Shown piece after piece: positions 1 through 64,000 of a stretch of DNA of 64,000 nucleotides; position 1 is the first letter of the stretch, and every line of letters starts with the position of its first letter. A program made the translations under genes and the position numbers. The notes below the pieces were generated by a model. It did not search any database. It saw only the letters and a list, made by a program, of their open reading frames with translations, and was not told the DNA's origin. The DNA is from Candidatus Omnitrophota bacterium (GTDB taxonomy: Bacteria; Omnitrophota; Gorgyraeia; Zapsychrales; Zapsychraceae). Where the stretch lies: contig DOGZ01000014.1 of NCBI GenBank assembly GCA_003528115.1, positions 166,081 to 230,080 on the forward strand, written 5' to 3'.

Positions 1-453
1 ATCATGATGCTGACCGCCAAGGGGGAAGAGGTGGACCGCATTGTGGGTTTTGAATTAGGGGCCGATGATTATATGGTCAAGCCTTTTAGCCCGCGCGAAT
101 TGCTTTTAAGAGTTAAGGCTATTTTAAGACGGGGAGAAACGCGGGAAGCGGCGGCGGAAGTTTTAAAGGTTGGACACCTGAGCATTGACATCCCTTGCCA
201 CAAAGTGCTGGTGAACCAGAAAGAAATTCATTTGACGGCCAAAGAGTATAAACTTTTGCTCGTGCTGGTCCAGCGCAAAGGGCGTCTGCAGTCCCGGGAA
301 CGTCTGCTGGAAGATGTGTGGGATGTTACGGCGGATGTCACAACACGGACCGTGGATACCCATGTCAAGCGTCTGAGGCAAAAACTGGGACGGGAAGGCC
401 GGTTGATTGAAACTGTCCGGGGGATGGGGTACCGGTTTTATGACGAGGAATAA
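1..453 (+). CDS. phoB: OmpR/PhoB-family response regulator, C-terminal part (5' end cut by window edge); winged-helix DNA-binding domain
   Basis: The translation MMLTAKGEEVDRIVGFELGADDYMVKPFSPRELLLRVKAILRR matches the end of the receiver domain plus the OmpR-type winged-helix domain. It sits directly upstream of a PhoR-like kinase and pstB-phoU. Confidence 0.8.
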   Translation: MMMLTAKGEEVDRIVGFELGADDYMVKPFSPRELLLRVKAILRRGETREAAAEVLKVGHLSIDIPCHKVLVNQKEIHLTAKEYKLLLVLVQRKGRLQSRERLLEDVWDVTADVTTRTVDTHVKRLRQKLGREGRLIETVRGMGYRFYDEE

Positions 454-455
454 AG

Positions 456-2228
456 TTGCCGGTTAAAATCCAATACAAATTAACTTTTCTGATCGCCGCG
501 ATTGCTGTGGTTGTTTTCTCGGGGCTATATTTTTATCTTAACCGGAGCCTTCAAGAGCATTCCTTCCAGCGTATTAGAAATACGTTGATCAAGGAAGTCC
601 AACTTTCCAAGTCTTACATGGAAAGCCAATTGGACGCTTTTTTTTCTCCAAATAAAATCGATGACATCGCGGATCAAATCAGTCAGGATTTGGGGGCGCG
701 GGTTACTATTATCGATCTGGAAGGCCGTGTCCTGGGAGATTCAGAAATAGAGGACCAACGGTTGGCTGAGATGGAGAATCATCTTTATCGTCCGGAGATT
801 CAGCAAGCCATTAAAGGGAGACGGGGGGAGAGCCTCCGGTTCAGTACTACGGTTCAACACGAAATGTTCTATATGGCGTCGGTATTCGGAAGAGCGCAGG
901 ATCAGGGTTTTGTGCGGCTGGCTATTCCCTTATCTGAGATTGAGGCCGCGTCCCGTCAAGTGAAGAGGCAATTGATTATTTCCTTGTCGGCGGCTTTTTT
1001 GGTGGTGGTTTTAGTTGGATACGGGGCATCTGTTTTTATTTCCAGGCCGATAAGGCAAGTCTCGGCCATGGCCGTCGGCCTCGCGCAAGGAAATCCTATC
1101 CCGAGGGTTTGGCCCTCAACGCGTGATGAGGTCGGTGAATTAGCCAAAGCGATTCATGCTCTGTACGGACAGATTAAGGTCCGTGGCGACGAAGTAACGG
1201 CCAATGCCTCGCGGTTTGAGGCCATCCTGCTCAGTATGTTTGAGGGCGTGATGGTCATTGATCAGCACGGGCGGATTCTCCTTATGAATGAGACATTAAA
1301 AAGATTATGGCAGGTCGGAGAAAATCCTGTGGGCCGTAAACCGTTGGAGGTGGTCCGAAATATAGAAATTCAGGAAATTGCCGATAAAGTCATTCAACAT
1401 AAAAGCGTCGTTGAATCCAGGGAATTGATCCTTTTGTCGCCGGAGGATAAAATTTTACAGATACATGCCGCCCCCGTTATCCGAGAAGACGAAGTGGATG
1501 GGGCCGTGCTTGTCTTTCATGACATTACAGAGTTGCGACGGTTGGAGAATGTGCGACGGGATTTTATCGCGAATGTGTCTCATGAACTCCGGACACCTCT
1601 GACAAGTATCCAGGGATACGCCGAGACACTGCTGGAAGGGGCGATGGAGGACAAGAAACACGCGCATGATTTCTTAAAAATTATTTACGCGGACGCGCAA
1701 CGCCTGGCGCAGTTGGTCGATGATTTATTGGAATTGTCGAAAATCGAGTCGGGAAAATGGACGCTTCGACTCCAATCCTTTGAGCTTTATCCTTTCGTTG
1801 AAAGAATAGTGAAAGGATTTCAAAAACAGGCCCGTGACCAGGGTATCCGTATTTATAACAATATTCCGACGGACTTCCCTTCCGTTCAGGTGGATGAGCA
1901 GGGATTAATTCAGGTCTTGCTGAATCTTCTGGATAATGCGGTTAAATATAATAGAAAAGGCGGTTCGGTCACACTTACCGCCCGGGAGTGTCCTACTGGA
2001 ATCATGGTCGAGGTCTCGGACACCGGTATCGGGATCCCCGTGGAAGACTGCCCGCGGATCTTTGAGCGTTTTTACCGTGTGGACAAAGCCCGCGCCCGCG
2101 ATTTGGGGGGGACCGGTTTGGGTTTAGCCATTGCCAAACACATTATCCAGGCCCATCATGGGGAGATGAGCGTGCAGAGTCAGTTGAACGTGGGCACCAC
2201 CTTTACTTTCACCCTCCCAAGGGCTTAA
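456..2228 (+). CDS. phoR: Sensor histidine kinase, PhoR-like (two TM helices flanking a ~150 aa periplasmic domain, PAS, HisKA, HATPase_c); TTG start
   Basis: The H-box SHELRTPLTSIQGYAE is present. The N, G1 and G2 boxes are LLDNAVKYN, DTGIGIP and GGTGLGLAI. Hydrophobic helices lie at aa 10-30 and 170-195. A PAS-like segment reads FEAILLSMFEGVMVIDQHGRIL. Confidence 0.8.
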   Translation: MPVKIQYKLTFLIAAIAVVVFSGLYFYLNRSLQEHSFQRIRNTLIKEVQLSKSYMESQLDAFFSPNKIDDIADQISQDLGARVTIIDLEGRVLGDSEIEDQRLAEMENHLYRPEIQQAIKGRRGESLRFSTTVQHEMFYMASVFGRAQDQGFVRLAIPLSEIEAASRQVKRQLIISLSAAFLVVVLVGYGASVFISRPIRQVSAMAVGLAQGNPIPRVWPSTRDEVGELAKAIHALYGQIKVRGDEVTANASRFEAILLSMFEGVMVIDQHGRILLMNETLKRLWQVGENPVGRKPLEVVRNIEIQEIADKVIQHKSVVESRELILLSPEDKILQIHAAPVIREDEVDGAVLVFHDITELRRLENVRRDFIANVSHELRTPLTSIQGYAETLLEGAMEDKKHAHDFLKIIYADAQRLAQLVDDLLELSKIESGKWTLRLQSFELYPFVERIVKGFQKQARDQGIRIYNNIPTDFPSVQVDEQGLIQVLLNLLDNAVKYNRKGGSVTLTARECPTGIMVEVSDTGIGIPVEDCPRIFERFYRVDKARARDLGGTGLGLAIAKHIIQAHHGEMSVQSQLNVGTTFTFTLPRA

Positions 2229-2279
2229 TCCCTCCCCCCAAAAAAAAGAAATCGTTTAAGAACACCTTATCTTCTTTTC

Positions 2280-2297
2280 TTTCACACAGATTTCACA
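2280..2297 (+). promoter_or_regulatory. Pho-box-like direct repeat TTTCACA-N4-TTTCACA (11-bp phasing), with a third TTCACTT half-site about two helical turns downstream at 2313
   Basis: Exact 7-nt direct repeats occur at 2280-2286 and 2291-2297 with a 4-nt spacer. They lie about 65 nt upstream of the SD-ATG of a small ORF and immediately downstream of phoB-phoR. PhoB/PhoP-type regulators bind 7-bp direct repeats with 11-bp periodicity. Confidence 0.3.
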
Positions 2298-2361
2298 TTC
2301 CAGCCATCCGCCGTTCACTTACTTGATTTATATTTTATGTAAAAAATGAAAGGAGGTGGAT

Positions 2362-2565
2362 ATGTTGGATATGTTTGAGGTCAAACCACAGATGATTCAT
2401 ATTGAATTCATCCAGAGTTGGCTAAGATCAGAAATCGATCGGTTAAATAAAATTTTGACTACGATCGATCATAGCCGGGATTACCGTGATAGTTATATCC
2501 GGGAATCGCTAAGGTCATCCGAAATGGCTTTACGGGGAATGAGAAAATTCATTCACGAGAATTAA
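2362..2565 (+). CDS. Small hypothetical protein (~67 aa, predicted helical, no recognisable domain)
   Basis: An AGGAGGTG Shine-Dalgarno at 2351-2358 sits 5 nt before ATG 2362. The ORF track begins at the in-frame GTG 2356 inside the SD. It is isolated in a 650-nt gap between phoR and pstB. Confidence 0.45.
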   Translation: MLDMFEVKPQMIHIEFIQSWLRSEIDRLNKILTTIDHSRDYRDSYIRESLRSSEMALRGMRKFIHEN

Positions 2566-2919
2566 TCATTTTCCGGGAATCCTATTTTGAGGGATGGAGA
2601 TGGCTTTGTGGCTGTCTTCATCGTATTCTTTCGCAGGGGGGAATTATTCGCAGCCTTCGCGCAATCGCCACACAATCGAGATCAATGAGCATTAAATTTT
2701 CTTTAAGAGAACCGATGAAGAAATAGTTTTACAGCGGTCATAATTTCAGATATTGTGTTGCATAAAAAAGAGAATGTTTTATTTTTAAAAAAATAATCAG
2801 TTTTTCCAACTTGATATTTTTCGCATCATTAATCAAAAAGAGATTGGTATTGTCTGAGAATGCGGTGACGGCCCAAGAAGAAATTCTTGAAAGAAAACCT
2901 TGGGGAGAATGTGAAATTT

Positions 2920-3699
2920 ATGCTAACGATGGAGAAAGAAGTTCGTAAAGTCAAGGCCGATGTGAGCGCGTTAAGTTTTTATTACGATAAAACCTTAGCC
3001 TTGAAGAGCATTTCCATGCCTGTCCATGAAAACTCCGTGATCGGGATCATCGGGCCGTCGGGCTGCGGTAAGTCCACGTTTTTGCGGTGTTTCAACCGCA
3101 TGAATGATATTTTGCCCCGGGTGCGGTATGAGGGCAGCATTACTATTGACGGGAAGAACATATTGGACAGGAATTTAGATGTGGTGGATCTCAGGCGGGA
3201 TGTGGGGATGGTCTTTCAAAAGTCTAATCCTTTTCCAAAATCTATTTTCGAGAATGTGTCGTACGGCCTTAAGATTAACGGCATTAAAGATAAAGCTTTC
3301 ATTGCCGATAAAGTGGAACAAAGTCTGAAAGGCGCGGCCTTGTGGGACGAGGTTAAAGACCGCCTTCCTCAGAGCGCCTTTACCCTCTCCGGCGGCCAGC
3401 AACAGCGCTTATGCATTGCCCGGGCCTTGGCGATTGAACCCCAGATCCTTTTGTTGGATGAACCGGCCTCCGCCTTAGACCCTATCGCCACGGCCAAGAT
3501 TGAAGAGCTGATTCATGAATTGAAAAAAAAATATACGATCATCATTGTCACGCACAATATGCAGCAGGCGGCCCGGGTTTCCGACTATACGGCTTTTTTT
3601 ATGATGGGCGAGTTGGTAGAATATGACGCAACCGTAAAAATATTTACAAATCCTTCGAAGAAGATCACCGAGGATTATGTCACGGGGAGGTTTGGTTAA
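2920..3699 (+). CDS. pstB: Phosphate ABC transporter ATP-binding protein PstB
   Basis: Walker [20 protein letters not shown], signature [15 protein letters not shown] and Walker [12 protein letters not shown] are present, with PstB-typical ends. The ORF opens at TTG 2887; ATG 2920 is preceded by GGGGAG. Confidence 0.85.
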
Positions 3700-3703
3700 T
3701 TAT

Positions 3704-4372
3704 ATGAAAAGACATTTAGACGAAGAGCTCAAGAAATTAAATATGAATTTGTTGACTATGGCGACCCTGGTTGAGGAGGCGATTCATCAGTCCGTCGAAG
3801 CGTTGAAAAAACAGGATAAGGATTTGGCCGGGAAGGTCATTGACGGAGATCAGCAGATTGATGAATGGGAGATCAGAATCGAGGAGGAGATCATCGATCT
3901 TTTGGTGTTATTTCAGCCCATGGCGGGGGATTTACGGTTCATCACAACCGGCATGCACATTAACGCCGAATTAGAGCGGATCGCGGATTTAACGGTCAAT
4001 ATTGCTCAAAGGGTGCTGGATATCGCGGACCAGCCCTTGTTGAAACCGTTGCAGGATATCCAAAAGTTGGCTGAGCAGGCTAAATGGATGCTTAAGAAAA
4101 CAATAGATGCTTTTGTCAAACGGGACGGGGAGATTGCCAAGACCGTCATTTTTGCCGATAAAACCTCCAATCAATTAAGAACCATGATTATAAAAGAATT
4201 GGTGGAAGATTTTATGGTGAAAGACGGAACCACGGCCCCGCGGGCTGTCCCCCTGCTGTTGGTGGCCAGAGACTTAGAGAGAATCTGTGATCATGCCGTT
4301 TCCATTGCCGAAGATACCATTTATATGGTGGAGGCCAAAATGGTCAAACATCATCCGGAGAGGATAAAATAG
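3704..4372 (+). CDS. phoU: Phosphate transport system regulator PhoU
   Basis: The two PhoU repeats align with the family (…DEWEIRIEEEIIDLLVLFQPMAGDLRFITTGMHINAELERIADL…). GGGGAGG lies 13 nt upstream of ATG 3704, 4 nt after the pstB stop. Confidence 0.85.
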   Translation: MKRHLDEELKKLNMNLLTMATLVEEAIHQSVEALKKQDKDLAGKVIDGDQQIDEWEIRIEEEIIDLLVLFQPMAGDLRFITTGMHINAELERIADLTVNIAQRVLDIADQPLLKPLQDIQKLAEQAKWMLKKTIDAFVKRDGEIAKTVIFADKTSNQLRTMIIKELVEDFMVKDGTTAPRAVPLLLVARDLERICDHAVSIAEDTIYMVEAKMVKHHPERIK

Positions 4373-4632
4373 AACAAGCTTTTTATTGATCTTCGACCAG
4401 ATTTCCCTATCGAGATCCTCCCGCGTTTTTATCCATTCTCACCGCAGAAGTCCGCATTATAGAAACATTCCAACCTTTCCTGAAAATGGCATCATCCATG
4501 ATGAAGGACACATCTGTTTTTTAAGCCCTGTAGAATATCAAGGGCTAAATTGACAGGCAGGTATTCATAGAGTAGACTTTACACCAGGTGTGCAGACAGG
4601 CAGCCATAGAAAGATGAGCCGTTGGTGTTGGG

Positions 4633-6285
4633 GTGCTAAAAACCATGGAAAATAAGAATTATAGACTTGGAGATGTGTTAATTGAGCAAGGCTTGATCAC
4701 CGACGATCATCTTTTTGAAGCCTTGCAAATTCAAAAGAAAGACAACCGGAAACTGGGGGATATCATCGTCGCTGAAGGTTGGGTCGATGCCGGAACGGTA
4801 GCCAGGGTTTTGGCGGAGACGAACCACTTGCCGTTTGTGGATTTGACGCGTGTGTCTATCGAGGAAAACCTCTTTGGTCTCATTCCCTATGAAGTCCTCC
4901 GGAAGCACAAAATTCTTCCCATTAAACTGGAAGACGGTTGTTTGACGGTGGCGACCAACGATCCTCTGGATGTGCAGGCCCTTCAAGAGGCGCAATATCT
5001 CAGTGGGTGTCAGGTCAAACCGGTTGTGGCGGTACTCAAGGATATTTTGGCTCACATTGATAATTTTCTCGAAACCCTTCACACGATTCGGGCCAGCAAG
5101 AAGCGCGATGAAACAGATCCCGAGGATATTCCCATCATCAAGCTCGTCGAATCGATTATCAGTAAAGCGATTAAAGAGCGGGCGTCGGATATCCATTTTG
5201 AACCTCTAAAAAACAAGGTGCGTGTCCGTTTCAGGATCGACGGCGTTCTTTATGAAAAGATGCCGATTGCCAAGGAATTAGAACGCAAGGTTATTTCCAG
5301 GATTAAGATTATTTCCGGCATGGACGTGTCTGATTCAAGACGGCCTCAAGACGGCCGGCTTTCTCCGGATAAGTTTAGTGAGTATGATATCAGGGTTTCA
5401 AGCCTGCCGGACATAATGGGAGAGAATCTGGTTTTACGTATTTTGAATAAGTCCTTTACAAATTTTTCTTTATCCAATTTGGGAATGGATGACCATGAAC
5501 AAGCTGTTATCAGCGGACTTATCGCGCAACCTTACGGGATGGTCCTGGTCACAGGGCCGACAGGGGCCGGGAAGACGACGACGCTTTATTCCATTCTTAA
5601 CGGCTTAAATCAAATAGCCAACAATATCATCACGGTTGAGGATCCGGTTGAATATCAGATGGAGGGAATCAATCAAACCGCGATCAATACCCGGGCCGGT
5701 TATACCTTCGCCACCGCGATCCGGCACATCCTGCGGCATGATCCGGATATTATCATGGTCGGTGAGATCAGGGATTCAGAAACGGCCGAGATCGCTATCC
5801 GGGCCGCTTTAACGGGGCATCTTGTTTTTTCCACGCTTCATACGAATTCCGCCGCGGGGGCTGTGATGCGTCTCTTGGACATGAACATTGAACCATTTCT
5901 CATTCAATCCGCGGTGATCGGTGTTATTGCCCAGCGTTTGGTCAGACGGTTATGTCTTCACTGCCGAACAGAATATTCCCCCTCACCTGAAGTCCGGGCC
6001 ACCCTCAGCAAAGTGATGGAAATACCCAAGGACATCCTTTTAGCCTCGCCGGGCGGATGTGAAGACTGCCTGAAGACGGGTTTTTTAGGACGGGCGGGAA
6101 TATTTGAGACCTTGGTGATTAATGAAGGGGTTAGAAAGTTGATTCTAAAGTCGCCGAGCGAAGAGACGTTGAGTCAATACGCGGTATCCAAGGGAATGAA
6201 GACTTTAAGAATGGCCGGCTGTGTCAAGGCCCTTGAGAAGATAACCTCTCTGGAAGAGATCCTGAGTATAACTTTTAGCGAATAG
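4633..6285 (+). CDS. pilB: Type IV pilus assembly ATPase PilB/GspE family (T2SSE_N domain + AAA core + tetracysteine Zn motif)
   Basis: Walker A is GPTGAGKTT. An N-terminal GspE_N-like domain is present. The Cys motif is CLHC…CEDC. It is followed by a platform protein and a pilin. The start is GTG 4633; ATG 4645 is an alternative. Confidence 0.85.
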   Translation: MLKTMENKNYRLGDVLIEQGLITDDHLFEALQIQKKDNRKLGDIIVAEGWVDAGTVARVLAETNHLPFVDLTRVSIEENLFGLIPYEVLRKHKILPIKLEDGCLTVATNDPLDVQALQEAQYLSGCQVKPVVAVLKDILAHIDNFLETLHTIRASKKRDETDPEDIPIIKLVESIISKAIKERASDIHFEPLKNKVRVRFRIDGVLYEKMPIAKELERKVISRIKIISGMDVSDSRRPQDGRLSPDKFSEYDIRVSSLPDIMGENLVLRILNKSFTNFSLSNLGMDDHEQAVISGLIAQPYGMVLVTGPTGAGKTTTLYSILNGLNQIANNIITVEDPVEYQMEGINQTAINTRAGYTFATAIRHILRHDPDIIMVGEIRDSETAEIAIRAALTGHLVFSTLHTNSAAGAVMRLLDMNIEPFLIQSAVIGVIAQRLVRRLCLHCRTEYSPSPEVRATLSKVMEIPKDILLASPGGCEDCLKTGFLGRAGIFETLVINEGVRKLILKSPSEETLSQYAVSKGMKTLRMAGCVKALEKITSLEEILSITFSE

Positions 6286-6286
6286 G

Positions 6287-7498
6287 ATGTCTATGCAATA
6301 TTTTATGTATAAAGTTAAAGACGACGCGGGGCGCACGCTGTATGGTTTGATCGAAGGCCAGACGAAAGACGATATTAAGAAAAGGTTGCGAAGGCCCAAT
6401 TTGTTTTTTATTTCCGCCCGTCCGTATCATCTGCAAAAACTTTTTAAGAGCCGCGTTAAATTCCAGACACTGATTATGTTTACGAACCGCCTTTCCTCGC
6501 TGATTGAGGCGGGGATCCCCATCCTGTCGGCCATGGACATTTTATGGCGGCAATCGGAAGACCAGACGATCCAGCTCGTGGTCAGTTACATGAAACGTCA
6601 ACTGGAAGAGGGAAATAAAATATCGACGACCATGGAGTATTTCCCGCGGATTTTTCCTGTTGTTTATCGGGCCCTGATCCGTGTGGGGGAGACCAGCGGG
6701 GCCATGACGCCCATTTTAAGGAAGTTGACGGAATTCCTGGAATATAAAGCCAAGATTATCTTAAGGACCAAGAAGGCCACTTTTTATCCGTCGATTGTTG
6801 TGGTTTTTTCTGTATTGGTTATTCTGGGGATGTTCATGTTTGTCGTTCCGACGTTTCAAAAGCTCTTGCTTAAACTGGACGTGGATCTGCCTGTACTGAC
6901 GAAAGTCATTTTAGAGATATCGACAAAGATGAGAACCTGGGGATTTTTTATAACGGTTGTTTTCGGCGGGATGGGATTATACATGACGCTCAATTATCTT
7001 AGGCGAAATCCCCGGGTCGCGGCCAAAATTGACGGCATGGTTTTGAAGATCCCCTATTTTGGGCATATTTTCTTGACGATTTCCTTGAGTCAATATATCC
7101 GATCATTAAGCATTCTTCTTGAGGCGGGCGTTCCGCTCATCGAAAGTCTCACGGTGGCCAACTCAACGACCGGCAATCAGAAAATCGCCCAGGAACTGGA
7201 TGGGATTAAAAACGACGCTGAACAAGGGGTTTCCTTATATGAAGGGTTTAAAAAAATTAAGGACATTCCCGTTATGCTTATTGAAATGATCGGCATCGGG
7301 GAATCCACCGGTATGATGTCACAAATTCTGGAGAAGGTTAACCGGCATTTTGATGAAGAGATTGAATATAATATCGATAGATTTTTGACCATGCTTGAGC
7401 CCTTGTTGATCATCTTCGTTGGCTTTATCGTGATTATTACTTTATTATCTATTTACCTTCCCGTTATCTCTATCTGGGATAGTCTTTCCGGGTATTAA
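6287..7498 (+). CDS. pilC: Type IV pilus/T2SS inner-membrane platform protein PilC/GspF family
   Basis: Two GspF repeats each carry three TM helices. It lies 1 nt after the pilB stop. Confidence 0.85.
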   Translation: MSMQYFMYKVKDDAGRTLYGLIEGQTKDDIKKRLRRPNLFFISARPYHLQKLFKSRVKFQTLIMFTNRLSSLIEAGIPILSAMDILWRQSEDQTIQLVVSYMKRQLEEGNKISTTMEYFPRIFPVVYRALIRVGETSGAMTPILRKLTEFLEYKAKIILRTKKATFYPSIVVVFSVLVILGMFMFVVPTFQKLLLKLDVDLPVLTKVILEISTKMRTWGFFITVVFGGMGLYMTLNYLRRNPRVAAKIDGMVLKIPYFGHIFLTISLSQYIRSLSILLEAGVPLIESLTVANSTTGNQKIAQELDGIKNDAEQGVSLYEGFKKIKDIPVMLIEMIGIGESTGMMSQILEKVNRHFDEEIEYNIDRFLTMLEPLLIIFVGFIVIITLLSIYLPVISIWDSLSGY

Positions 7499-7853
7499 TA
7501 GAGGAATGCCGCCTTCCTTAAATATCAGCGCTCCTTATGAAAGCGCTGTACCTTCCCCTCTGGTTCTTAGTCAGAGGTTTTGTTTCTCCCTCCCCGCGAT
7601 CCTTTTGTGCCAACTTGACAGGTTTTTTTAATCATTTTTTTCTTTAATAAAAAGCCTTGTTTCATAACCAGCGTATTTACAGCAAGTTGTAACAATTCTA
7701 CGTTTTAAGGGAAACGGTTTCCCGGAGTTGCCTTTACCCCCTTGCATTTGCGGGTTGCTGTGTTAGACTTCTGGCAGTAGAGATTGGGTTGAAGAAAAGA
7801 ATAAGAGAAGTTAACAACAATGGCTGAGAAAGCCGACAAACAAGGGGGATGAA

Positions 7854-8249
7854 ATGAAAAAAGGGTTCACATTAGTTGAGTTACTCGTAGTTCTGGTGGT
7901 CATTGGCGTTATTATCGCGTTGATTCTACCCAACGCCATGAAAGCCATCGCCCGCGCGCAGGATAAGGAATGCGCCAGTAATATACGCACGATACAAACA
8001 GCAATGGATCTTTGTTATTCGCAAACAAGGGACTACTCTGCGTGTAACACCATGGGTGAGTTAACAAGTCCCATTACTTCGGGAGGTGTTTCGACTCCAG
8101 CGCCGTTATCTACGACCCCTGTCTGTCCTTTTGGGGTTGGATATGTTATTAGCGGAGGATCGACAGGGGTGTCTCCGACAATAGCCACAGCGACGCATTT
8201 TTCTGTTTGGCCGCCGCGAAACGTTTTGCATGTGGGTAACACTAATTAA
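7854..8249 (+). CDS. pilA: Type IV pilin (class III signal peptide MKKG|FTLVELLVV…, 4 Cys, Ser/Thr/Pro-rich segment)
   Basis: It has a canonical prepilin cleavage and methylation motif with Glu at +5, a hydrophobic alpha1 helix and C-terminal cysteines. A GGGGGA SD is present. Confidence 0.75.
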   Translation: MKKGFTLVELLVVLVVIGVIIALILPNAMKAIARAQDKECASNIRTIQTAMDLCYSQTRDYSACNTMGELTSPITSGGVSTPAPLSTTPVCPFGVGYVISGGSTGVSPTIATATHFSVWPPRNVLHVGNTN

Positions 8250-8282
8250 TTCCAATTCCGTAACAACGGCCAGGGGGGCAAC

Positions 8283-9758
8283 ATGAAAAACGGGTATTTG
8301 GGATTAGAGATAAGTTCTTCAAAGCTGCGCTACGTGTATATTACCAGGCAGCATAAAAGACACACGATCGTCAAGGCAGGCACATCCGCGTTTCAGCTGG
8401 ATGTGTCTGCCCCAGGCCGTCTGGCCGGGGTCATTAGGGAAATCCTTACGAAAGAGGAAATGGCGCCGGAGCAGATCTTCCTGACGGTCTCACGCAAAGA
8501 GACCCTTATCCGTCAAACGGTGTTGCCCAAGATGAGTTCTCAGGAGCTGTCCGCGGTTATCCCGTCAGAAATCGAAAAGATTCCTGTCTTTACCAACAAG
8601 AAGTTTGACTTTATCTTCCAAACTTACCCGGCAAAGAATGAGAAGTTAAGGGTGATTTTTGCCGCGGTGGAACAAGGTATTTTGAATTATCTCCTTGAAG
8701 AAATTGAGCAATTGAAGATTGATTTTCATCATGTGGAAATCGCGCCGTTAAATCTTAAGGAGCTCGTGTATCTTAAAGAACCTGTTTACAAACCCCAGGC
8801 CATGATGGTCGTCCATGACCGTATGAGCCATTTTATTATTTACCAGGATCATCAGTATAAACTCTTTTATCAGACGGCGATCGGTCTTGAAAATCTTTAT
8901 CCCAACGGCGCGAAGAATTTGGATGAGGGTGTTTTAACGAGTTTGATCGGGGAGGTGCAGCGCGTTATCAAATCGTTTGTCTCCGAAAACAAAGAAGAAT
9001 TGATTGAAAGGATAGGACTTGTTTGGGATAAAACCGATGTGGCAAATCTGGACAGTATATTACAGAAACGCCTTGAGGCAAAGGTGGAAAGTTTTGATTT
9101 GGGACAAATACCGCAGTTGAGTATTAAGGAAGGCGAACCGTTTCTTAATCCTGTCTATATGCTGGCGGCGACGCCAGTCGTGTATCATTTAACAAAACTG
9201 AGACCGCAGTTTTCGTTAGGTCAATTTTTTAAAGGTTTTCATATTAAAAGATATTGTTTGAGGGTGGCCGCTGTATCCGCGATTTTTATAGGCGTTGTCG
9301 GACTCTTTCTGGGGATATTAAGTCTCAATTTTTATAGAGAACGCGTCGTTTTATCCAAGAACGTGAGGCAGATCACTCAGCAGATTTCGGATTTGAAGAA
9401 TGATTCGGTGGAGTTATATCGAAAAAGGGATGAGTACCTTCAGACCAGGCAAGGGCTCTTGGACCAGGCCAGTTATGTTCAGGCCTTGAACCGCATCTCT
9501 TGGGAGCAGGTTTTATCCGTCGTCGCTAAAGAGATCCCGGAGGATTTATCTTTAACATCTTTTAGTTTTGAGAAATCCGGCAGTGTTACTTTTGTCGGAG
9601 ATGCGATAGAGGTTGAGTCGATTGCCGAAATGATCCGCCGGGTGGATAGTTCCACCATTTTAAATAATGGAAGGTTTGATTTTTTAAGAGAAAAAGATCG
9701 CGACAATAAAAAGATTTTTCAATTCGGGATCATGGCCCAATTAAAAGAGAATGAGTGA
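8283..9758 (+). CDS. PilM-PilN fusion protein (actin-like cytoplasmic domain + single TM + periplasmic coiled-coil domain; GspL-like architecture)
   Basis: The N-terminal ~320 aa resemble PilM, beginning GYLGLEISSSKLRYV. A TM helix AAVSAIFIGVVGLFLGILSL follows, then a PilN-like coiled coil. It sits between the pilin and the PilO/PilP/secretin genes. Confidence 0.6.
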   Translation: MKNGYLGLEISSSKLRYVYITRQHKRHTIVKAGTSAFQLDVSAPGRLAGVIREILTKEEMAPEQIFLTVSRKETLIRQTVLPKMSSQELSAVIPSEIEKIPVFTNKKFDFIFQTYPAKNEKLRVIFAAVEQGILNYLLEEIEQLKIDFHHVEIAPLNLKELVYLKEPVYKPQAMMVVHDRMSHFIIYQDHQYKLFYQTAIGLENLYPNGAKNLDEGVLTSLIGEVQRVIKSFVSENKEELIERIGLVWDKTDVANLDSILQKRLEAKVESFDLGQIPQLSIKEGEPFLNPVYMLAATPVVYHLTKLRPQFSLGQFFKGFHIKRYCLRVAAVSAIFIGVVGLFLGILSLNFYRERVVLSKNVRQITQQISDLKNDSVELYRKRDEYLQTRQGLLDQASYVQALNRISWEQVLSVVAKEIPEDLSLTSFSFEKSGSVTFVGDAIEVESIAEMIRRVDSSTILNNGRFDFLREKDRDNKKIFQFGIMAQLKENE

Positions 9759-9766
9759 GGGGTTCG

Positions 9767-10402
9767 ATGGATTATAAAAAGATCAGGAAAATCGCGTTTA
9801 TAGTGAGTTTGATCATCATATCCGCGTTTATCGCGTTGGAGGTTTCTCAGTATAAAGCCTTTGTTCAGGCTGAGAATGAATGGCAGCAGAAGACGCGGGA
9901 ATTAACCTTCGTGCGAGAAGAAATTGTTCAGATAGAGAAATTAATCGTTGATTATGAAAAGGACAAAGAGGCGTTTGAAGAATTGTTATTTACGGAACGG
10001 GATATTCCAGCGTTTCTGGACGAAATTTCCAAATTCGCCAAGATGGATCATGTCAATCTTGTGGATATGCAGACGCAGAGATTTTATCAGGTTCCCATGC
10101 CGGAAGAGGCGGTTAAGCAGAGCAAGTTTGCGTCAGGGGCGCGAAACAGTCCAGTGACAGACGCTGAGAAAGAGCAGCAGAAAGAAAACATTTTAACCTT
10201 ATCGGCCATGCCTATTGACGTCAAACTGGAAGGGGAGTTCGTTGATTTGGCCAATTTTCTGGGCCGATTGCAAGAGTATAAACAATTAACCAATATCAGC
10301 GATGTGGATATCATTTTAACAGGGGACTATCCGAAACTCAGTTGTCAGTTTACCGTAAATATATACAGTTTAAAAACACTAGAGGATTTTAAGATAAAAT
10401 GA
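9767..10402 (+). CDS. pilO: PilO-like protein (N-terminal TM + coiled coil + periplasmic domain)
   Basis: TM helix IAFIVSLIIISAFIAL is followed by a coiled coil. Its position between PilMN and PilP fits. ATG 9767 lies 6 nt after GAGGGG. Confidence 0.5.
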   Translation: MDYKKIRKIAFIVSLIIISAFIALEVSQYKAFVQAENEWQQKTRELTFVREEIVQIEKLIVDYEKDKEAFEELLFTERDIPAFLDEISKFAKMDHVNLVDMQTQRFYQVPMPEEAVKQSKFASGARNSPVTDAEKEQQKENILTLSAMPIDVKLEGEFVDLANFLGRLQEYKQLTNISDVDIILTGDYPKLSCQFTVNIYSLKTLEDFKIK

Positions 10403-10863
10403 AAATATTCCAAATTATTCTTACTTTTATGTTGGCGTGGAGTGTCACCGGATGCGATCAGCTTTCCCGGTTAATCGCGCATAAAGAACAAAAAGAAACC
10501 CAGACAACCCAGTCGGCTGTTATTCAAATGGTCGACAATCCGCAATTAGCTCAGATGATTCTTAAACCCAAACAAGAAAGAATCGTTGTCAGCCGCGACC
10601 CTTTCAAACCGGTGACGGCGCGATCCGTGGTTACGGCGAAGGTCATTGATCAAGGCGCAGATGACCTGGTTAGTGGGATGGAGTATCTGGGTGTGGTCAG
10701 AGTGGGGGAGCGGTATTCCGCTCTTTTAAAATCCAATCAGATTAAAGGGGTATTCAGCGTCCATGATCGTATCAGTCAATTAACTGTCGTTGACATCCAG
10801 GAAGATTTTGTGATGTTAAACAATGGGACAAAATCCTACAAAATAAAGAGAGGTGTAAAGTGA
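10399..10863 (+). CDS. pilP: PilP-like pilot lipoprotein (lipobox LAWSVTG|C)
   Basis: A lipoprotein signal peptide is present. The C-terminal beta-domain reads YLGVVRVGERYSALLKSNQIKGVFSVHDRI. It shares an ATGA overlap with the upstream gene and lies directly before the secretin. Confidence 0.55.
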   Translation: MKIFQIILTFMLAWSVTGCDQLSRLIAHKEQKETQTTQSAVIQMVDNPQLAQMILKPKQERIVVSRDPFKPVTARSVVTAKVIDQGADDLVSGMEYLGVVRVGERYSALLKSNQIKGVFSVHDRISQLTVVDIQEDFVMLNNGTKSYKIKRGVK

Positions 10864-12623
10864 AACCCAGGTCTATAGGAATAATTCATTTAGCCGTTTT
10901 GTTTGTTCTGGCGTTTTTCTTATCGCCGGCAGCGGCCGAAAAGAATCCTGGTCCTGACATTGTGCTTCAGATGGACGGGATTATTTCTCAAATTGACAAT
11001 CTTTTAAGCGTTGAGAAGACAACACCGCCCGATGTTGCCCTGGTAGCTGAACCTTTGCCAGGAGAAAGTACACTGCTCGCGTCAACGGGCCAGTACAACG
11101 CCGGAGATGACCAGAAGTTTCATACATTTCAGGAATTTCAGAAATCAAGACAGGCGAAGAATGAGACGCCCAAGAATGAGGATATCCTTGTCCAGCAGGA
11201 TGTTGCCGGCAACGTGAAAGAACCGCAGCCCTCATCCGTTGTCGAGAGCGACACCGTTGCTGCCCAGAACCCTTCGGAGGAAATATATTATGATGAAGGA
11301 CTTCTTAAAGAAGATATCCGGGAACAATATATGGATGGTTTAGAAAAGAGGATTAAAATCGATGAGGCCTACCTTGAGGCCAGAAAGATAAAACTGCCGG
11401 AGGGACCTGTAAAATCCGAAGAAAAAGATAAACAGCCTTTGATTCAGACGGCGGAAGAAATTATTCGCGGCCTTGTGAAGGCAGAGGATCAAGACCGAAA
11501 GATTGATCTTGATTTTGATGCCGTAAAATTGCAGGATATCTTTATGACGCTGGGCAAGGCGGCCGGGGTCAATGTGGTGCTTGATCCGGCACTCAGGGAT
11601 CAGCCTCTGGATCTTCATCTGAAGCAGGTCACTTTGGAGGAGGCCTTCTTATTGATCGCTAATTCCTATGATTTGGGATTTAAAAAGGTTGAACAATCGC
11701 TGTATATTACCGGCAAGGAAAAATTGAAGGAACAGAATGTGGCTTCCAAGGTTATCAAGTTGAGAAATATCAGCGCGTCCGAGGCCGAGACGATGGTCAA
11801 AGATCTTATTAAGAAAGTCAATGTCAGCGAGGAGATCAATAGCCTCATTGTCGTGGGGGATCCCCAGGAGATCGTGAATGTGGAGCACGTTATTAGAACT
11901 ATCGATAAGGCCCAGCCTCAAGTTATCCTGGAAGCCAAGATTATTGAAGTGAACAGAGACGCTTTGAAAGATTTAGGCATTGACTGGATGGATTCTATAA
12001 CGATGGATTATGTGGAATCCGGCCGGCCTTTGTCCATTTCAGGGACGGTGGAATCTCCCAAGAAGTCTCTGCTGGACGTCGGGTCTTTTCAGCGGACACC
12101 GCTTTTGTTTGACTCAACGATTAAAATGCTGGAAAACCAGAATAAGGCCAAGGTGTTGTCCAATCCGCGCGTGACAACGCTTAATGATAAAGAGGCCGAG
12201 ATCTTTGTCGGAGACCGCATCCCGTTCACGGTCACGAATGTGACCGGCGGGGTTGTCACGACCGAGGTTCAATGGGTTGAGCCCGGGATCCGTCTTGTGA
12301 TCACACCGTCGATTATTGAAGACGACTTTGTGGTGATCAAGGTCGAGCCGGAGGTAAGTTTTATTTTCGGTTTCCGGGGGCCTAATGATGAATTTCCCCA
12401 CGTGAAAACGAGAGAAGCCACCGCTTATGTGAGGGTTCAGAACAAACAGCCGTTCATGCTCGGAGGCCTGCTGAATCAGGAAGATAAACAGAATCTGTAT
12501 AAGGTTCCTTTTCTCGGAGATGTGCCATTATTAGGGAATCTCTTCAGCTATGAAAAACACACGGTTTTGGACACGGAACTTATTATCACCATTACCCCTA
12601 CCATTGTTCACAGTGGGGTATAA
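10860..12623 (+). CDS. pilQ: Secretin PilQ/GspD family outer-membrane channel
   Basis: A signal peptide is present. The secretin C-domain motifs are VLSNPRVTTLNDKEAEIFVGDRIPF and VPFLGDVPLLGNLF. Confidence 0.85.
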   Translation: MKPRSIGIIHLAVLFVLAFFLSPAAAEKNPGPDIVLQMDGIISQIDNLLSVEKTTPPDVALVAEPLPGESTLLASTGQYNAGDDQKFHTFQEFQKSRQAKNETPKNEDILVQQDVAGNVKEPQPSSVVESDTVAAQNPSEEIYYDEGLLKEDIREQYMDGLEKRIKIDEAYLEARKIKLPEGPVKSEEKDKQPLIQTAEEIIRGLVKAEDQDRKIDLDFDAVKLQDIFMTLGKAAGVNVVLDPALRDQPLDLHLKQVTLEEAFLLIANSYDLGFKKVEQSLYITGKEKLKEQNVASKVIKLRNISASEAETMVKDLIKKVNVSEEINSLIVVGDPQEIVNVEHVIRTIDKAQPQVILEAKIIEVNRDALKDLGIDWMDSITMDYVESGRPLSISGTVESPKKSLLDVGSFQRTPLLFDSTIKMLENQNKAKVLSNPRVTTLNDKEAEIFVGDRIPFTVTNVTGGVVTTEVQWVEPGIRLVITPSIIEDDFVVIKVEPEVSFIFGFRGPNDEFPHVKTREATAYVRVQNKQPFMLGGLLNQEDKQNLYKVPFLGDVPLLGNLFSYEKHTVLDTELIITITPTIVHSGV

Positions 12624-12690
12624 AGGTGAATTTTTATGAGCCGGGAAAAACAGCCTCGCCTGGAGCGGGGTTGTTTTTTTTGAGTGAGAA

Positions 12691-13638
12691 ATGGATTCTA
12701 AAATGAAAATGATAAGAAAGTTATTCTCGCGCGACGCCTTTAGTCTGGTTGAGGTATTAGTCAGTATTGTCATTGTCGGCCTGATCAGTTCCATGGGATG
12801 GTTCGCGGTCTCGAGCTATACGCAATCTGAAATGGTCACCCGAAACCGCGTCTTGGCCGTCAACCTCATGCAGAAATCCCAGGAAGATCTTCGGGCGGCG
12901 GCACAGACCTTTTTTGATCAACTGGAGGACAACACGTGTGATTTTATTTCCGGTAATCCCTGCGGGCTTGATCCCAATATCACAACCGGCTTGCCCTTAG
13001 ACTATTCGGTTAATCTTACGATAACCCGAGAAGCGAGTGCTGAATTGAAAAGAGCGCTCATTACCGTCAACTGGTCTGAATTCGGGGCGGCGCATAGTAT
13101 AAATACTATTGTTTTTCTGGCCCGTCCGCCGGAACCGGTGCCGGGCAATGTCATTGGCCGGGTCCGGGGCTCCAATACCGGGGGGAATGCTTTGTCTTTG
13201 GTTACTATTCGGTTGACACCGAGTGATGGTTCAAGTGACATAACGACCATCACTACCCCGGAATGGCTACATACAAATTTGGACGGAACCACGCGGATGA
13301 TTAATTATGATTATTCGGGGACTACGGGACGGTTCAGTTTGAAACCGGGTTCGTATATATTGACGGCTCAGCGGTCAGGGTACAGCAATTACACGCATCC
13401 GACTCAGGTGAATGTTTCTTCTAACCAGGAGACGATCATTGATTTTACGATGACGGTTGTTTTCTCTCCACCGCCGGTCTGCGGTAATGGGGTATGCCAA
13501 TCCGGGGAATCTTGCGTTACGTGTCCAGTGGATTGTGGTCCTTGTCCGCCGCCGCGGGTCTGCGGCAATGGAAGCTGCGAAGGCAGAGAAAACTGTGAGA
13601 ATTGCGAAAATGATTGCGGGATATGTTCGGGACTTTGA
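12691..13638 (+). CDS. Atypical pilin-like protein: prepilin N-terminus (RDA|FSLVEVLV), carboxypeptidase-regulatory-like beta-sandwich, C-terminal tandem Cys-rich module
   Basis: A class III signal peptide is present with E at +5. The segment GRVRGS…GRFSLKPGSYILTAQRSGYS fits a CarboxypepD_reg/transthyretin-like fold. The tail is VCGNGxC…DCGxC repeated twice, with 12 Cys. Confidence 0.6.
   Translation: MDSKMKMIRKLFSRDAFSLVEVLVSIVIVGLISSMGWFAVSSYTQSEMVTRNRVLAVNLMQKSQEDLRAAAQTFFDQLEDNTCDFISGNPCGLDPNITTGLPLDYSVNLTITREASAELKRALITVNWSEFGAAHSINTIVFLARPPEPVPGNVIGRVRGSNTGGNALSLVTIRLTPSDGSSDITTITTPEWLHTNLDGTTRMINYDYSGTTGRFSLKPGSYILTAQRSGYSNYTHPTQVNVSSNQETIIDFTMTVVFSPPPVCGNGVCQSGESCVTCPVDCGPCPPPRVCGNGSCEGRENCENCENDCGICSGL
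13477..13626 (+). repeat. Tandem duplicated ~23-codon Cys-rich module (VCGNG-C-x4-C-x2-C-x2-DCG-C) inside a pilin-like gene
   Basis: Nucleotide repeats gtctgcggtaatgg… and gtctgcggcaatgg… are present. Both protein copies have six Cys in the same spacing. Confidence 0.5.
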
Positions 13639-13651
13639 TGTGTTGGAAATC

Positions 13652-14155
13652 ATGAAGAATATGAAAAAAAGAATTAAAGACAGCTCAGATAAATATTTTG
13701 TCCAGAAGAAGGCCTTCACGCTGGTCGAGCTTATCGTTGTTGTTCTTATTTTAGGGATCGGGACGGCGATGTTTTATTCTGTTCTGAGTATGAACTGGAT
13801 GGCCTCAGAACAACATATCACCAGGTCCGATATGTGGCAGGAGTTAAACAGGGTTGTTGAAACGGCTAATGCCGATGGACGCAGGTCCAATCTTATAACG
13901 GTATCCAATCCTCTTTCGGTTATCTTTTCAGATAACAATGGAACTGTTATCGCTACATATACGATTACTGCCGGCGGCCTTATTCAGAGAGATACAGGAA
14001 CGGGGCCTGTGACTCTTTCAGAAAAAGCTGATCAGACGAATTCCAGTTTTGTAATAAACGGCCGGTCCGTAATCATGACATTGGTTCTGCAGGAAAATGT
14101 GATGGGGGATCCGGTTCAGGCAAGGACGTCGGTGGAAATTTTTCCCCGGAATTGA
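13652..14155 (+). CDS. Minor pilin/pseudopilin (prepilin N-terminus QKKA|FTLVELIVVV)
   Basis: An internal ATG lies 14 nt after the upstream stop. The class III signal has E at +5. The ORF-track extension from 13457 overlaps the upstream gene and is discounted. Confidence 0.6.
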   Translation: MKNMKKRIKDSSDKYFVQKKAFTLVELIVVVLILGIGTAMFYSVLSMNWMASEQHITRSDMWQELNRVVETANADGRRSNLITVSNPLSVIFSDNNGTVIATYTITAGGLIQRDTGTGPVTLSEKADQTNSSFVINGRSVIMTLVLQENVMGDPVQARTSVEIFPRN

Positions 14156-14188
14156 GGAACGTTCAGAAGGGATAACCTCTTTGAGGCA

Positions 14189-15484
14189 ATGATGATGACA
14201 AAAAGTCCAATACCACAAAAGAGCGGGAGGAATCATCAAAACGGGTTTGTTCTCATGGGATCGGTTGTTTTGTTATTTTTTATATCGGTCCTTCTCGCGG
14301 CCGCTTTTTTAAGGACCAATATAGAACTCACGAGCAGTGAACGAAGAATCTCGACGCAACAGGCCTTTTATGGAGCTGAGGCGGGGATGGACAGGGCCAT
14401 TTTTCAGTTGCGCCGTAACATCAATTGGAGACCCACGGCCGCGGATGTGAACGTACCGGTTGACCGTATTGCGGGGGATGATACAACCGTGCTGGCCTAT
14501 TACACGATCCAGGCCAGTGCCAATACCCAAGTGTTTCAGGGGTTAGATACCTTGTGGGTCAGGTCAACGGGCCAAAATGCCCGGAGGAATGTCGCCGGAG
14601 TCCCGCCTACGCCTCGGGCGGTGGAGGCGAGAGTTTGGGTTCAGAACCCGGCTGCCTTTCTTTTTTCAACGTTAGGTAACCTGAAGATCTATAGCGGGTC
14701 CACCATCCAGGATGATATTTTGGGACGGAATATTGATTTCTATGTGAATAATAATTTACCGCCGGCGCAGAGAAGTATAACGATGACAGGAAAGGTCAAT
14801 TATTTAAGCAGTGTGACCCGGTATAATAATTCCTATGTCAACGGCGGAGGAGGCGTTAGCCGGCAGCTTATCCCGGCAATGACGTTCTCGGGCATTGATC
14901 TCGATTACTACAGGCTGATCGCCCAAGGGGCCAACGGGAGGTACTATTCCAGCGGCAATCAAACCCTCGATTTATCCAGCGTGGATTCAACGATTGATAT
15001 TGTTTTAGTCGAGGGAGGAGGTAACCTCACAGTCTCCGGGACCTATGATCATTCGATCATTGTCATTGCCGACGGGAATATCACGATTACAAACAATATT
15101 ATGCCTGACGCGAGCCTGGCCGAGACTCCGCAGATAGGATTAATGGCCAATAGAGATGTCATCATCGCGGGCAGTGCTCCGAATAATTTAAATGTGGAAG
15201 CCTTTTTATTAGCCAACGGCAACGGAACGTCCAACGGCAGATTTAGGGCCCTGGGAACCAGGGGAACCAAGGGGACGTTAAATTTTCATGGATCCATTGC
15301 CGTCAGAGGCGAGAGTAGTGCAACAGCCATCGATACGAATGTTTACAACACAAGAAATTATAGCTTTAATGACCAGTTAAGAGACAACCGATCCATTCCT
15401 TATCTTCTTTACATCGCCAATATTGTACCCGGGACGTGGCGTGAAGTGGATGATCCGAATAACGCGCCGTTCCCGCCTTCCTAA
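14189..15484 (+). CDS. PilX_N-domain minor pilin-like protein (431 aa) with a repeat-rich C-terminal half (possible beta-helix)
   Basis: The N-terminus QNGFVLMGSVVLLFFISVLLAAAFLRTNIELTSSERRISTQQAFYGAEAGMD matches the PilX/PilK N-terminal pattern. The C-terminal segment is GGGNLTVSG…NITITNN…. Confidence 0.6.
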   Translation: MMMTKSPIPQKSGRNHQNGFVLMGSVVLLFFISVLLAAAFLRTNIELTSSERRISTQQAFYGAEAGMDRAIFQLRRNINWRPTAADVNVPVDRIAGDDTTVLAYYTIQASANTQVFQGLDTLWVRSTGQNARRNVAGVPPTPRAVEARVWVQNPAAFLFSTLGNLKIYSGSTIQDDILGRNIDFYVNNNLPPAQRSITMTGKVNYLSSVTRYNNSYVNGGGGVSRQLIPAMTFSGIDLDYYRLIAQGANGRYYSSGNQTLDLSSVDSTIDIVLVEGGGNLTVSGTYDHSIIVIADGNITITNNIMPDASLAETPQIGLMANRDVIIAGSAPNNLNVEAFLLANGNGTSNGRFRALGTRGTKGTLNFHGSIAVRGESSATAIDTNVYNTRNYSFNDQLRDNRSIPYLLYIANIVPGTWREVDDPNNAPFPPS

Positions 15485-15523
15485 TGACCGGCATCCCGGC
15501 CTTAAACAAAAAAAAGAAATAGC

Positions 15524-15549
15524 GCCTATCCTTTGGGATAGGCTTTTTT
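15524..15549 (+). terminator. Rho-independent terminator closing the pilus cluster
   Basis: It is an 8-bp perfect stem GCCTATCC/GGATAGGC with a TTTG loop followed by TTTTTT, 40 nt after the stop of the 14189 gene. Confidence 0.6.
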
Positions 15550-15583
15550 GCGCGACGGAAAGGCAGAATACTGTTTCCTTTAG

Positions 15584-15611
15584 TTGACAAGAAAAGGAAT
15601 AGATGTAAAAA
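15584..15611 (+). promoter_or_regulatory. Sigma70-like promoter candidate for the T2SS operon (TTGACA-N16-TAAAAA)
   Basis: A perfect -35 and a 4/6 -10 lie 60 nt upstream of the gspE start, just downstream of the terminator. Confidence 0.3.
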
Positions 15612-15670
15612 TCAGGCTGTTATTTCTTGGATCGGATGCTGGGCACTAAATTTCAGGACAGGATTAAACA

Positions 15671-17371
15671 ATGGGCGCGGAAGATAAAATTCCTTTAGGA
15701 CAATTGCTGGTTGAAAAACAGATTATTACGTCGGAGCAACTGGACATCGCTCTGCGTAAACAAAAAGAGACCGGTGAATTGTTGGGCGCTATCCTCCTGG
15801 GGCTCGGTTTTGTCGACGAAGAAATGGTCTTTCTTCCCGCTCTGGCGGGACAGAGCGGCGTGGATTACATTCATTTAAAGAATACGCCTATTGCCCTCGA
15901 AGTCATCGGGCAGATCCCTGCCAAGTTTGCCAGCTATTATCAGGTTATTCCCGTTGAGCTGAAGAATAATATATTGACCCTGGCCACGACACGGCCTTTG
16001 GATGTCCATGTCCTGGATGAAATCGGTCTGGTTGTCAAGGCTCGTCTCAAACCTGTGTTGGCCAGTGAAAAAGATATTTTGGAAGCTATCCGGCAATATT
16101 ATGGCGTCGGCGCTGAGACCATTGAACAAATGATGGATACGGTTCAGCCTGTCCGAAGTCTTGAGAGTGACGTGGCTAATATAGAGGAAATTGAATCGGA
16201 GGCCTCCATCAGCAAATTCCTCAATCAGATTTTCCTGGAGGCGTACAGGGACCGGGCGACGGATATTCATATAGAACCTTTTGAGGACGAGCTTCAAATC
16301 CGTTATCGTGTCGACGGTATTCTTTATGACGCGAAGGTCCCTTCGAACATCAAACACTTTAAGGATTCCATCAATTCGCGTATTAAAATTCTATCCAACC
16401 TGAATATCGCCGAGAAAAGGATGCCGCAGGACGGCCGTTTTAAACTTAAGGTAGGGAATGTGGATCTCGATCTGCGCGTATCTTTTCTCCCGACTCCTTA
16501 TGGCGAGAGTGTTGTCTTGAGAATCCTTAATGCCACAAGTCTTTACAGTCTTGAGGAACTGGGATTCTCCTTTGAAGAACACCGTCTGATTGAAGGGTTG
16601 ATTAGGGAACCGCACGGGATTATTTTCTTGACGGGGCCCACAGGAAGCGGGAAGACCACCACGCTTTATTCCTGCCTCGCGCGGCTGAATACGGAAGAGA
16701 AAAAAATCATCACGGTGGAAGACCCGATTGAATACCAGTTAAAAGGCATTACTCAAATTCAGGTCAACCCTAAAATAGGATTAACCTTCGCGCACGGGCT
16801 TCGTTCCATGCTGCGGCACGACCCTGATGTCATGATGGTCGGTGAAGTGCGGGACATTGAGACGGCCGAAATCGCGATCCAGGTGGCCTTGACAGGCCAT
16901 TTGATATTCTCGACGCTTCATACCAATGACGCCGCCGGCGGGGTGACCAGGCTTTTGGATATGGGGGTCGAGCCGTATCTCATTACCAGCACCGTTGAGT
17001 GTTTTATCGCCCAAAGACTTGTTCGTGTCTTGTGTCCCAAGTGTAAAAAAAACGTCAAACTCACGGCCGATGTCATTAAAGAGTTTTATGGACAGATGGA
17101 GGGAAGTTCAGAAATAGTTGTTCATGAAAGCGTGGGATGTGAATCGTGCAATTTTACCGGGTATAGCGGGCGGGAGGCCATTTATGAATTTCTTGTGTTA
17201 AATGAATCTATTCGCAGGATGATTATTGAACGGGTAACGGCGAATCAGATTAAAGAAAAAGCCATTGAGTGCGGGATGAAGACGTTGCGCCAGGCCGGCT
17301 GGGAGAAAGTGAAAAAGGGGGTCACGTCCCTTCAGGAAGTGATCCGGGTCACGCATGAGGCGGAGGCTTAG
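15671..17371 (+). CDS. gspE: Type II secretion ATPase GspE family (second PilB/GspE paralogue)
   Basis: Walker A is GPTGSGKTT. A GspE_N domain is present. The Cys motif is CPKC…CESC. It heads the gspF-G-H-I-J-K-L-M-C-D series. Confidence 0.85.
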   Translation: MGAEDKIPLGQLLVEKQIITSEQLDIALRKQKETGELLGAILLGLGFVDEEMVFLPALAGQSGVDYIHLKNTPIALEVIGQIPAKFASYYQVIPVELKNNILTLATTRPLDVHVLDEIGLVVKARLKPVLASEKDILEAIRQYYGVGAETIEQMMDTVQPVRSLESDVANIEEIESEASISKFLNQIFLEAYRDRATDIHIEPFEDELQIRYRVDGILYDAKVPSNIKHFKDSINSRIKILSNLNIAEKRMPQDGRFKLKVGNVDLDLRVSFLPTPYGESVVLRILNATSLYSLEELGFSFEEHRLIEGLIREPHGIIFLTGPTGSGKTTTLYSCLARLNTEEKKIITVEDPIEYQLKGITQIQVNPKIGLTFAHGLRSMLRHDPDVMMVGEVRDIETAEIAIQVALTGHLIFSTLHTNDAAGGVTRLLDMGVEPYLITSTVECFIAQRLVRVLCPKCKKNVKLTADVIKEFYGQMEGSSEIVVHESVGCESCNFTGYSGREAIYEFLVLNESIRRMIIERVTANQIKEKAIECGMKTLRQAGWEKVKKGVTSLQEVIRVTHEAEA

Positions 17372-17392
17372 CAGCACCTCGACAATTTTTAA

Positions 17393-18682
17393 GTGGGAGC
17401 TTACCCGCCCCAGGGCTTTTTGGTTCTTTGCGAAAACGTGGACTCAAAAATTATGCCTATATTCCATTACAAAGCTAAAGAGGGTCCCACTAAGGTTATT
17501 GACGGGGGTGTTGAGGCCAATAGCCTCCAAGAAGCGGTCGCGAAAATTTCCCGTAAAGGACTGACACCCTTGGATGTCTGGCCGGCGAGTCCGGGGGAAC
17601 TGAAGGCCTATCAAAGAAATATTCGATCCCCTAAATCGACGATAAAAAAGTGCCGGTTCACCGATGTTGTGATTTTTACGCGGCAGATTTCTGATCTGGC
17701 GGATGCCGCTGTTCCGATTTTACGGGCGCTTCAGATTGTCGCCAATCAAACGCCTCATCCGTATTTGAAAGACGTGATACAGGAAATGCAAGAGTTTGTC
17801 AAGAACGGGGGGGCCTTCTCCGAGGCCTTGGGCCGTTATCCAGATATATTTTCTTCCCTTTATGTGAATATGATTCGAACAGGCGAGGTCGGAGGACACC
17901 TGGAGGCTGTCTTACGTCGATTAGCCGATTATTTGGAAAAGGAGCAAGAGACTATCACCAAGGTCCGTTTGAGTCTGGCCTATCCTTTGTTAATTCTCAT
18001 CGTGGGTGTGATTGTTGTCTTGGTTTTGTTAACCTTTGTGATCCCGCGGCTTTCTGTTATCTTTGATGATTTTGACCAAGCATTGCCGTGGCCTACGGTC
18101 ATTCTTATGAATATCAGCGGATTCTTTGCCCGATATTGGTGGGTCTTGGTAGGAGTGACGGCCGTGGGGGGAGTCAATTTAAATCGATGGCTGCGTTCAC
18201 CCAAGGGGCGCGCGTGGTTTGATACCTTTAAGATTAACATTCCTCTTTTGGGTGAATTTGTCAAGGTCGTCGAGATCGGCCGTTTCGCGCGGACATTAGG
18301 GACATTGGTCGAAGGGGGTGTCGCTATTACAACGGCTCTCCATTCCGTCTGGGCGACCATAGGTAATACCGTGTTAAGAGACGAAATTAAAAATGTCTCG
18401 GATGAGGTGACCAATGGGGCGAGTTTGAAGGACGCCCTAAAGCGCTGCTCATTTTTCCCGGAGGCCGCTCTGAACATGATTGCCGTGGGAGAAGAAACAG
18501 GGCGGTTAGAGCGGGGGCTTCATAAAATTGCCGACACATTTGAAAGAAAGTCCGATCAGACCATCAAGACCATGACGTCTTTGCTGGGCCCCATCGTCCT
18601 GATTGTTATTGTCCTGATAGTTGGTTTTGTTGTGATCGCGATGTTACTTCCCATATTTCAGATGAATTTATTAATTCAGTAA
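17393..18682 (+). CDS. gspF: Type II secretion inner-membrane platform protein GspF
   Basis: It shows GspF repeat architecture with three TM helices per repeat, a cytoplasmic N-domain and conserved GGVAITTAL-type helices. Confidence 0.85.
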   Translation: MGAYPPQGFLVLCENVDSKIMPIFHYKAKEGPTKVIDGGVEANSLQEAVAKISRKGLTPLDVWPASPGELKAYQRNIRSPKSTIKKCRFTDVVIFTRQISDLADAAVPILRALQIVANQTPHPYLKDVIQEMQEFVKNGGAFSEALGRYPDIFSSLYVNMIRTGEVGGHLEAVLRRLADYLEKEQETITKVRLSLAYPLLILIVGVIVVLVLLTFVIPRLSVIFDDFDQALPWPTVILMNISGFFARYWWVLVGVTAVGGVNLNRWLRSPKGRAWFDTFKINIPLLGEFVKVVEIGRFARTLGTLVEGGVAITTALHSVWATIGNTVLRDEIKNVSDEVTNGASLKDALKRCSFFPEAALNMIAVGEETGRLERGLHKIADTFERKSDQTIKTMTSLLGPIVLIVIVLIVGFVVIAMLLPIFQMNLLIQ

Positions 18683-18825
18683 CGCGATGTTCACCGGAAG
18701 GGTCGCTCCTTATCGAGGAGTGAGGCTCAAGGCGGAAAGATGAAGGCCTTCATTTAATTTTAAATGACGAGCCGCGTCATTTCCTTCTAAATGGAAATGA
18801 GGAAAAATGACGGGAGGGGATAAAC

Positions 18826-19275
18826 ATGTTTTTAAAAAGGAATAAAAATGGTTTTACAATGATTGAAATTATGCTGGTGGTGATTATTATCGGGATCCTG
18901 GCGGCCATGGTTATTCCTAATTTGGCCGGCCGCAGGGAGCAGGCGCGCGCCGTCGTCGCTAAAGCGGACATTGAGGCGAATCTCTCCGCAGCCATGGATT
19001 TATATGAAATCGATAATGGACAATATCCGACGACAGAACAAGGTCTGAAGGCGTTAGTGTTGAAACCTTCTTCCGCGCCGGTTCCGGAAAATTGGAATGG
19101 CCCTTATCTCAAGAAGAAAAAGGTTCCGCAGGATCCATGGGGAAAAGATTATAACTATGTTGCCCCCGGAATTCATAATACGGATGGATATGATTTGTCT
19201 TCGTATGGCAAGGATCAGGTTGAGAGCGATGATGATATTATTAACTGGAGCGATGAAGAAGTTTCCCAGGAATAA
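18826..19275 (+). CDS. gspG: Major pseudopilin GspG
   Basis: The N-terminus is NG|FTMIEIMLVVIIIGILAAMVIPNL. GspG-specific core motifs are YEIDNGQYPTTEQGLKALV and DPWGKDYNY. A GGAGGGG SD is present. Confidence 0.85.
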   Translation: MFLKRNKNGFTMIEIMLVVIIIGILAAMVIPNLAGRREQARAVVAKADIEANLSAAMDLYEIDNGQYPTTEQGLKALVLKPSSAPVPENWNGPYLKKKKVPQDPWGKDYNYVAPGIHNTDGYDLSSYGKDQVESDDDIINWSDEEVSQE

Positions 19276-19450
19276 GAACAGGCCCTTCGCCTTTGGCGAT
19301 CTGCTTGGTTGCAACCTCCGGTGCTCGCTCAACGTCCATACGCCGGTCGCCTCGCTTCGTTCCCCGGTTGGGCCGCGCATCCCCTTCAAACGCGAAAGGC
19401 CTGAAGATGAGGGGAATGCCCGAGCAGAAGCCCCCGACATTTTATCTTTC

Positions 19451-19951
19451 ATGTCATGCCCGACCCGCCGACAAACGGGATTTACCTTAGTTGAACTTAT
19501 CCTGGTCGTTTTTATTTTGTCCATTATCGCCGGCCTGACCATGCCGAATTTCAGCCATATGTATGAGGGGATTCAATTGAAGAAGGCGGCGGAAGACCTG
19601 GCGTATATGATGCGCTATGCCCAGAGTCGGGCGATTATCAAAAATAAAGAATTGCGCCTGGAATTCGACTCGGCACAATCCAAATTTTGGCTGACGCAGG
19701 AATCGGAATCATCGCGGGCGGACAGTCAGCCGGAAGGCCGCGCGTTTAAGAAAGTTTCGGGACGATTAGGACAAATTCGAACGCTGCCTCAGAAAATAAT
19801 ATTCAACACGGGAAGTCCGACGGTTTCTTTTTATCCGGATGGGCGCGTGGACCAAGTCAGTGTCTCGATGTGTCTTAAGGAACATTGTTTTATTGTTTCG
19901 ACTAAAGAACAGCGGGGGCGCGTCCGATTATTTGAGACCACCCAGGAGTAG
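19451..19951 (+). CDS. gspH: Pseudopilin GspH-like
   Basis: An internal ATG yields RQTG|FTLVELILVVFILSIIAGLTMPN with E at +5. The ORF-track extension from 19097 overlaps gspG and a GC-rich spacer and is discounted. Confidence 0.65.
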   Translation: MSCPTRRQTGFTLVELILVVFILSIIAGLTMPNFSHMYEGIQLKKAAEDLAYMMRYAQSRAIIKNKELRLEFDSAQSKFWLTQESESSRADSQPEGRAFKKVSGRLGQIRTLPQKIIFNTGSPTVSFYPDGRVDQVSVSMCLKEHCFIVSTKEQRGRVRLFETTQE

Positions 19952-20104
19952 ACGGCGTCGTGTCAAGGTAATGATGAAGAGTTGGGTAGTAGTACTGTGT
20001 CAGCTAAATTTTTATATCAAGGAACACAGTACAACATTGCACTTTTTCTTGAAGTTAGCTAAAAAATTTATCTGACAGTGTAGTAGTTAACAGCGGGGAG
20101 ATGT

Positions 20105-20524
20105 TTGAGTAAGATGAGGGTTCATCCGTTACGAAAATGTTTCGCGGGACGTAATAAAGGATCTTTGTTGCTGGAAGGATTGTTGTCTGTGGCCATTCTG
20201 TCCTTCGCGGTAACGCTCATTATTCAAGCGATGACCTCCAGCCTCAGGGCGATCCTTTACAGCGCCGATTACACCACGGCCCTTGTTTTAGGGGAAGATA
20301 AGATGTTTGATTTATTGAAGGACGGATTTATTGAGTCTGGTCTCAGGCAAGAGGGGAAATTCTCGTCGCCTTACAACCGGTTTCAATATGCTTTGAAGGC
20401 CGATCCTCACCAGGAGGATGGCGAAAATGGGTTCAATGATGTGACATTAGATGTCTTTTGGGGGAAGGAAAAAAGGAAGAATCATGTTGTCGTGCGGACG
20501 TATTTTTTAACCCCGCCGGAATAA
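20105..20524 (+). CDS. gspI: Pseudopilin GspI-like
   Basis: The N-terminus KG|SLLLEGLLSVAILSFAVTLI has E at +5. Its size of 139 aa and its position between H and J fit. Confidence 0.55.
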   Translation: MSKMRVHPLRKCFAGRNKGSLLLEGLLSVAILSFAVTLIIQAMTSSLRAILYSADYTTALVLGEDKMFDLLKDGFIESGLRQEGKFSSPYNRFQYALKADPHQEDGENGFNDVTLDVFWGKEKRKNHVVVRTYFLTPPE

Positions 20525-20534
20525 AAAAAGCAGG

Positions 20535-21293
20535 TTGTATCACATGATCCGCAGACTGATGAAAACTCGATTTTATGTCCCAGGAAGTCGTCCAACAGGT
20601 GGTTTTACCCTGATCGAGCTTTTATTGGGGCTGGCTATTTTCGCTATTGTGGCCGTGTGTGTTTACAGCACATTCTCTTCAGGAATTAAGCTCAGCGACA
20701 AAGCGGAACAGCATAATGAGGTGTATCAGGAAGCGCGCATGGCGTTGAATTTGATGGCTAATGATCTTGAGAACATGGCGAATTATAATTTCTCCAATTC
20801 GTATAAGGATAAAGCCGCTTTTATCGGAGATCAGAAGAAGATCACCTTTTTGCGGGGAACGCAAAAGGGGTTAAGGGCGATCAGTTATTATCTTGTTTCC
20901 TCGCAAAGTGAGCATGTTCATCAATTGTTGAGAGGCGGGACCTCCACCAAGAATGTGGCGGTAACGTTAAGATCGGAAGAAAGAGCTAACGCGCAGTATT
21001 TAATCCGTGAGGAAATGGATTTTAAGGAGCATCTTGCAGACGGGATGGAAAAGGGAACAGAAGGAGAGATCATAAGCGCCAACGTCCAAGAAGGCGGCTT
21101 GAATTTTTCTTTCGCCTATTTGGAGAACGAGGAAAGTCGAAATGTGGTGTGGAAGAAGGAATGGTCGCATAAGGACATTCCATTTGGCGTGCGGATTGAG
21201 CTTAATTTTCTCACACCGCAGGCTAAGACCGAATCCCTTGCGCTGGTCAGGCGCGTGCTGATTCCCCATGGCTTTTTAGGGGAGCAGCCATGA
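20535..21293 (+). CDS. gspJ: Pseudopilin GspJ-like
   Basis: The N-terminus is TGG|FTLIELLLGLAIFAIVAV. The size is 252 aa. Confidence 0.6.
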   Translation: MYHMIRRLMKTRFYVPGSRPTGGFTLIELLLGLAIFAIVAVCVYSTFSSGIKLSDKAEQHNEVYQEARMALNLMANDLENMANYNFSNSYKDKAAFIGDQKKITFLRGTQKGLRAISYYLVSSQSEHVHQLLRGGTSTKNVAVTLRSEERANAQYLIREEMDFKEHLADGMEKGTEGEIISANVQEGGLNFSFAYLENEESRNVVWKKEWSHKDIPFGVRIELNFLTPQAKTESLALVRRVLIPHGFLGEQP

Positions 21294-22498
21294 GAAACCC
21301 AAAAATATCCCTAATTAAAACAAGGCTCAAGAGTAATTCTGGTATAATATTGCTCATCGTTTTGTGGGTCCTGGTGGTTTTAACTTTGTTGACGGTCAGC
21401 TTGGGACGCAATACGCATATCGAACTTTCCTTGACCAAATATGCCGTCGGGCAACTTAAAGCAAAATACGTGGCTTGGGCGGGTTTAAGTTACGCCATCC
21501 ATCAGATTAAGTTGGATTCCCAAGACGAATCTTCGAAAATGATGGACACGTTATATCACTGCGGGCTCCGGGCGGACCGGCAAAAGACTCCGAAGGAGTT
21601 GTTTCAAAACAGACCTCTGGGAGGGAAGGGGCATTTTAGCATTCAATATCTTCAGCCGAGTTCTGACTCCCGGGAAGAAATTGAGACAACTGAGATGGGA
21701 GAGACCTATGAGGGCAATATCTCGCAGACGGTTCTTTATAAAGAAGCGGCGCAGATGTATTTCAAAGTGTACGACGGTTTTCAGGATCAGGAGCGGCTGA
21801 TCAATGTCAATGCCATCACATCACAAAATAGGGGGGTCTTGAGCGCTTTGATTGAATTATTGGGCTTTGAGGAAAGCGCGGCGCAGACCATCGCTTATAG
21901 CGTCGTGGACTGGAAAGATGAAGACAGCGCTTTAAGCCATGATTCGTATGGCGCTGAACATGATTATTATAACGGGCTGACGCCTTCTTACCAGTGCAAG
22001 AATCATCCCTTTGACTCAAAAGAGGAATTGCTTTTAGTCCGGGGGATAACTAAGGAAATCTTTCGAAAAATTAAGCATTATGTCACGATTTTTCCTAAAG
22101 AGGGCAACACGCTGCGGATTAATTTTGACACAAGTCCTGAAGTTGTTTTAAAGGCCTTGGCCAGATCGGCGAGCGGATCTTTCACAAACACGGAAACCGG
22201 AGACGCGGATTCTTTGGTGGATAAGATTTTAGAATATCGTCGAGGAGATGACGCGCTGGAGTTTACCGGTGATGATCGTCCGGTGGAATTGAATCTGATC
22301 CCCTTGAATGCCAAGGAAAGGGTGATTTTTCTGAACATGAATCCTTATCGGACCAGGGTGTCTAATTATTTGCGTGTGTGCGTTCAAGGCGTCGAAGAGA
22401 ATTCCTCTAGTGAGTTTAATCTGGAGGCGGTCATTCGACGCCAGGATTTGGCGATCGTGGATTGGCATACAGGTCAAGCGGCCGAAGCTAAAGAGTAA
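21290..22498 (+). CDS. gspK: Pseudopilin GspK-like
   Basis: It has an ATGA overlap with gspJ. The GspK-type N-terminus is SGIILLIVLWVLVVLTLL, with no Glu at +5 as is usual for GspK. The size is 402 aa. Confidence 0.6.
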   Translation: MRNPKISLIKTRLKSNSGIILLIVLWVLVVLTLLTVSLGRNTHIELSLTKYAVGQLKAKYVAWAGLSYAIHQIKLDSQDESSKMMDTLYHCGLRADRQKTPKELFQNRPLGGKGHFSIQYLQPSSDSREEIETTEMGETYEGNISQTVLYKEAAQMYFKVYDGFQDQERLINVNAITSQNRGVLSALIELLGFEESAAQTIAYSVVDWKDEDSALSHDSYGAEHDYYNGLTPSYQCKNHPFDSKEELLLVRGITKEIFRKIKHYVTIFPKEGNTLRINFDTSPEVVLKALARSASGSFTNTETGDADSLVDKILEYRRGDDALEFTGDDRPVELNLIPLNAKERVIFLNMNPYRTRVSNYLRVCVQGVEENSSSEFNLEAVIRRQDLAIVDWHTGQAAEAKE

Positions 22499-22499
22499 A

Positions 22500-23945
22500 A
22501 TGAAAAAAAATATTTCATCCGTCTTAGAAATCACAGATTCTCATGTGAAGTTTTTTCAGGCAAAAGGATTGTCTGATAAACGTGTCATCACATCCTGTGT
22601 TGTACGGCCGATCGTTGGGGATACCGAGGAAGAGCTGGTTAAGATTTTTAAAGAGATACTACACTTGAAGAATATCGTGCCGGATGAGTTGGTGCTGATT
22701 CTTCCGCGGCGGTTAACCATTTTAAAACAGATGCGGCTCCCGTCCCATCATGATCAGGAAATCAGTCAAATGATCGGACTGCAGTTGGTCAATAAGATCC
22801 CTTACGCGCTGGAAGATGTTATTTACGACTATCATCTGTTGGGAAAGGAGACCTCCGGCTATACGCAGGTGCTTGTGATTGTTGTACTCAAGGAAGTGAG
22901 CGAGCGATATCTGAAGATCCTCAATAGGGTCGGCGTAAAATTGAGCCGATTAACGTTAAGTTCTTTAGGCATTCTGGATTGGCTGATTTATCAGGAAAGT
23001 AAGAAGATGATTGAAACGCGACAGGCCGTGGGGCTCATTAACATGGACACGATTCATTCGGAAATCTGTTTTTGCCACAATAAAAGTTTGCTTTACTCCA
23101 GGAATATGAATTACGGCGCGCAGGATCTCAAGGACGACAATCTTCACGGCTTTATGAATCAAATTGAATTAAGTCTCAAAGGTTACCAGAAAGAAAGCAT
23201 GGGCCCGGAAATCGGGAAAATTCTGATTGTCTCCCCCACCCAGGAGGTGTTCAATTTAAGAGACAGGTTAAAACAAGAGTTTAATCTTCCTATTCAAATT
23301 TTTTCGCCATTGGAGAATGTCCTGTGTCAAAAAAATTTAGATTTATCTTCGATGAAACATCACTTTGGCCTTTCTTTGACGGCCGGATTCGGCATGTTAT
23401 TTTCTGATACGCCTAAATTGGTTAATCTCGCGCCAAGGGAGATTCATCAAACGCGTCAAACGAGGATGCGCAAACGTCAGGTCGCGTGGTTTGTTTCCTT
23501 AATCCTTCTTTTTTTTATCTTGAGCGTTTCTGCTGCGGGAATGGAATTATACAGAAAGAATATTTATTTCAAGAAACTGGAAGACCGAATCATCCAGACG
23601 AAACCCACGGTTAAAGCGACCGAACAAAAAATGCGTGTTGTTCATTTTCTGGAGGGAGAATTTCAGGACCGCATTTTTATCCCTGATCTGATTCTCAATT
23701 TGTATCGTCTAACGCCGCCGGAGATATCTTTTCGTTCTTTATCGTTGGATGAAAAAGGTGGATTTGTGATTCAGGGGTATGGGGAGACAAGCGTGAGTGT
23801 GAATGATTTTCAGGCCAATTTAGTCAAGTCCTCTGTTTTTAAAGAGATAAATCTTGAATTCGCGACCAAGCGCAGGATTTTTAACATGGATGTGACGGAT
23901 TTTAAAATAACCTCTCAATTGATTAAGAGCCGGATGCCGCAGTAA
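22500..23945 (+). CDS. gspL: GspL-like protein (PilM-like cytoplasmic domain + TM + periplasmic domain)
   Basis: ATG 22500 lies 2 nt after the gspK stop. The N-terminus is ISSVLEITDSHVKFFQAK. A TM helix VAWFVSLILLFFILSVSAAG precedes a periplasmic C-terminal domain. Confidence 0.55.
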   Translation: MKKNISSVLEITDSHVKFFQAKGLSDKRVITSCVVRPIVGDTEEELVKIFKEILHLKNIVPDELVLILPRRLTILKQMRLPSHHDQEISQMIGLQLVNKIPYALEDVIYDYHLLGKETSGYTQVLVIVVLKEVSERYLKILNRVGVKLSRLTLSSLGILDWLIYQESKKMIETRQAVGLINMDTIHSEICFCHNKSLLYSRNMNYGAQDLKDDNLHGFMNQIELSLKGYQKESMGPEIGKILIVSPTQEVFNLRDRLKQEFNLPIQIFSPLENVLCQKNLDLSSMKHHFGLSLTAGFGMLFSDTPKLVNLAPREIHQTRQTRMRKRQVAWFVSLILLFFILSVSAAGMELYRKNIYFKKLEDRIIQTKPTVKATEQKMRVVHFLEGEFQDRIFIPDLILNLYRLTPPEISFRSLSLDEKGGFVIQGYGETSVSVNDFQANLVKSSVFKEINLEFATKRRIFNMDVTDFKITSQLIKSRMPQ

Positions 23946-24013
23946 AGCGTGGTTCCGAGGGAGGTTGCCTCTGGACGGAGAAGCGGATTCCGCCAAGAGG
24001 CAAGAAAGGCCGC

Positions 24014-24547
24014 ATGATGAAACGTTTAACGACACGAGAGCAAATCATCTTCGTCGTTTGTCTTTTTTTGGTTTTTATTTATCTGGGATATCAGTTGGGA
24101 GTAAAGCCTTTGAACGAAAAAGTCGCCTTTATTAAGACGAAAATTGAGGCTGAGGAAAGAAAACTCGGCAAACATTTGGCTGTCCTGGGCAATACCTCGA
24201 CTTTAGAAGAAGTGTATCAAGTTTATCTGAGCCATTTTAAGCAATCCAAAAGTAATGAACAGGTGATGTCGTCGATGGTTTCTGAAATCGAGGATGTGGC
24301 CAGTGAACTTTCTTTGCGGATTTCAGATTTAAAACCTAAAAGGGTCAAGACGGATCAATACAGCAATCATTTTTCCGTGAGTTTGACTTTAGAGAGTTCC
24401 TTACCGGATATCATCCATTTTATGCATAAATTACAAAATCAGCCTTATCTGTTGGCCGTGGAAGAATTCCGTTTTGATAAAAGCGCTCGGGCCGAGGCGG
24501 CAACCATTAAAACTCAGCTTGTTTTGAGCAAAACGTTAATTCCTTGA
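24014..24547 (+). CDS. gspM: GspM/PilO-like bitopic protein
   Basis: It has an N-terminal TM helix IIFVVCLFLVFIYLGY followed by a coiled coil. Its position after gspL fits. Confidence 0.45.
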   Translation: MMKRLTTREQIIFVVCLFLVFIYLGYQLGVKPLNEKVAFIKTKIEAEERKLGKHLAVLGNTSTLEEVYQVYLSHFKQSKSNEQVMSSMVSEIEDVASELSLRISDLKPKRVKTDQYSNHFSVSLTLESSLPDIIHFMHKLQNQPYLLAVEEFRFDKSARAEAATIKTQLVLSKTLIP

Positions 24548-24578
24548 GAAAAATTTCCAAAGATTTCTCTATTCTTAA

Positions 24579-24607
24579 TTGACTTTAATTTATATATATA
24601 TAAAAAT
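24579..24607 (+). promoter_or_regulatory. AT-rich sigma70-like promoter candidate (TTGACT-N16/17-TAAAAA) before the gspC-like and gspD genes
   Basis: A 75-nt, very AT-rich spacer ttgactttaatttatatatatataaaaat lies between gspM and the next gene. Confidence 0.25.
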
Positions 24608-24621
24608 AACATCCATATTTA

Positions 24622-25218
24622 ATGAAATTTTTTACCGCGAAATCTCAGGCGACACAAGGCCATCCGGGAACCGCGAATCTCGTTGGTAACACCAGGAAAC
24701 GAGAGGGCGGGTTTGATTCTTTTAAATTGTGTAATCGTGTCCTGGCCGTTCTTTGTGGCGGGATGTTTGTCTATATTGTGGTCCAAATTGTATCTACTCC
24801 TGTTGAATCCCCAGGCGCGGATCCCCGTAAGAAAAAAGAGGAGGAAAGGATAGTAAAGGAATTTTTCCTGCCGTCCCGGCAATTCTTTGATTTTTATCAG
24901 AATGAAATGAGCGGACGCGATATTTTCAAATCCCTTTGGGAGGAAGAGCCCAAGGGGGAATCAGTTCCGCAACCTCAGCCGATTCTTCAGCCTGCGTTCC
25001 CCATCGATACAAACCCCGTGCCGCTTTTGCAGGGGCAATTGAAGGTGGTGGGTATTGTCTTGGGGGATGTGCCGGAGGCGATTGTTGAAGATTTACAAAC
25101 CCATGAAACTGTTTTCTTGAAAAGAGGGGAACGACTGGGAGAGGCTTTAGTAGACGAAATTTTAAAAGACAAGGTGATATTTGTCTATAACAACCAGAGG
25201 GTTGAGTTGGCGCCATAA
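24622..25218 (+). CDS. gspC: GspC/PilP-like protein (TM anchor + Pro-rich linker + HR/secretin-interacting beta-domain)
   Basis: A TM helix VLAVLCGGMFVYIVVQIV is present. The C-terminus reads LKVVGIVLGDVPEAIVEDLQTHETVFLKRGERLGEALVDEILKDKVIFVYNNQRVEL, typical of the PilP/GspC HR domain. It sits directly upstream of the secretin. Confidence 0.45.
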   Translation: MKFFTAKSQATQGHPGTANLVGNTRKREGGFDSFKLCNRVLAVLCGGMFVYIVVQIVSTPVESPGADPRKKKEEERIVKEFFLPSRQFFDFYQNEMSGRDIFKSLWEEEPKGESVPQPQPILQPAFPIDTNPVPLLQGQLKVVGIVLGDVPEAIVEDLQTHETVFLKRGERLGEALVDEILKDKVIFVYNNQRVELAP

Positions 25219-25219
25219 G

Positions 25220-27151
25220 ATGAGACAGACTATTTTTCCTTTAAAACGGGCGGTTAGAACATTTTACCTCATCGGGCTTTGCCTCCTTTTGTATTTAGGA
25301 GGTGGGATGGATGTTGCGGTTCCTTACTATTCCGATGAGGCGGGTTTCTCCCAAAGGGTTTCCGAGAAAATTATCCTGGATGTTTTGGATTTAAAACAAA
25401 TGGACATCCTGGATGTTCTGAAGCTCATGTCCAAAAAAAGCGGCTTGAATATTGTGGCCGGTCAGAATGTTAAAGGGCGGATATCGATTTATGTGGAAAA
25501 GATGGATGTCGAAGACGCGTTAGAAATCATCGTCGACTCTTATGGATGGGCGTATGAACGGGAAGGGAATATTGTCAGGGTGATGACAAGTCAGGATTAT
25601 GAGAACAAATACGGCCATAAATTCGGTGAAGATTTTGAAACACGCGTCAAACAATTATCGTTCGCCAATACGGCGGATTTACTCGCTGTTCTGAATCAAG
25701 TCAAAAGCAGGTCCGGGAGAGTCGTGGCGGACGACAAATCGAATACCATCATCCTTATGGATACGCCTCAGAAGCTTGACGAAATGGAAATGATCATTTC
25801 CAAGATTGACGTTTCCAAGAAAACGGTTATTTTTGATTTAAGTTATGGTAAGGCTGAGGACGTAGCCAATAAGATTTCGGAATTACTCACCCCCAATGTG
25901 GGTGTCGTGAAGCATGATGAACGCTCGAATAAGATCGCGGTTTCAGACACGTCCGTGAAATTAAAAGACATCAGCCAATTGGTCAAGGCCTTTGACCAGC
26001 AAGATAAAGAAGTTCTGATCGAGGCGAAAATTTTGCAGATCCTTTTAAATGACGAACACAAAATGGGGATTGATTGGGAAGGCATTATTCATGATTTTCA
26101 TGATTTTCATCTTAAGAGCGACTTTGGAATTTTGAGCGATTCCGATAAAGGAGGACGGCTGAGCGTCGGGACGGTCGATGATGATAATAAAACTTTTTTG
26201 ATTGAGGCCCTTAAGAGTATGGGGTTGACGAATAATCTTTCCAGCCCCCGGATAACGGCGGTCAATAACAAAGAGGCCAAGATCCTGATCGGATCCACCG
26301 AACCGTATGTGACCACGACCACCACCACGCCTTCCTCAGGGCCGACCACCACCGCCGAGACGGTCAGTTTTATCGAAGTCGGCGTAAAATTATATGTGAC
26401 CCCGACGATTCATAATGACGGTTTTATCACGATGAAGATCAAGCCGGAGGTTAGTTCCGTGGTGGACAATTTAACAACCAGTAATAATAATACGATTCCG
26501 ATTGTGGACACCTCTGAGGCTGAGACAACGGTCATGGTCAAGGATGGCGCGACTATTGTGATCGGCGGACTCATTAAGGAGGAAAAGATTAAAGCGGAAA
26601 AACAGGTGCCGGTCTTGGGTAATGTTCCTATCTTGGGCTATTTATTCAAAAGCAAGACAGATTCCGTGCAAAAGAATGAAATTGTCATTTTCTTGACGCC
26701 AAGAATCATTAGCGGGGATGTGGAAGGTCGGGAAGAGACGCGCGCGAGCTCAAAGCCGCCTTTAAGGCAAAACAGCGTTAATCGAAGGGGACGTATCCTG
26801 GAGCCGGTGACGTCTCGTCGGAATTTAGCCTCCCCTGCGCCTCAAACAGGGGTCATGGCTAACCCGGCGTACAGAAATTATAGTCAGGTCATTCGGCAGA
26901 TGATCAGCCAGCGCGCGCATTTTAATGTGAATCGTCAAATGATTGAACCCGGAGAAGTGCGTTTGTCTTTTATTTTGGCGTCTAACGGCAGATTGAAGCA
27001 AGCCAGCGTTGTCGAAGACAAAACCTCCGCCAGTACGCGTTTGCAGAGTATAGGGTTGAAAAGCCTGCAAGAGTCTGCCCCGTTCCCCCCATTCCCGAAA
27101 GGTCTTAACTATTCAACTTTAAGTTTTAATGTGGTCTTGTCGTTTGATTAG
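25220..27151 (+). CDS. gspD: Secretin GspD family
   Basis: The N-terminus is a signal peptide. N0/N1-like domains are present. The secretin C-domain motif is VPVLGNVPILGYLFKSK…IVIFLTPRII. ATG 25220 lies 2 nt after the upstream stop. Confidence 0.85.
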   Translation: MRQTIFPLKRAVRTFYLIGLCLLLYLGGGMDVAVPYYSDEAGFSQRVSEKIILDVLDLKQMDILDVLKLMSKKSGLNIVAGQNVKGRISIYVEKMDVEDALEIIVDSYGWAYEREGNIVRVMTSQDYENKYGHKFGEDFETRVKQLSFANTADLLAVLNQVKSRSGRVVADDKSNTIILMDTPQKLDEMEMIISKIDVSKKTVIFDLSYGKAEDVANKISELLTPNVGVVKHDERSNKIAVSDTSVKLKDISQLVKAFDQQDKEVLIEAKILQILLNDEHKMGIDWEGIIHDFHDFHLKSDFGILSDSDKGGRLSVGTVDDDNKTFLIEALKSMGLTNNLSSPRITAVNNKEAKILIGSTEPYVTTTTTTPSSGPTTTAETVSFIEVGVKLYVTPTIHNDGFITMKIKPEVSSVVDNLTTSNNNTIPIVDTSEAETTVMVKDGATIVIGGLIKEEKIKAEKQVPVLGNVPILGYLFKSKTDSVQKNEIVIFLTPRIISGDVEGREETRASSKPPLRQNSVNRRGRILEPVTSRRNLASPAPQTGVMANPAYRNYSQVIRQMISQRAHFNVNRQMIEPGEVRLSFILASNGRLKQASVVEDKTSASTRLQSIGLKSLQESAPFPPFPKGLNYSTLSFNVVLSFD

Positions 27152-27194
27152 GCGTAATCGGGAGCGACAGACGGAATAGGGATTTCTTAAACTC

Positions 27195-28220
27195 ATGGAT
27201 CAACACAATGTGGATAAGAATTTGAAACGCCCTTCGAAGTGTTTTCAGGGGGTGGAAAATATTTTTTGTGTCTTTGAGAGATATCCCGTGTTTGTCTTAA
27301 CGGTGATATTCTTGATCGGCGTTATCACGATGGTCCTGCACATGAGGACCCTCACGTCACACCTCATCGCGTCCATGGCTGAGAAAAACGCGGCCCTGTA
27401 TTCTGACGCGCTTGAGGAATTGCGCACCCTCTACACGTCGGAAGTCGTCGAACGCGTCAGAGCCCGGGGGATCGAGGTCACGCATGATTATCAGGAAAAA
27501 GAAGGGGCTATTCCGCTTCCGGTGACTTTGAGCATGATGATAGGGGAACGGATAGCAACCCATGCTCAGGGAGCCAGGAGCCGGCTTTACAGCGATCTTC
27601 CATTCCCCTGGCGCAAAGACGGCGGCCCAAGGGATGATTTTGAAAAGAAAGCTTTAGAATTTTTAAGGAATCATCCCGCGGAGAGTTTTAGCCGTATCGA
27701 GGCCTTTGAGGGGCGTGAGTCCATACGGTACGCGACGGCGGATATCATGCGGCCAAGTTGCGTTCAGTGTCATAATACTCATCCGCAGACGCCTAAAACG
27801 GATTGGAAATCCGGGGATGTCAGGGGTGTGCTGGAGGTCATTCATCCGTTGGATCATTTTATGAGAGAGACAGGGGAGGAGTTGCGGGGAACGGCCGTCT
27901 TTTTATTCATCATCACATTGTCCGCATTGATACTGCTCCTTTTACTGACCGGCCGGCTGCGGCAGACTTCCCGGAGGGTACAGCAACGGACCGAGGAGCT
28001 CGAGAAGGCATTAATGTCAACCGAATCCGCTCATGCCAGGACAGCGCAGGCTTTACAAGAGGCCGAACAAAACCGGCAGCGGACCGAGGAGGCGTTAAAG
28101 CAGACGGAAAACAGCAAAAAAGAACTTGAACGATTGAATGTTTTTATGGTCGGACGGGAACTGAAGATGATGGAGCTCAAAGAAGAGATTAAAGATCTTA
28201 AGGAAAAGTTAGGCAAATAG
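27195..28220 (+). CDS. Membrane-anchored DUF3365 (Tll0287-like) heme-c sensor-domain protein with CxxCH, second TM and cytoplasmic coiled coil; no output domain
   Basis: It has an N-terminal signal-anchor. The periplasmic domain carries the motif PSCVQCHNTHP. A TM helix AVFLFIITLSALILLLLL follows, then an ~80 aa coiled coil. Confidence 0.55.
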   Translation: MDQHNVDKNLKRPSKCFQGVENIFCVFERYPVFVLTVIFLIGVITMVLHMRTLTSHLIASMAEKNAALYSDALEELRTLYTSEVVERVRARGIEVTHDYQEKEGAIPLPVTLSMMIGERIATHAQGARSRLYSDLPFPWRKDGGPRDDFEKKALEFLRNHPAESFSRIEAFEGRESIRYATADIMRPSCVQCHNTHPQTPKTDWKSGDVRGVLEVIHPLDHFMRETGEELRGTAVFLFIITLSALILLLLLTGRLRQTSRRVQQRTEELEKALMSTESAHARTAQALQEAEQNRQRTEEALKQTENSKKELERLNVFMVGRELKMMELKEEIKDLKEKLGK

Positions 28221-28232
28221 ACAACGGTTTTT

Positions 28233-31055
28233 ATGCGTATTAAAACAAAAATATTTTTGACCTTACTCATCGGCGCGGTCATTTTGATAACGGTGGCGAA
28301 TGGGATTCTCTTTTATTTCTCAGCTAATTATATCAAAGATGAGGTTTATGACCATTTAGAGCTGGCGGCTCAATCAAAGGCTCGCCATGTCGAGACATTT
28401 CTTGAGATGATGCAGGGACGCATGATGGATTTCTCTTCCGATGGGTATATTAAAAATTGTTTAGCCGAGATGAACGGTGTTTCTGATGGAAGTATGGATC
28501 CAATGGTCATCACGTGCACCGCGGACACATTAAGTCAGCATTTGAGGATCAACAAGCTGCCGGCCATAGAAGGGGCTGGGGAGATTTTTGTCCTGGATCT
28601 GGGAGGAAAAGTATCGGCCTCATCCATGAACGAACGCATCGGACGGGATGAATCTCAAAGCCTCTATTTCTTAAAGGGGAAAGAAAGCATTTTATTATCG
28701 GATATATTTTTCTCTAAAGAGTATCAGCAAAACTTTTTTACAGTTTCGGCGCCGGTTAGGAAAGAAAACCGGCTTGTGGGGATCGTCGCCGGAAAAATCA
28801 GTCCACAGATGTTGTACGCTATTCTGCGGGAACCCGTTGGATTAGGCCAAACGGGGGAGATGTATTTAGTCAACAAGGAAGGGTTTATGATCAGCCCCTC
28901 CAGATTTGTGGAGCATGTTATTTTGGCGAAGCAGATTGATCCCAACGTCATCCAAGGAGTTTCGGATCATTGGGGGAAAATGTCTTTTCTGAAGAAAGGC
29001 CAACGCTGGCATAATAATTTTCTGGTTTATAAGAATTACAGGGGCGCCACGGTTTTGGGAACCCTCGCGTATGTGCCGGCCATGGCCTGGTATCTCGTGG
29101 TGGAAACTCAAATGAGTGAAATCTTCTCCCCGCTGGTTCAACTTCTGTGGAGTTTTATTCTTGTCGGGGTACTTTCTCTGTGTCTTATTTATGTTGTCTC
29201 AAACCGGATCGGCCAGAAAATTAGCGATCCTATCGAGCGTCTTCAGTCCGGAACAGAAATCATCACGCGCGGGAATTTAGATCATCACCTCAAGGTTGAA
29301 ACCAATGACGAGATTGGCCAGTTGACGAAATCCTTTAATTATATGACGGATAAATTGAGGGAGACGAATCAGCGCCTTGAAGAGAAAATCAGAGATTTCG
29401 CCCTGAATTTGAAATTGTCAGAGCGGCAGAACAAGATTTTGGAAGACACGAAAAAAGCCACCCTCAATCTTCTGGAAGACCTCAGGGAAGAGCGCAGAAA
29501 GCTTGAGGAAAGTGAAGTCAAGATCCGTTCGGTGGTCGAGAACGCCGTTGACGGCATTATTGTCATTAACAGCCAGGGGATCATAGATTCATTTAACGCG
29601 GCGGCCGCGCGGATCTTCGGTTATGAGGCGAAAGACGTGCTGGGACAGAATATCAAAATGCTTATGCCGGAGCCTTACCGCGGCCAGCATGACAGTTATC
29701 TGAAACGTTACAAAGAGACGGGGGAGAAGAGAATTATCGGCTCTGGACGGGAAGTCCATGGGCAGCATAAAGACGGGACGGTCTTTCCTCTGGATTTGGC
29801 TGTCAATGAAATGAAAATTGGAGAAAGGACGATGTTTACCGGTATTGTGAGAGATATCACGGATCGAAAAATGACTCAGGAACGATTGCGTTTACAGGCT
29901 AAAGCCCTGGAGAGCGCGGCCAATGTGATCATCATTACGGACACCTCCGGTATCATTCGATGGGTGAATCCGGCCTTTACGAAGGTGACGGGGTATATGC
30001 CGCAAGAGGCTATCGGGCGAAAGTCGAGTTTGATTAATTCCGGGAAGCAACCCAAATTTATTTATGAAAAACTCTGGCGGATGATCATGGACGGACAGGT
30101 CTGGCAAGGAGAATTGATCAACCGGCGCAAAGACGGGACTTTTTATTATGTGGATCTGACGATTACGCCTGTTTTTGATGAAAACGGCGGCATTGTTTCC
30201 TATATCGGCATCAGTCAGGATATTACCGATAGAAAAAAAGCTGAACAGCAAATGATTCAGCAGAAGGAAAATTTAGAGAAGGTGAATCTTGAGCTCGACA
30301 GTTTTGTTTATACGGCCAGTCATGATTTGCGCGCCCCTTTACGCGGGATCGCCTCATTTGCCACTTTTCTGGAAGAAGACTATAAAGACAAATTGGACGC
30401 TGAAGGAAAAGATTATTTAAATGAAATCCGCAAAGGCGCCGATCGATTGAGCGCTCTCATTGATGATCTCCTGACGCTTTCCAGGATCGCCAGGATCAAG
30501 AATCCGTATGAGAAAGTGGATATCCGAACCCTCATTGAGGCTGTTCGGGAACGGCTGGAATTCGATATCAAAGAAAGCAAAGTGGAGTTGGGCGTTCAGG
30601 AAAATCTACCGCTTCTTGTGTGCGATCGGATAAAATTAGGTGAGGTTTTTGTGAATTTGATTAATAACTCGATAAAATTCTCTTCGAAAAGCAATAAAGA
30701 AAATCCCAAGGTCGACATAGGCTATAACGAGAGAGAAAAATTTTATGAATTTTATGTGAAAGATAACGGGATCGGCATCGATCCGCAGTACCATGAAAGG
30801 ATTTTTGAGATTTTTAAGCGGTTGCACAAACCCGGTGAGTATGAAGGCACCGGAGCTGGTTTGAGTATTGTTAAACGTATCGTCGAAGATCATGGCGGCC
30901 GGGTATGGGTTGAGTCGCGTTTAGGCCAGGGGGCGGTCTTTTATTTCACGATTCCTAAAGACTTGAAGATAGAGAATGAGGAAGAAGAAAATTTGGCTGA
31001 CGGGAATTACCTCTCTCAATCTGCGTTAAAAGAAAAAAACATGAAAGAAACGTGA
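28233..31055 (+). CDS. Sensor histidine kinase: periplasmic Cache-like domain, HAMP, coiled coil, two PAS, HisKA, HATPase_c (no receiver)
   Basis: TM1 opens a ~280 aa periplasmic domain closed by TM2. The HAMP is …GQLTKSFNYMTDKLRE. The H-box is YTASHDLRAPLRGI. The G-boxes are DNGIGID and GTGAGLSIV. Confidence 0.85.
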   Translation: MRIKTKIFLTLLIGAVILITVANGILFYFSANYIKDEVYDHLELAAQSKARHVETFLEMMQGRMMDFSSDGYIKNCLAEMNGVSDGSMDPMVITCTADTLSQHLRINKLPAIEGAGEIFVLDLGGKVSASSMNERIGRDESQSLYFLKGKESILLSDIFFSKEYQQNFFTVSAPVRKENRLVGIVAGKISPQMLYAILREPVGLGQTGEMYLVNKEGFMISPSRFVEHVILAKQIDPNVIQGVSDHWGKMSFLKKGQRWHNNFLVYKNYRGATVLGTLAYVPAMAWYLVVETQMSEIFSPLVQLLWSFILVGVLSLCLIYVVSNRIGQKISDPIERLQSGTEIITRGNLDHHLKVETNDEIGQLTKSFNYMTDKLRETNQRLEEKIRDFALNLKLSERQNKILEDTKKATLNLLEDLREERRKLEESEVKIRSVVENAVDGIIVINSQGIIDSFNAAAARIFGYEAKDVLGQNIKMLMPEPYRGQHDSYLKRYKETGEKRIIGSGREVHGQHKDGTVFPLDLAVNEMKIGERTMFTGIVRDITDRKMTQERLRLQAKALESAANVIIITDTSGIIRWVNPAFTKVTGYMPQEAIGRKSSLINSGKQPKFIYEKLWRMIMDGQVWQGELINRRKDGTFYYVDLTITPVFDENGGIVSYIGISQDITDRKKAEQQMIQQKENLEKVNLELDSFVYTASHDLRAPLRGIASFATFLEEDYKDKLDAEGKDYLNEIRKGADRLSALIDDLLTLSRIARIKNPYEKVDIRTLIEAVRERLEFDIKESKVELGVQENLPLLVCDRIKLGEVFVNLINNSIKFSSKSNKENPKVDIGYNEREKFYEFYVKDNGIGIDPQYHERIFEIFKRLHKPGEYEGTGAGLSIVKRIVEDHGGRVWVESRLGQGAVFYFTIPKDLKIENEEEENLADGNYLSQSALKEKNMKET

Positions 31056-31124
31056 AGGAAACGCGGCGAAGACGGGGGGAACAGAACGTTCACCGCTCCA
31101 CGCTGCCGGGATAGGAAGGCCTGT

Positions 31125-32504
31125 GTGAAAGAAAAAAAACGGCTAGTCATCATTGGTAAATTATCTTTTGTAGAGGACATGGATGTTTTCTTGTCTCAAG
31201 AGGATTTTATTATAGAAAAAGCCGATACCAAGGAGGTCATCACTAAGAGCATTCAACGTGCGGATATGGATATTATTGTTTTTGACGATGATTCCTACCG
31301 TCTCGTTGACGACGCCTTTCATCAGGAGGTCATCCGGCTCATGAGGGCGTCCGGGAAAAATTTTATTGTTGTCTCCTCCAGGTCCATCCCTTCGGCGGTG
31401 ATGGAGGCGAACGAATGGGGGGCCGCGGATTTTATTGTTAAACCGTATAATTGCCGGGAATTCATCGCGCGGATCAATGCCCTTGTGGAAAAAAAAGTCC
31501 GGGTAACTTGTGTGGGCGGGGGGACAGGTCTTTTTAGTTTACTTTTAGGATTTAAAAATCTTTCAGATATCCATTTGACTTCGATTGTCAGCATGAGTGA
31601 TGACGGCGGGTCGTCGGGGAAACTCAGATCTTCGTTCGGGATCCTTCCTCCCGGCGATATCCGCCGAAGCCTGGTCGCTCTTTCCAGCGCGCCTATTTTG
31701 ATGAATGATGTGATGCAGTACCGGTTTCAGAGAGGGAATGAGCTGACGGGACATAGTTTTGGGAATTTATTTCTCACAGCCTTGGCTGAAATCAAGGGGT
31801 CCATGGCGGAGGCCGTAAGAAGCCTTGGGGACATTCTCAACATTCAGGGAATCGTCCTGCCGATAACCAATACACAGACCACCCTCTGCGCTGAGTTTGA
31901 AGACGGGACGATTATCAAAGGGGAAAGCAAGATTGACCGGGCTGAGGAACGGGCCGCGCATCTCAATATCGCCAGAGTCTGGCATGAGCCGGAGACCAAT
32001 TTGGGTATCGAGGCGTATTCGGCGATCATCAACGCGGATTTGATTATCATGGGGCCGGGGGATTTATTCACGAGTGTAATCACGAATTTGATCGTCAATG
32101 GTTTTTGTGAAGCGGTTTCCAATTCTTTAGCCAGGAAATTGTACATTTGTAATCTCATGACCAAAGAGGGGGAGACCTCCGGGTTTGACGTCCGGCGGCA
32201 TGTCCAGGAGATGATTAAATATTTGGGGGAGGACATTTTGGATTGTGTCCTTATTTCGAACACCAGACTTTCGGAAAAGGCGATTTCCGACTATGCCAGA
32301 AAGAACCAGGAACCGGTGAAATTGGGCCCTTGGGAAGAGTTGCACCAACTCACCAAGGCTAAGATGATCGTTGCTGATGTCGGGCATGAAACCCAGCTCG
32401 TGCGCCATGATAGCGTTAAATTAAAGAATGAGATTTTGAAAATTATACAGAATCATATGCGTGTTCATCCGCCTACGCCCGATACCACAACTACTCATGC
32501 GTAA
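31125..32504 (+). CDS. Receiver-like domain fused to a YvcK/CofD-like (UPF0052) domain
   Basis: The N-terminal 120 aa are REC-like (…DIIVFDDD…FIVKPY…). The C-terminal ~330 aa carry the YvcK hallmark VGGGTGLFSLLLG…IVSMSDDGGSSGKLRSSFGILPPGDIRRSL. The start is GTG. Confidence 0.7.
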   Translation: MKEKKRLVIIGKLSFVEDMDVFLSQEDFIIEKADTKEVITKSIQRADMDIIVFDDDSYRLVDDAFHQEVIRLMRASGKNFIVVSSRSIPSAVMEANEWGAADFIVKPYNCREFIARINALVEKKVRVTCVGGGTGLFSLLLGFKNLSDIHLTSIVSMSDDGGSSGKLRSSFGILPPGDIRRSLVALSSAPILMNDVMQYRFQRGNELTGHSFGNLFLTALAEIKGSMAEAVRSLGDILNIQGIVLPITNTQTTLCAEFEDGTIIKGESKIDRAEERAAHLNIARVWHEPETNLGIEAYSAIINADLIIMGPGDLFTSVITNLIVNGFCEAVSNSLARKLYICNLMTKEGETSGFDVRRHVQEMIKYLGEDILDCVLISNTRLSEKAISDYARKNQEPVKLGPWEELHQLTKAKMIVADVGHETQLVRHDSVKLKNEILKIIQNHMRVHPPTPDTTTTHA

Positions 32505-33021
32505 GTTGACTCATGAAGAGATTGTTACAAGACAAGGCCGGAAACTTCAGGAACCGCGTTTGCCGTTTTCCATTATTTTGAATAATATTCGAAGTCTTTA
32601 CAATGTTGGTTCCATATTCCGCACGGCAGACGGAGCCGGGGTGGAGAAAATATGGCTTTGCGGCATTACCGGTCGTCCGCCCAATCCGAGGATATCCAAA
32701 ACAGCCCTGGGGGCCGAAGAACACGTCGCGTGGGAATATCGCGACGATTCCCAAACGGTTATCGGGGATTTAAAAAAGCGTGACTATCAGATTGTTATCC
32801 TTGAACAGGCAGCGGGGAGTTGTTTGTATGAAGATTTTGTGCCTACACCGCCGGTGTGTTTAGTCATCGGCAATGAAATTGACGGTGTTTCTCAATCCAT
32901 TATTCAGTTATGCGACGCGGCCATTGAAATTGAAATGGCGGGGTTGAAAAATTCGTTGAATGTTTCTGTGGCCTTTGGCATTGTTGCGTATCACTTCAGG
33001 AAAAATCTGAGGAATCGGTAA
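32497..33021 (+). CDS. SpoU/TrmH-family RNA 2'-O-methyltransferase
   Basis: SpoU motifs are NVGSIFRTADGAGVE and SLNVSVAFGIVAYHF. It overlaps the upstream stop by 8 nt (ATGCGTAA). Confidence 0.75.
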   Translation: MRKLTHEEIVTRQGRKLQEPRLPFSIILNNIRSLYNVGSIFRTADGAGVEKIWLCGITGRPPNPRISKTALGAEEHVAWEYRDDSQTVIGDLKKRDYQIVILEQAAGSCLYEDFVPTPPVCLVIGNEIDGVSQSIIQLCDAAIEIEMAGLKNSLNVSVAFGIVAYHFRKNLRNR

Positions 33022-33063
33022 AATTTTTTATAAATTTAAGATTCAGAAATAGGAGGGGAAAGT

Positions 33064-33921
33064 ATGAAGAGTTTAAGAATGATAACTGTTTATATGGGAT
33101 TCATCATGATCATGGGAAACGTTTCATGGGCTGAGGAAGAGGCCAATGATACGTTAGCCGTAAAATCCCGGCATATTTTTTCCAGCGATATTGATGCGAC
33201 CGCTTCGGATATCAGCATGACGGAAACAGAATTTAAATACGCTCACGAATTCAAGGCCGGCGGTGTCCTCCCGATTGAATATTCATTCCATTTCGGGCAT
33301 ATCGATATCGAAGATGATGATCCGTTGGACCTGCCTTCCCATTTGGAATCCCGCAGCTTGGGACTCGGGGTCAAACTGCCGGCGCCCTTATTGGATCAGG
33401 ATAAATTTTTTGTCGGACTGGATATCTTCCCGACGCTCAATACGGATGCCTGGCGGTGGGAATCCAGCGCGTTTCGCCTGCCTTTTCGGAGTTATCTTAT
33501 TTATAAGGAAAGCGATGATTTTATTTTGGTAGGCGGTGTTTCTGTCAGGCCGGAGTATGATACGACCGTCCTTCCGGTACTCGGCGTGATTTACAAACCG
33601 AATGATCGTCTGTCGTTCAATTTGGCTTCAGAGAATCCGAATATCACGTATAAATTTAACGACACAACGAATCTGATTTGGGAATTTGATTATAAGCTTG
33701 ATGAGTACGAGGTCCGGCGAAGCGGCCAACAAGGGGTGGTTCTTGAGTATCGTGAAACGTCAGCGGGGTTCGGGGTGGAGCACGCCTTTAATGAAAATGT
33801 TTCCGGCCTTCTCACGGTTGGGGGTGTTTTTAACCGGCGGCTTGAATATAAAGATGATGTCGGCAAGGTCATCCCCGACAGCGGTTTTTATGTGAATGCT
33901 AAATTTACCGCGAGTTTTTGA
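33064..33921 (+). CDS. Outer-membrane beta-barrel protein (signal peptide, alternating amphipathic strands, C-terminal Phe)
   Basis: A signal peptide is present. The sequence ends …VNAKFTASF, an OMP-typical C-terminal aromatic. An AGGAGGGGA SD is present. Confidence 0.5.
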   Translation: MKSLRMITVYMGFIMIMGNVSWAEEEANDTLAVKSRHIFSSDIDATASDISMTETEFKYAHEFKAGGVLPIEYSFHFGHIDIEDDDPLDLPSHLESRSLGLGVKLPAPLLDQDKFFVGLDIFPTLNTDAWRWESSAFRLPFRSYLIYKESDDFILVGGVSVRPEYDTTVLPVLGVIYKPNDRLSFNLASENPNITYKFNDTTNLIWEFDYKLDEYEVRRSGQQGVVLEYRETSAGFGVEHAFNENVSGLLTVGGVFNRRLEYKDDVGKVIPDSGFYVNAKFTASF

Positions 33922-33978
33922 AAATTTGATTGACCTCCGCAGGAGTGGGAATTTTGGGCGGAAGAAGGGTGTTGGGAC

Positions 33979-34338
33979 ATGGTAAAGAAAGTGTTGGTTG
34001 TGGATGATGATCACGCCACGCTCCTTTTAGTCAAAAGGGCGTTGGCCTTGAAGGGGTATAATGTCATTTGCGCGTCGGACGGATTAGACGCCTTGGTCCA
34101 GATTAAGAAAGAAAAACCTGATCTGGTGATTCTGGATGTCATGATGCCGGAGATCAATGGGTATGATGTCTGTTATCAATTAAGATTTAATAAAGATTTT
34201 GAGCAGGTTCCGATTATCCTGCTGACGAACAGAGATCAGGAACTGGATGATAGTCTGAGCCAGAGGCTCAACATTGAGTATCTTTCCAAACCTTTTGATA
34301 CGCAGGTATTGTTAAAAAAAGTAGAGACTTTTTTATGA
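33979..34338 (+). CDS. Single-domain CheY-like response regulator
   Basis: The sequence reads KVLVVDDDHATL…DLVILDVMMP…LSKPF, with the acidic pocket, phospho-acceptor D and conserved K all present. Confidence 0.8.
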   Translation: MVKKVLVVDDDHATLLLVKRALALKGYNVICASDGLDALVQIKKEKPDLVILDVMMPEINGYDVCYQLRFNKDFEQVPIILLTNRDQELDDSLSQRLNIEYLSKPFDTQVLLKKVETFL

Positions 34339-35192
34339 ACCTGGCTTTGTTAGGTGTTGGATTGATGGGTTATCCCGTCGCCGAACGGCTTCTTCAAAGC
34401 GGGCATCAACTCACGGTTTATAATCGGACCATTGCCAAAGTCTATCCGCTTAAAGAAAAAGGTGCAAGGATCGCCCGGACGCCGCAAGAGGCTTGGAGTG
34501 AAGCAGAGGGAATTCTTCTGACGCTCTCTGATGCGCAGGCGATCGCGGATGTGCTGTTTTCCGGAACATATTCGGATTTTCTGGGGAAAACGATCATTCA
34601 GATGGGAACCATCGGGCCGTCGGAAAGCAGGGCCATTCAGAAAGAATTGGCCGCGCGCGGGGCGGATTATTTTGAATGTCCTGTTTTAGGCAGTCGTCAG
34701 GAGGCCGCGGAGGGAACGCTCATTTTGTTGGTAGGTTCAAGCGACGCGCAATTTCAGAAATGGAAGGGTTTTTTCAAGGCCCTTGGCCCCGACCCCTGGC
34801 ATATCGGAGGCGTGGGGCAAGCCGCGGCGCTTAAATTAGCCTTGAATCAATTGATTGCCTCCCATGCGGTTGGTTTTTCTTTAAGCCTGGGGTTGATCGA
34901 GAGGAACCATATCCCGGTGGAAATATTTATGGATATCTTGCGTCAGAGCGCTTTATATGCGCCGATGTTTGATAAAAAATTGGCCAACTGGTTAAGGCGT
35001 GATTACGCGCGTCCGAATTTTCCCGCCAAACATTTGTTTAAAGACGTCGCGTTGATATTCCAAGAAGCCAAGGACAAGGGTTTATCGACGGAATCGTTAG
35101 AGGCGCTGCGTCAGCTCCTTTTAAAAACCATGGACAAAGGGTTGGGGGATCTGGATTATTCGTCCGTCTTTAACGCGGTGAATAATATTTAG
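34335..35192 (+). CDS. NAD(P)-dependent dehydrogenase, 3-hydroxyisobutyrate/6-phosphogluconate dehydrogenase-like family
   Basis: The N-terminus is LALLGVGLMGYPVAERLL. It has an ATGA overlap with the CheY-like gene. Confidence 0.75.
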   Translation: MNLALLGVGLMGYPVAERLLQSGHQLTVYNRTIAKVYPLKEKGARIARTPQEAWSEAEGILLTLSDAQAIADVLFSGTYSDFLGKTIIQMGTIGPSESRAIQKELAARGADYFECPVLGSRQEAAEGTLILLVGSSDAQFQKWKGFFKALGPDPWHIGGVGQAAALKLALNQLIASHAVGFSLSLGLIERNHIPVEIFMDILRQSALYAPMFDKKLANWLRRDYARPNFPAKHLFKDVALIFQEAKDKGLSTESLEALRQLLLKTMDKGLGDLDYSSVFNAVNNI

Positions 35193-35250
35193 CCATGATT
35201 TTCACGATGGAATCTTTGAATTGAGAATAGATCGGGAGTCGGCAACGCCT

Positions 35251-36216
35251 ATGATTCGTGCCCAGAATGTCACAAAGTATTTCGGCGGATTTCCAGCCCT
35301 TAAAAATATTTCTTTTGAGGTGGCGAAGGGCGAGATTATCGGATTTCTGGGGCAAAACGGCGCGGGCAAGACAACGTTGATGCGTGTTTTAACGACGTAT
35401 TTACCGGCCAGTGCGGGCAAGGTTTACATCGCAGGGATGGATGTGTCGAGGCGTTCTTTAGAAATTCGACGGCGCGTGGGGTATCTGCCGGAAAATCCGC
35501 CGCTTTACGGGAATATGACCATCCGTGAGTATCTTAAGTTCGCGGCGCGTTTAAAGGATATCCCGCACAGACAGCAGCGGCCGCACGTTGAAAGGGTTTT
35601 GAAAGATTGTGATCTTTGGGAAGCCAGGGATAAGGTCATTGCCACGCTTTCCAAAGGGTACAAACAAAGAGTCGGCATTGCCCAGGCGATTCTTCATGAG
35701 CCGGAGCTTCTTATTTTGGACGAGCCGACCAGCGGTCTGGATCCCGCGCAGATTCTCCAGGTGCGGCGGCTGATTAAAAGTTTGGAATATCGCAGGACCG
35801 TCATTCTGAGCACGCATATTCTCTCTGAGATCGAACAAATGGCCCAAAGGGTCCTGATCATCAAATCCGGCGAGATCTTAGCGGATTCATCCATCGAGAA
35901 TCTTTTGAAGGGCCCGGGAGGGACATCGGAAGATGGCCGGAGAGTCTGTCTGCGCGTGCAAGGGGTGAGACTGGATTTGGAACCGGCCATCGGAGGAATT
36001 CCCGGGATCAAACTCGCGCGTTGGGCGTCGGAGAATAATACGCATGGCATTGACCTCGAGATGACTCATCCATCGGGCGATTTCAATGAGCTGGCGGAGA
36101 AAGTGGCGCGGGCCGGCGGCCGGATTTTGGAAATCAAAGAATCAAAGGTGAGTTTGGAAGAAGTGTTTCTCCAGATTTCGGGTAACAAGGATCTTTCCCA
36201 TTCGTCACGCGCGTGA
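35251..36216 (+). CDS. ABC transporter ATP-binding protein, GldA-like (ABC-2 type) with C-terminal extension
   Basis: The N-terminus is MIRAQNVTKYFGGFPALKNISFEVAKGEIIGFLGQNGAGKTT. The signature LSKGYKQRVGIA and Walker B ILDEPTSGLD are present. Confidence 0.8.
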   Translation: MIRAQNVTKYFGGFPALKNISFEVAKGEIIGFLGQNGAGKTTLMRVLTTYLPASAGKVYIAGMDVSRRSLEIRRRVGYLPENPPLYGNMTIREYLKFAARLKDIPHRQQRPHVERVLKDCDLWEARDKVIATLSKGYKQRVGIAQAILHEPELLILDEPTSGLDPAQILQVRRLIKSLEYRRTVILSTHILSEIEQMAQRVLIIKSGEILADSSIENLLKGPGGTSEDGRRVCLRVQGVRLDLEPAIGGIPGIKLARWASENNTHGIDLEMTHPSGDFNELAEKVARAGGRILEIKESKVSLEEVFLQISGNKDLSHSSRA

Positions 36217-36219
36217 CGT

Positions 36220-36951
36220 ATGGGCATGAAACGGGGGATTATGCGCAAGATCTTCGCCATAGCCAAGAAAGAACTCGCCAGCCATTTCAAATCCCCTGTC
36301 GCCTATCTTATTCTGGTCATTACCATCTCCGTTTTTAATGTCTTTTTTTTTATGATCCTGGATGAAAACCGGGAAGCCAGCTTGCGGGATATCTTTAAGG
36401 TCATGGAATTTATGTTTGTCTTTTTTATCCCCATTTTAACTATGAAGACTTTTGCTGAAGAAAAGTTTACAGGGACTATGGAGTTTTTGATGACAACTCC
36501 GACAAGCTCCACGGCTATTGTTCTGGGAAAATATCTCGGGTCTCTTTTGTTTTTCACTTTGATTATTTTAGCGACGTCCGTTTATTACGTGATGATCGAG
36601 TTCTTCAGCTCCCCCGACCGCGCGGCAATACTGACAGGATACTTGGGCATATGGCTGGAGGGCGCTTTTTTTATCGCCATTGGGATCCTGACCTCTTCCT
36701 GGACGCGGCATCAGGTGGTCGCGGCCATCAGTTCTTATGTGATCGTATTCCTCGTCTATTTCTCGGTGAGTTTCATCAAGTATTTTCAGGGAACGGCTGA
36801 GTCGCTGATCCGTTATGTCTGTACTATGACGCACATGGAAAATTTTGCCGCCGGCCTTCTCACGGTCACGGATTTGGTATATTACCTCAGCGGAATCCTT
36901 TTTTGTCTTGTTTGCACAAGGATCAGCATTGAAAACCGTCTATGGCACTAG
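36220..36951 (+). CDS. ABC-2 family permease, GldF-like
   Basis: The N-terminus FAIAKKELASHFKSPVAYLIL matches the GldF N-terminus. It has 6 TM helices. Confidence 0.7.
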   Translation: MGMKRGIMRKIFAIAKKELASHFKSPVAYLILVITISVFNVFFFMILDENREASLRDIFKVMEFMFVFFIPILTMKTFAEEKFTGTMEFLMTTPTSSTAIVLGKYLGSLLFFTLIILATSVYYVMIEFFSSPDRAAILTGYLGIWLEGAFFIAIGILTSSWTRHQVVAAISSYVIVFLVYFSVSFIKYFQGTAESLIRYVCTMTHMENFAAGLLTVTDLVYYLSGILFCLVCTRISIENRLWH

Positions 36952-38573
36952 ATAAAAAACAACACCTTGTCTTTGTATTGCTGGCCGGGAGTTTCTTTCT
37001 GTTCTTCGGGCTTGGGGTTTGTTTTGTGGAAAACGCGTGGGACCATCAGGCGGCCGGTGTGGCCCTGATAGGAATTTTGTGTATTTTATTTTGTCTCACG
37101 CGTTTGATGAAAGCTTCTCAAGGAAGGGACGGAACGTTTCGTGGAAAGAAATGGGCGATACTCTGTCTTCTGTTGGTCTTTGGGGGGGCGGTTCTGGCAG
37201 GGATCAATTATTTGGCGCATCGTTATGACCGACGCTGGGATTTGACACGGGCGAAACAGCATACGTTAACGCAGAGGACGGCGTCGCTTCTTAAAGAATT
37301 AAAGGCTGAGGTGAAGATCACCGCCCTTTATGTGGGCATCCCGCCGAAATATGTCGAGGATTTGTTGAAGGAATATGAGCGGTTCTCTGCCGGGAAGGTT
37401 TCATCCGAGATCATTGATCCCCTGGTTCAGATAGGATACGCGGCCCAGTTTGGTCACATCATTAGCGGACAAGAAAAGAAAGTGATTATTCAATCCGCTC
37501 AGGAACGAAGGGACATCGATTTTACGGATAGTCCCTTAAGCGAAGAACAACTGACTAACGCTGTCATCGGGGTGACCCGAGAGGCGCGGACCGTTTATTT
37601 TCTGGTCGGTCACGGGGAATATGATATTGACGCTGAAAAAGAAGAAGGCTTAAATACGTTCACCAAGGCGCTGTTGGCCAATAATATTAAACCCAAGAAT
37701 CTCATGTTAGGGCTTCAGGAAAGAATCCCGGAGGACTGTGATCTTCTGGTGATTGCCGGGCCAAAAGAGTTTCTGACGGAAAAAGAGGAAGTTCTCCTTG
37801 AGGAATATTTGGAGAAGGGTGGAGACGCGTTAATCCTCATTGAACATTCCCTTGTGACAACTCCGGATAAACCTCTGACGGAAGAAGAAAAACAGAAGAA
37901 TCCTTCTCTGAATTCTATCTTGAAGCGCTGGGGCATAGAGGTGGCCCAAGATGTTGTCGTTGATTTGGCCAGCCATGCCAGCGGGGATGTGGGCTGTCCG
38001 GCGACACGGAATTACATGACCCACAAGGCCATTGTCAAAGATCTGGATTACACGTTTTATATCCGTCCCAGATCGATTTCGCTTTTAAGTGATCGTTCGA
38101 GATCTGTCAAACTGGCGCCTTTGGTCTTGACCAGCTCCGGGCAAACCAGTTGGGGAGAAACCGATAGGACACTCCATGTCGAATTTAATGAACAGCTTGA
38201 TCGGCCGGGTCCGGTACCCATCGCCTATGTCATCTGGGAACCCAGAGCTTCCGGTTCTTCCGATAGGGGGCCGTTTCCGGATAACAGCGGACAAAAGAAT
38301 AAATTATCTGATACGCGCCTGATTGTATTTACGGATGCCGACTTTCTCACGAACGCGTATATCGGGCATTATAGTAACGCGCAAATGGGATTGAATCTGG
38401 TGAAGTGGCTTACGGAGTTGGATTATCAAATTTTTGTCCAGCAGGATGCCGTGAAGGTGGAACGGCTTGATTTAACGAGCAGGCAGAAGCGCCTGGTGGC
38501 TTATGTCTTATTTCTTATGCCGGTCTTGATCGCGATGAGCGGGGTGGTGGTGTGGATGCGACAGGAAAGTTGA
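36942..38573 (+). CDS. GldG-like ABC-transporter auxiliary protein (N-terminal TMs, large periplasmic domain, C-terminal TM)
   Basis: Its topology and position after GldA/GldF-like genes fit. The C-terminal anchor is RLVAYVLFLMPVLIAMSGVVVW. Confidence 0.6.
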   Translation: MALDKKQHLVFVLLAGSFFLFFGLGVCFVENAWDHQAAGVALIGILCILFCLTRLMKASQGRDGTFRGKKWAILCLLLVFGGAVLAGINYLAHRYDRRWDLTRAKQHTLTQRTASLLKELKAEVKITALYVGIPPKYVEDLLKEYERFSAGKVSSEIIDPLVQIGYAAQFGHIISGQEKKVIIQSAQERRDIDFTDSPLSEEQLTNAVIGVTREARTVYFLVGHGEYDIDAEKEEGLNTFTKALLANNIKPKNLMLGLQERIPEDCDLLVIAGPKEFLTEKEEVLLEEYLEKGGDALILIEHSLVTTPDKPLTEEEKQKNPSLNSILKRWGIEVAQDVVVDLASHASGDVGCPATRNYMTHKAIVKDLDYTFYIRPRSISLLSDRSRSVKLAPLVLTSSGQTSWGETDRTLHVEFNEQLDRPGPVPIAYVIWEPRASGSSDRGPFPDNSGQKNKLSDTRLIVFTDADFLTNAYIGHYSNAQMGLNLVKWLTELDYQIFVQQDAVKVERLDLTSRQKRLVAYVLFLMPVLIAMSGVVVWMRQES

Positions 38574-38574
38574 G

Positions 38575-40224
38575 TTGATCAATTTGATGATTTCAAAAAA
38601 AAATCTTCCGTCTCCAAAATTCTTTTCCACGCGCCCATTCCTCCTTTCCGCGATTTTGTTGTTTTTTTTGTGTCTTCTTGCTTACAGCAATTGTTTCCGG
38701 CATGGTTTTCTCCTGGATGATTATACGCATTTGCTCAATGAGGATAATTTGGAGAAAGTTACATGGGCAGAACTTTTTTCTAAGGCGTACAAGGGATTTT
38801 ACAGGCCGTTCGCCTTTATGTTTCTTAAAGGCATGCTGGGGGTGTTTAAAGACGCGGGCGTCGCGTATCACGTTTTTAACTTAATCCTTTTTTATGGGAT
38901 ATGCTTGATGTTTTACAGATTATGGATCGAATTATTCAAAGATCAGCGTTTGGCTTTGCTTGCCTGTTCTCTCTTCGCGGCCCATCCGGTGAATGCCATG
39001 CTGGTGAATTATAAGACGGCGAGTAACAACAGTATCTTCATTTTGTGTATGCAGATGAGCGCGTGGCTGCTGGTGAAATCTATGGATGCGCGAAAGACAG
39101 GATATTATTACGCGAGTTTATTGTTTTATTTCTTAAGCCTTCTGTCCCACGAAATTAGTTTTATTCTGCCGGTGTATCTCTTTCTTATTTTATTTCTCCT
39201 AAGGGATTACGGAGGGAAGAAAAGCGGGGTGTCTTGCTTGTCTTTTTTGGTTCCTTTGACGGTATATTTAATTATTCGACGGAATATCGCCGGTCTCAGC
39301 CCCATGGCCGATCCTTTTCATCTGGGGATCAGTTTTATTCAATACGTTGGAACCTTGATGTCGTTAATAGGGTGGTATCTCCAAAAACTGGTCGTCCCCG
39401 TGAATATTTTGTTTATTTGGGATGAGCGCATCGCTGAAGGAGGAACGGCGGTTTTTTATGCCGTTTTCTTGATGATGGTGGTGGCCGTTGTTGCTGGTGT
39501 CCTTTACAGGAGAAGACCGGGGGACGTGAAAACTTTTGGCGCTGGGCTCTTGGCCGCAGGATTTATTCCCTTGGGGTTGGCCGGTTTTACGTACTCGGCC
39601 AGTATGAAGACGGTTATTATTGAACCGCATTGGTTCGGCTTTTCTTCGATGGGTTTTTTCCTTCTGGCCGCCGGCATCTTAATAAATCTCAGGAAATTCG
39701 CGCATGAGAAAATCCGGATCCCGGCCTTAGTTATTCTATTGGGAACGCTTTTGCTGTTGACCAGAACAGGCAACGCTGTCTGGAAAGACGAAGAGACCTA
39801 CTGTACCAATTGGATCGAAACAAATGCCTTAAACGGTGAGCCCTGGAATTGTTTGGCGAGGGTTTACAGAGCCAAGCATGATCAAGGTTTAAATAAGAAC
39901 AGATATCAAGACTGCACGGAGGCCGCTTATTTGGCGTTTGCGTATCATGTGACGGGAGACGGTACGCGGTCGTTGAATTATTACAATATGGCCTTAGACA
40001 TTAACCGTGATTGTCCGGTTGCCTATTATGGTCTGGGGCTATTATATACTATCGCTCAGGATGAGGGGTCAGCCGCGTGGGCGTATGATAATGCCCTGCG
40101 CCTGAATCCGGGGTATTACCCTCTGGTCAAGAAACTGGAAGACGTTTTTTACAATCGCCGGAAAAAGGATGCGGCCCGAAGAATCAGAGAACTTTTTTTG
40201 TCGGAGTCTTTCAAGGGGCCGTGA
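38575..40224 (+). CDS. Polytopic membrane protein with DD motif in first periplasmic loop and C-terminal TPR repeats (GT-C fold, PMT/TMTC-like glycosyltransferase candidate)
   Basis: About 11 TM helices are present. FLLDDYTHLL follows TM1. The C-terminal ~150 aa are TPR-like. It is a paralogue of the 60569 gene. Confidence 0.45.
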   Translation: MINLMISKKNLPSPKFFSTRPFLLSAILLFFLCLLAYSNCFRHGFLLDDYTHLLNEDNLEKVTWAELFSKAYKGFYRPFAFMFLKGMLGVFKDAGVAYHVFNLILFYGICLMFYRLWIELFKDQRLALLACSLFAAHPVNAMLVNYKTASNNSIFILCMQMSAWLLVKSMDARKTGYYYASLLFYFLSLLSHEISFILPVYLFLILFLLRDYGGKKSGVSCLSFLVPLTVYLIIRRNIAGLSPMADPFHLGISFIQYVGTLMSLIGWYLQKLVVPVNILFIWDERIAEGGTAVFYAVFLMMVVAVVAGVLYRRRPGDVKTFGAGLLAAGFIPLGLAGFTYSASMKTVIIEPHWFGFSSMGFFLLAAGILINLRKFAHEKIRIPALVILLGTLLLLTRTGNAVWKDEETYCTNWIETNALNGEPWNCLARVYRAKHDQGLNKNRYQDCTEAAYLAFAYHVTGDGTRSLNYYNMALDINRDCPVAYYGLGLLYTIAQDEGSAAWAYDNALRLNPGYYPLVKKLEDVFYNRRKKDAARRIRELFLSESFKGP

Positions 40225-40256
40225 TAGTTCATGCGTAATCCCTCTGTTTTGTAAGC

Positions 40257-40285
40257 TTGTCAAGAGACATCCGGTTGACTATAAT
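40257..40285 (+). promoter_or_regulatory. Sigma70 promoter candidate TTGTCA-N17-TATAAT upstream of the SDR / radical-SAM operon
   Basis: It has a 5/6 match at -35, a perfect -10 and an ideal 17-nt spacer. It lies 72 nt upstream of ATG 40357. Confidence 0.45.
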
Positions 40286-40356
40286 AAGGCCGTCAAAATT
40301 CCATCCAAGATTTTTCTAAAGAATTAACTTTTGGAAAAACCCGTTCGAATCGATTT

Positions 40357-41178
40357 ATGCCTCCAACGCAGATTAAACACTCCTTTCCGTCTTTTGCCGC
40401 GTGGTACGCGGGGAAGAGCGCTTTGGTCACGGGTGCAACGTCGGGCATCGGGAGGGAGATGGCAAGATTATTGATTCGTTATGGGGCCAGAGTCGTGTTT
40501 TGCGGTCGTGAGGAAACGGCGTTAAAATCGCTTGACGAAGAATTAAAAACGCAATCAACGATTCCCCCCGAAGGATTTTGCGTGGATTTGTCCCAGCCGG
40601 ATTCTTTGAAGTCCTTCATCCATAAAATTCGTCAAAAGTATACCATTGACATCCTTGTCAACAATGCCGGGCTGGGATATATGGGGGATTTCTGCAATAT
40701 GCCGGAGAAAATGCTTTTGTCCCTGCAGGACGTGAATATGGCCGCGGTTGTCCGTTTATGCCATGCCTTTTCTTCTGACATGAAAGAGAGGCCGGGGACG
40801 GGGATATTGAATGTCGGTTCCGTCGCGTCCTTTTTCCCGACACCAGGTTCAGCGTTATATGGCGCCACAAAACATTTTATTCTGGGTTTTACCGATGCCT
40901 TGCATCAAGAGATGGCGCCTTTTCAGGTGCATGTCAGTGGTGTTTATCCGGGAAAGACCGCTTCCAGATTTCTGGAACGGGCGACCGAAGGAAGATTGAA
41001 GGTGTGGGAAAAGTCGTCCAGACCCGAAGATGTGGCCCGGCTGGGACTTCAAGGCTTAATGAAAAATAAGATTAGGACCATTCCTGGTTTGGATAATCAG
41101 ATAAAGGTTTTGATGGCTTCTGTTTTACCGGTTTCCTTCACTCTGAGAAAAATGGCAGCCCGCCATCCGCGTCAGTAA
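40357..41178 (+). CDS. Short-chain dehydrogenase/reductase (SDR)
   Basis: Motifs are ALVTGATSGIGREMA, NNAG and the catalytic YGATK. Confidence 0.8.
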   Translation: MPPTQIKHSFPSFAAWYAGKSALVTGATSGIGREMARLLIRYGARVVFCGREETALKSLDEELKTQSTIPPEGFCVDLSQPDSLKSFIHKIRQKYTIDILVNNAGLGYMGDFCNMPEKMLLSLQDVNMAAVVRLCHAFSSDMKERPGTGILNVGSVASFFPTPGSALYGATKHFILGFTDALHQEMAPFQVHVSGVYPGKTASRFLERATEGRLKVWEKSSRPEDVARLGLQGLMKNKIRTIPGLDNQIKVLMASVLPVSFTLRKMAARHPRQ

Positions 41179-41218
41179 ATGTGCTTTTTTTGAAATGCGA
41201 GTGGGGCATTAGTTTTAA

Positions 41219-41445
41219 GCCTTAAGGGAATATGCCCGAGGCGAGTTCCGGAGCCAACAGGCCTCTTCAGGCGGATGAGTCCGACGATCCGTCGCTCAAA
41301 CAGTCTTCGCGGCGCGGCTATTTCTTAAAGAATTTGTTGTAAGCCGCTTGCTGCGGAACTCGCTTGGGGATCCTTGGACTCATCCGCGTCCAGAAAGGGC
41401 TGTTGTACGAGGACTGTCTGAGCCGCGGGCATATTCCCTTAAGGC
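41219..41445. repeat. Perfect 20-bp inverted repeat (GCCTTAAGGGAATATGCCCG / CGGGCATATTCCCTTAAGGC) enclosing ~187 nt with two further imperfect complementary pairs; structured leader or MITE-like element
   Basis: The left arm is at 41219-41238 and the right arm at 41426-41445. The inner pairs are GGCGGATGAGTCC (41270) / GGACTCATCCGC (41376) and AGGCGAGTTCCG (41239) / CGGAACTCGCTT (41355). The element lies 64 nt upstream of the first radical SAM gene. Confidence 0.5.
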
Positions 41446-41508
41446 GTATTTAAGGTTACCCATGTGTAATTTCAAAGAACCGAAAATATAATCAAAGGTT
41501 ATGGACAG

Positions 41509-42618
41509 ATGAAGATCAACAGATGGACACGGTGGATACAAACGTTTCATTATCCCTCGTATTTTATATTTTTTGTGACCGCCCGCTGTAACGCCCGATG
41601 TCCGATGTGCTTTTATATGGAGAATATGGAAAGCAACGCGGCGAAGCGGGAGTTGAGGGTCGAGGAATATGAAAAGATCAGTCGCAGTATCCCATTGATC
41701 AATATCCTGGGTATTTCCGGCGGGGAACCGTTCTTGAGAGAGGATTTGCATGAGATTGTTCAGGTGATGTATAAAAACTGCTCGCCCTGGGTTGTTGATC
41801 TGCCGACCAATGGCTTTTTAACAAAAAGCGTGCTCAAACAGGTGGAAGAGATCGCACGGCGTTGTCCGGATATGGTGGTGGATCTCCAGCTTTCCATAGA
41901 CGGGCCGCCGGAGATCCATAATCAGATCCGAGGGCTTAAGGATGGGTTTGGCCGTATGCGCGAGACCTATCTGGGCTTGGTGGCGCTCAAGAAACGCTAC
42001 AGGAATTTGAAGGTCAAGGCCTGCGTGGTGTATTCGCATTATAACCAGGATCATATAGAGCCATTATTCGACATGCTTCACAGCGATTTTACGGATTTGG
42101 ACAGAATCGTTTTCTCCGTGGCGCACGGAAGCGTCTACAACGATGAAGCCATGGCTTTTGATTGGGAAAGGTATTTCAAGAACTGCGCGCGGATCCGAGA
42201 GGCGTCGACAGTAAAAGACATTAAAGATCTGCATTCGATTTTTACGATAGCCTTGAGAATTGTCAAAAATGATTTGCTTAAAGAGATCCTCCGGAAAAAA
42301 AATATGGTTCAATTATGCGGGGCCGGTCAAAAGGTTGTTGTGATTAATGAGCTTGGTCAGGTGTTTCCTTGTGAACCGCTATGGCGGCCCGTGGGGGATT
42401 TGACAAAGAATGGGTATGACCTGAATCAAATCCTTCGATCTGAGGCCATGAAACAATTCCAGGATCAAATCGTCCGGGAGAAATGCAACTGCCATTGGGG
42501 GCTGCCGATGTCCACCGCGCTCATTTATAGTCCCAGGTATTATCCGAAGATTTTGTTTGAAATGACAAGGATCTTATCCAGGAGTTTATTCCGCTCAAAA
42601 AAAATGGAAAACTTCTAA
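41509..42618 (+). CDS. Radical SAM enzyme with C-terminal SPASM/twitch-like Cys cluster
   Basis: The motif is CNARCPMC (CxxxCxxC). A GGEP-like ISGGEPFL is present. C-terminal cysteines occur in CGAGQ…PCEP…CNCHWG. Confidence 0.8.
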   Translation: MKINRWTRWIQTFHYPSYFIFFVTARCNARCPMCFYMENMESNAAKRELRVEEYEKISRSIPLINILGISGGEPFLREDLHEIVQVMYKNCSPWVVDLPTNGFLTKSVLKQVEEIARRCPDMVVDLQLSIDGPPEIHNQIRGLKDGFGRMRETYLGLVALKKRYRNLKVKACVVYSHYNQDHIEPLFDMLHSDFTDLDRIVFSVAHGSVYNDEAMAFDWERYFKNCARIREASTVKDIKDLHSIFTIALRIVKNDLLKEILRKKNMVQLCGAGQKVVVINELGQVFPCEPLWRPVGDLTKNGYDLNQILRSEAMKQFQDQIVREKCNCHWGLPMSTALIYSPRYYPKILFEMTRILSRSLFRSKKMENF

Positions 42619-42645
42619 ATTAAGAGGTTTTTCCCCGGGGGTTAC

Positions 42646-44124
42646 TTGAGAATTTTATTGATGTATCCGCAATATACGCACGGCAATGAATTTGACTCCA
42701 GAGCCCCATCCATGTCTCTTGTTTATTTGGCCGCGGTTCTGGAACGCGACGGACATCAGGTGACGGTCTACGATGCCTCGCTCGGGCCCATTGTCAGGAC
42801 GGGACATGTCTATCGTTACGGCTTCTCGGATGAGGATGTCCGTCAATATCTCACGGAGGCGAAATATGATTTTGTCGGGATAACGTGTTCCTTCACCTCC
42901 CGCTGGCGGTTTGTGGATAAGATCGCCCGTTTGGTCAAGGACGTGACGCCGGATGTCCCCGTGGCCATCGGCGGTTTATTTCCAACGTCTGAATGGGCCT
43001 ATTGCTTGCAAGAATGCGCGGCGGTTGATCTTATTTTATTGGGGGAAGCGGAATTGACCTTTTCACGGATAGTTCAGAATATGGCAGGAGGGAGCCGGGT
43101 CTCTGAGGCCTGCCGAGATGCCGACGGTGTGGCGTGGAGGTCAGACAATGAAATCCGGTATAATCCCAAAACGACGTATAATGAGCGTCTGGATGATTTG
43201 CCTTTTCCCGCCTGGCATCTGGTTGACCTTGAACGGTATTTTAAACTCCAGAAAAAGATTTTTGAATTGCCCGTTCCCTGCCTGCCCGTCTTATCCTCCC
43301 GCAGTTGTCCGATGGGGTGCACGTTTTGCAACATGTATGTCACCCACGGTCGCGCCTGGCGGCCCCGTTCTCCGGAGAATGTGCTTGATGAACTGGAATA
43401 TGTGATAAAGCGGTTTGGTGTCCGTCATTTTTATTTTGTCGACGATAATTTTAGTCTGCGCAGCGACAGGGCGAAAAAAATATGCCGCGGCATCCTTGAG
43501 CGAAGACTGAAGATAAAATATAATTTCCACAACGGTTTAAGCATCAAGACCCTGGATGAGGAACTGATTAAAGGGCTGAAGGATTCCGGATGCACCAGTG
43601 TGTGCCTCGCTGTGGAGTCGGGAAGCGAACGCGTCCGCAATCAAGTGTACGGGAAGGGATTAAAAACAGAAAAAATTTTTCAGGTTTTTAACTGGTGTCG
43701 CCGGGTCGGTATTCCGACCATCGGTTATTTTATGGTCGGCGCTCCGGGAGAAACAAGGAAGGATTTTGAGGAAACCAAAGCGCTTGTCGCCAAACTTCCC
43801 ATGAGTCTGGCCACCGTCGGCATTTATACGCCGTATCCCAAGACCGCCTTATATGACCAAAGCAAAGAAAAGGGATGGTTGATTGAGCCGCCGCCAGAGG
43901 ATGAAAACCGGGTGGAGATGTGCTCTGTCATGCTGCGCACACCTGATTTTGAACCGGAAGATGTCGCCGGGTGGCAAAAAGAATTATATTTTTGTTTCAT
44001 CCGGCATCATTGGCCGACACTTCTTCAGGAGTTCTTCCGGCCGTGGGGCGTCGTTAACGGGGACATGATTGGAAAGTTTTGGGGGATCATTAAATTCCAT
44101 TTTTTGAGTCGGAACAGGGCATAA
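42646..44124 (+). CDS. Class B radical SAM enzyme with N-terminal B12-binding-like domain
   Basis: The N-terminus RILLMYPQY…LVYLAAVLERDGHQVTVYD is Rossmann-like. The rSAM core is SSRSCPMGCTFCNMY. Confidence 0.8.
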   Translation: MRILLMYPQYTHGNEFDSRAPSMSLVYLAAVLERDGHQVTVYDASLGPIVRTGHVYRYGFSDEDVRQYLTEAKYDFVGITCSFTSRWRFVDKIARLVKDVTPDVPVAIGGLFPTSEWAYCLQECAAVDLILLGEAELTFSRIVQNMAGGSRVSEACRDADGVAWRSDNEIRYNPKTTYNERLDDLPFPAWHLVDLERYFKLQKKIFELPVPCLPVLSSRSCPMGCTFCNMYVTHGRAWRPRSPENVLDELEYVIKRFGVRHFYFVDDNFSLRSDRAKKICRGILERRLKIKYNFHNGLSIKTLDEELIKGLKDSGCTSVCLAVESGSERVRNQVYGKGLKTEKIFQVFNWCRRVGIPTIGYFMVGAPGETRKDFEETKALVAKLPMSLATVGIYTPYPKTALYDQSKEKGWLIEPPPEDENRVEMCSVMLRTPDFEPEDVAGWQKELYFCFIRHHWPTLLQEFFRPWGVVNGDMIGKFWGIIKFHFLSRNRA

Positions 44125-44131
44125 TGCTTTT

Positions 44132-45184
44132 ATGAAGAAATACGTTAATTATATGACGACCCTTATGAAAGGGCATTGGCTCCGGATCAATATGCCTATT
44201 CTGGTGACGCTCTGCGTGACCAATAGATGCAACCTCAAGTGTTTTTATTGTTACGAAGAATATTATGACAGGAATCACCGGGAATTTACGACGGAAGAAA
44301 TATTCAGGCTTATCGATGAGCTGGTTCAGATGGGGACCAAATATATTTCCATCGGAGGAGGGGAAGCTCTTTTAAGAAAAGACATTGGACAGATCGTTGA
44401 CAGGATCAAGCAGAGAAATATTTTATGCCATTTAAGCACAAACGGGTTGATTGTCAAAGATCATGTGCCGGTTTTAAAAAAGGTTGATTCTCTGGCAATT
44501 AGTATCGACGGCCGTTTGGAAAGTAATGACTTGAACAGAGGCAAGGGGACGTTTCGTAAACTCATCGAAGCCTTTGAGATCTTAAACAAAGAGAAGATTC
44601 AATTCCATTCCCACACGGTGCTGACGAGAAATAATAGCAATGCCGTCGAAGAGCTCATGGTTTTAGCCCGCGCCTATCATTTTCAAGCCCAGTTCAGCCC
44701 GTTGAGAGTTGAGGATTCTCCGGACAAAAGTCTTGGATTAGACGATATTCAGTTAAAAAAGATGATTCAAAAAATCCTAAAGCTTAAAAAACAGGGGGCG
44801 CCTGTTTTCTTCTCCGCCAAGACTTATGAAAACTTTTTGAACTGGCCGTTCCCGGCGTCGAAACAGTTCGTCTTTAATGAAAGTATTAAAGGCTATAAAC
44901 CCATCAAATGTTATATCAAGAATTTTGCCTGCCACATTGAGGCCAACGGTTTGGTCTATCCCTGCATTGTCTTAGTGAACAAATTCAAGGCGCTGAATCT
45001 TTTGGAGGTCGGTTTTCAGAAGGCATGGGAAAATTTGGCTGAAAACGGATGCCGGGCCTGCAATAATATTTGTTGTAATGACCTGAATCTTATCTTTGGT
45101 TTTAATCCCGATTCTATCTGGAATGCCCTGAAAATTGTCGTAGGTCGATTGACGGATAAATCAAGCGCTCCGTCTCTAAAATGA
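44132..45184 (+). CDS. Radical SAM/SPASM-domain enzyme
   Basis: Motifs are CNLKCFYC and GGGEALL. The SPASM cysteines are CYIKNFAC…PC…CRACNNICC. Confidence 0.8.
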   Translation: MKKYVNYMTTLMKGHWLRINMPILVTLCVTNRCNLKCFYCYEEYYDRNHREFTTEEIFRLIDELVQMGTKYISIGGGEALLRKDIGQIVDRIKQRNILCHLSTNGLIVKDHVPVLKKVDSLAISIDGRLESNDLNRGKGTFRKLIEAFEILNKEKIQFHSHTVLTRNNSNAVEELMVLARAYHFQAQFSPLRVEDSPDKSLGLDDIQLKKMIQKILKLKKQGAPVFFSAKTYENFLNWPFPASKQFVFNESIKGYKPIKCYIKNFACHIEANGLVYPCIVLVNKFKALNLLEVGFQKAWENLAENGCRACNNICCNDLNLIFGFNPDSIWNALKIVVGRLTDKSSAPSLK

Positions 45185-48090
45185 AAATGACCCTTAAAAA
45201 TTTAATTCTCCGTCTTCTTTTCAGCCTTCCGTTTATCGCCGCAGTTTTTTATTTAAAAAGTTATCATGGCGAGCTCATCAATAATGCCGAAGTCCAGTGG
45301 CAGTACTTGCAGAATTCCAAGGGGAAGATTTTCTTGGGCTTGGATGTTTACGCGCCATCCGGCATAACCATTCAAGAAATTTCTTCTCATCCATGGGACG
45401 TCACTCAATCATGGAAATTGGTGAACTATCCGGATTGGTTTAAGGGAGATGAGAATTTTGAGCGTTTCCCCGTTTTTAAGCAACTCGTTCATCCGTACCT
45501 TTCGACCCTTTATCATGAAAATGTCCTGTTGACGTCAGGGTTAGATCCAGGGAAGGGATGGTACACGTTTTTGTATGAATGGAATCCCGCGGATTCCCGG
45601 TCTCTTCCGCCGGAAGACTCTCTCAGAATCCGGTATAAAAATGCGGGCACGCAAAACATCTATGACGCCGAAAAGATCAGCGCGCCAAGGATCCTGAGTG
45701 CCGGGGGAGAGCTCAGAGATAAAAAGCCTTCCTTGAAATTTGAAGTCTTATATCCCATGTCTCACGCGGCAAGACAGCCTGGAGAAAACACAGAGGTTGT
45801 TTTAAATAATTTGTTGCCGGACGACGCGGACGCGTTTCAATTAAAAGATCTGAATCGTCATGGATATAGCGTTGTCCTGCGGAACAAGGATGGGGTTGTT
45901 CTTGACACGCTTGAGGGTTTTGTCATGTGGGATACGCACGCAGTCGGGCAAGTCTTTATGAAACGGCAAGCATCGGATGATGTTGGGGAAAATACAGGGG
46001 GGACAGACTTCACGGTTTTAGGGAGACATGCCACGCTGGTTATTTTTATAATATATTTTGTCATCATCCATTGGTTCATCGGCGCGAGGTTTGCCCGTTG
46101 GCGGGGTATTGATTTAGACGGCGAGGCCTCGAAGATTGTATTACCAGTTTTTCTCGGGCTTGTTGTGTCCACGTATTTATTTTTTGTCCTAGGGTTCATA
46201 CAAGGGCTCACCTTCCCGATCATCTTTGGGGTTTTATTGGTGATCTACCTCACAGGATTCATGGAAGAGCCCTTCTTCCTTGTGAAGAGAATTATAGGAC
46301 TCGAGTTGAGAAAGGCCTTACAACAGCCGTGGCGAGTCATTTTTTTGCTTTTGTTAGGGTGGGGACTCTATCAAAATTTTGTTTATTGTTTTTTGCCTTC
46401 TACGTACGCGGATGGATCCGGGGATATTGAGAATTCGTATTTGCCTAATTTGGATTATTACATGATCACCCATAGTTTTAAAGTCCCTATCCAGAATTCA
46501 ACGACGGGAATTCATTCTCAAACGTTTGATGTTTTAAGAACGATCGTGAAGATTTTGGCTGGAGAGGCGGGAGTTTACTTATTATCTTTTGTTTACTTGG
46601 CGCTCGCCCTCGGAAGTATGTATTTGATAGCAAAGAAAATATTTCGCACAAAAAATCTGCTGATCTATATTTCAGTCTTGCTTCTGTTGTCGGCAAATCT
46701 TTTCACGGAATTGATCCATTTCGGGAAAATTCATATTGCCGCCTTAGCGTTCTTGTTAGCCGCGTTACTTTGTATGAGTTCGGAAGATTTAAAGAAAAAT
46801 TATATTTTACCCGCGGTTTTTTTAGGGGTGATTGCGTCGCAATATGTTTATTTTCTTGGTTTGGGGGTGGCGTACTTCGTGATGATCGGCGTTCACGCGT
46901 TTGTTCAGCACAAGGAATTCAGGCCGCGCGTCCTGAAACCCTTGTCAGGTGCTTTTCTATTGTTTTTGATCCTGAGCGCAGTATTTAATTTAAAACTTAT
47001 CATGGAAGTCGGCACCTTTGTCCCCCCGGGCATTTCCCCGGAGTGGATGAGTGATTTCTTCTTAAAAATGAATTCAGAGAATCCGCGATATCATTTCATT
47101 GATAATAATTATATAAGGCATTTTTATAAATATCATGGCCTCGCGAATTTTGGTCAAGCGATGACACTTTCCACCCTCATGGATAAAGTCATTCAGACAA
47201 CCAAGAACCTGAATTTTTATGTGTTATTATTGTTTCTCCCCTTGTTGAAGAAGTTCGATGTGTCTAAAATGTATTATATGATTATGAGCGCGGTTCTTGT
47301 TCTATTATTTGTGACGATCTTCCCTAACGCTCCCCGGTTAAGTATGTTTTATTATTATCCTGTCATTATTATTCAATGGGCGATTATCGATAGCCTTATA
47401 TTTAGAGTAGAGAAAATAGTGCCCATTAAAAGTTTAGATGTAAAAAGTCGAATGATATACGCAGTGGTGGGTTTGGTTTTATGCGTGGTCATTTTTGATG
47501 CGCCGGGCTCAAGAATTGAAATAAGAAGAGCGGCTTTTTTAAATACTATGCGCAATCCTTTACATGTGGAAGGGCTATTTAATGAGGCCCAGAGCGTTTT
47601 CTGGGGGAGGGAGTCTGCCTACGATTATTTACAAAAGATTCAGACCGATCCCGAGATGTTTCCAGGGACAAGATTCGGGGCGCATCGAAACTTTGATTAC
47701 GCGATGCTCATCCGGCAATACACCCGTGTCGATGACATGATCCTGACGGTGCCGGTGAGGTTTCATTCTCATGCCATGAGGCCTTTGACGGCCAGACACG
47801 CCCTGGGGAGTGTCCTATATCAGCTTGATGTGAAGAAAATCATGGATGATTTGAAGAAACTGAATATCCGTTATCTGTCCGTCATGCCGATCCATTACCG
47901 GGATTACAATCCGTTTTATACGCCTGTTTTTGAGGACCAAATTTTTTTTAAATACTTTAAACCGCTCTTCAGTTATAATGGCACAACATTTTATAAAATA
48001 ATTTACGATGGGAGTCATGAAGAATACACCTCCACGCCTTATAATGTCAAAGGATACCCTTTTGTTCCCATGATGGCAGAAAGGAGATAA
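45181..48090 (+). CDS. Large polytopic membrane protein (969 aa): signal/anchor, ~250 aa extracytoplasmic domain, >12 TM helices, ~250 aa C-terminal domain; function unknown (possible glycosyl/lipid transferase)
   Basis: It has a long ORF with an ATGA overlap upstream and a 2-nt gap downstream. The hydropathy pattern supports this topology. No motif was recognised. Confidence 0.7.
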   Translation: MKMTLKNLILRLLFSLPFIAAVFYLKSYHGELINNAEVQWQYLQNSKGKIFLGLDVYAPSGITIQEISSHPWDVTQSWKLVNYPDWFKGDENFERFPVFKQLVHPYLSTLYHENVLLTSGLDPGKGWYTFLYEWNPADSRSLPPEDSLRIRYKNAGTQNIYDAEKISAPRILSAGGELRDKKPSLKFEVLYPMSHAARQPGENTEVVLNNLLPDDADAFQLKDLNRHGYSVVLRNKDGVVLDTLEGFVMWDTHAVGQVFMKRQASDDVGENTGGTDFTVLGRHATLVIFIIYFVIIHWFIGARFARWRGIDLDGEASKIVLPVFLGLVVSTYLFFVLGFIQGLTFPIIFGVLLVIYLTGFMEEPFFLVKRIIGLELRKALQQPWRVIFLLLLGWGLYQNFVYCFLPSTYADGSGDIENSYLPNLDYYMITHSFKVPIQNSTTGIHSQTFDVLRTIVKILAGEAGVYLLSFVYLALALGSMYLIAKKIFRTKNLLIYISVLLLLSANLFTELIHFGKIHIAALAFLLAALLCMSSEDLKKNYILPAVFLGVIASQYVYFLGLGVAYFVMIGVHAFVQHKEFRPRVLKPLSGAFLLFLILSAVFNLKLIMEVGTFVPPGISPEWMSDFFLKMNSENPRYHFIDNNYIRHFYKYHGLANFGQAMTLSTLMDKVIQTTKNLNFYVLLLFLPLLKKFDVSKMYYMIMSAVLVLLFVTIFPNAPRLSMFYYYPVIIIQWAIIDSLIFRVEKIVPIKSLDVKSRMIYAVVGLVLCVVIFDAPGSRIEIRRAAFLNTMRNPLHVEGLFNEAQSVFWGRESAYDYLQKIQTDPEMFPGTRFGAHRNFDYAMLIRQYTRVDDMILTVPVRFHSHAMRPLTARHALGSVLYQLDVKKIMDDLKKLNIRYLSVMPIHYRDYNPFYTPVFEDQIFFKYFKPLFSYNGTTFYKIIYDGSHEEYTSTPYNVKGYPFVPMMAERR

Positions 48091-48092
48091 TC

Positions 48093-49136
48093 ATGCCGGC
48101 AAGTCCAGCGCGAGAAGTAGTTAGGTGGATAAAGACAACGCGGTTGTATGCCCGAGTCGGTCTGACAAGAATGAACCCTCGAAAGGCCTTTGTGATGCTG
48201 CGGTATTGGATCTTGACGCATCTCTTTAAGAAGGATATTCCCTGGCTGATTGAGTTTTCCGTGACCTACCGGTGCCAGGCCAGTTGCAAACATTGTTCTG
48301 TTTCCAATTATTTCCCCGAGGCGAATAAGTCCAAGGAGCTGTCCACGGAGAAGGTCAAAGACATTTTGAAGCAGGCGGTGACGCTGGGGATCCCTAAAAT
48401 TGACTTCTTCGGCGGCGAGCCTCTTTTGCGGGCGGATATCATTGAGCTGGTAACCTACGGTGAGGGGTTGGGATTATACACCTCCATCACTACGAACGCC
48501 TGGCAGTTGACGTATGAGAGGGTCAAACAGTTAAAAAAGGCAGGGATCAGTTGTATCAACGTGAGTATCGACAGTCCCCAGGCGGAAGAGCATGACCGAT
48601 CGCGCGGGGTCAAAGGGATGCATCAAAGGGCGGTGGAGGGAATCACCTATTGTCGTCAAGAAGGTATTCCGTGCATCGTCTCTACGTACGCCACACGTCG
48701 CCGGATTCAGAATTTCGCGGCCGGGGAAAAGGACGACAGTGTCTTGAGCGGTATTTTGAGGTTGTCCAGGAAACTGGAGGCCACAGGCGTGAGGATTTTA
48801 TTTCCGATCATTGCCGGGGAGTGGGTTAAGGCCAAGGAAAATGAATTTACCGATGAGGAAAAGCGGGGGATTATCGAGAACATCGATCCGTCTTTTGCCT
48901 TTATTGAGGGGGCCTACTCGGTTGTTAAAAAGAACAAGGTGTGTCAGGCGCTCAGCGGAAAGATGTTGAATATTTCTCCTTATGGCGATCTTCAGCTTTG
49001 TGTGGCTTTCACGAATACGTTTGGAAATGTGAAAGAACAGTCTTTGGAAACGTTGATGAAAGCCATGCGCAGACATCCCATTTATCAGAAGAATAAAGAC
49101 GGGAGCTGCTGCAGCACGACGGAATTAAAGGTGTAG
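48093..49136 (+). CDS. Radical SAM/SPASM-like enzyme
   Basis: Motifs are CQASCKHC and FGGEPLL. C-terminal cysteines are CQALSG…LCVAF…GSCCS. Confidence 0.8.
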   Translation: MPASPAREVVRWIKTTRLYARVGLTRMNPRKAFVMLRYWILTHLFKKDIPWLIEFSVTYRCQASCKHCSVSNYFPEANKSKELSTEKVKDILKQAVTLGIPKIDFFGGEPLLRADIIELVTYGEGLGLYTSITTNAWQLTYERVKQLKKAGISCINVSIDSPQAEEHDRSRGVKGMHQRAVEGITYCRQEGIPCIVSTYATRRRIQNFAAGEKDDSVLSGILRLSRKLEATGVRILFPIIAGEWVKAKENEFTDEEKRGIIENIDPSFAFIEGAYSVVKKNKVCQALSGKMLNISPYGDLQLCVAFTNTFGNVKEQSLETLMKAMRRHPIYQKNKDGSCCSTTELKV

Positions 49137-49181
49137 AGAAGAGATGGAAATCGGGGATTGAAGGGGAAGAGAGAATAGAAA

Positions 49182-50714
49182 ATGAAGGTGACACTGATTC
49201 GACCGCCGGTTTATAGTGTGGGTCTCATGGGACCTCAGCTCGTGCCAGTCTTGGGGATCGCCTACATCGCGGCGGCTATTCGCGAGGCCGGGCATGAAGT
49301 CGATATCGTGGATATGTGCGGCGAGGCGATCGACCGTTCCGAGATGGTCAACGGGAAATACGTTCAGTACGGCATGACTCCGGCAACCCTTAAAACACGC
49401 ATTCAATTTGCCGACGCCATTGGGTTCGCCTGTATGTTTTCACAGGATTGGCCTTTTCATCGGGGATTAATCCAGTACGTCCGGGAGCTATTTCCTGAGG
49501 CTGTTCTTTTTGCCGGCGGGGAGCATATTACCGCCTTGCCGGAGTTTTGTTTGGAAGATTGTCCTTCGCTCGATCTGTGTGTTCTTGGGGAAGGGGATGG
49601 CGCGATCGTGGATTTGATCCATATGCTCGATAAAGAAGGATCTTTATCTGAAGCGCCGAGCCTGGTTTATCGCGACAAGAACGGCGGGTACGCGCGTACG
49701 AAAAGAGCGGAACGCATTGGGAATATCGATGCGCTTTCCTGGCCGGCCTGGGATTTGATCCCGATGGAAAACTATCTTTCCCGGGGGCTGACGTATCATT
49801 TGAAGCGGGGGCGGACTATCCCGATGCTGGCGACCCGCGGGTGCCCGTATCATTGCTCATTCTGCTCCAATGAGAATATGTGGGGCCGTCGGTGGTTGCC
49901 GCGGGACCCGAAATCCGTTGTGGATGAGATGGAACACTATATCAAGATTTATAAGGCGGAGAATTTTGTTTTTTCCGATCTGACCGCCGTCATTTCCCGG
50001 GAGAGTATTGTTTCTTTATGTCAGGAGATTCTTCGTCGGAAGTTACGGATTACCTGGCAGCTCCCGACGTTGAGAACGGAATCTCTTGACGCGGAGGTCT
50101 TGCGGGTTATGTACGCGGCCGGATGCCGTGAGCTGGATTTCGCCCTTGAGTCCGGTTCAACCGACGTGTTGAAAAGTGTGGACAAGAGAAACGACCCTAA
50201 AAAGATATGTTCCTTAATAAAAGACGGTTTAAAATTGGGCATGAATTTAAGTACGAATATTGTGATCGGGTTGCCACAGGAGAGGTTTAGAGATTTTCTT
50301 AAAACGTATGGGTTGATGATGAAACTGGCCGTCGCGGGGCTGCAAGAATTGAATGTGTTTCCGTTTGTGCCCTATCCGGGATCGCGATTGTTTAAAGAAT
50401 TTCTGGAACAGAAAAAGATTAAACTCGGAGATGAGTATTTCATGAAGCTTTTCGGGTACGCGGATCTCAGTAAGGCCGTGTCCTGGTCGGCGCACTTTGG
50501 GCCGAGGACATTGAGCGGGATGAGGTTTGGTCTTTTGAGCAGTTTTTATAGCCTCATGCTGATCTCGCATCCGCTGCGGATGCTCCAATTGTTCATCAAT
50601 CCCGCGCGCGGACGGGTCAATACAAAGCTCGAGGGTGTTTTGCAAAGGGTATTTAGAAATATCCAAATCACGTTTAGGAAATCTTCGCGGATTAAACTTC
50701 ATCAGGACATTTAG
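49182..50714 (+). CDS. Class B radical SAM enzyme with N-terminal B12-binding-like domain
   Basis: The N-terminus is KVTLIRPPVYSVGL…LGIAYIAAAIREAGHEVDIVD. The rSAM core is ATRGCPYHCSFCSNE. Confidence 0.8.
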   Translation: MKVTLIRPPVYSVGLMGPQLVPVLGIAYIAAAIREAGHEVDIVDMCGEAIDRSEMVNGKYVQYGMTPATLKTRIQFADAIGFACMFSQDWPFHRGLIQYVRELFPEAVLFAGGEHITALPEFCLEDCPSLDLCVLGEGDGAIVDLIHMLDKEGSLSEAPSLVYRDKNGGYARTKRAERIGNIDALSWPAWDLIPMENYLSRGLTYHLKRGRTIPMLATRGCPYHCSFCSNENMWGRRWLPRDPKSVVDEMEHYIKIYKAENFVFSDLTAVISRESIVSLCQEILRRKLRITWQLPTLRTESLDAEVLRVMYAAGCRELDFALESGSTDVLKSVDKRNDPKKICSLIKDGLKLGMNLSTNIVIGLPQERFRDFLKTYGLMMKLAVAGLQELNVFPFVPYPGSRLFKEFLEQKKIKLGDEYFMKLFGYADLSKAVSWSAHFGPRTLSGMRFGLLSSFYSLMLISHPLRMLQLFINPARGRVNTKLEGVLQRVFRNIQITFRKSSRIKLHQDI

Positions 50715-50715
50715 C

Positions 50716-51531
50716 ATGAAAGATAACTTAAATTTTTTAAAAGATAAAGCCCGTCAGGTTCGAGGCAAAGTTCTGGAGATGACGGCCGCGGCCGGTAAAG
50801 GGCATCTGGGCGGAGCTTTTTCTTGTACGGAAATCTTGGTGGCGTTGTATTACGGCGGCATCTTGCGTCTGGATGCTTCTCGTCCCCGCTGGGAGGGGCG
50901 CGACCGGTTTCTCTTGAGTAAAGGCCACGCGTGTGAGGCGTTGTATGTTATTCTCGCGGACTTGGGATTCTTTCCCGGAGGAGAATTGGAAAATTACAAT
51001 AAGCCCGGGTGTTTACTGGGAGGGCATCCTAACCGGAGTATCGCGGGGATAGAGGCGGACACAGGATCCTTGGGACACGGCCTTGGGATCGGGGCTGGGT
51101 TGGCCCTGGCAGCCAAGATGGATCAAAAGGATTTTAAGACGGTTGTTTTGTTAAGTGACGGCGAGTGTTGTGAAGGATCGGTATGGGAGGCGGCGATGTT
51201 TGCGGCCAAACATAAGTTGAATAATCTGATCGGTATTGTGGACAAAAACGGGCTTTGTGTCACAGACATCATTGAAGATTGCGTGGCCTTGGATCCGCTG
51301 GATAAAAAATGGATCGCCTGTGGCTGGGAGGTTGTTGAAATGGATGGCCATTCGTTCGACGATCTTCTTACCGCCTTTGAGCGAGTTCCCTCAGATAGAC
51401 CGCGGATGATTATTGCTGACACGGTGAAAGGCAAGGGCGTCTCTTTTATGGAGGGCAACATCGCATGGCATCACGGCGTGCCTAAAGGGGAATTGTTGCA
51501 GCAGGCGAGAAAAGAACTGGAAATCATTTGA
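50716..51531 (+). CDS. Transketolase, N-terminal (TPP-binding) subunit of a split transketolase
   Basis: Motifs are GHLGGAFSCTEILVALYY and GSLGHGLGIGAGLA. ATG 50716 lies 2 nt after the upstream stop. Confidence 0.85.
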   Translation: MKDNLNFLKDKARQVRGKVLEMTAAAGKGHLGGAFSCTEILVALYYGGILRLDASRPRWEGRDRFLLSKGHACEALYVILADLGFFPGGELENYNKPGCLLGGHPNRSIAGIEADTGSLGHGLGIGAGLALAAKMDQKDFKTVVLLSDGECCEGSVWEAAMFAAKHKLNNLIGIVDKNGLCVTDIIEDCVALDPLDKKWIACGWEVVEMDGHSFDDLLTAFERVPSDRPRMIIADTVKGKGVSFMEGNIAWHHGVPKGELLQQARKELEII

Positions 51532-52529
51532 ATATCCGTATGACATCATCGGACAAAGACCTCAGAGACGCTTTTTTTGACGAGCTGTATGCGATCGCCC
51601 GTCAGGATCCGCGGGTGATCCTGCTGACGGCGGATATGGGGGCCCATAGTCTGGGGCGGTTTAAGAAAGATCTGTCCCGGCAATATATCAATGTCTGCGT
51701 GGCCGAACAGAATATGATCAGCGTGGCGGCGGGTCTGGCGTTGGGCGGAAAAAAAGTTTTTGTATATACGATTATTCCCTTTGCCACGATGCGTTGTTTC
51801 GAGCAGATTAAGGTTGATGTGTGTTGTATGCGTCTGCCGGTGACGGTTGTCGGGATCGGGACAGGATTGACGTACGGCGGTGACGGGCCCACCCACCACG
51901 GAATTCAAGATATCGCCGTGATGCGCAGTCTCCCGGAAATGACTATTTTGAATCCCTGCGATGCCGTAATTACACAAGCCGCAGCCCGATTGGCCTATGA
52001 ACAACAGGGGCCTGTGTATGTTCGGTTGGAAAGAGGGCGGTTCCCCTTGATTTACGGTGCTGGGTCCGCGGATTTCTCGAGGGGTTTGCACCAGATCAGG
52101 GAAGGAGAGGATATAACGCTCATCGCTACCGGGAATATGGTCCATCGGGCCGTTGAGGCCGCGGATATCCTGAGGAAGAAATTTCTATCCGTCCGTGTGG
52201 TGGATGTGTATAGGATTAAGCCTTTGAATACGGCTTTGTTAATAAAGATGATGGAAGGGACAAAGGGCGTTGTGACACTCGAGGAGAATTGTTTGACCGG
52301 CGGGTTGGGTTCGGCGGTGAGCGAGGTTTTATGTGATTCCTGTAAGGGGATTGCGCTTAAACGTCTGGCCATCCCGGATGAACATTGTTTTGCCTCCGGT
52401 GACCGTGAGGCGCTTCAGCAGTTATATCAATTAGATGTGTCCAATATCGTGCATTCCATTGTGAGGTGGTTTCCTCAACGGGCGGAGCATGTTTTCATGG
52501 AAGGGAAAGAAGATGGATTTAGGCATTAA
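51528..52529 (+). CDS. Transketolase, C-terminal (pyrimidine-binding + C-domain) subunit
   Basis: The segment ILLTADMGAHSLGRFKKDL…NVCVAEQNMISVAAGLALGGKKVFVYT is present. It has an ATGA overlap with the N-subunit. Confidence 0.85.
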   Translation: MNIRMTSSDKDLRDAFFDELYAIARQDPRVILLTADMGAHSLGRFKKDLSRQYINVCVAEQNMISVAAGLALGGKKVFVYTIIPFATMRCFEQIKVDVCCMRLPVTVVGIGTGLTYGGDGPTHHGIQDIAVMRSLPEMTILNPCDAVITQAAARLAYEQQGPVYVRLERGRFPLIYGAGSADFSRGLHQIREGEDITLIATGNMVHRAVEAADILRKKFLSVRVVDVYRIKPLNTALLIKMMEGTKGVVTLEENCLTGGLGSAVSEVLCDSCKGIALKRLAIPDEHCFASGDREALQQLYQLDVSNIVHSIVRWFPQRAEHVFMEGKEDGFRH

Positions 52530-53298
52530 AGGGAAATACGCGTTGGTGACCGGGGGGACGCACGGGATCGGACGGGCGATTGCCCTGGCATTGGCCGATG
52601 AGGGATGTCATGTTGCGGTGTGTTCAAGAAGCAGGGAGCGTGTGGAGAAAACAAAACAGGAGCTCTCCGCCAAGGGCGTGCAATGTTTAGGGGTGGAAGC
52701 CGATGTCATGAAGGACTCTGATATCGAGAAGGTTATGAGTCTGGTCGGCAGACAATGGGGAACTCTGCATATTTTGATTAATAACGTCGGTGGCGGTGGC
52801 CGCTGGGGAAGTGAAATCGTTGAAGAGACCAAAGAGGAAACATGGCTGGAGGTCTACAACAAGAATGCCTTGGCCGCGATGAAATTTACTATGCGGACGA
52901 TCCCCTGGATGCGCAAGCAGAAATGGGGACGGGTTGTGACGATCACGTCGATCTTCGGCCGAGAAGCGGGCGGGCGGCCGTGGTTTACGATGGCCAAGAT
53001 GGCGCAGACGGCCTTGATGAAGACCCTGGCCAAGAAGGCGTATTTGATTCAAGACGGCATAACGTTTAACAGTGTCGCCCCCGGGGCCATTATGATCGCC
53101 GGGACGGGTTGGGAAAAAGAACTTAAGGAAAATCCCCGGCAGGTGCAGGATTTTATCCATGAAGAACTTCCTTTAGGCCGTTTGGGAACGCCTGAGGAGG
53201 TGGCCAACGCGGTTGTCTTCTTATGTTCGCAACAGGCGAGTCTGGTCAACGGCGCTTCGATTCCTGTGGATGGCGGACAGAGCATGAGTGTTCTTTAA
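52513..53298 (+). CDS. SDR-family oxidoreductase (FabG-like)
   Basis: Motifs are YALVTGGTHGIGRAIA and NNVG. It lies in the Y/K catalytic region. Confidence 0.8.
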   Translation: MDLGIKGKYALVTGGTHGIGRAIALALADEGCHVAVCSRSRERVEKTKQELSAKGVQCLGVEADVMKDSDIEKVMSLVGRQWGTLHILINNVGGGGRWGSEIVEETKEETWLEVYNKNALAAMKFTMRTIPWMRKQKWGRVVTITSIFGREAGGRPWFTMAKMAQTALMKTLAKKAYLIQDGITFNSVAPGAIMIAGTGWEKELKENPRQVQDFIHEELPLGRLGTPEEVANAVVFLCSQQASLVNGASIPVDGGQSMSVL

Positions 53299-53301
53299 AG
53301 G

Positions 53302-53344
53302 AGTACTTTGTAACCTAAATTTCTGAATTGTGGAACAAAGTACT
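53302..53344. repeat. 10-bp perfect inverted repeat AGTACTTTGT…ACAAAGTACT with 23-nt spacer, immediately after the SDR stop (operator or internal terminator/attenuator candidate)
   Basis: It is seen directly in the sequence. A short partial T-tract (tctctcggattttg) follows. Confidence 0.4.
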
Positions 53345-53382
53345 TCTCTCGGATTTTGTAAAAAAATTGTTCAGAAAATAAT

Positions 53383-54078
53383 GTGACAATGGTGGAGGAT
53401 CCTGCGATTAAAGTTTCTTTGATTATTTTTACCTTAAACGAGATCGACGGCATGAAGGTGATTATGCCGCGGATCAGGAAAGAATGGGTGGATGAGCTCA
53501 TTATCGTTGACGGCGGATCGACGGATGGGACGGTGGCTTATGCCCGGGAACAGGGCTATTTTATTTTTACTCAGCAGGAGAAAGGCGCCGGCGCCGCGTT
53601 TTTGGAATCCGTGGCTAAAGCGACAGGAGATATCGTGATCGTCTTCAGCCCTGACGGAAACTCCGTCCCTGAAAAGATTCCGGAATTAATAGCGAAAATG
53701 AAACAGGGCTATGATATGGTGATTGTCTCCAGGTATCTGGGGGGCGCGAAAAGCTATGACGACGATTGCGTCACCGCTTTTGGGAACCGCTTGTTTACCG
53801 CCTTAATCAATATATTGTTTGGAACCAGGGTCACGGATTCCTTAGTCATGTATCGTGCCTTTAAGAGAGAAATCGTTCAGGATCTTAAAATCAATACAAA
53901 GACCGTCTCCTGGGGAACCCAGTTTTTGGCCAGGGCGGCAAGGAAGAAGTTAAAAATAGGTGAGATCCCCGGCGACGAACCGCGCCGCATAGGAGGCGTG
54001 AGAAAGATGCATCCTTTAAAGAACGGCTTGAGCGAACTGTTCATGATCCTGAGAGAATTTTTAAACGGGGGATCCTGA
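53383..54078 (+). CDS. GT2 glycosyltransferase, polyprenyl-phosphate sugar synthase (DPM1-like)
   Basis: The N-terminus VSLIIFTLNE…ELIIVDGGSTDGT is present, with the DxD-like motif FSPDGN. Confidence 0.75.
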   Translation: MTMVEDPAIKVSLIIFTLNEIDGMKVIMPRIRKEWVDELIIVDGGSTDGTVAYAREQGYFIFTQQEKGAGAAFLESVAKATGDIVIVFSPDGNSVPEKIPELIAKMKQGYDMVIVSRYLGGAKSYDDDCVTAFGNRLFTALINILFGTRVTDSLVMYRAFKREIVQDLKINTKTVSWGTQFLARAARKKLKIGEIPGDEPRRIGGVRKMHPLKNGLSELFMILREFLNGGS

Positions 54079-54079
54079 A

Positions 54080-55066
54080 ATGGGATTTTATGAGAAAAGA
54101 ACTGTCCTTGTTACGGGCGCCACAGGGTTGGTGGGGGCCAATCTGATTCAACGGCTGTTGCCCTTAGGCGTTCATGTCCGGGCCACGTTGCATCGCCGAG
54201 ATCCGGTCATTAGCGATCCTAAGATTGATTATATAAAGTGTGATTTGACCAATCCGGATGACTGCCGTAAGATTGTGCCGGAGGTGGATTATGTTTTTCA
54301 TTGCGCGGCTAATACTTCCGGGGCTCATGTGATAACGAACAACCCCCTGACGCATGTGACGACCAATATTGTGATGAACGCCTATCTTTTGGAGGCGGCT
54401 TATCAGGCGAAAGTCTTAAAATTTTTGTGGATCAGCAGTTCGACGGGATACCCATCGACCGGCACCCGTCCCATGAAGGAAGAAGAAATGATGGTCGGCG
54501 ATCCTTTTGACAAATATTTCGGTGTTGGATGGATGAAAAGGTATTCAGAAGTCCTTTGCCGGATGTATGCCGAGAAGCTGAAAGTCCCCATGGCCACCAT
54601 CGTCTTGCGCGCGACCAATATTTACGGCGAATATGATGATTTTGATTTTGAAACATCCCATGCCTTCGCGGCGCTTATTAGAAAAGTCGCGCAGAGGCAT
54701 CGTCCGATTGAAGTGTGGGGCACGGGTGAGGACGTCAGGGATTTGATCTATGTGGGTGATTTCATTGAGGCGATGCTTATCGCCATGGAGAAATGTTACG
54801 GGTACAAGGTCTTTAATATCGGGTTTGGCCGAGGGTACAAAATCAAAGAAGTTCTCAATATGATCCTGGAAGAAGACGGTTATCATGATGCGCGCTTAAC
54901 CTTTGATGCCACCAAACCCACGACGATCCCGATCCGGCTGGTGGACATCCGTAAGGCGGAAAAAGAGCTTGGTTTTAAACCCAAGACTTTTCTGCGGGAA
55001 GGGATCCGGAAGACCTTGCATTGGTATAAGGCGCATCAAATGGAGAAAGCGGAGAAGGCGGCATGA
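54080..55066 (+). CDS. NAD-dependent epimerase/dehydratase family (NDP-sugar modifying)
   Basis: The Rossmann motif VLVTGATGLVGANL is present. The SDR-extended fold length is 328 aa. Confidence 0.8.
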   Translation: MGFYEKRTVLVTGATGLVGANLIQRLLPLGVHVRATLHRRDPVISDPKIDYIKCDLTNPDDCRKIVPEVDYVFHCAANTSGAHVITNNPLTHVTTNIVMNAYLLEAAYQAKVLKFLWISSSTGYPSTGTRPMKEEEMMVGDPFDKYFGVGWMKRYSEVLCRMYAEKLKVPMATIVLRATNIYGEYDDFDFETSHAFAALIRKVAQRHRPIEVWGTGEDVRDLIYVGDFIEAMLIAMEKCYGYKVFNIGFGRGYKIKEVLNMILEEDGYHDARLTFDATKPTTIPIRLVDIRKAEKELGFKPKTFLREGIRKTLHWYKAHQMEKAEKAA

Positions 55067-56688
55067 AGGTATCCATTCAAGAAACCCCGTCACACCTGCC
55101 TCGGTCCGAGGCCTTCGCCGGGGGGAGAAAAGTTCCTTCATTGAAAACAAAAGAGGACCGTGTGGATGTGGTGTTTATTTATCCCAAGACGGGGATAGAT
55201 TTAGGCGCTACGATCGGCCCGCCGCACGCCCTATTATCTGTGGCGGCGCCTCTTTTAAAAAAAGGATTCAAAGTCAAGATTGTCGATCAACGCACGGACG
55301 CGCATTGGCGTGAAACCTTAAGCGGGATGTTGGCGCAAAGGCCGATTTGTGTCGCGTTGACCTCCATGACCGGCACGCAGATTTATTTCGCGTTAGAAGC
55401 CGCTAAACTTGTGCGAGAAGTCTCCAACGGAAAGATCCCTATTGTCTGGGGCGGGGCGCATCCGTCCAGCCTTCCGGAACAGACTTTGAAAAGCGAATAT
55501 GTGGATGTGGTGTGTATCGGCGAAGGGGATATCACGTTCTTGGAATTGGTGCAGGTGTTGGCGAATAAAGAACCGTTGGATCAGGTCAAAGGGATTGTCT
55601 TTAAAGACGGCGTCAAAATGACCATGACTCCGGGCCGGCCTCTGCTGGACGTGGAGACACTCCTGCCCGTGCCGTGGGAATTGGTGGACGTTGAAAAATA
55701 TATCCACAGGGATTTCTACCTGAAAGAAACCCGGCGGAGTCTGGATATCGGCCAGACCTCGCGGGGGTGTCCATTTCAATGCGGATTTTGTTCAAGCGCC
55801 GCGTTGCGCCACAGGCAGTGGCGTCCCATGTCGGTCAAGAGATCTCTGGAGATGATCCTCGAACCGGTCAAGAGATTCCATCTGGATGGTATTTGGATTC
55901 GGGATGATGAGTTTTACATCGACCGGGAGCGGGCCTACGAGATCTGTCAGGGCATTATTGACAGCGGCGTTAAAATCAAATGGTATACTTCTGGGACGCG
56001 GGTAAATATTTTTAATATGGCCACGGACAAAGACCTCGATATCCTCAAAAGAAGCGGCGCCGACACATTGAAGTTTGGGGCCGAATCCGGCTCGAACAGG
56101 ATTTTAAAATTGATGAAGAAAGGGATCCGTTGTGAGGATACCATTGAGGCGAATCTCAAGGCCAAGAGACACGGCATTATCCCTGTCTTTGCCCTCATGA
56201 TTGGATTTCCAACGGAAACATTTGAAGATATCGACAAAACGATTGATCTGTTTGTCCGGTTAAAGAAGGATAATCCCAAGGCCCAGTTTGAAATTATAGG
56301 AACATTTACGGCCATGCCCCAGACGCCGCTTTACGAGGTGGCTTTACAGCACGGGTTACATCCTCCGCAATCGTTGGAAGGCTGGATTGATTGGCTTTCG
56401 GATGAGTATGATATGGAAGGAAAAAAAATCCCGTGGTTTAACGCTTCGGAGAGAAAGAAGATCGGTAACATCACTTATATGAGCCTTTTGGCCAACAGTT
56501 CTTTGAACGCGATCGGCGGGGTTTCTAACAATGCTATGAGGCTTCTCTTAAAATTGTTTATTAGTCCGCTGAGCCGGTATGAGGGGTATAAACTCAGAAG
56601 AAAGTTGTATGGTTTTTCTCCGGAACTGGATTTCATGCGGTTTCTGCGACGAAAAGTCTTTTACAGGCGGAATCAGAGTATTCATTAG
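55063..56688 (+). CDS. Class B radical SAM enzyme with N-terminal B12-binding-like domain
   Basis: The N-terminus VDVVFIYPKTG…LLSVAAPLLKKGFKVKIVD is present. The rSAM core is GQTSRGCPFQCGFCSSA. It has an ATGA overlap with the epimerase. Confidence 0.8.
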   Translation: MKVSIQETPSHLPRSEAFAGGRKVPSLKTKEDRVDVVFIYPKTGIDLGATIGPPHALLSVAAPLLKKGFKVKIVDQRTDAHWRETLSGMLAQRPICVALTSMTGTQIYFALEAAKLVREVSNGKIPIVWGGAHPSSLPEQTLKSEYVDVVCIGEGDITFLELVQVLANKEPLDQVKGIVFKDGVKMTMTPGRPLLDVETLLPVPWELVDVEKYIHRDFYLKETRRSLDIGQTSRGCPFQCGFCSSAALRHRQWRPMSVKRSLEMILEPVKRFHLDGIWIRDDEFYIDRERAYEICQGIIDSGVKIKWYTSGTRVNIFNMATDKDLDILKRSGADTLKFGAESGSNRILKLMKKGIRCEDTIEANLKAKRHGIIPVFALMIGFPTETFEDIDKTIDLFVRLKKDNPKAQFEIIGTFTAMPQTPLYEVALQHGLHPPQSLEGWIDWLSDEYDMEGKKIPWFNASERKKIGNITYMSLLANSSLNAIGGVSNNAMRLLLKLFISPLSRYEGYKLRRKLYGFSPELDFMRFLRRKVFYRRNQSIH

Positions 56689-56704
56689 AAAGGGAATAGA
56701 GGCG

Positions 56705-58174
56705 TTGAATCCAAAAATTATCCTCGCCACGGTAAATTCGAAAAGGGATCTTTATGCCGCGACAACGGATGAGTTTTCAGCCGTTGCTCCGAATATTCAG
56801 ATGGGGCTCTTGGCGTCTTACGTGAAGTCCCGGGGTATCGATGTCGAGATCATCGAATCCGACGTGGATATGATCTCGATGGATCAACTGCTGGATATCG
56901 CCCAGAAGAAGAGTCCTACGCTTTTGGGGATCATTTGTTCAGGGGCCAATCCCTCTTCCTCCACCATGGTCATGGCGGGTATCGTGGATTTCTTTGAGAG
57001 GTTTCATCAAAGGAAGATGAATGTCAAGACATTCATTTGGGGGCCGCATCCGACGGTTCTTCCGGAGAGGTCGTTAAAGGAAACGGGCGCGGATTTTGTG
57101 GTCAGAGGCGAAGGGTACACAACCATCGTTGATCTGTTTCACGCTTTGCGGGACGGCGGAGATTTGGAGAAAATCAGCGGCCTGGCTTATTGCGTTAAGA
57201 ACGGGGCGGTTCAAGAGCCGGCTGTGATTGTGACACAAGACACCCCTTTGATCAAAGATCTTGACAGCCTGCCGCCGGTTGACTGGGACGTTATGCGTCC
57301 GTCCCGTTATCGGGCGCATAACTGGCATTGTTTCGGAGATCTCCATCATCGAACGCCCTATGCTATTCTCTGGACCAGTTTCGGATGTCCGTTCCCCTGT
57401 AATTTTTGTTCCATCAATAATCTCTTCGGTAAAAGGACTCAACGGTTTCGCAGCGTTGACCGCGTGATTGACGAAATCAGCTTGCTGGTTCAAAAATACA
57501 AGGTTAAACATATCAAGATATTGGATGAATTATTTGTGGTTAACTCTAAAAGAATAGATGAATTTTGTGACAAGCTCGAGGTCAAAGGATTTGACTTGAA
57601 TATGTGGGCGTATTCCAGGGTGGATACGATCAGCCGGCCTTTGCTTAAAAGGCTCAAGAAGGTCGGGATGAATTGGATCTCGTACGGATTTGAATCCGCG
57701 ACACCGGAGATTTTAAAGACGGCGGATAAAGGGAATCAAAAGACGGATGTGGATCAGGTGATCCGTATGACCCAGGAGGAAGGGGTCTCGATATGCGCGG
57801 ACGTCATGTTCGGTTTGGAGGGCGAGAATGAAGAGACGATGAACCGCACGTATGATTTCCTTGTTAAATACAATTTTGAATGGGCGAATATTTATCCGGT
57901 CTTTGCTTATCCGGGGACGAAATTCTTTCGAGAAGTCGAGCCTCCGAAGAACTGGAAGGCTTATTCCCTTTACGGGTATGAATGCGCGCCGATGGCAACG
58001 AAATATCTTACCTCCAAAGAGGTGCTCAAATTCCGTGATGAGGCCTTTGTCCGTTATCATGGCCGTCCGGAATACCTGTGGATGATCGAGAAAAAATTTG
58101 GGGTCGATACCAAGGAACATATCTTAAGAATGATCGCCATTCCCTTGAGAAGAAGGTTATTGGAGAATGAGTAG
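56705..58174 (+). CDS. Class B radical SAM enzyme with N-terminal B12-binding-like domain
   Basis: The probable start is TTG 56705 (LNPKIILATVN…), preceded by agagg. The B12-like domain reads MGLLASYVKSRGIDVEIIESD. The rSAM core is WTSFGCPFPCNFCSINN. The ORF track starts earlier, at 56579. Confidence 0.75.
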   Translation: MNPKIILATVNSKRDLYAATTDEFSAVAPNIQMGLLASYVKSRGIDVEIIESDVDMISMDQLLDIAQKKSPTLLGIICSGANPSSSTMVMAGIVDFFERFHQRKMNVKTFIWGPHPTVLPERSLKETGADFVVRGEGYTTIVDLFHALRDGGDLEKISGLAYCVKNGAVQEPAVIVTQDTPLIKDLDSLPPVDWDVMRPSRYRAHNWHCFGDLHHRTPYAILWTSFGCPFPCNFCSINNLFGKRTQRFRSVDRVIDEISLLVQKYKVKHIKILDELFVVNSKRIDEFCDKLEVKGFDLNMWAYSRVDTISRPLLKRLKKVGMNWISYGFESATPEILKTADKGNQKTDVDQVIRMTQEEGVSICADVMFGLEGENEETMNRTYDFLVKYNFEWANIYPVFAYPGTKFFREVEPPKNWKAYSLYGYECAPMATKYLTSKEVLKFRDEAFVRYHGRPEYLWMIEKKFGVDTKEHILRMIAIPLRRRLLENE

Positions 58175-60572
58175 AATCTGTGACAGCAAAATGAAGGTAT
58201 TTTGCTGGGTCGCGTTTTTATATAGTCTTATTTATTTATTCTTAATAGGACAACACCGCCTCCCCATCGACCACGACACCTTTCAATATCTCCAGCAGCA
58301 ATACGTCTATTTTAACGAGGTTGTTCAAAACCGCTCTTTACCCTACTGGCTTCCCTATTATATCCATGGTTATGTGGGCAATTATCAATTTCTTCCTCAG
58401 TTAACTTTGCTTTCACCGGTCTTTTATGGGCTGGGGTTAATTTCGGATCAATGGAACTATCTTTATTTGTATTATTTTGGGTTGTGGTTTGAAGAGCTTT
58501 TTTTCCTGTTAGGCATTATCTTACTGGCCACTCTTTATTATAAAAACTTAAAAACAATCCTCTATGTGTCCATCACCCTGCTGGGGACAAACATCTGGTA
58601 TCCACAGATCTGGTGGAATTTTCATATTTATTATTTCATTCCTATCGTCTTGTATTGCCTGCACAGGGCTTTAACCAAAGGCCTTTTTCGCTACGTGATT
58701 GGAGCGGTGCTTTTTTTTGCCTTGGCTGTTTACGGGAATTTTCTGTATTGCGGCGTCTTTGTCGCGTTTGTTGTGGGGGTGTATTTTCTGTTTCTTGTTC
58801 CAGTCTATTTTAAAAAGAGATCTTACCTGGAAGGCTTGGCCGGATTCAGCCGACACAGTCCTGTCTTGAACATTCTTAAAAAGTTATTCGTCTTATATTT
58901 TTATGTATTTTTGTATCAGGGGATCAAAACCCTTTGGATGAGAAAGAAGATCCTTTGGTACACCGTTGTCTTTATGGGTTTGATTGGCCTGATGGCGGTG
59001 AGTTTTTATTATGTCAAGTACGGTGATCATGAACTGGCCTATTTGTATAACACGCGGGACGCGAGCGGGAAAATCGCTATTAATACATTTTTGAATTACG
59101 GCGGATCCCTGGGGTGGGGCAAATTCGGGGAGATTTTTCAGAGATACGGCAATTCGGTTGACCTCAATTTGTACGCGGGGTTCTGTGTTCTGCCTTTTGT
59201 ATTCCTGGCTTTATTGTTTAGCCGTCGGAAAATGTCTTATGTGGTGGGCGGCACGGCGCTCGTGATTTTGCTTTTCAGCGCCGGTACGGGAGTGGCGCAG
59301 GCGTTTTATTATGTGTTTCCTTTAGGAAAGGTTTTTCGTCATATCGGTTTAACGGCGAGCGTGTTTAAGCTGTTTATGGTTTTGTATGCCGGTTTTGGAT
59401 TCGAAATTTTTCTTAAACGTTTGGAACACGATCGAAGGATGGTTTTCGTTGTTGGCGCGTTCTTAATTCCTTTGCTATGGACATTGCGGAAGGTTTATGT
59501 GTTGAATCCAGAGCGATTCTGGTTTGTGTCCCAGGCGGAACAAGCCGTTTTCGCGAAGATCCCCTATGTTCTGGTGGGCGGGCTTTTCTTGGTGTTTTTG
59601 TATTGGATGATAAGCAGGGAAGGAAGGCGGCGCGACCTTCTTGTGAGCGGGCTGCTGGTCTTGATTTTCATGGATCTTTTTTCTTACAAGTATTCCCTCA
59701 TTGTCGCGCGCATGCCGAAGGTTTCAAAAGAAGTGATCAGTCTTTTTAAACCGTTTAAATACGCCTTTCCTTTGGGGCGTCTTTTAACGACGGAATCGCA
59801 CGCGGCCTATAGTGACAGAGTTAAGAAATTCTTGCCGCTTATGCGTCATAATCCTCAATTGACGAAATATAATACGATCGATTCTTTTCTGTTCGCGGAT
59901 TCATTTGTTTCAAGTTATCGGGTGGATTTTATCTTAAATTCCATCAAGGATTATTTTTCCGCGCGTGAACTTTTCCCCGGGGAAGAGATTTATAGAAAGT
60001 ATTCCGGTGTCGGAACGCCGAAACTTGGTGTTTTCTCAAAGATTAACGAAGTGGAGAATCACGATGCCGTCGGAAGAGTTTTTCGGCAACCCGGTTTCAG
60101 CGGGGATATGATTTTCGTGGCCGCTGAGGAAATCAGGAAGTTGGAAGGAAAAATCCCTGAGGCGCTTATCCAGCGTCAGGATATGCGGGACTTCCAAAAC
60201 CGCAATGAACGATTGGGGGGAGAGCTTACGATCAAGCAGTTTTCTTTTAATTCTCTTGTTTTGATATCCTCCGTTCCAGGACGTTCCGATCAGCCCTGTT
60301 TTCTCTATTACGCCGACGCCTATCATCCTCATTGGCAGGCGTACGTTAACGGGAAAAAAGTCCCGGTGATGAGGGTCAATATTGGGTATAAAGCTATTCC
60401 TATTCCGTATGGAGAAGCCCAAATTGTTTTTAAGTTCGGTAATCTTTTTTATCCCCTTTCATTTCTTTGCACGTTGTTGATGAGTACGGCAATTTTGTTC
60501 GCTATTCTTTACGTTTTCTTTACGGAGATGATCTCTTACCGTAAAAAAGTTGTTGTGAAAGAAATCACATGA
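58167..60572 (+). CDS. YfhO-like polytopic membrane protein (N-terminal ~14 TMs, extracytoplasmic domain, terminal TM); GT-C-type glycosyltransferase candidate
   Basis: It is 801 aa with YfhO-like topology. A C-terminal TM helix FLCTLLMSTAILFAILYVFF is present. It overlaps the upstream gene by 8 nt. Confidence 0.5.
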   Translation: MSRICDSKMKVFCWVAFLYSLIYLFLIGQHRLPIDHDTFQYLQQQYVYFNEVVQNRSLPYWLPYYIHGYVGNYQFLPQLTLLSPVFYGLGLISDQWNYLYLYYFGLWFEELFFLLGIILLATLYYKNLKTILYVSITLLGTNIWYPQIWWNFHIYYFIPIVLYCLHRALTKGLFRYVIGAVLFFALAVYGNFLYCGVFVAFVVGVYFLFLVPVYFKKRSYLEGLAGFSRHSPVLNILKKLFVLYFYVFLYQGIKTLWMRKKILWYTVVFMGLIGLMAVSFYYVKYGDHELAYLYNTRDASGKIAINTFLNYGGSLGWGKFGEIFQRYGNSVDLNLYAGFCVLPFVFLALLFSRRKMSYVVGGTALVILLFSAGTGVAQAFYYVFPLGKVFRHIGLTASVFKLFMVLYAGFGFEIFLKRLEHDRRMVFVVGAFLIPLLWTLRKVYVLNPERFWFVSQAEQAVFAKIPYVLVGGLFLVFLYWMISREGRRRDLLVSGLLVLIFMDLFSYKYSLIVARMPKVSKEVISLFKPFKYAFPLGRLLTTESHAAYSDRVKKFLPLMRHNPQLTKYNTIDSFLFADSFVSSYRVDFILNSIKDYFSARELFPGEEIYRKYSGVGTPKLGVFSKINEVENHDAVGRVFRQPGFSGDMIFVAAEEIRKLEGKIPEALIQRQDMRDFQNRNERLGGELTIKQFSFNSLVLISSVPGRSDQPCFLYYADAYHPHWQAYVNGKKVPVMRVNIGYKAIPIPYGEAQIVFKFGNLFYPLSFLCTLLMSTAILFAILYVFFTEMISYRKKVVVKEIT

Positions 60573-62221
60573 AGGATTCCTGGAAGAGGACTCTCCTGGC
60601 CGGGGGACGGCCGTATGTCTGGATTATTCTGACGGGATTTGTATTGTATGCCAAGACATTGTTTTACGGGATCACGTATCTGGATGATAGTTCCTGGCTC
60701 CTCGATTATCAGTACTTCCTCAAGAATCTCTCCAATATCGGTCTTTTGTTTTCCCGGCCGGATTTCCTGACGCCGATCTTCTACCGTCCTGTTTTGGGAC
60801 TCTCTTTTATGCTGGATGCCCAAGGAAGCGGGAGCTCGCCGTTCGGGTATCATCTGACGAATGTCTGCATTCATTTGATCAATGCCTGTCTGGTCTTTGC
60901 ATTATTTATGAGACTTGGATACAGGCGGGGATTGAGTTTCTTTTTCGCCCTTGTATTTACGGTTCACCCAGGGCTGACCATGGCCGTGGCCTGGATTCCG
61001 GGGAGGACGGATTCTTTGTTGGGTCTTTTTGTCCTGGCATCGTTTATTTTCTTTCTTCATTATTTTGAACGGAAGAATTGGCTGAGCCTCGTCACTCATT
61101 TAGTGTTTTTGCTTTTGGGATTTTTGACCAAAGAAACGGGTTTTGTTATGCCGGTGATATGTTTTTTATATATCTGGCTTATCGATACTCCTGAGGGGAA
61201 GAAGAAAAAGGATTATGGGCTGTGGTTCGGTTGGGCCATGGTGTTGGGCGGGTGTTTAATTTTTAGAAAAATGATATTGAAAGGGCAGTTCTCCGATGCC
61301 GGAGTGGTGTGGGCGATGAAGTCCATTCACCAGGATGTGTCCGGGTTTATTTTTTATTTGGGAAAGGCCATTCTGCCTTTGACGCTATCCGTCGTTCCTA
61401 TCCGTCCGGACGTGAAATTAACGTCGGGCATAGTCTCGTTGATGATTTTGGTTCTTGTCATCCTGGTGGGGAGAAAGAAACGGATGAATCATGTCTTCTT
61501 TGGTCTCATCTGGTTTTTTCTTTTTCTTATACCGGGGGTCATTCATTACTTTGTCATTCATGAGTACAGAGTTTACTTGCCGCTCATCGGCTGTTTGATC
61601 GTCTTCATGGAAGGGATCAACGTTGGGCTTTCGGACATTCAGCCATCCCATAATAGAAAAGTCTTATTTCTTTCGGCGGGTTTTATTATCCTTCTGTTTT
61701 CGATGACCTTTATCCAAAGCCGTCATCTCAAAAACGGATTGGCCTTTTGGCGCAACGCGGTCAAGACATCACCGAGTTATCCTTTGGCGCATCGCAATCT
61801 CGGGGCGATGTATTATTTTGAAAACAGGATGGACGAAGCCGAAGCGGCGTATAAAAAATCTTTGGAACTGAATCCGTATGAACCCATGGTCCATAATAAT
61901 CTGGGTATTATTTATATGAATAAAAATAAAGACCAGGAAGCGGAAAAGGAATACAAAACGGAGATTGCCATTAATCCCGGATTTGAAAAGGCGTATGCCA
62001 ATCTGGCCCTGCTTTATTACCGCAAGGGGCGGCCCCATGAGGCGGTTTTTTTATGGAAGAAAACCATCGACTTAAATCCGAATTATTTTGAGGCCTATTT
62101 AAGTCTGGTTATTTATTATATGGAGCAAGGACAGCGTGAGAGGGCCGTTGATTACGTTGAGCAAATGCAGAAAAGAGGGGGTGTTGTCCCGGTTGAAATA
62201 CTCCGGCAGTTACATCTTTAG
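60569..62221 (+). CDS. Polytopic membrane protein with DD motif after TM1 and C-terminal TPR repeats (second PMT/TMTC-like GT-C candidate)
   Basis: ITYLDDSSWLLDY follows TM1. About 11 TM helices are present. The C-terminal TPRs read AHRNLGAMYY…AYANLALLYY…. It has an ATGA overlap upstream. Confidence 0.5.
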   Translation: MKDSWKRTLLAGGRPYVWIILTGFVLYAKTLFYGITYLDDSSWLLDYQYFLKNLSNIGLLFSRPDFLTPIFYRPVLGLSFMLDAQGSGSSPFGYHLTNVCIHLINACLVFALFMRLGYRRGLSFFFALVFTVHPGLTMAVAWIPGRTDSLLGLFVLASFIFFLHYFERKNWLSLVTHLVFLLLGFLTKETGFVMPVICFLYIWLIDTPEGKKKKDYGLWFGWAMVLGGCLIFRKMILKGQFSDAGVVWAMKSIHQDVSGFIFYLGKAILPLTLSVVPIRPDVKLTSGIVSLMILVLVILVGRKKRMNHVFFGLIWFFLFLIPGVIHYFVIHEYRVYLPLIGCLIVFMEGINVGLSDIQPSHNRKVLFLSAGFIILLFSMTFIQSRHLKNGLAFWRNAVKTSPSYPLAHRNLGAMYYFENRMDEAEAAYKKSLELNPYEPMVHNNLGIIYMNKNKDQEAEKEYKTEIAINPGFEKAYANLALLYYRKGRPHEAVFLWKKTIDLNPNYFEAYLSLVIYYMEQGQRERAVDYVEQMQKRGGVVPVEILRQLHL

Positions 62222-62273
62222 GGGGGCGTTATTGGGGGCAACGCAGTTTTGGCGCGTTTCGAGAGTTTTTTCC

Positions 62274-63020
62274 ATGAATGATCTTCGCGAGGTAACATTC
62301 CGTTTTTACGGTGATTTGAAGCGGTTCCTTCCCCAAGGGAAAAGGACTGGGGCGTTCACGTATGCCGTCAAGGGATCCCCGGCGGTCAAAGACACCATTG
62401 AGGCCTTAGGGGTTCCGCATGGAGAAGTGGATGGCCTTGTGATCAACGGACGTTCCGTCGGGTTTTATGAGCCTGTAAAGGGAAATGATACGATCGCCGT
62501 TTATCCGGACAGCTCAAAAATCAGGTTAAGAAAGATCAAAAGGCTAAAGCCGAAATTGCCGGCGAATCCTAAATTTATCCTTGACGTTCATTTGGGCAAG
62601 CTCACCCGGCATCTGAGGTTGTTGGGTTTTGACTGCCTTTATCAAAGATCTTATAAAGATCAAGACATCGTTGAAACAACTTTGTCCCAAAGACGGATTG
62701 TCTTGACCCGAGATGTGGGACTCCTTAAAAACAAATTGATCAAATTCGGTTATTTTATACGCCATACGGAACCGGACAAACAGATCCGAGAAGTCATAAC
62801 GAAGTTTTCTCTTTCCTTTAAGACAAAACCGTTCCATCGCTGCTTGGAGTGTAACGGGCTCATCCGACGGATCTCTTTTCTCCGAGTCATTAATCATTTG
62901 CCGCCCAAAGTATCGAAATATTACAAGGAATTCGTTACCTGCCGGATCTGCGGGAGAGTGTATTGGAAGGGATCGCACTATAAACAACTTTTGAAAGTCG
63001 TAAAGAGGATATCCGTATAA
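62274..63020 (+). CDS. Mut7-C/DUF82 PIN-like nuclease-domain protein with N-terminal ubiquitin-like (MoaD/ThiS-type) domain and C-terminal Zn-ribbon
   Basis: FILDVHLGKLTRHLRLLGFDC matches the Mut7-C core. The C-terminal cysteines are CLECNG…CRICG. Confidence 0.6.
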   Translation: MNDLREVTFRFYGDLKRFLPQGKRTGAFTYAVKGSPAVKDTIEALGVPHGEVDGLVINGRSVGFYEPVKGNDTIAVYPDSSKIRLRKIKRLKPKLPANPKFILDVHLGKLTRHLRLLGFDCLYQRSYKDQDIVETTLSQRRIVLTRDVGLLKNKLIKFGYFIRHTEPDKQIREVITKFSLSFKTKPFHRCLECNGLIRRISFLRVINHLPPKVSKYYKEFVTCRICGRVYWKGSHYKQLLKVVKRISV

Positions 63021-63046
63021 TTTCTTCGTTGGAAAAAGGCTTAGCG

Positions 63047-64000
63047 CTAAGGAGCGGTAATTTCTCTTAAGGCGGCCTTCTTCTTTGTGTCTTGAACAAA
63101 CTCAGCAAAGACCTTTTCTTTTCGTTCACCCGTTATCTGCTCGGCGAATTCTTTTTGTTGTTCGTGGAAGGTTTTGTCTGTGATCGGGCGCAGGGTGTCA
63201 AGGTGTAAGAGGATGTGTCCTTTAGAAGTCGCGACAGGCGCGCTGACTTTATTTTCATCATTCAGGACAGACACGCTTTCTTTCGACGCCGGTTCCACTT
63301 CAAGCAGAGATAAAATTTGTTCTTGAGCCAGAAGAGGTGTTTGCTGGGTCTTTAAGCCTAATCCCTGTGTGATTTGCTGAAAATCCTTGGGTCCTTCAAC
63401 TGCGTTCCATGCTTGTTGAATGTTCTTTAAGTAGCCTTCGGCTTGTTTGAGGGTAATGTCCTTGGCTTTGCGAAAAGTCAAGGTGTCTTTGACGTCGGCC
63501 AACAGCTCAGGGAAATCCGGAATATAGGCGGCTTTTTTATCTTTGACTTGATAAACGATATATCCATCGGTCAGTTCGACAGGTTCTTGGATGTCATTTT
63601 TTTTCATTTTAAACGCTTTCAAAAGGTCTTCAAAATTAAGACCGATGTCAAATTTGGGTTTGTCCTTGCCGAAGTATCCTGATTCCTTGACGGGAAATCC
63701 ATATTTCTGTCCAAGGACATTGAGATCGGGATTCTCGGAGAATTCTTTGTAAATGGCCTTGGCCTTATATTTTGTTTCCACTTTCTTCTGGACCCCGGCG
63801 TCTGGGAGATAGGTCAGTTTAATATATTCGAGATTGATGGAAGGGGGCTTGAGAAAAGCTTCCCTGTTTTCCTCATAATAAGTTTTGGCTTCTTCCTCGG
63901 TCACGGAGACATCTTTTTTGTAATCATCGGCGGAGAGGAGGAGATAACTGAATTGGATTTCTCTGCGACGGTTTTTGAACTCTTCGGCCAGTTGTTGCTC
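63047..64000 (-). CDS. PpiD/SurA-family periplasmic chaperone with degenerate parvulin-like domain, partial (N-terminus beyond window end)
   Basis: The family motif TEEEAKTYYEENREAFLKPPSINLEYIKL is present, followed by a parvulin-like stretch …GYFGKD…ELTDGYIVYQVKD. The reading frame stays open to nt 64000. Confidence 0.5.
   Translation of the reverse strand, partial: EQQLAEEFKNRRREIQFSYLLLSADDYKKDVSVTEEEAKTYYEENREAFLKPPSINLEYIKLTYLPDAGVQKKVETKYKAKAIYKEFSENPDLNVLGQKYGFPVKESGYFGKDKPKFDIGLNFEDLLKAFKMKKNDIQEPVELTDGYIVYQVKDKKAAYIPDFPELLADVKDTLTFRKAKDITLKQAEGYLKNIQQAWNAVEGPKDFQQITQGLGLKTQQTPLLAQEQILSLLEVEPASKESVSVLNDENKVSAPVATSKGHILLHLDTLRPITDKTFHEQQKEFAEQITGERKEKVFAEFVQDTKKKAALREITAP

Follow-up and report, generated by a model that had tools for sequence, protein, structure and literature searches.

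What is made by a bacterial locus in which seven radical SAM (rSAM) genes accompany sugar enzymes and large membrane proteins? The locus lies in a 64,000-nucleotide window from a groundwater MAG of Omnitrophota, an uncultured bacterium. All seven rSAM genes run in the same direction within 41509–58174; four encode B12-binding/rSAM proteins, and three encode SPASM/Twitch-type proteins of about 350 aa (Table 1). An earlier note, made from the letters alone, had listed these open reading frames, and they were found at the positions given. The Pfam profile search detected Radical_SAM in all seven proteins and the N-terminal B12-binding domain (PF02310) in the four that had been proposed to carry it. 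Each of the seven contains one CxxxCxxC motif, which is invariant across all orthologues. None of the operon enzymes has been characterised so far. As the earlier note had supposed, no paper describing the cassette and no annotated pathway with this gene composition was found in literature searches.

Table 1. Genes of the locus, with their positions in the window
Gene	Position	Strand	Assignment	Match
PMT1	38587..40224	+	Polytopic PMT_2 (GT-C-type) protein, C-terminal TPR; nine hydrophobic segments	Pfam PMT_2 31.4 bits
SDR1	40357..41178	+	Classical short-chain dehydrogenase/reductase; heads the conserved cassette	Pfam adh_short 153.8 bits
rS1	41509..42618	+	Radical SAM, C-terminal SPASM/Twitch-type Cys cluster; core cassette	Pfam Radical_SAM, SPASM 27.1 bits
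B1	42646..44124	+	B12-binding-domain rSAM; accessory	Pfam B12-binding 69.9 bits, Radical_SAM 93.7 bits
rS2	44132..45184	+	Radical SAM, 6–7-Cys SPASM-like C-terminus; accessory	Pfam Radical_SAM 94.7 bits, SPASM 17.5 bits (below cut-off)
M969	45181..48090	+	Predicted GT-C-fold membrane protein (969 aa), N-terminal periplasmic β-rich domain (residues ~37–262)	
rS3	48093..49136	+	Radical SAM, Twitch-like C-terminus; core cassette	Pfam Radical_SAM 83.2 bits, SPASM 19.3 bits (below cut-off)
B2	49182..50714	+	B12-binding-domain rSAM; core cassette	Pfam
TK_N	50716..51531	+	Split transketolase, N-terminal (thiamine-diphosphate-binding) chain	Pfam Transketolase_N 127.7 bits; PDB 6yak, E 5e-69
TK_C	51528..52529	+	Split transketolase, pyrimidine-binding and C-terminal chain	Pfam; PDB 6yaj, E 4e-55
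SDR2	52513..53298	+	FabG-like classical SDR; core cassette	Pfam adh_short_C2 171.8 bits
GT2	53383..54078	+	Short polyprenyl-phosphate glycosyltransferase-like protein (DPM1/ArnC/AglJ type); core cassette	Pfam Glycos_transf_2
EPI	54080..55066	+	Extended-SDR NDP-sugar epimerase/reductase	Pfam Epimerase 160.8 bits, GDP_Man_Dehyd
B3	55063..56688	+	B12-binding-domain rSAM; accessory	Pfam
B4	56705..58174	+	B12-binding-domain rSAM; accessory	Pfam
M801	58167..60572	+	Predicted GT-C-fold glycosyltransferase (801 aa), divergent YfhO family	
PMT2	60569..62221	+	PMT_2 (GT-C-type) membrane domain and C-terminal TPR repeats; ten hydrophobic segments	Pfam TPR families

The region 40357–62221 is a single operon of roughly 22 kb, real and conserved. 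Translational coupling had been claimed for it, and stops and starts do overlap at five junctions: rS2/M969 (ATGA), TK_N/TK_C, EPI/B3, B4/M801 (8 nt), and M801/PMT2 (ATGA). SDR1 and rS1, however, are separated by a 330-nt gap (41179–41508). The other intergenic gaps are at most 45 nt or overlaps, except for 84 nt before GT2. The span had been drawn to end at 58174, which encloses the rSAMs but leaves out the coupled genes of M801 and PMT2. SDR1, which the earlier note placed at the head of the operon, opens the conserved cassette; in related loci its orthologues (52–60% identity) immediately precede rS1. The rS1 upstream gap in these loci is 8–16 nt vs the 330 nt in the window. The best σ70-like site lies in the 132-nt spacer between PMT1 and SDR1, and it is uncertain whether PMT1 belongs to the operon. 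B4 starts with TTG, agreeing with database calls, and gene callers place the B1 start at 42661.

Conservation was assessed in 12 non-redundant metagenomic loci with at least 6 kb of flank on both sides. The core cassette, in the order SDR–rSAM–rSAM–B12 rSAM–split transketolase–SDR–GT2 (rS1, rS3, B2, TK_N/C, SDR2, and GT2), is present in 10–11 of them; rS3 and SDR2 (59–75% identity) each occur in 11 and GT2 in 10. The arrangement is not due to chance, since these genes are found together again in metagenomic loci that are independent of one another, two of which (L012 and L042) have the same cassette genes in a different order. The accessory rSAMs are less widespread, with rS2 and B3 in five of the 12 loci each and B1 in three. 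B4 orthologues with 64–71% identity are found in L007, L013, L016, L031, and L042. Only four lineages combine all seven rSAM orthogroups. In related loci the accessory genes all code for carbohydrate enzymes, comprising an NTP transferase, a GHMP kinase, a DegT aminotransferase, a carbamoyltransferase, a GDP-mannose dehydratase-like protein, an F5/8 type C domain, and another ThDP pair; L066 has an E1_dh/Transket_pyr pair.

The C-terminal regions of the three small rSAM proteins should be noted. All three had been called SPASM proteins, and conserved C-terminal Cys residues are indeed present in each. However, the wording was too strong, because only rS1 exceeds the Pfam SPASM cut-off (21.5 bits), the other two being below it. 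In rS1, Cys27/31/34 and Cys270/288/326/328 are invariant in all 18 sequences, and in rS2, Cys260/267/278/307/310/314 are invariant in all 12. With six to seven conserved C-terminal Cys residues, rS2 looks like a full SPASM protein, whereas the C-termini of rS1 and rS3, with four each, look Twitch-like.

Orthologues of the rSAMs share 50–70% identity between related loci and paralogues 21–30%, giving seven distinct orthogroups. The best NCBIfam scores of the seven against the respective cut-offs (58/340, 114/265, 121/500, 208/575, 157/575, 147/481, and 160/481 bits) all fall far short of the curated values, and none of the seven is an orthologue of a known single-function family. The reaction types are guesses, because characterised enzymes resemble the rSAMs only weakly and mostly in the common core. 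Among solved structures, those nearest to rS3, B1, and B3 are enzymes acting on sugars, namely BlsE, a cytosylglucuronate decarboxylase (E 1.7e-13), AprD4 (E 7.5e-19), and OxsB (E 1e-18), respectively. The B12 domains of B1–B4 are predicted to bind cobalamin; AprD4 is reported to work without cobalamin, which counts against the main reading given below.

Pfam and PDB matches confirmed the proposed split transketolase, two classical SDRs, DPM1/ArnC-like GT2, and extended-SDR epimerase/reductase. The best PDB matches of EPI are UDP-glucose 4-epimerase and GDP-fucose synthases. B2, which has about 110 cluster representatives with >50% identity, is always directly upstream of the transketolase, and one in-frame B2–TK_N fusion was found (P0058). 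The phosphate-binding His residue of transketolase (His416 in the human enzyme) is replaced by Gly111 in TK_C, and Gly occupies this position in all 24 cassette orthologues. At the level of sequence, the phosphate pocket is altered.

The GT2 protein (231 aa) is most similar in the PDB to the Dol-P-Man synthase of P. furiosus (DPMS, E 1e-11), followed by ArnC. Its best NCBIfam scores (AglJ, 103 bits; Dol-P hexose transferase, 84 bits) are below cut-off and it lacks transmembrane helices, both of which count against the main reading. The polytopic nature ascribed to M969 was borne out by about 12 hydrophobic segments. Structure models predict that M969 and M801 are GT-C glycosyltransferases, the confidence of the M969 model being moderate (pLDDT 67). 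The PMT_2 score of PMT2 is 24.9 bits vs a cut-off of 26.1 bits, and neither PMT1 nor PMT2 has orthologues in the related loci. M801 follows B4 in the window, L007, and L066. M969 occurs in about 20 lineages vs about 110 for B2, and no GT-C gene lies within 10 kb of the cassette in L013, L024, L025, and L026, indicating that GT-C genes are not universal neighbours. This, the moderate M969 model, and the lack of PMT1 and PMT2 orthologues likewise count against the main reading.

These observations make it probable, though only modestly so, that the product of the operon is a rare sugar, heavily modified at its carbons, which is attached to an envelope acceptor via a polyprenyl-phosphate carrier. 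The earlier note had already suggested a carbon-modified glycan or a lipid-linked moiety that is formed at the membrane, and the GT-C models, the affinity of GT2, the carbohydrate accessory genes, and fusions of rS1 relatives to GT2 domains (seven of eight long relatives are GT2–rSAM fusions) support it. The firm part of this picture consists of the domain identities, the synteny kept between loci, the fusions, and, within the predicted models, the GT-C folds.

The same genes could be read otherwise. It is possible, though unlikely, that the product is a specialised metabolite, soluble and secreted, for example a pseudo-sugar resembling aminoglycosides, cyclitols or nucleosides, and that the adjoining GT-C genes serve separate envelope functions, self-resistance or export. 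Several cassette loci without a nearby GT-C gene and the sugar-acting relatives of rS3, B1, and B3 suit this reading, and the Twitch and B12-domain rSAMs, the SDRs, and the aminotransferase and carbamoyltransferase of related loci resemble aminoglycoside and nucleoside antibiotic clusters. Yet GT2, a core gene, belongs to a type that uses polyprenyl phosphate; in the window, M969 stands between rS2 and rS3, its codons overlapping or adjoining theirs, and the start of M801 lies within B4. Moreover, the Pfam annotations of the loci include no 2-deoxy-scyllo-inosose synthase, sugar-phosphate cyclase, nucleoside-forming enzyme, efflux or resistance gene. We regard as rather improbable that the rSAMs modify a lipid, for example by methylating, cyclising or cross-linking tails of the polyprenyl, hopanoid-like or membrane-spanning type, and that the sugar enzymes supply the glycosyl head group only. 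B12-domain rSAMs do include lipid-tail enzymes, HpnJ, HpnR, and a "lipid biosynthesis B12-binding/radical SAM" family are weakly matched in NCBIfam, and Hbs/Mss lipid rSAM genes occur in some Omnitrophota (bioRxiv 10.1101/2023.10.20.563219). These family scores, however, are 100–160 bits vs cut-offs of 360–650. Among solved structures, rS1 matches the tetraether synthase GDGT-MAS best (E 2e-6), but rS1–rS3, at about 350 aa, are far shorter than the 526-aa chain of GDGT-MAS and match the rSAM core only. No locus contains lipid-synthesis genes (prenyl or acyl transferases, PlsA/Ger, squalene-hopene cyclase), and the glycosyltransferase fusions of rS1 relatives and the tie of B2 to the transketolase also argue against a lipid substrate.

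A proteusin- or ranthipeptide-like RiPP pathway, with a ribosomal peptide as the substrate of the SPASM and B12-domain rSAMs, is highly improbable; the earlier note had also judged a RiPP less likely. Weak NCBIfam matches to peptide maturases, namely PapB, WgkB, StsB, ApyD, and a RiPP C-methyltransferase family hint at it, but all are far below cut-off; the seven rSAMs have no PqqD/RRE domain in Pfam, and no protease or peptide-type exporter lies inside the cassette. The genes are tightly packed, and the locus has no conserved precursor-peptide ORF: the 330-nt gap holds only ORFs of 36 and 47 aa, which are not conserved because the related loci have just 8–16 nt there. Scarcely credible is a defence island with viperin-like antiviral enzymes. 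PADLOC pVip models match rS1–rS3 at 43–75 bits, and viperin-like enzymes are among the PDB matches of rS2, but the pVip scores are below those of the same proteins to unrelated rSAM families (114–121 bits) and are thus explained by the core common to all of them. Around the small rSAMs lies a biosynthetic operon that is conserved and contains neither a nucleotide kinase nor any other defence gene.

For the favoured envelope-sugar pathway, we infer the product, substrates, reactions, step order, and acceptor from sequence. The pathway would begin in the cytoplasm, with EPI, SDR1, and SDR2 oxidising, epimerising or reducing an NDP-hexose or carrier-linked sugar. Removal of C–H hydrogens from the sugar by rS1, rS3, and rS2 would lead to dehydrogenation, epimerisation or decarboxylation, as with BtrN, BlsE, and HygY, and B2, together with B1, B3, and B4, may catalyse methylation, dehydration or rearrangement, as with GenK, Fom3, AprD4, and OxsB. 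The split transketolase with its altered pocket could pass a ketol unit of two carbons to the carbonyl group of a sugar, and SDR2 could reduce the new ketone. GT2 would load the sugar onto polyprenyl phosphate, and after flipping, M969, M801, and the PMT_2-TPR protein would transfer it to an acceptor in the periplasm or outer envelope.

The GT2 and GT-C logic agrees with that of known systems in which several components carry out transmembrane glycosylation (PMC8035078, PMC5836110), such as CsbB/GtcA/YfhO for teichoic acids, GtrA/B/C for O-antigen, and ArnC/ArnT for lipid A. Here, too, a DPM1/ArnC-like GT2 stands beside GT-C-fold transferases, one of them YfhO-related, which implies cytoplasmic loading onto polyprenyl phosphate followed by transfer outside. 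Those systems move ordinary sugars (Glc, GlcNAc, Gal, and Ara4N) without a radical SAM enzyme or transketolase, whereas this operon has both and up to four GT-C-type proteins. GtrB, ArnC, and archaeal DPMS also have the transmembrane helices that the operon GT2 lacks, and no small flippase gene of the GtrA/ArnEF type was found in the operon, which counts against the main reading.

The antibiotic pathways of BtrN, BlsE, AprD4, GenK, and OxsB are similar in that Twitch-type and B12-domain rSAMs act on sugar carbons. The matches of rS3, B1, and B3 to them are weak (E 1e-13 to 1e-19) and of partial length, with NCBIfam scores of 92 vs 500 bits for AprD4 and 67 vs 400 bits for BlsE, and these pathways employ one or two rSAMs with soluble GT-A/GT-B enzymes instead of seven with GT-C proteins. 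Lipid-linked sugars are remodelled by rSAMs in the hopanoid HpnH/HpnI/HpnJ cyclitol-ether pathway, which includes the B12-domain HpnJ, and by archaeal calditol synthase. HpnJ is among the better NCBIfam matches of B1 and B4 (157–159 bits), but the scores are far below the cut-off of 577.6 bits. The operon lacks squalene-hopene cyclase, an HpnH-level match, and other hpn genes; a transketolase and a GT2 of the polyprenyl-phosphate type are its additions. Branched or extended deoxysugars are the products of thiamine-diphosphate enzymes in the pathways of yersiniose (YerE) and avilamycin (the E1-like pair AviB1/AviB2), where, as here, a two-subunit ThDP enzyme within a sugar-tailoring cluster is followed by a ketoreductase. 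Unlike the acetolactate-synthase- or E1-type enzymes, the operon pair is a genuine split transketolase, matching that of C. hydrogenoformans, and it differs from canonical transketolase at the phosphate-binding His.

The locus holds a genuine biosynthetic operon that is conserved and uncharacterised. All sizeable ORFs between 40357 and 62221 lie on the + strand. Seven of them encode radical SAM (rSAM) proteins, each with Radical_SAM (PF04055) at 41.7–94.7 bits against the 29.5-bit Pfam cut-off and with exactly one CxxxCxxC motif, which is invariant among the orthologues. The ORFs, domains and motifs thus bear out the co-directional seven-rSAM cluster described in an earlier note on this DNA. 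Stops and starts overlap at rS2/M969, TK_N/TK_C, EPI/B3, B4/M801, and M801/PMT2, and the remaining intergenic gaps are mostly 1–45 nt; GT2, a glycosyltransferase gene, is preceded by 84 nt, and rS1 lies 330 nt beyond SDR1. The earlier note had read the overlaps as marking a single unit up to 58174; the overlaps are present, but the coupled unit runs about 4 kb past 58174. The 330-nt gap (41179–41508) is non-coding, whereas its counterpart in related loci is 8–16 nt long. An Rfam scan of the whole window gave neither a cobalamin riboswitch nor any other RNA, and promoter and terminator scans gave counts no higher than shuffled sequence. One sigma70-like site (11/12) upstream of SDR1 is a hint only. 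The window lies in a 250-kb contig of a groundwater metagenome (BioProject PRJNA268031) and also matches the MAG GCA_001805405.1, 'Omnitrophica WOR_2 bacterium GWC2_45_7'.

Genes of the operon and the PMT_2-TPR gene upstream of it, with Pfam assignments. The last column gives presence among 12 non-redundant loci in which B2 is flanked by 6 kb or more on each side, at a 45% identity cut-off
Gene	Position	Strand	Assignment	Loci
PMT1	38587-40224		second PMT_2-TPR protein, upstream of SDR1	
SDR1	40357-41178	+	classical SDR	8/12
rS1	41509-42618	+	Radical_SAM + SPASM	11/12
B1	42646-44124	+	B12-binding + Radical_SAM	3/12
rS2	44132-45184	+	Radical_SAM	5/12
M969	45181-48090	+	969 aa, no family match	1/12
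rS3	48093-49136	+	Radical_SAM	11/12
B2	49182-50714	+	B12-binding + Radical_SAM	
TK_N	50716-51531	+	Transketolase_N	10/12
TK_C	51528-52529	+	Transket_pyr + Transketolase_C	11/12
SDR2	52513-53298	+	classical SDR	11/12
GT2	53383-54078	+	glycosyltransferase family 2	10/12
EPI	54080-55066	+	extended-SDR epimerase/reductase	4/12 (≥45% identity)
B3	55063-56688	+	B12-binding + Radical_SAM	5/12
B4	56705-58174	+	B12-binding + Radical_SAM	3/12
M801	58167-60572	+	801 aa, no family match	1/12
PMT2	60569-62221	+	PMT_2-like membrane domain (24.9 bits; cut-off 26.1 bits) + TPR repeats	

An N-terminal B12-binding domain (PF02310) is found in B1, B2, B3, and B4 at 69.9, 57.5, 59.2, and 49.3 bits, respectively (cut-off, 32.1), confirming the four B12-binding rSAMs proposed earlier. 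These proteins have the class B architecture, from which the use of cobalamin is only predicted; we know of no reliable sequence motif for cobalamin binding or use. The three proteins that had been called SPASM enzymes divide at the Pfam cut-off for SPASM (PF13186, 21.5 bits): rS1 (27.1) passes, but rS2 (17.5) and rS3 (19.3) do not. The conserved C-terminal cysteines (6–7 in rS2, 4 in rS1, and 3–4 in rS3) suggest one full SPASM domain in rS2 and Twitch-like domains in rS1 and rS3.

None of the three reaches the cut-off of an NCBIfam single-function SPASM family (anSME, PqqE, MftC, AhbD/NirJ, and peptide maturases), in agreement with the view that they are not orthologues of such a family. The best scores are 58 against 340 for rS1 (PapB), 114 against 265 for rS2 (mycofactocin), and 121 against 500 for rS3 (AhbD), and the PDB search brings up anSME at no better than E 1e-5. 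Likewise, B1–B4 do not reach the NCBIfam cut-offs for the Sden_1168 P-methyltransferase, BchE, HpnJ, HpnR, AprD4, or the ladderane-type lipid rSAM (208/575 for B1, 157/575 for B2, 147/481 for B3, and 160/481 and 159/578 for B4). Phosphonate biosynthesis, to which the best-scoring family of B1 and B2 (P-methyltransferase) would point, was rejected, since the scores are far below the cut-off and PEP mutase occurs in no annotated locus. A defence role as prokaryotic viperins (pVip) was also discarded: the matches (43–75 bits) reflect the shared core only, being lower than the scores of the same proteins to unrelated rSAM families, and the genomic context is biosynthetic. For every one of the seven rSAMs, a separate orthologue is found elsewhere at 50–70% identity, whereas the paralogues in the window share only 21–30% (BLAST); they are therefore old, distinct enzymes rather than recent duplicates.

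In the genome-collection scan the M969 profile hit a single locus, in one of 185,579 species genomes, so synteny was taken from metagenome contigs. A scan of metagenomes with a B2 profile returned 51 loci, and the same genes recur in loci with M969 relatives. The conserved part can be reduced to a minimal cassette, SDR1-rS1-(PHP_C-like protein of ~280 aa)-rS3-B2-TK-SDR2-GT2, of which the window holds an expanded form; all seven rSAM orthogroups co-occur nowhere but in the window, L008/L016, L013, and L042. In L012 and L042, the same gene set is present in a rearranged order. The arrangement is more than chance. L005 and L012 also carry M969 at 36–38% identity, under the cut-off of the count. 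The PHP_C-like protein (~270–290 aa, with a Cys-rich C-terminus) is conserved in related cassettes, where its gene follows rS1 and precedes the next rSAM gene (L005 6305-7129, L008 5165-6031, L013 5318-6190, and L066 8157-8966; 51–73% mutual identity), and tblastn detected no such gene in the entire window.

M969 has only 20 homologues (37–48% identity) among 5.8 billion proteins, and M801 has 35, the named ones all from Omnitrophota. B2 is commoner, with ~110 cluster representatives at >50% identity, which come from MAGs of Omnitrophota, Desulfobacterales, Brocadiales, Elusimicrobia, and Firestonebacteria. Among the variants, L013 carries an O-carbamoyltransferase (18990-20822), and in L066 ('Ca. 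Saelkia tenebricola') the additions are an E1_dh/Transket_pyr pair, a second GT2, and two more epimerase/dehydratase genes (3120-7016).

The conserved and accessory neighbours are all carbohydrate enzymes: transketolase, SDRs, and extended-SDR epimerases/dehydratases, joined in related loci by a GHMP kinase, an NTP transferase, a DegT aminotransferase, a carbamoyltransferase, a second ThDP pair, and F5/8 type C domains. The closest solved relatives of rS3, B1, and B3, though weak matches, are sugar-acting (BlsE, AprD4, and OxsB, respectively). An exhaustive phmmer search with rS1 gave 586 representatives at E ≤1e-30, and 17 of the best 150 are 618–757 aa long. Seven of the eight long relatives scanned (P0181, P0183, P0199, P0201, P0210, P0214, and P0304; 618–757 aa, 30–39% identity to rS1) are fusions of an N-terminal GT2 with a C-terminal rS1-like rSAM/SPASM part, while the eighth, P0283, has a C-terminal GT1-like domain in place of the GT2. 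To our knowledge, no member of the GT2-rSAM/SPASM architecture has been characterised. These fusions suggest that glycan-directed radical SAM chemistry may be commoner than recognised.

The sugar-phosphate pocket of the transketolase should be noted. The ThDP-binding, pyrimidine-binding, and C-terminal domains are all present in TK_N and TK_C (Pfam), which match the split-chain enzymes 6yak (E 5e-69) and 6yaj (E 4e-55, with TK_C); judging from its sequence, TK_C is a genuine split-transketolase chain. The canonical pocket consists of Arg, Ser, His, and Arg, which are R318, S345, H416, and R474 in the human enzyme, with the phosphate-binding His equivalent to H461 in Escherichia coli. This pocket is incomplete here, as the His is replaced by Gly111 in TK_C of the window and by Gly in 24/24 cassette orthologues. 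Its flanking residues Arg, Asp, and Arg/Lys are preserved, with R13 and R/K169 retained, and the solved split transketolase still has the phosphate-binding His. The replacement hints, and no more, at a non-standard substrate. The second transketolase pair, located upstream in L005, L007, and L008, is also without the Asp and Arg equivalents. P0058, a 790-aa protein on a 2.6-kb Logan contig, joins a B2-type B12-rSAM (63% identical to B2 of the window) in frame to a complete Transketolase_N chain, a single instance that may be a sequencing artefact. Salvage of 5'-deoxyadenosine, an idea from PMC8102628, was rejected as the role of the transketolase: the nucleosidase, kinase, isomerase, and aldolase of the route are all absent, and the transketolase is tied to B2, SDR2, and GT2 even where the cassette has only three rSAMs.

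M969 and M801 match no NCBIfam or Pfam family (for Pfam, none even at E up to 10), and profile-profile comparison shows M969 to be unrelated to M801 and PMT2. Because these comparisons were negative, the fold was used for assignment, and both proteins are modelled as GT-C folds. The YfhO family (PF09586) is not matched by M801 itself at E up to 10, but it is matched by 8 of 26 aligned M801 relatives (best E 1.8e-8). Counting the two PMT_2-TPR proteins, up to four GT-C-type proteins are encoded in the window. A GT-C-fold transferase of the kind used in three-component glycosylation systems is thus present, judging from the models. The GT-C matches listed for M969 and M801 are transferases using polyprenyl-(di)phosphate-linked donors, except for the GPI transamidase subunits PIG-U/GAB1.

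The GT2 protein has the family 2 domain and no transmembrane helix, and all its scores to curated families are below the cut-offs. Its best named relatives, AglJ, Dol-P hexose transferase, Pyrococcus furiosus DPMS, and ArnC, make polyprenyl-(di)phosphate-linked donors. No Pfam family of a GtrA/GtcA- or ArnE/F-type flippase occurs among the operon genes, which leave no spare coding space. In L007 (9187-15838), an F5/8 type C (discoidin) ORF of its own stands ahead of two tandem M969 paralogues, and the M969 homologue P0013 itself bears F5_F8_type_C domains; the association suggests carbohydrate binding on the periplasmic side.

We infer that the operon combines polyprenyl-phosphate-dependent envelope glycosylation of a known kind with an unprecedented rSAM/transketolase tailoring module. 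The pairing of a GT2 with a GT-C protein resembles CsbB/YfhO, GtrB/GtrC, and ArnC/ArnT (PMC8035078, PMC5836110); unlike these systems, the operon has an added tailoring module and shows no flippase gene. Searches of the literature for the gene combination, for Omnitrophota with radical SAM, and for 'Saelkia tenebricola' gave no account of the cassette, consistent with the earlier statement that no characterised pathway has this composition. The proposal of a C-modified envelope glycan or lipid-linked sugar is supported in direction, while product, substrates, and individual reactions are inferred.

The most serious alternative is a soluble metabolite, as several cassette loci have no GT-C gene within 10 kb. 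That the rSAMs would instead modify lipid tails agrees with the occurrence of lipid rSAMs in some Omnitrophota (bioRxiv 10.1101/2023.10.20.563219), but the cassette is unaccompanied by any lipid-synthesis gene, and the matches to HpnJ, the ladderane-type lipid rSAM, and GDGT-MAS are far under cut-off or limited to the core. Maturation of a RiPP had already been thought less likely for want of a precursor, and this judgement holds: the SDR1-rS1 gap offers only unconserved ORFs of 36 and 47 aa, no conserved precursor ORF adjoins the maturases or would find coding space, and Pfam detects no PqqD-like RRE in any of the seven rSAMs.

Within the envelope glycosylation reading, a more specific picture can be drawn, though tentatively, as we consider it rather unlikely in full. 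The product would be a novel class of envelope sugar, chain-extended or branched, multiply C-methylated or deoxygenated, and possibly carbocyclic; the rSAMs would have as their direct substrate a sugar linked to polyprenyl phosphate or to a nucleotide, and the transketolase with its remodelled pocket would add two carbons to a non-phosphorylated intermediate. With such a route, bacterial glycans would gain a new biosynthetic logic, shared widely by the uncultured anaerobes among which B2 relatives are found. If the glycosylation reading is right, seven uncharacterised rSAM orthogroups, four with a B12 domain, act on carbohydrate, a transketolase has been put to use in glycan tailoring, and there are two new subfamilies of GT-C proteins. 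Radical SAM chemistry would then extend from antibiotic sugars to envelope glycobiology, and the cell surface of Omnitrophota and other uncultured anaerobes would for the first time offer biochemistry a point of entry. The operon is rich for enzyme discovery, though one among many orphan clusters until its product is seen, and the minimal cassette, with its GT2, two SDRs, transketolase, one B12 rSAM, and two rSAMs of the Twitch type, is of a size that allows reconstitution.

In some bacteria, pilins are among the substrates of GT-C enzymes. Two successive type II secretion/type IV pilus-like gene sets precede the cluster on its own strand (4633-27151). Each comprises a T2SSE ATPase, T2SSF, pseudopilins, PilM/N/O-like proteins, and a secretin; by analogy, the products of these sets could be candidate acceptors for the GT-C enzymes. 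Directly upstream of PMT1 (35221-38573) lie an ABC ATPase, an ABC-2 permease, and a GldG-like ABC_transp_aux gene, which were not seen beside the cassette in related loci. Directly downstream of the operon, a gene for a Ub-Mut7C + Mut7-C RNase-domain protein (62136-63020) overlaps the end of PMT2 by ~85 nt in a different frame. Nearly all non-nested ORFs of at least 100–150 aa in 1-63000 are on the + strand, and the GC skew is positive in each 2-kb bin across the window, the co-directional run being unusually long.
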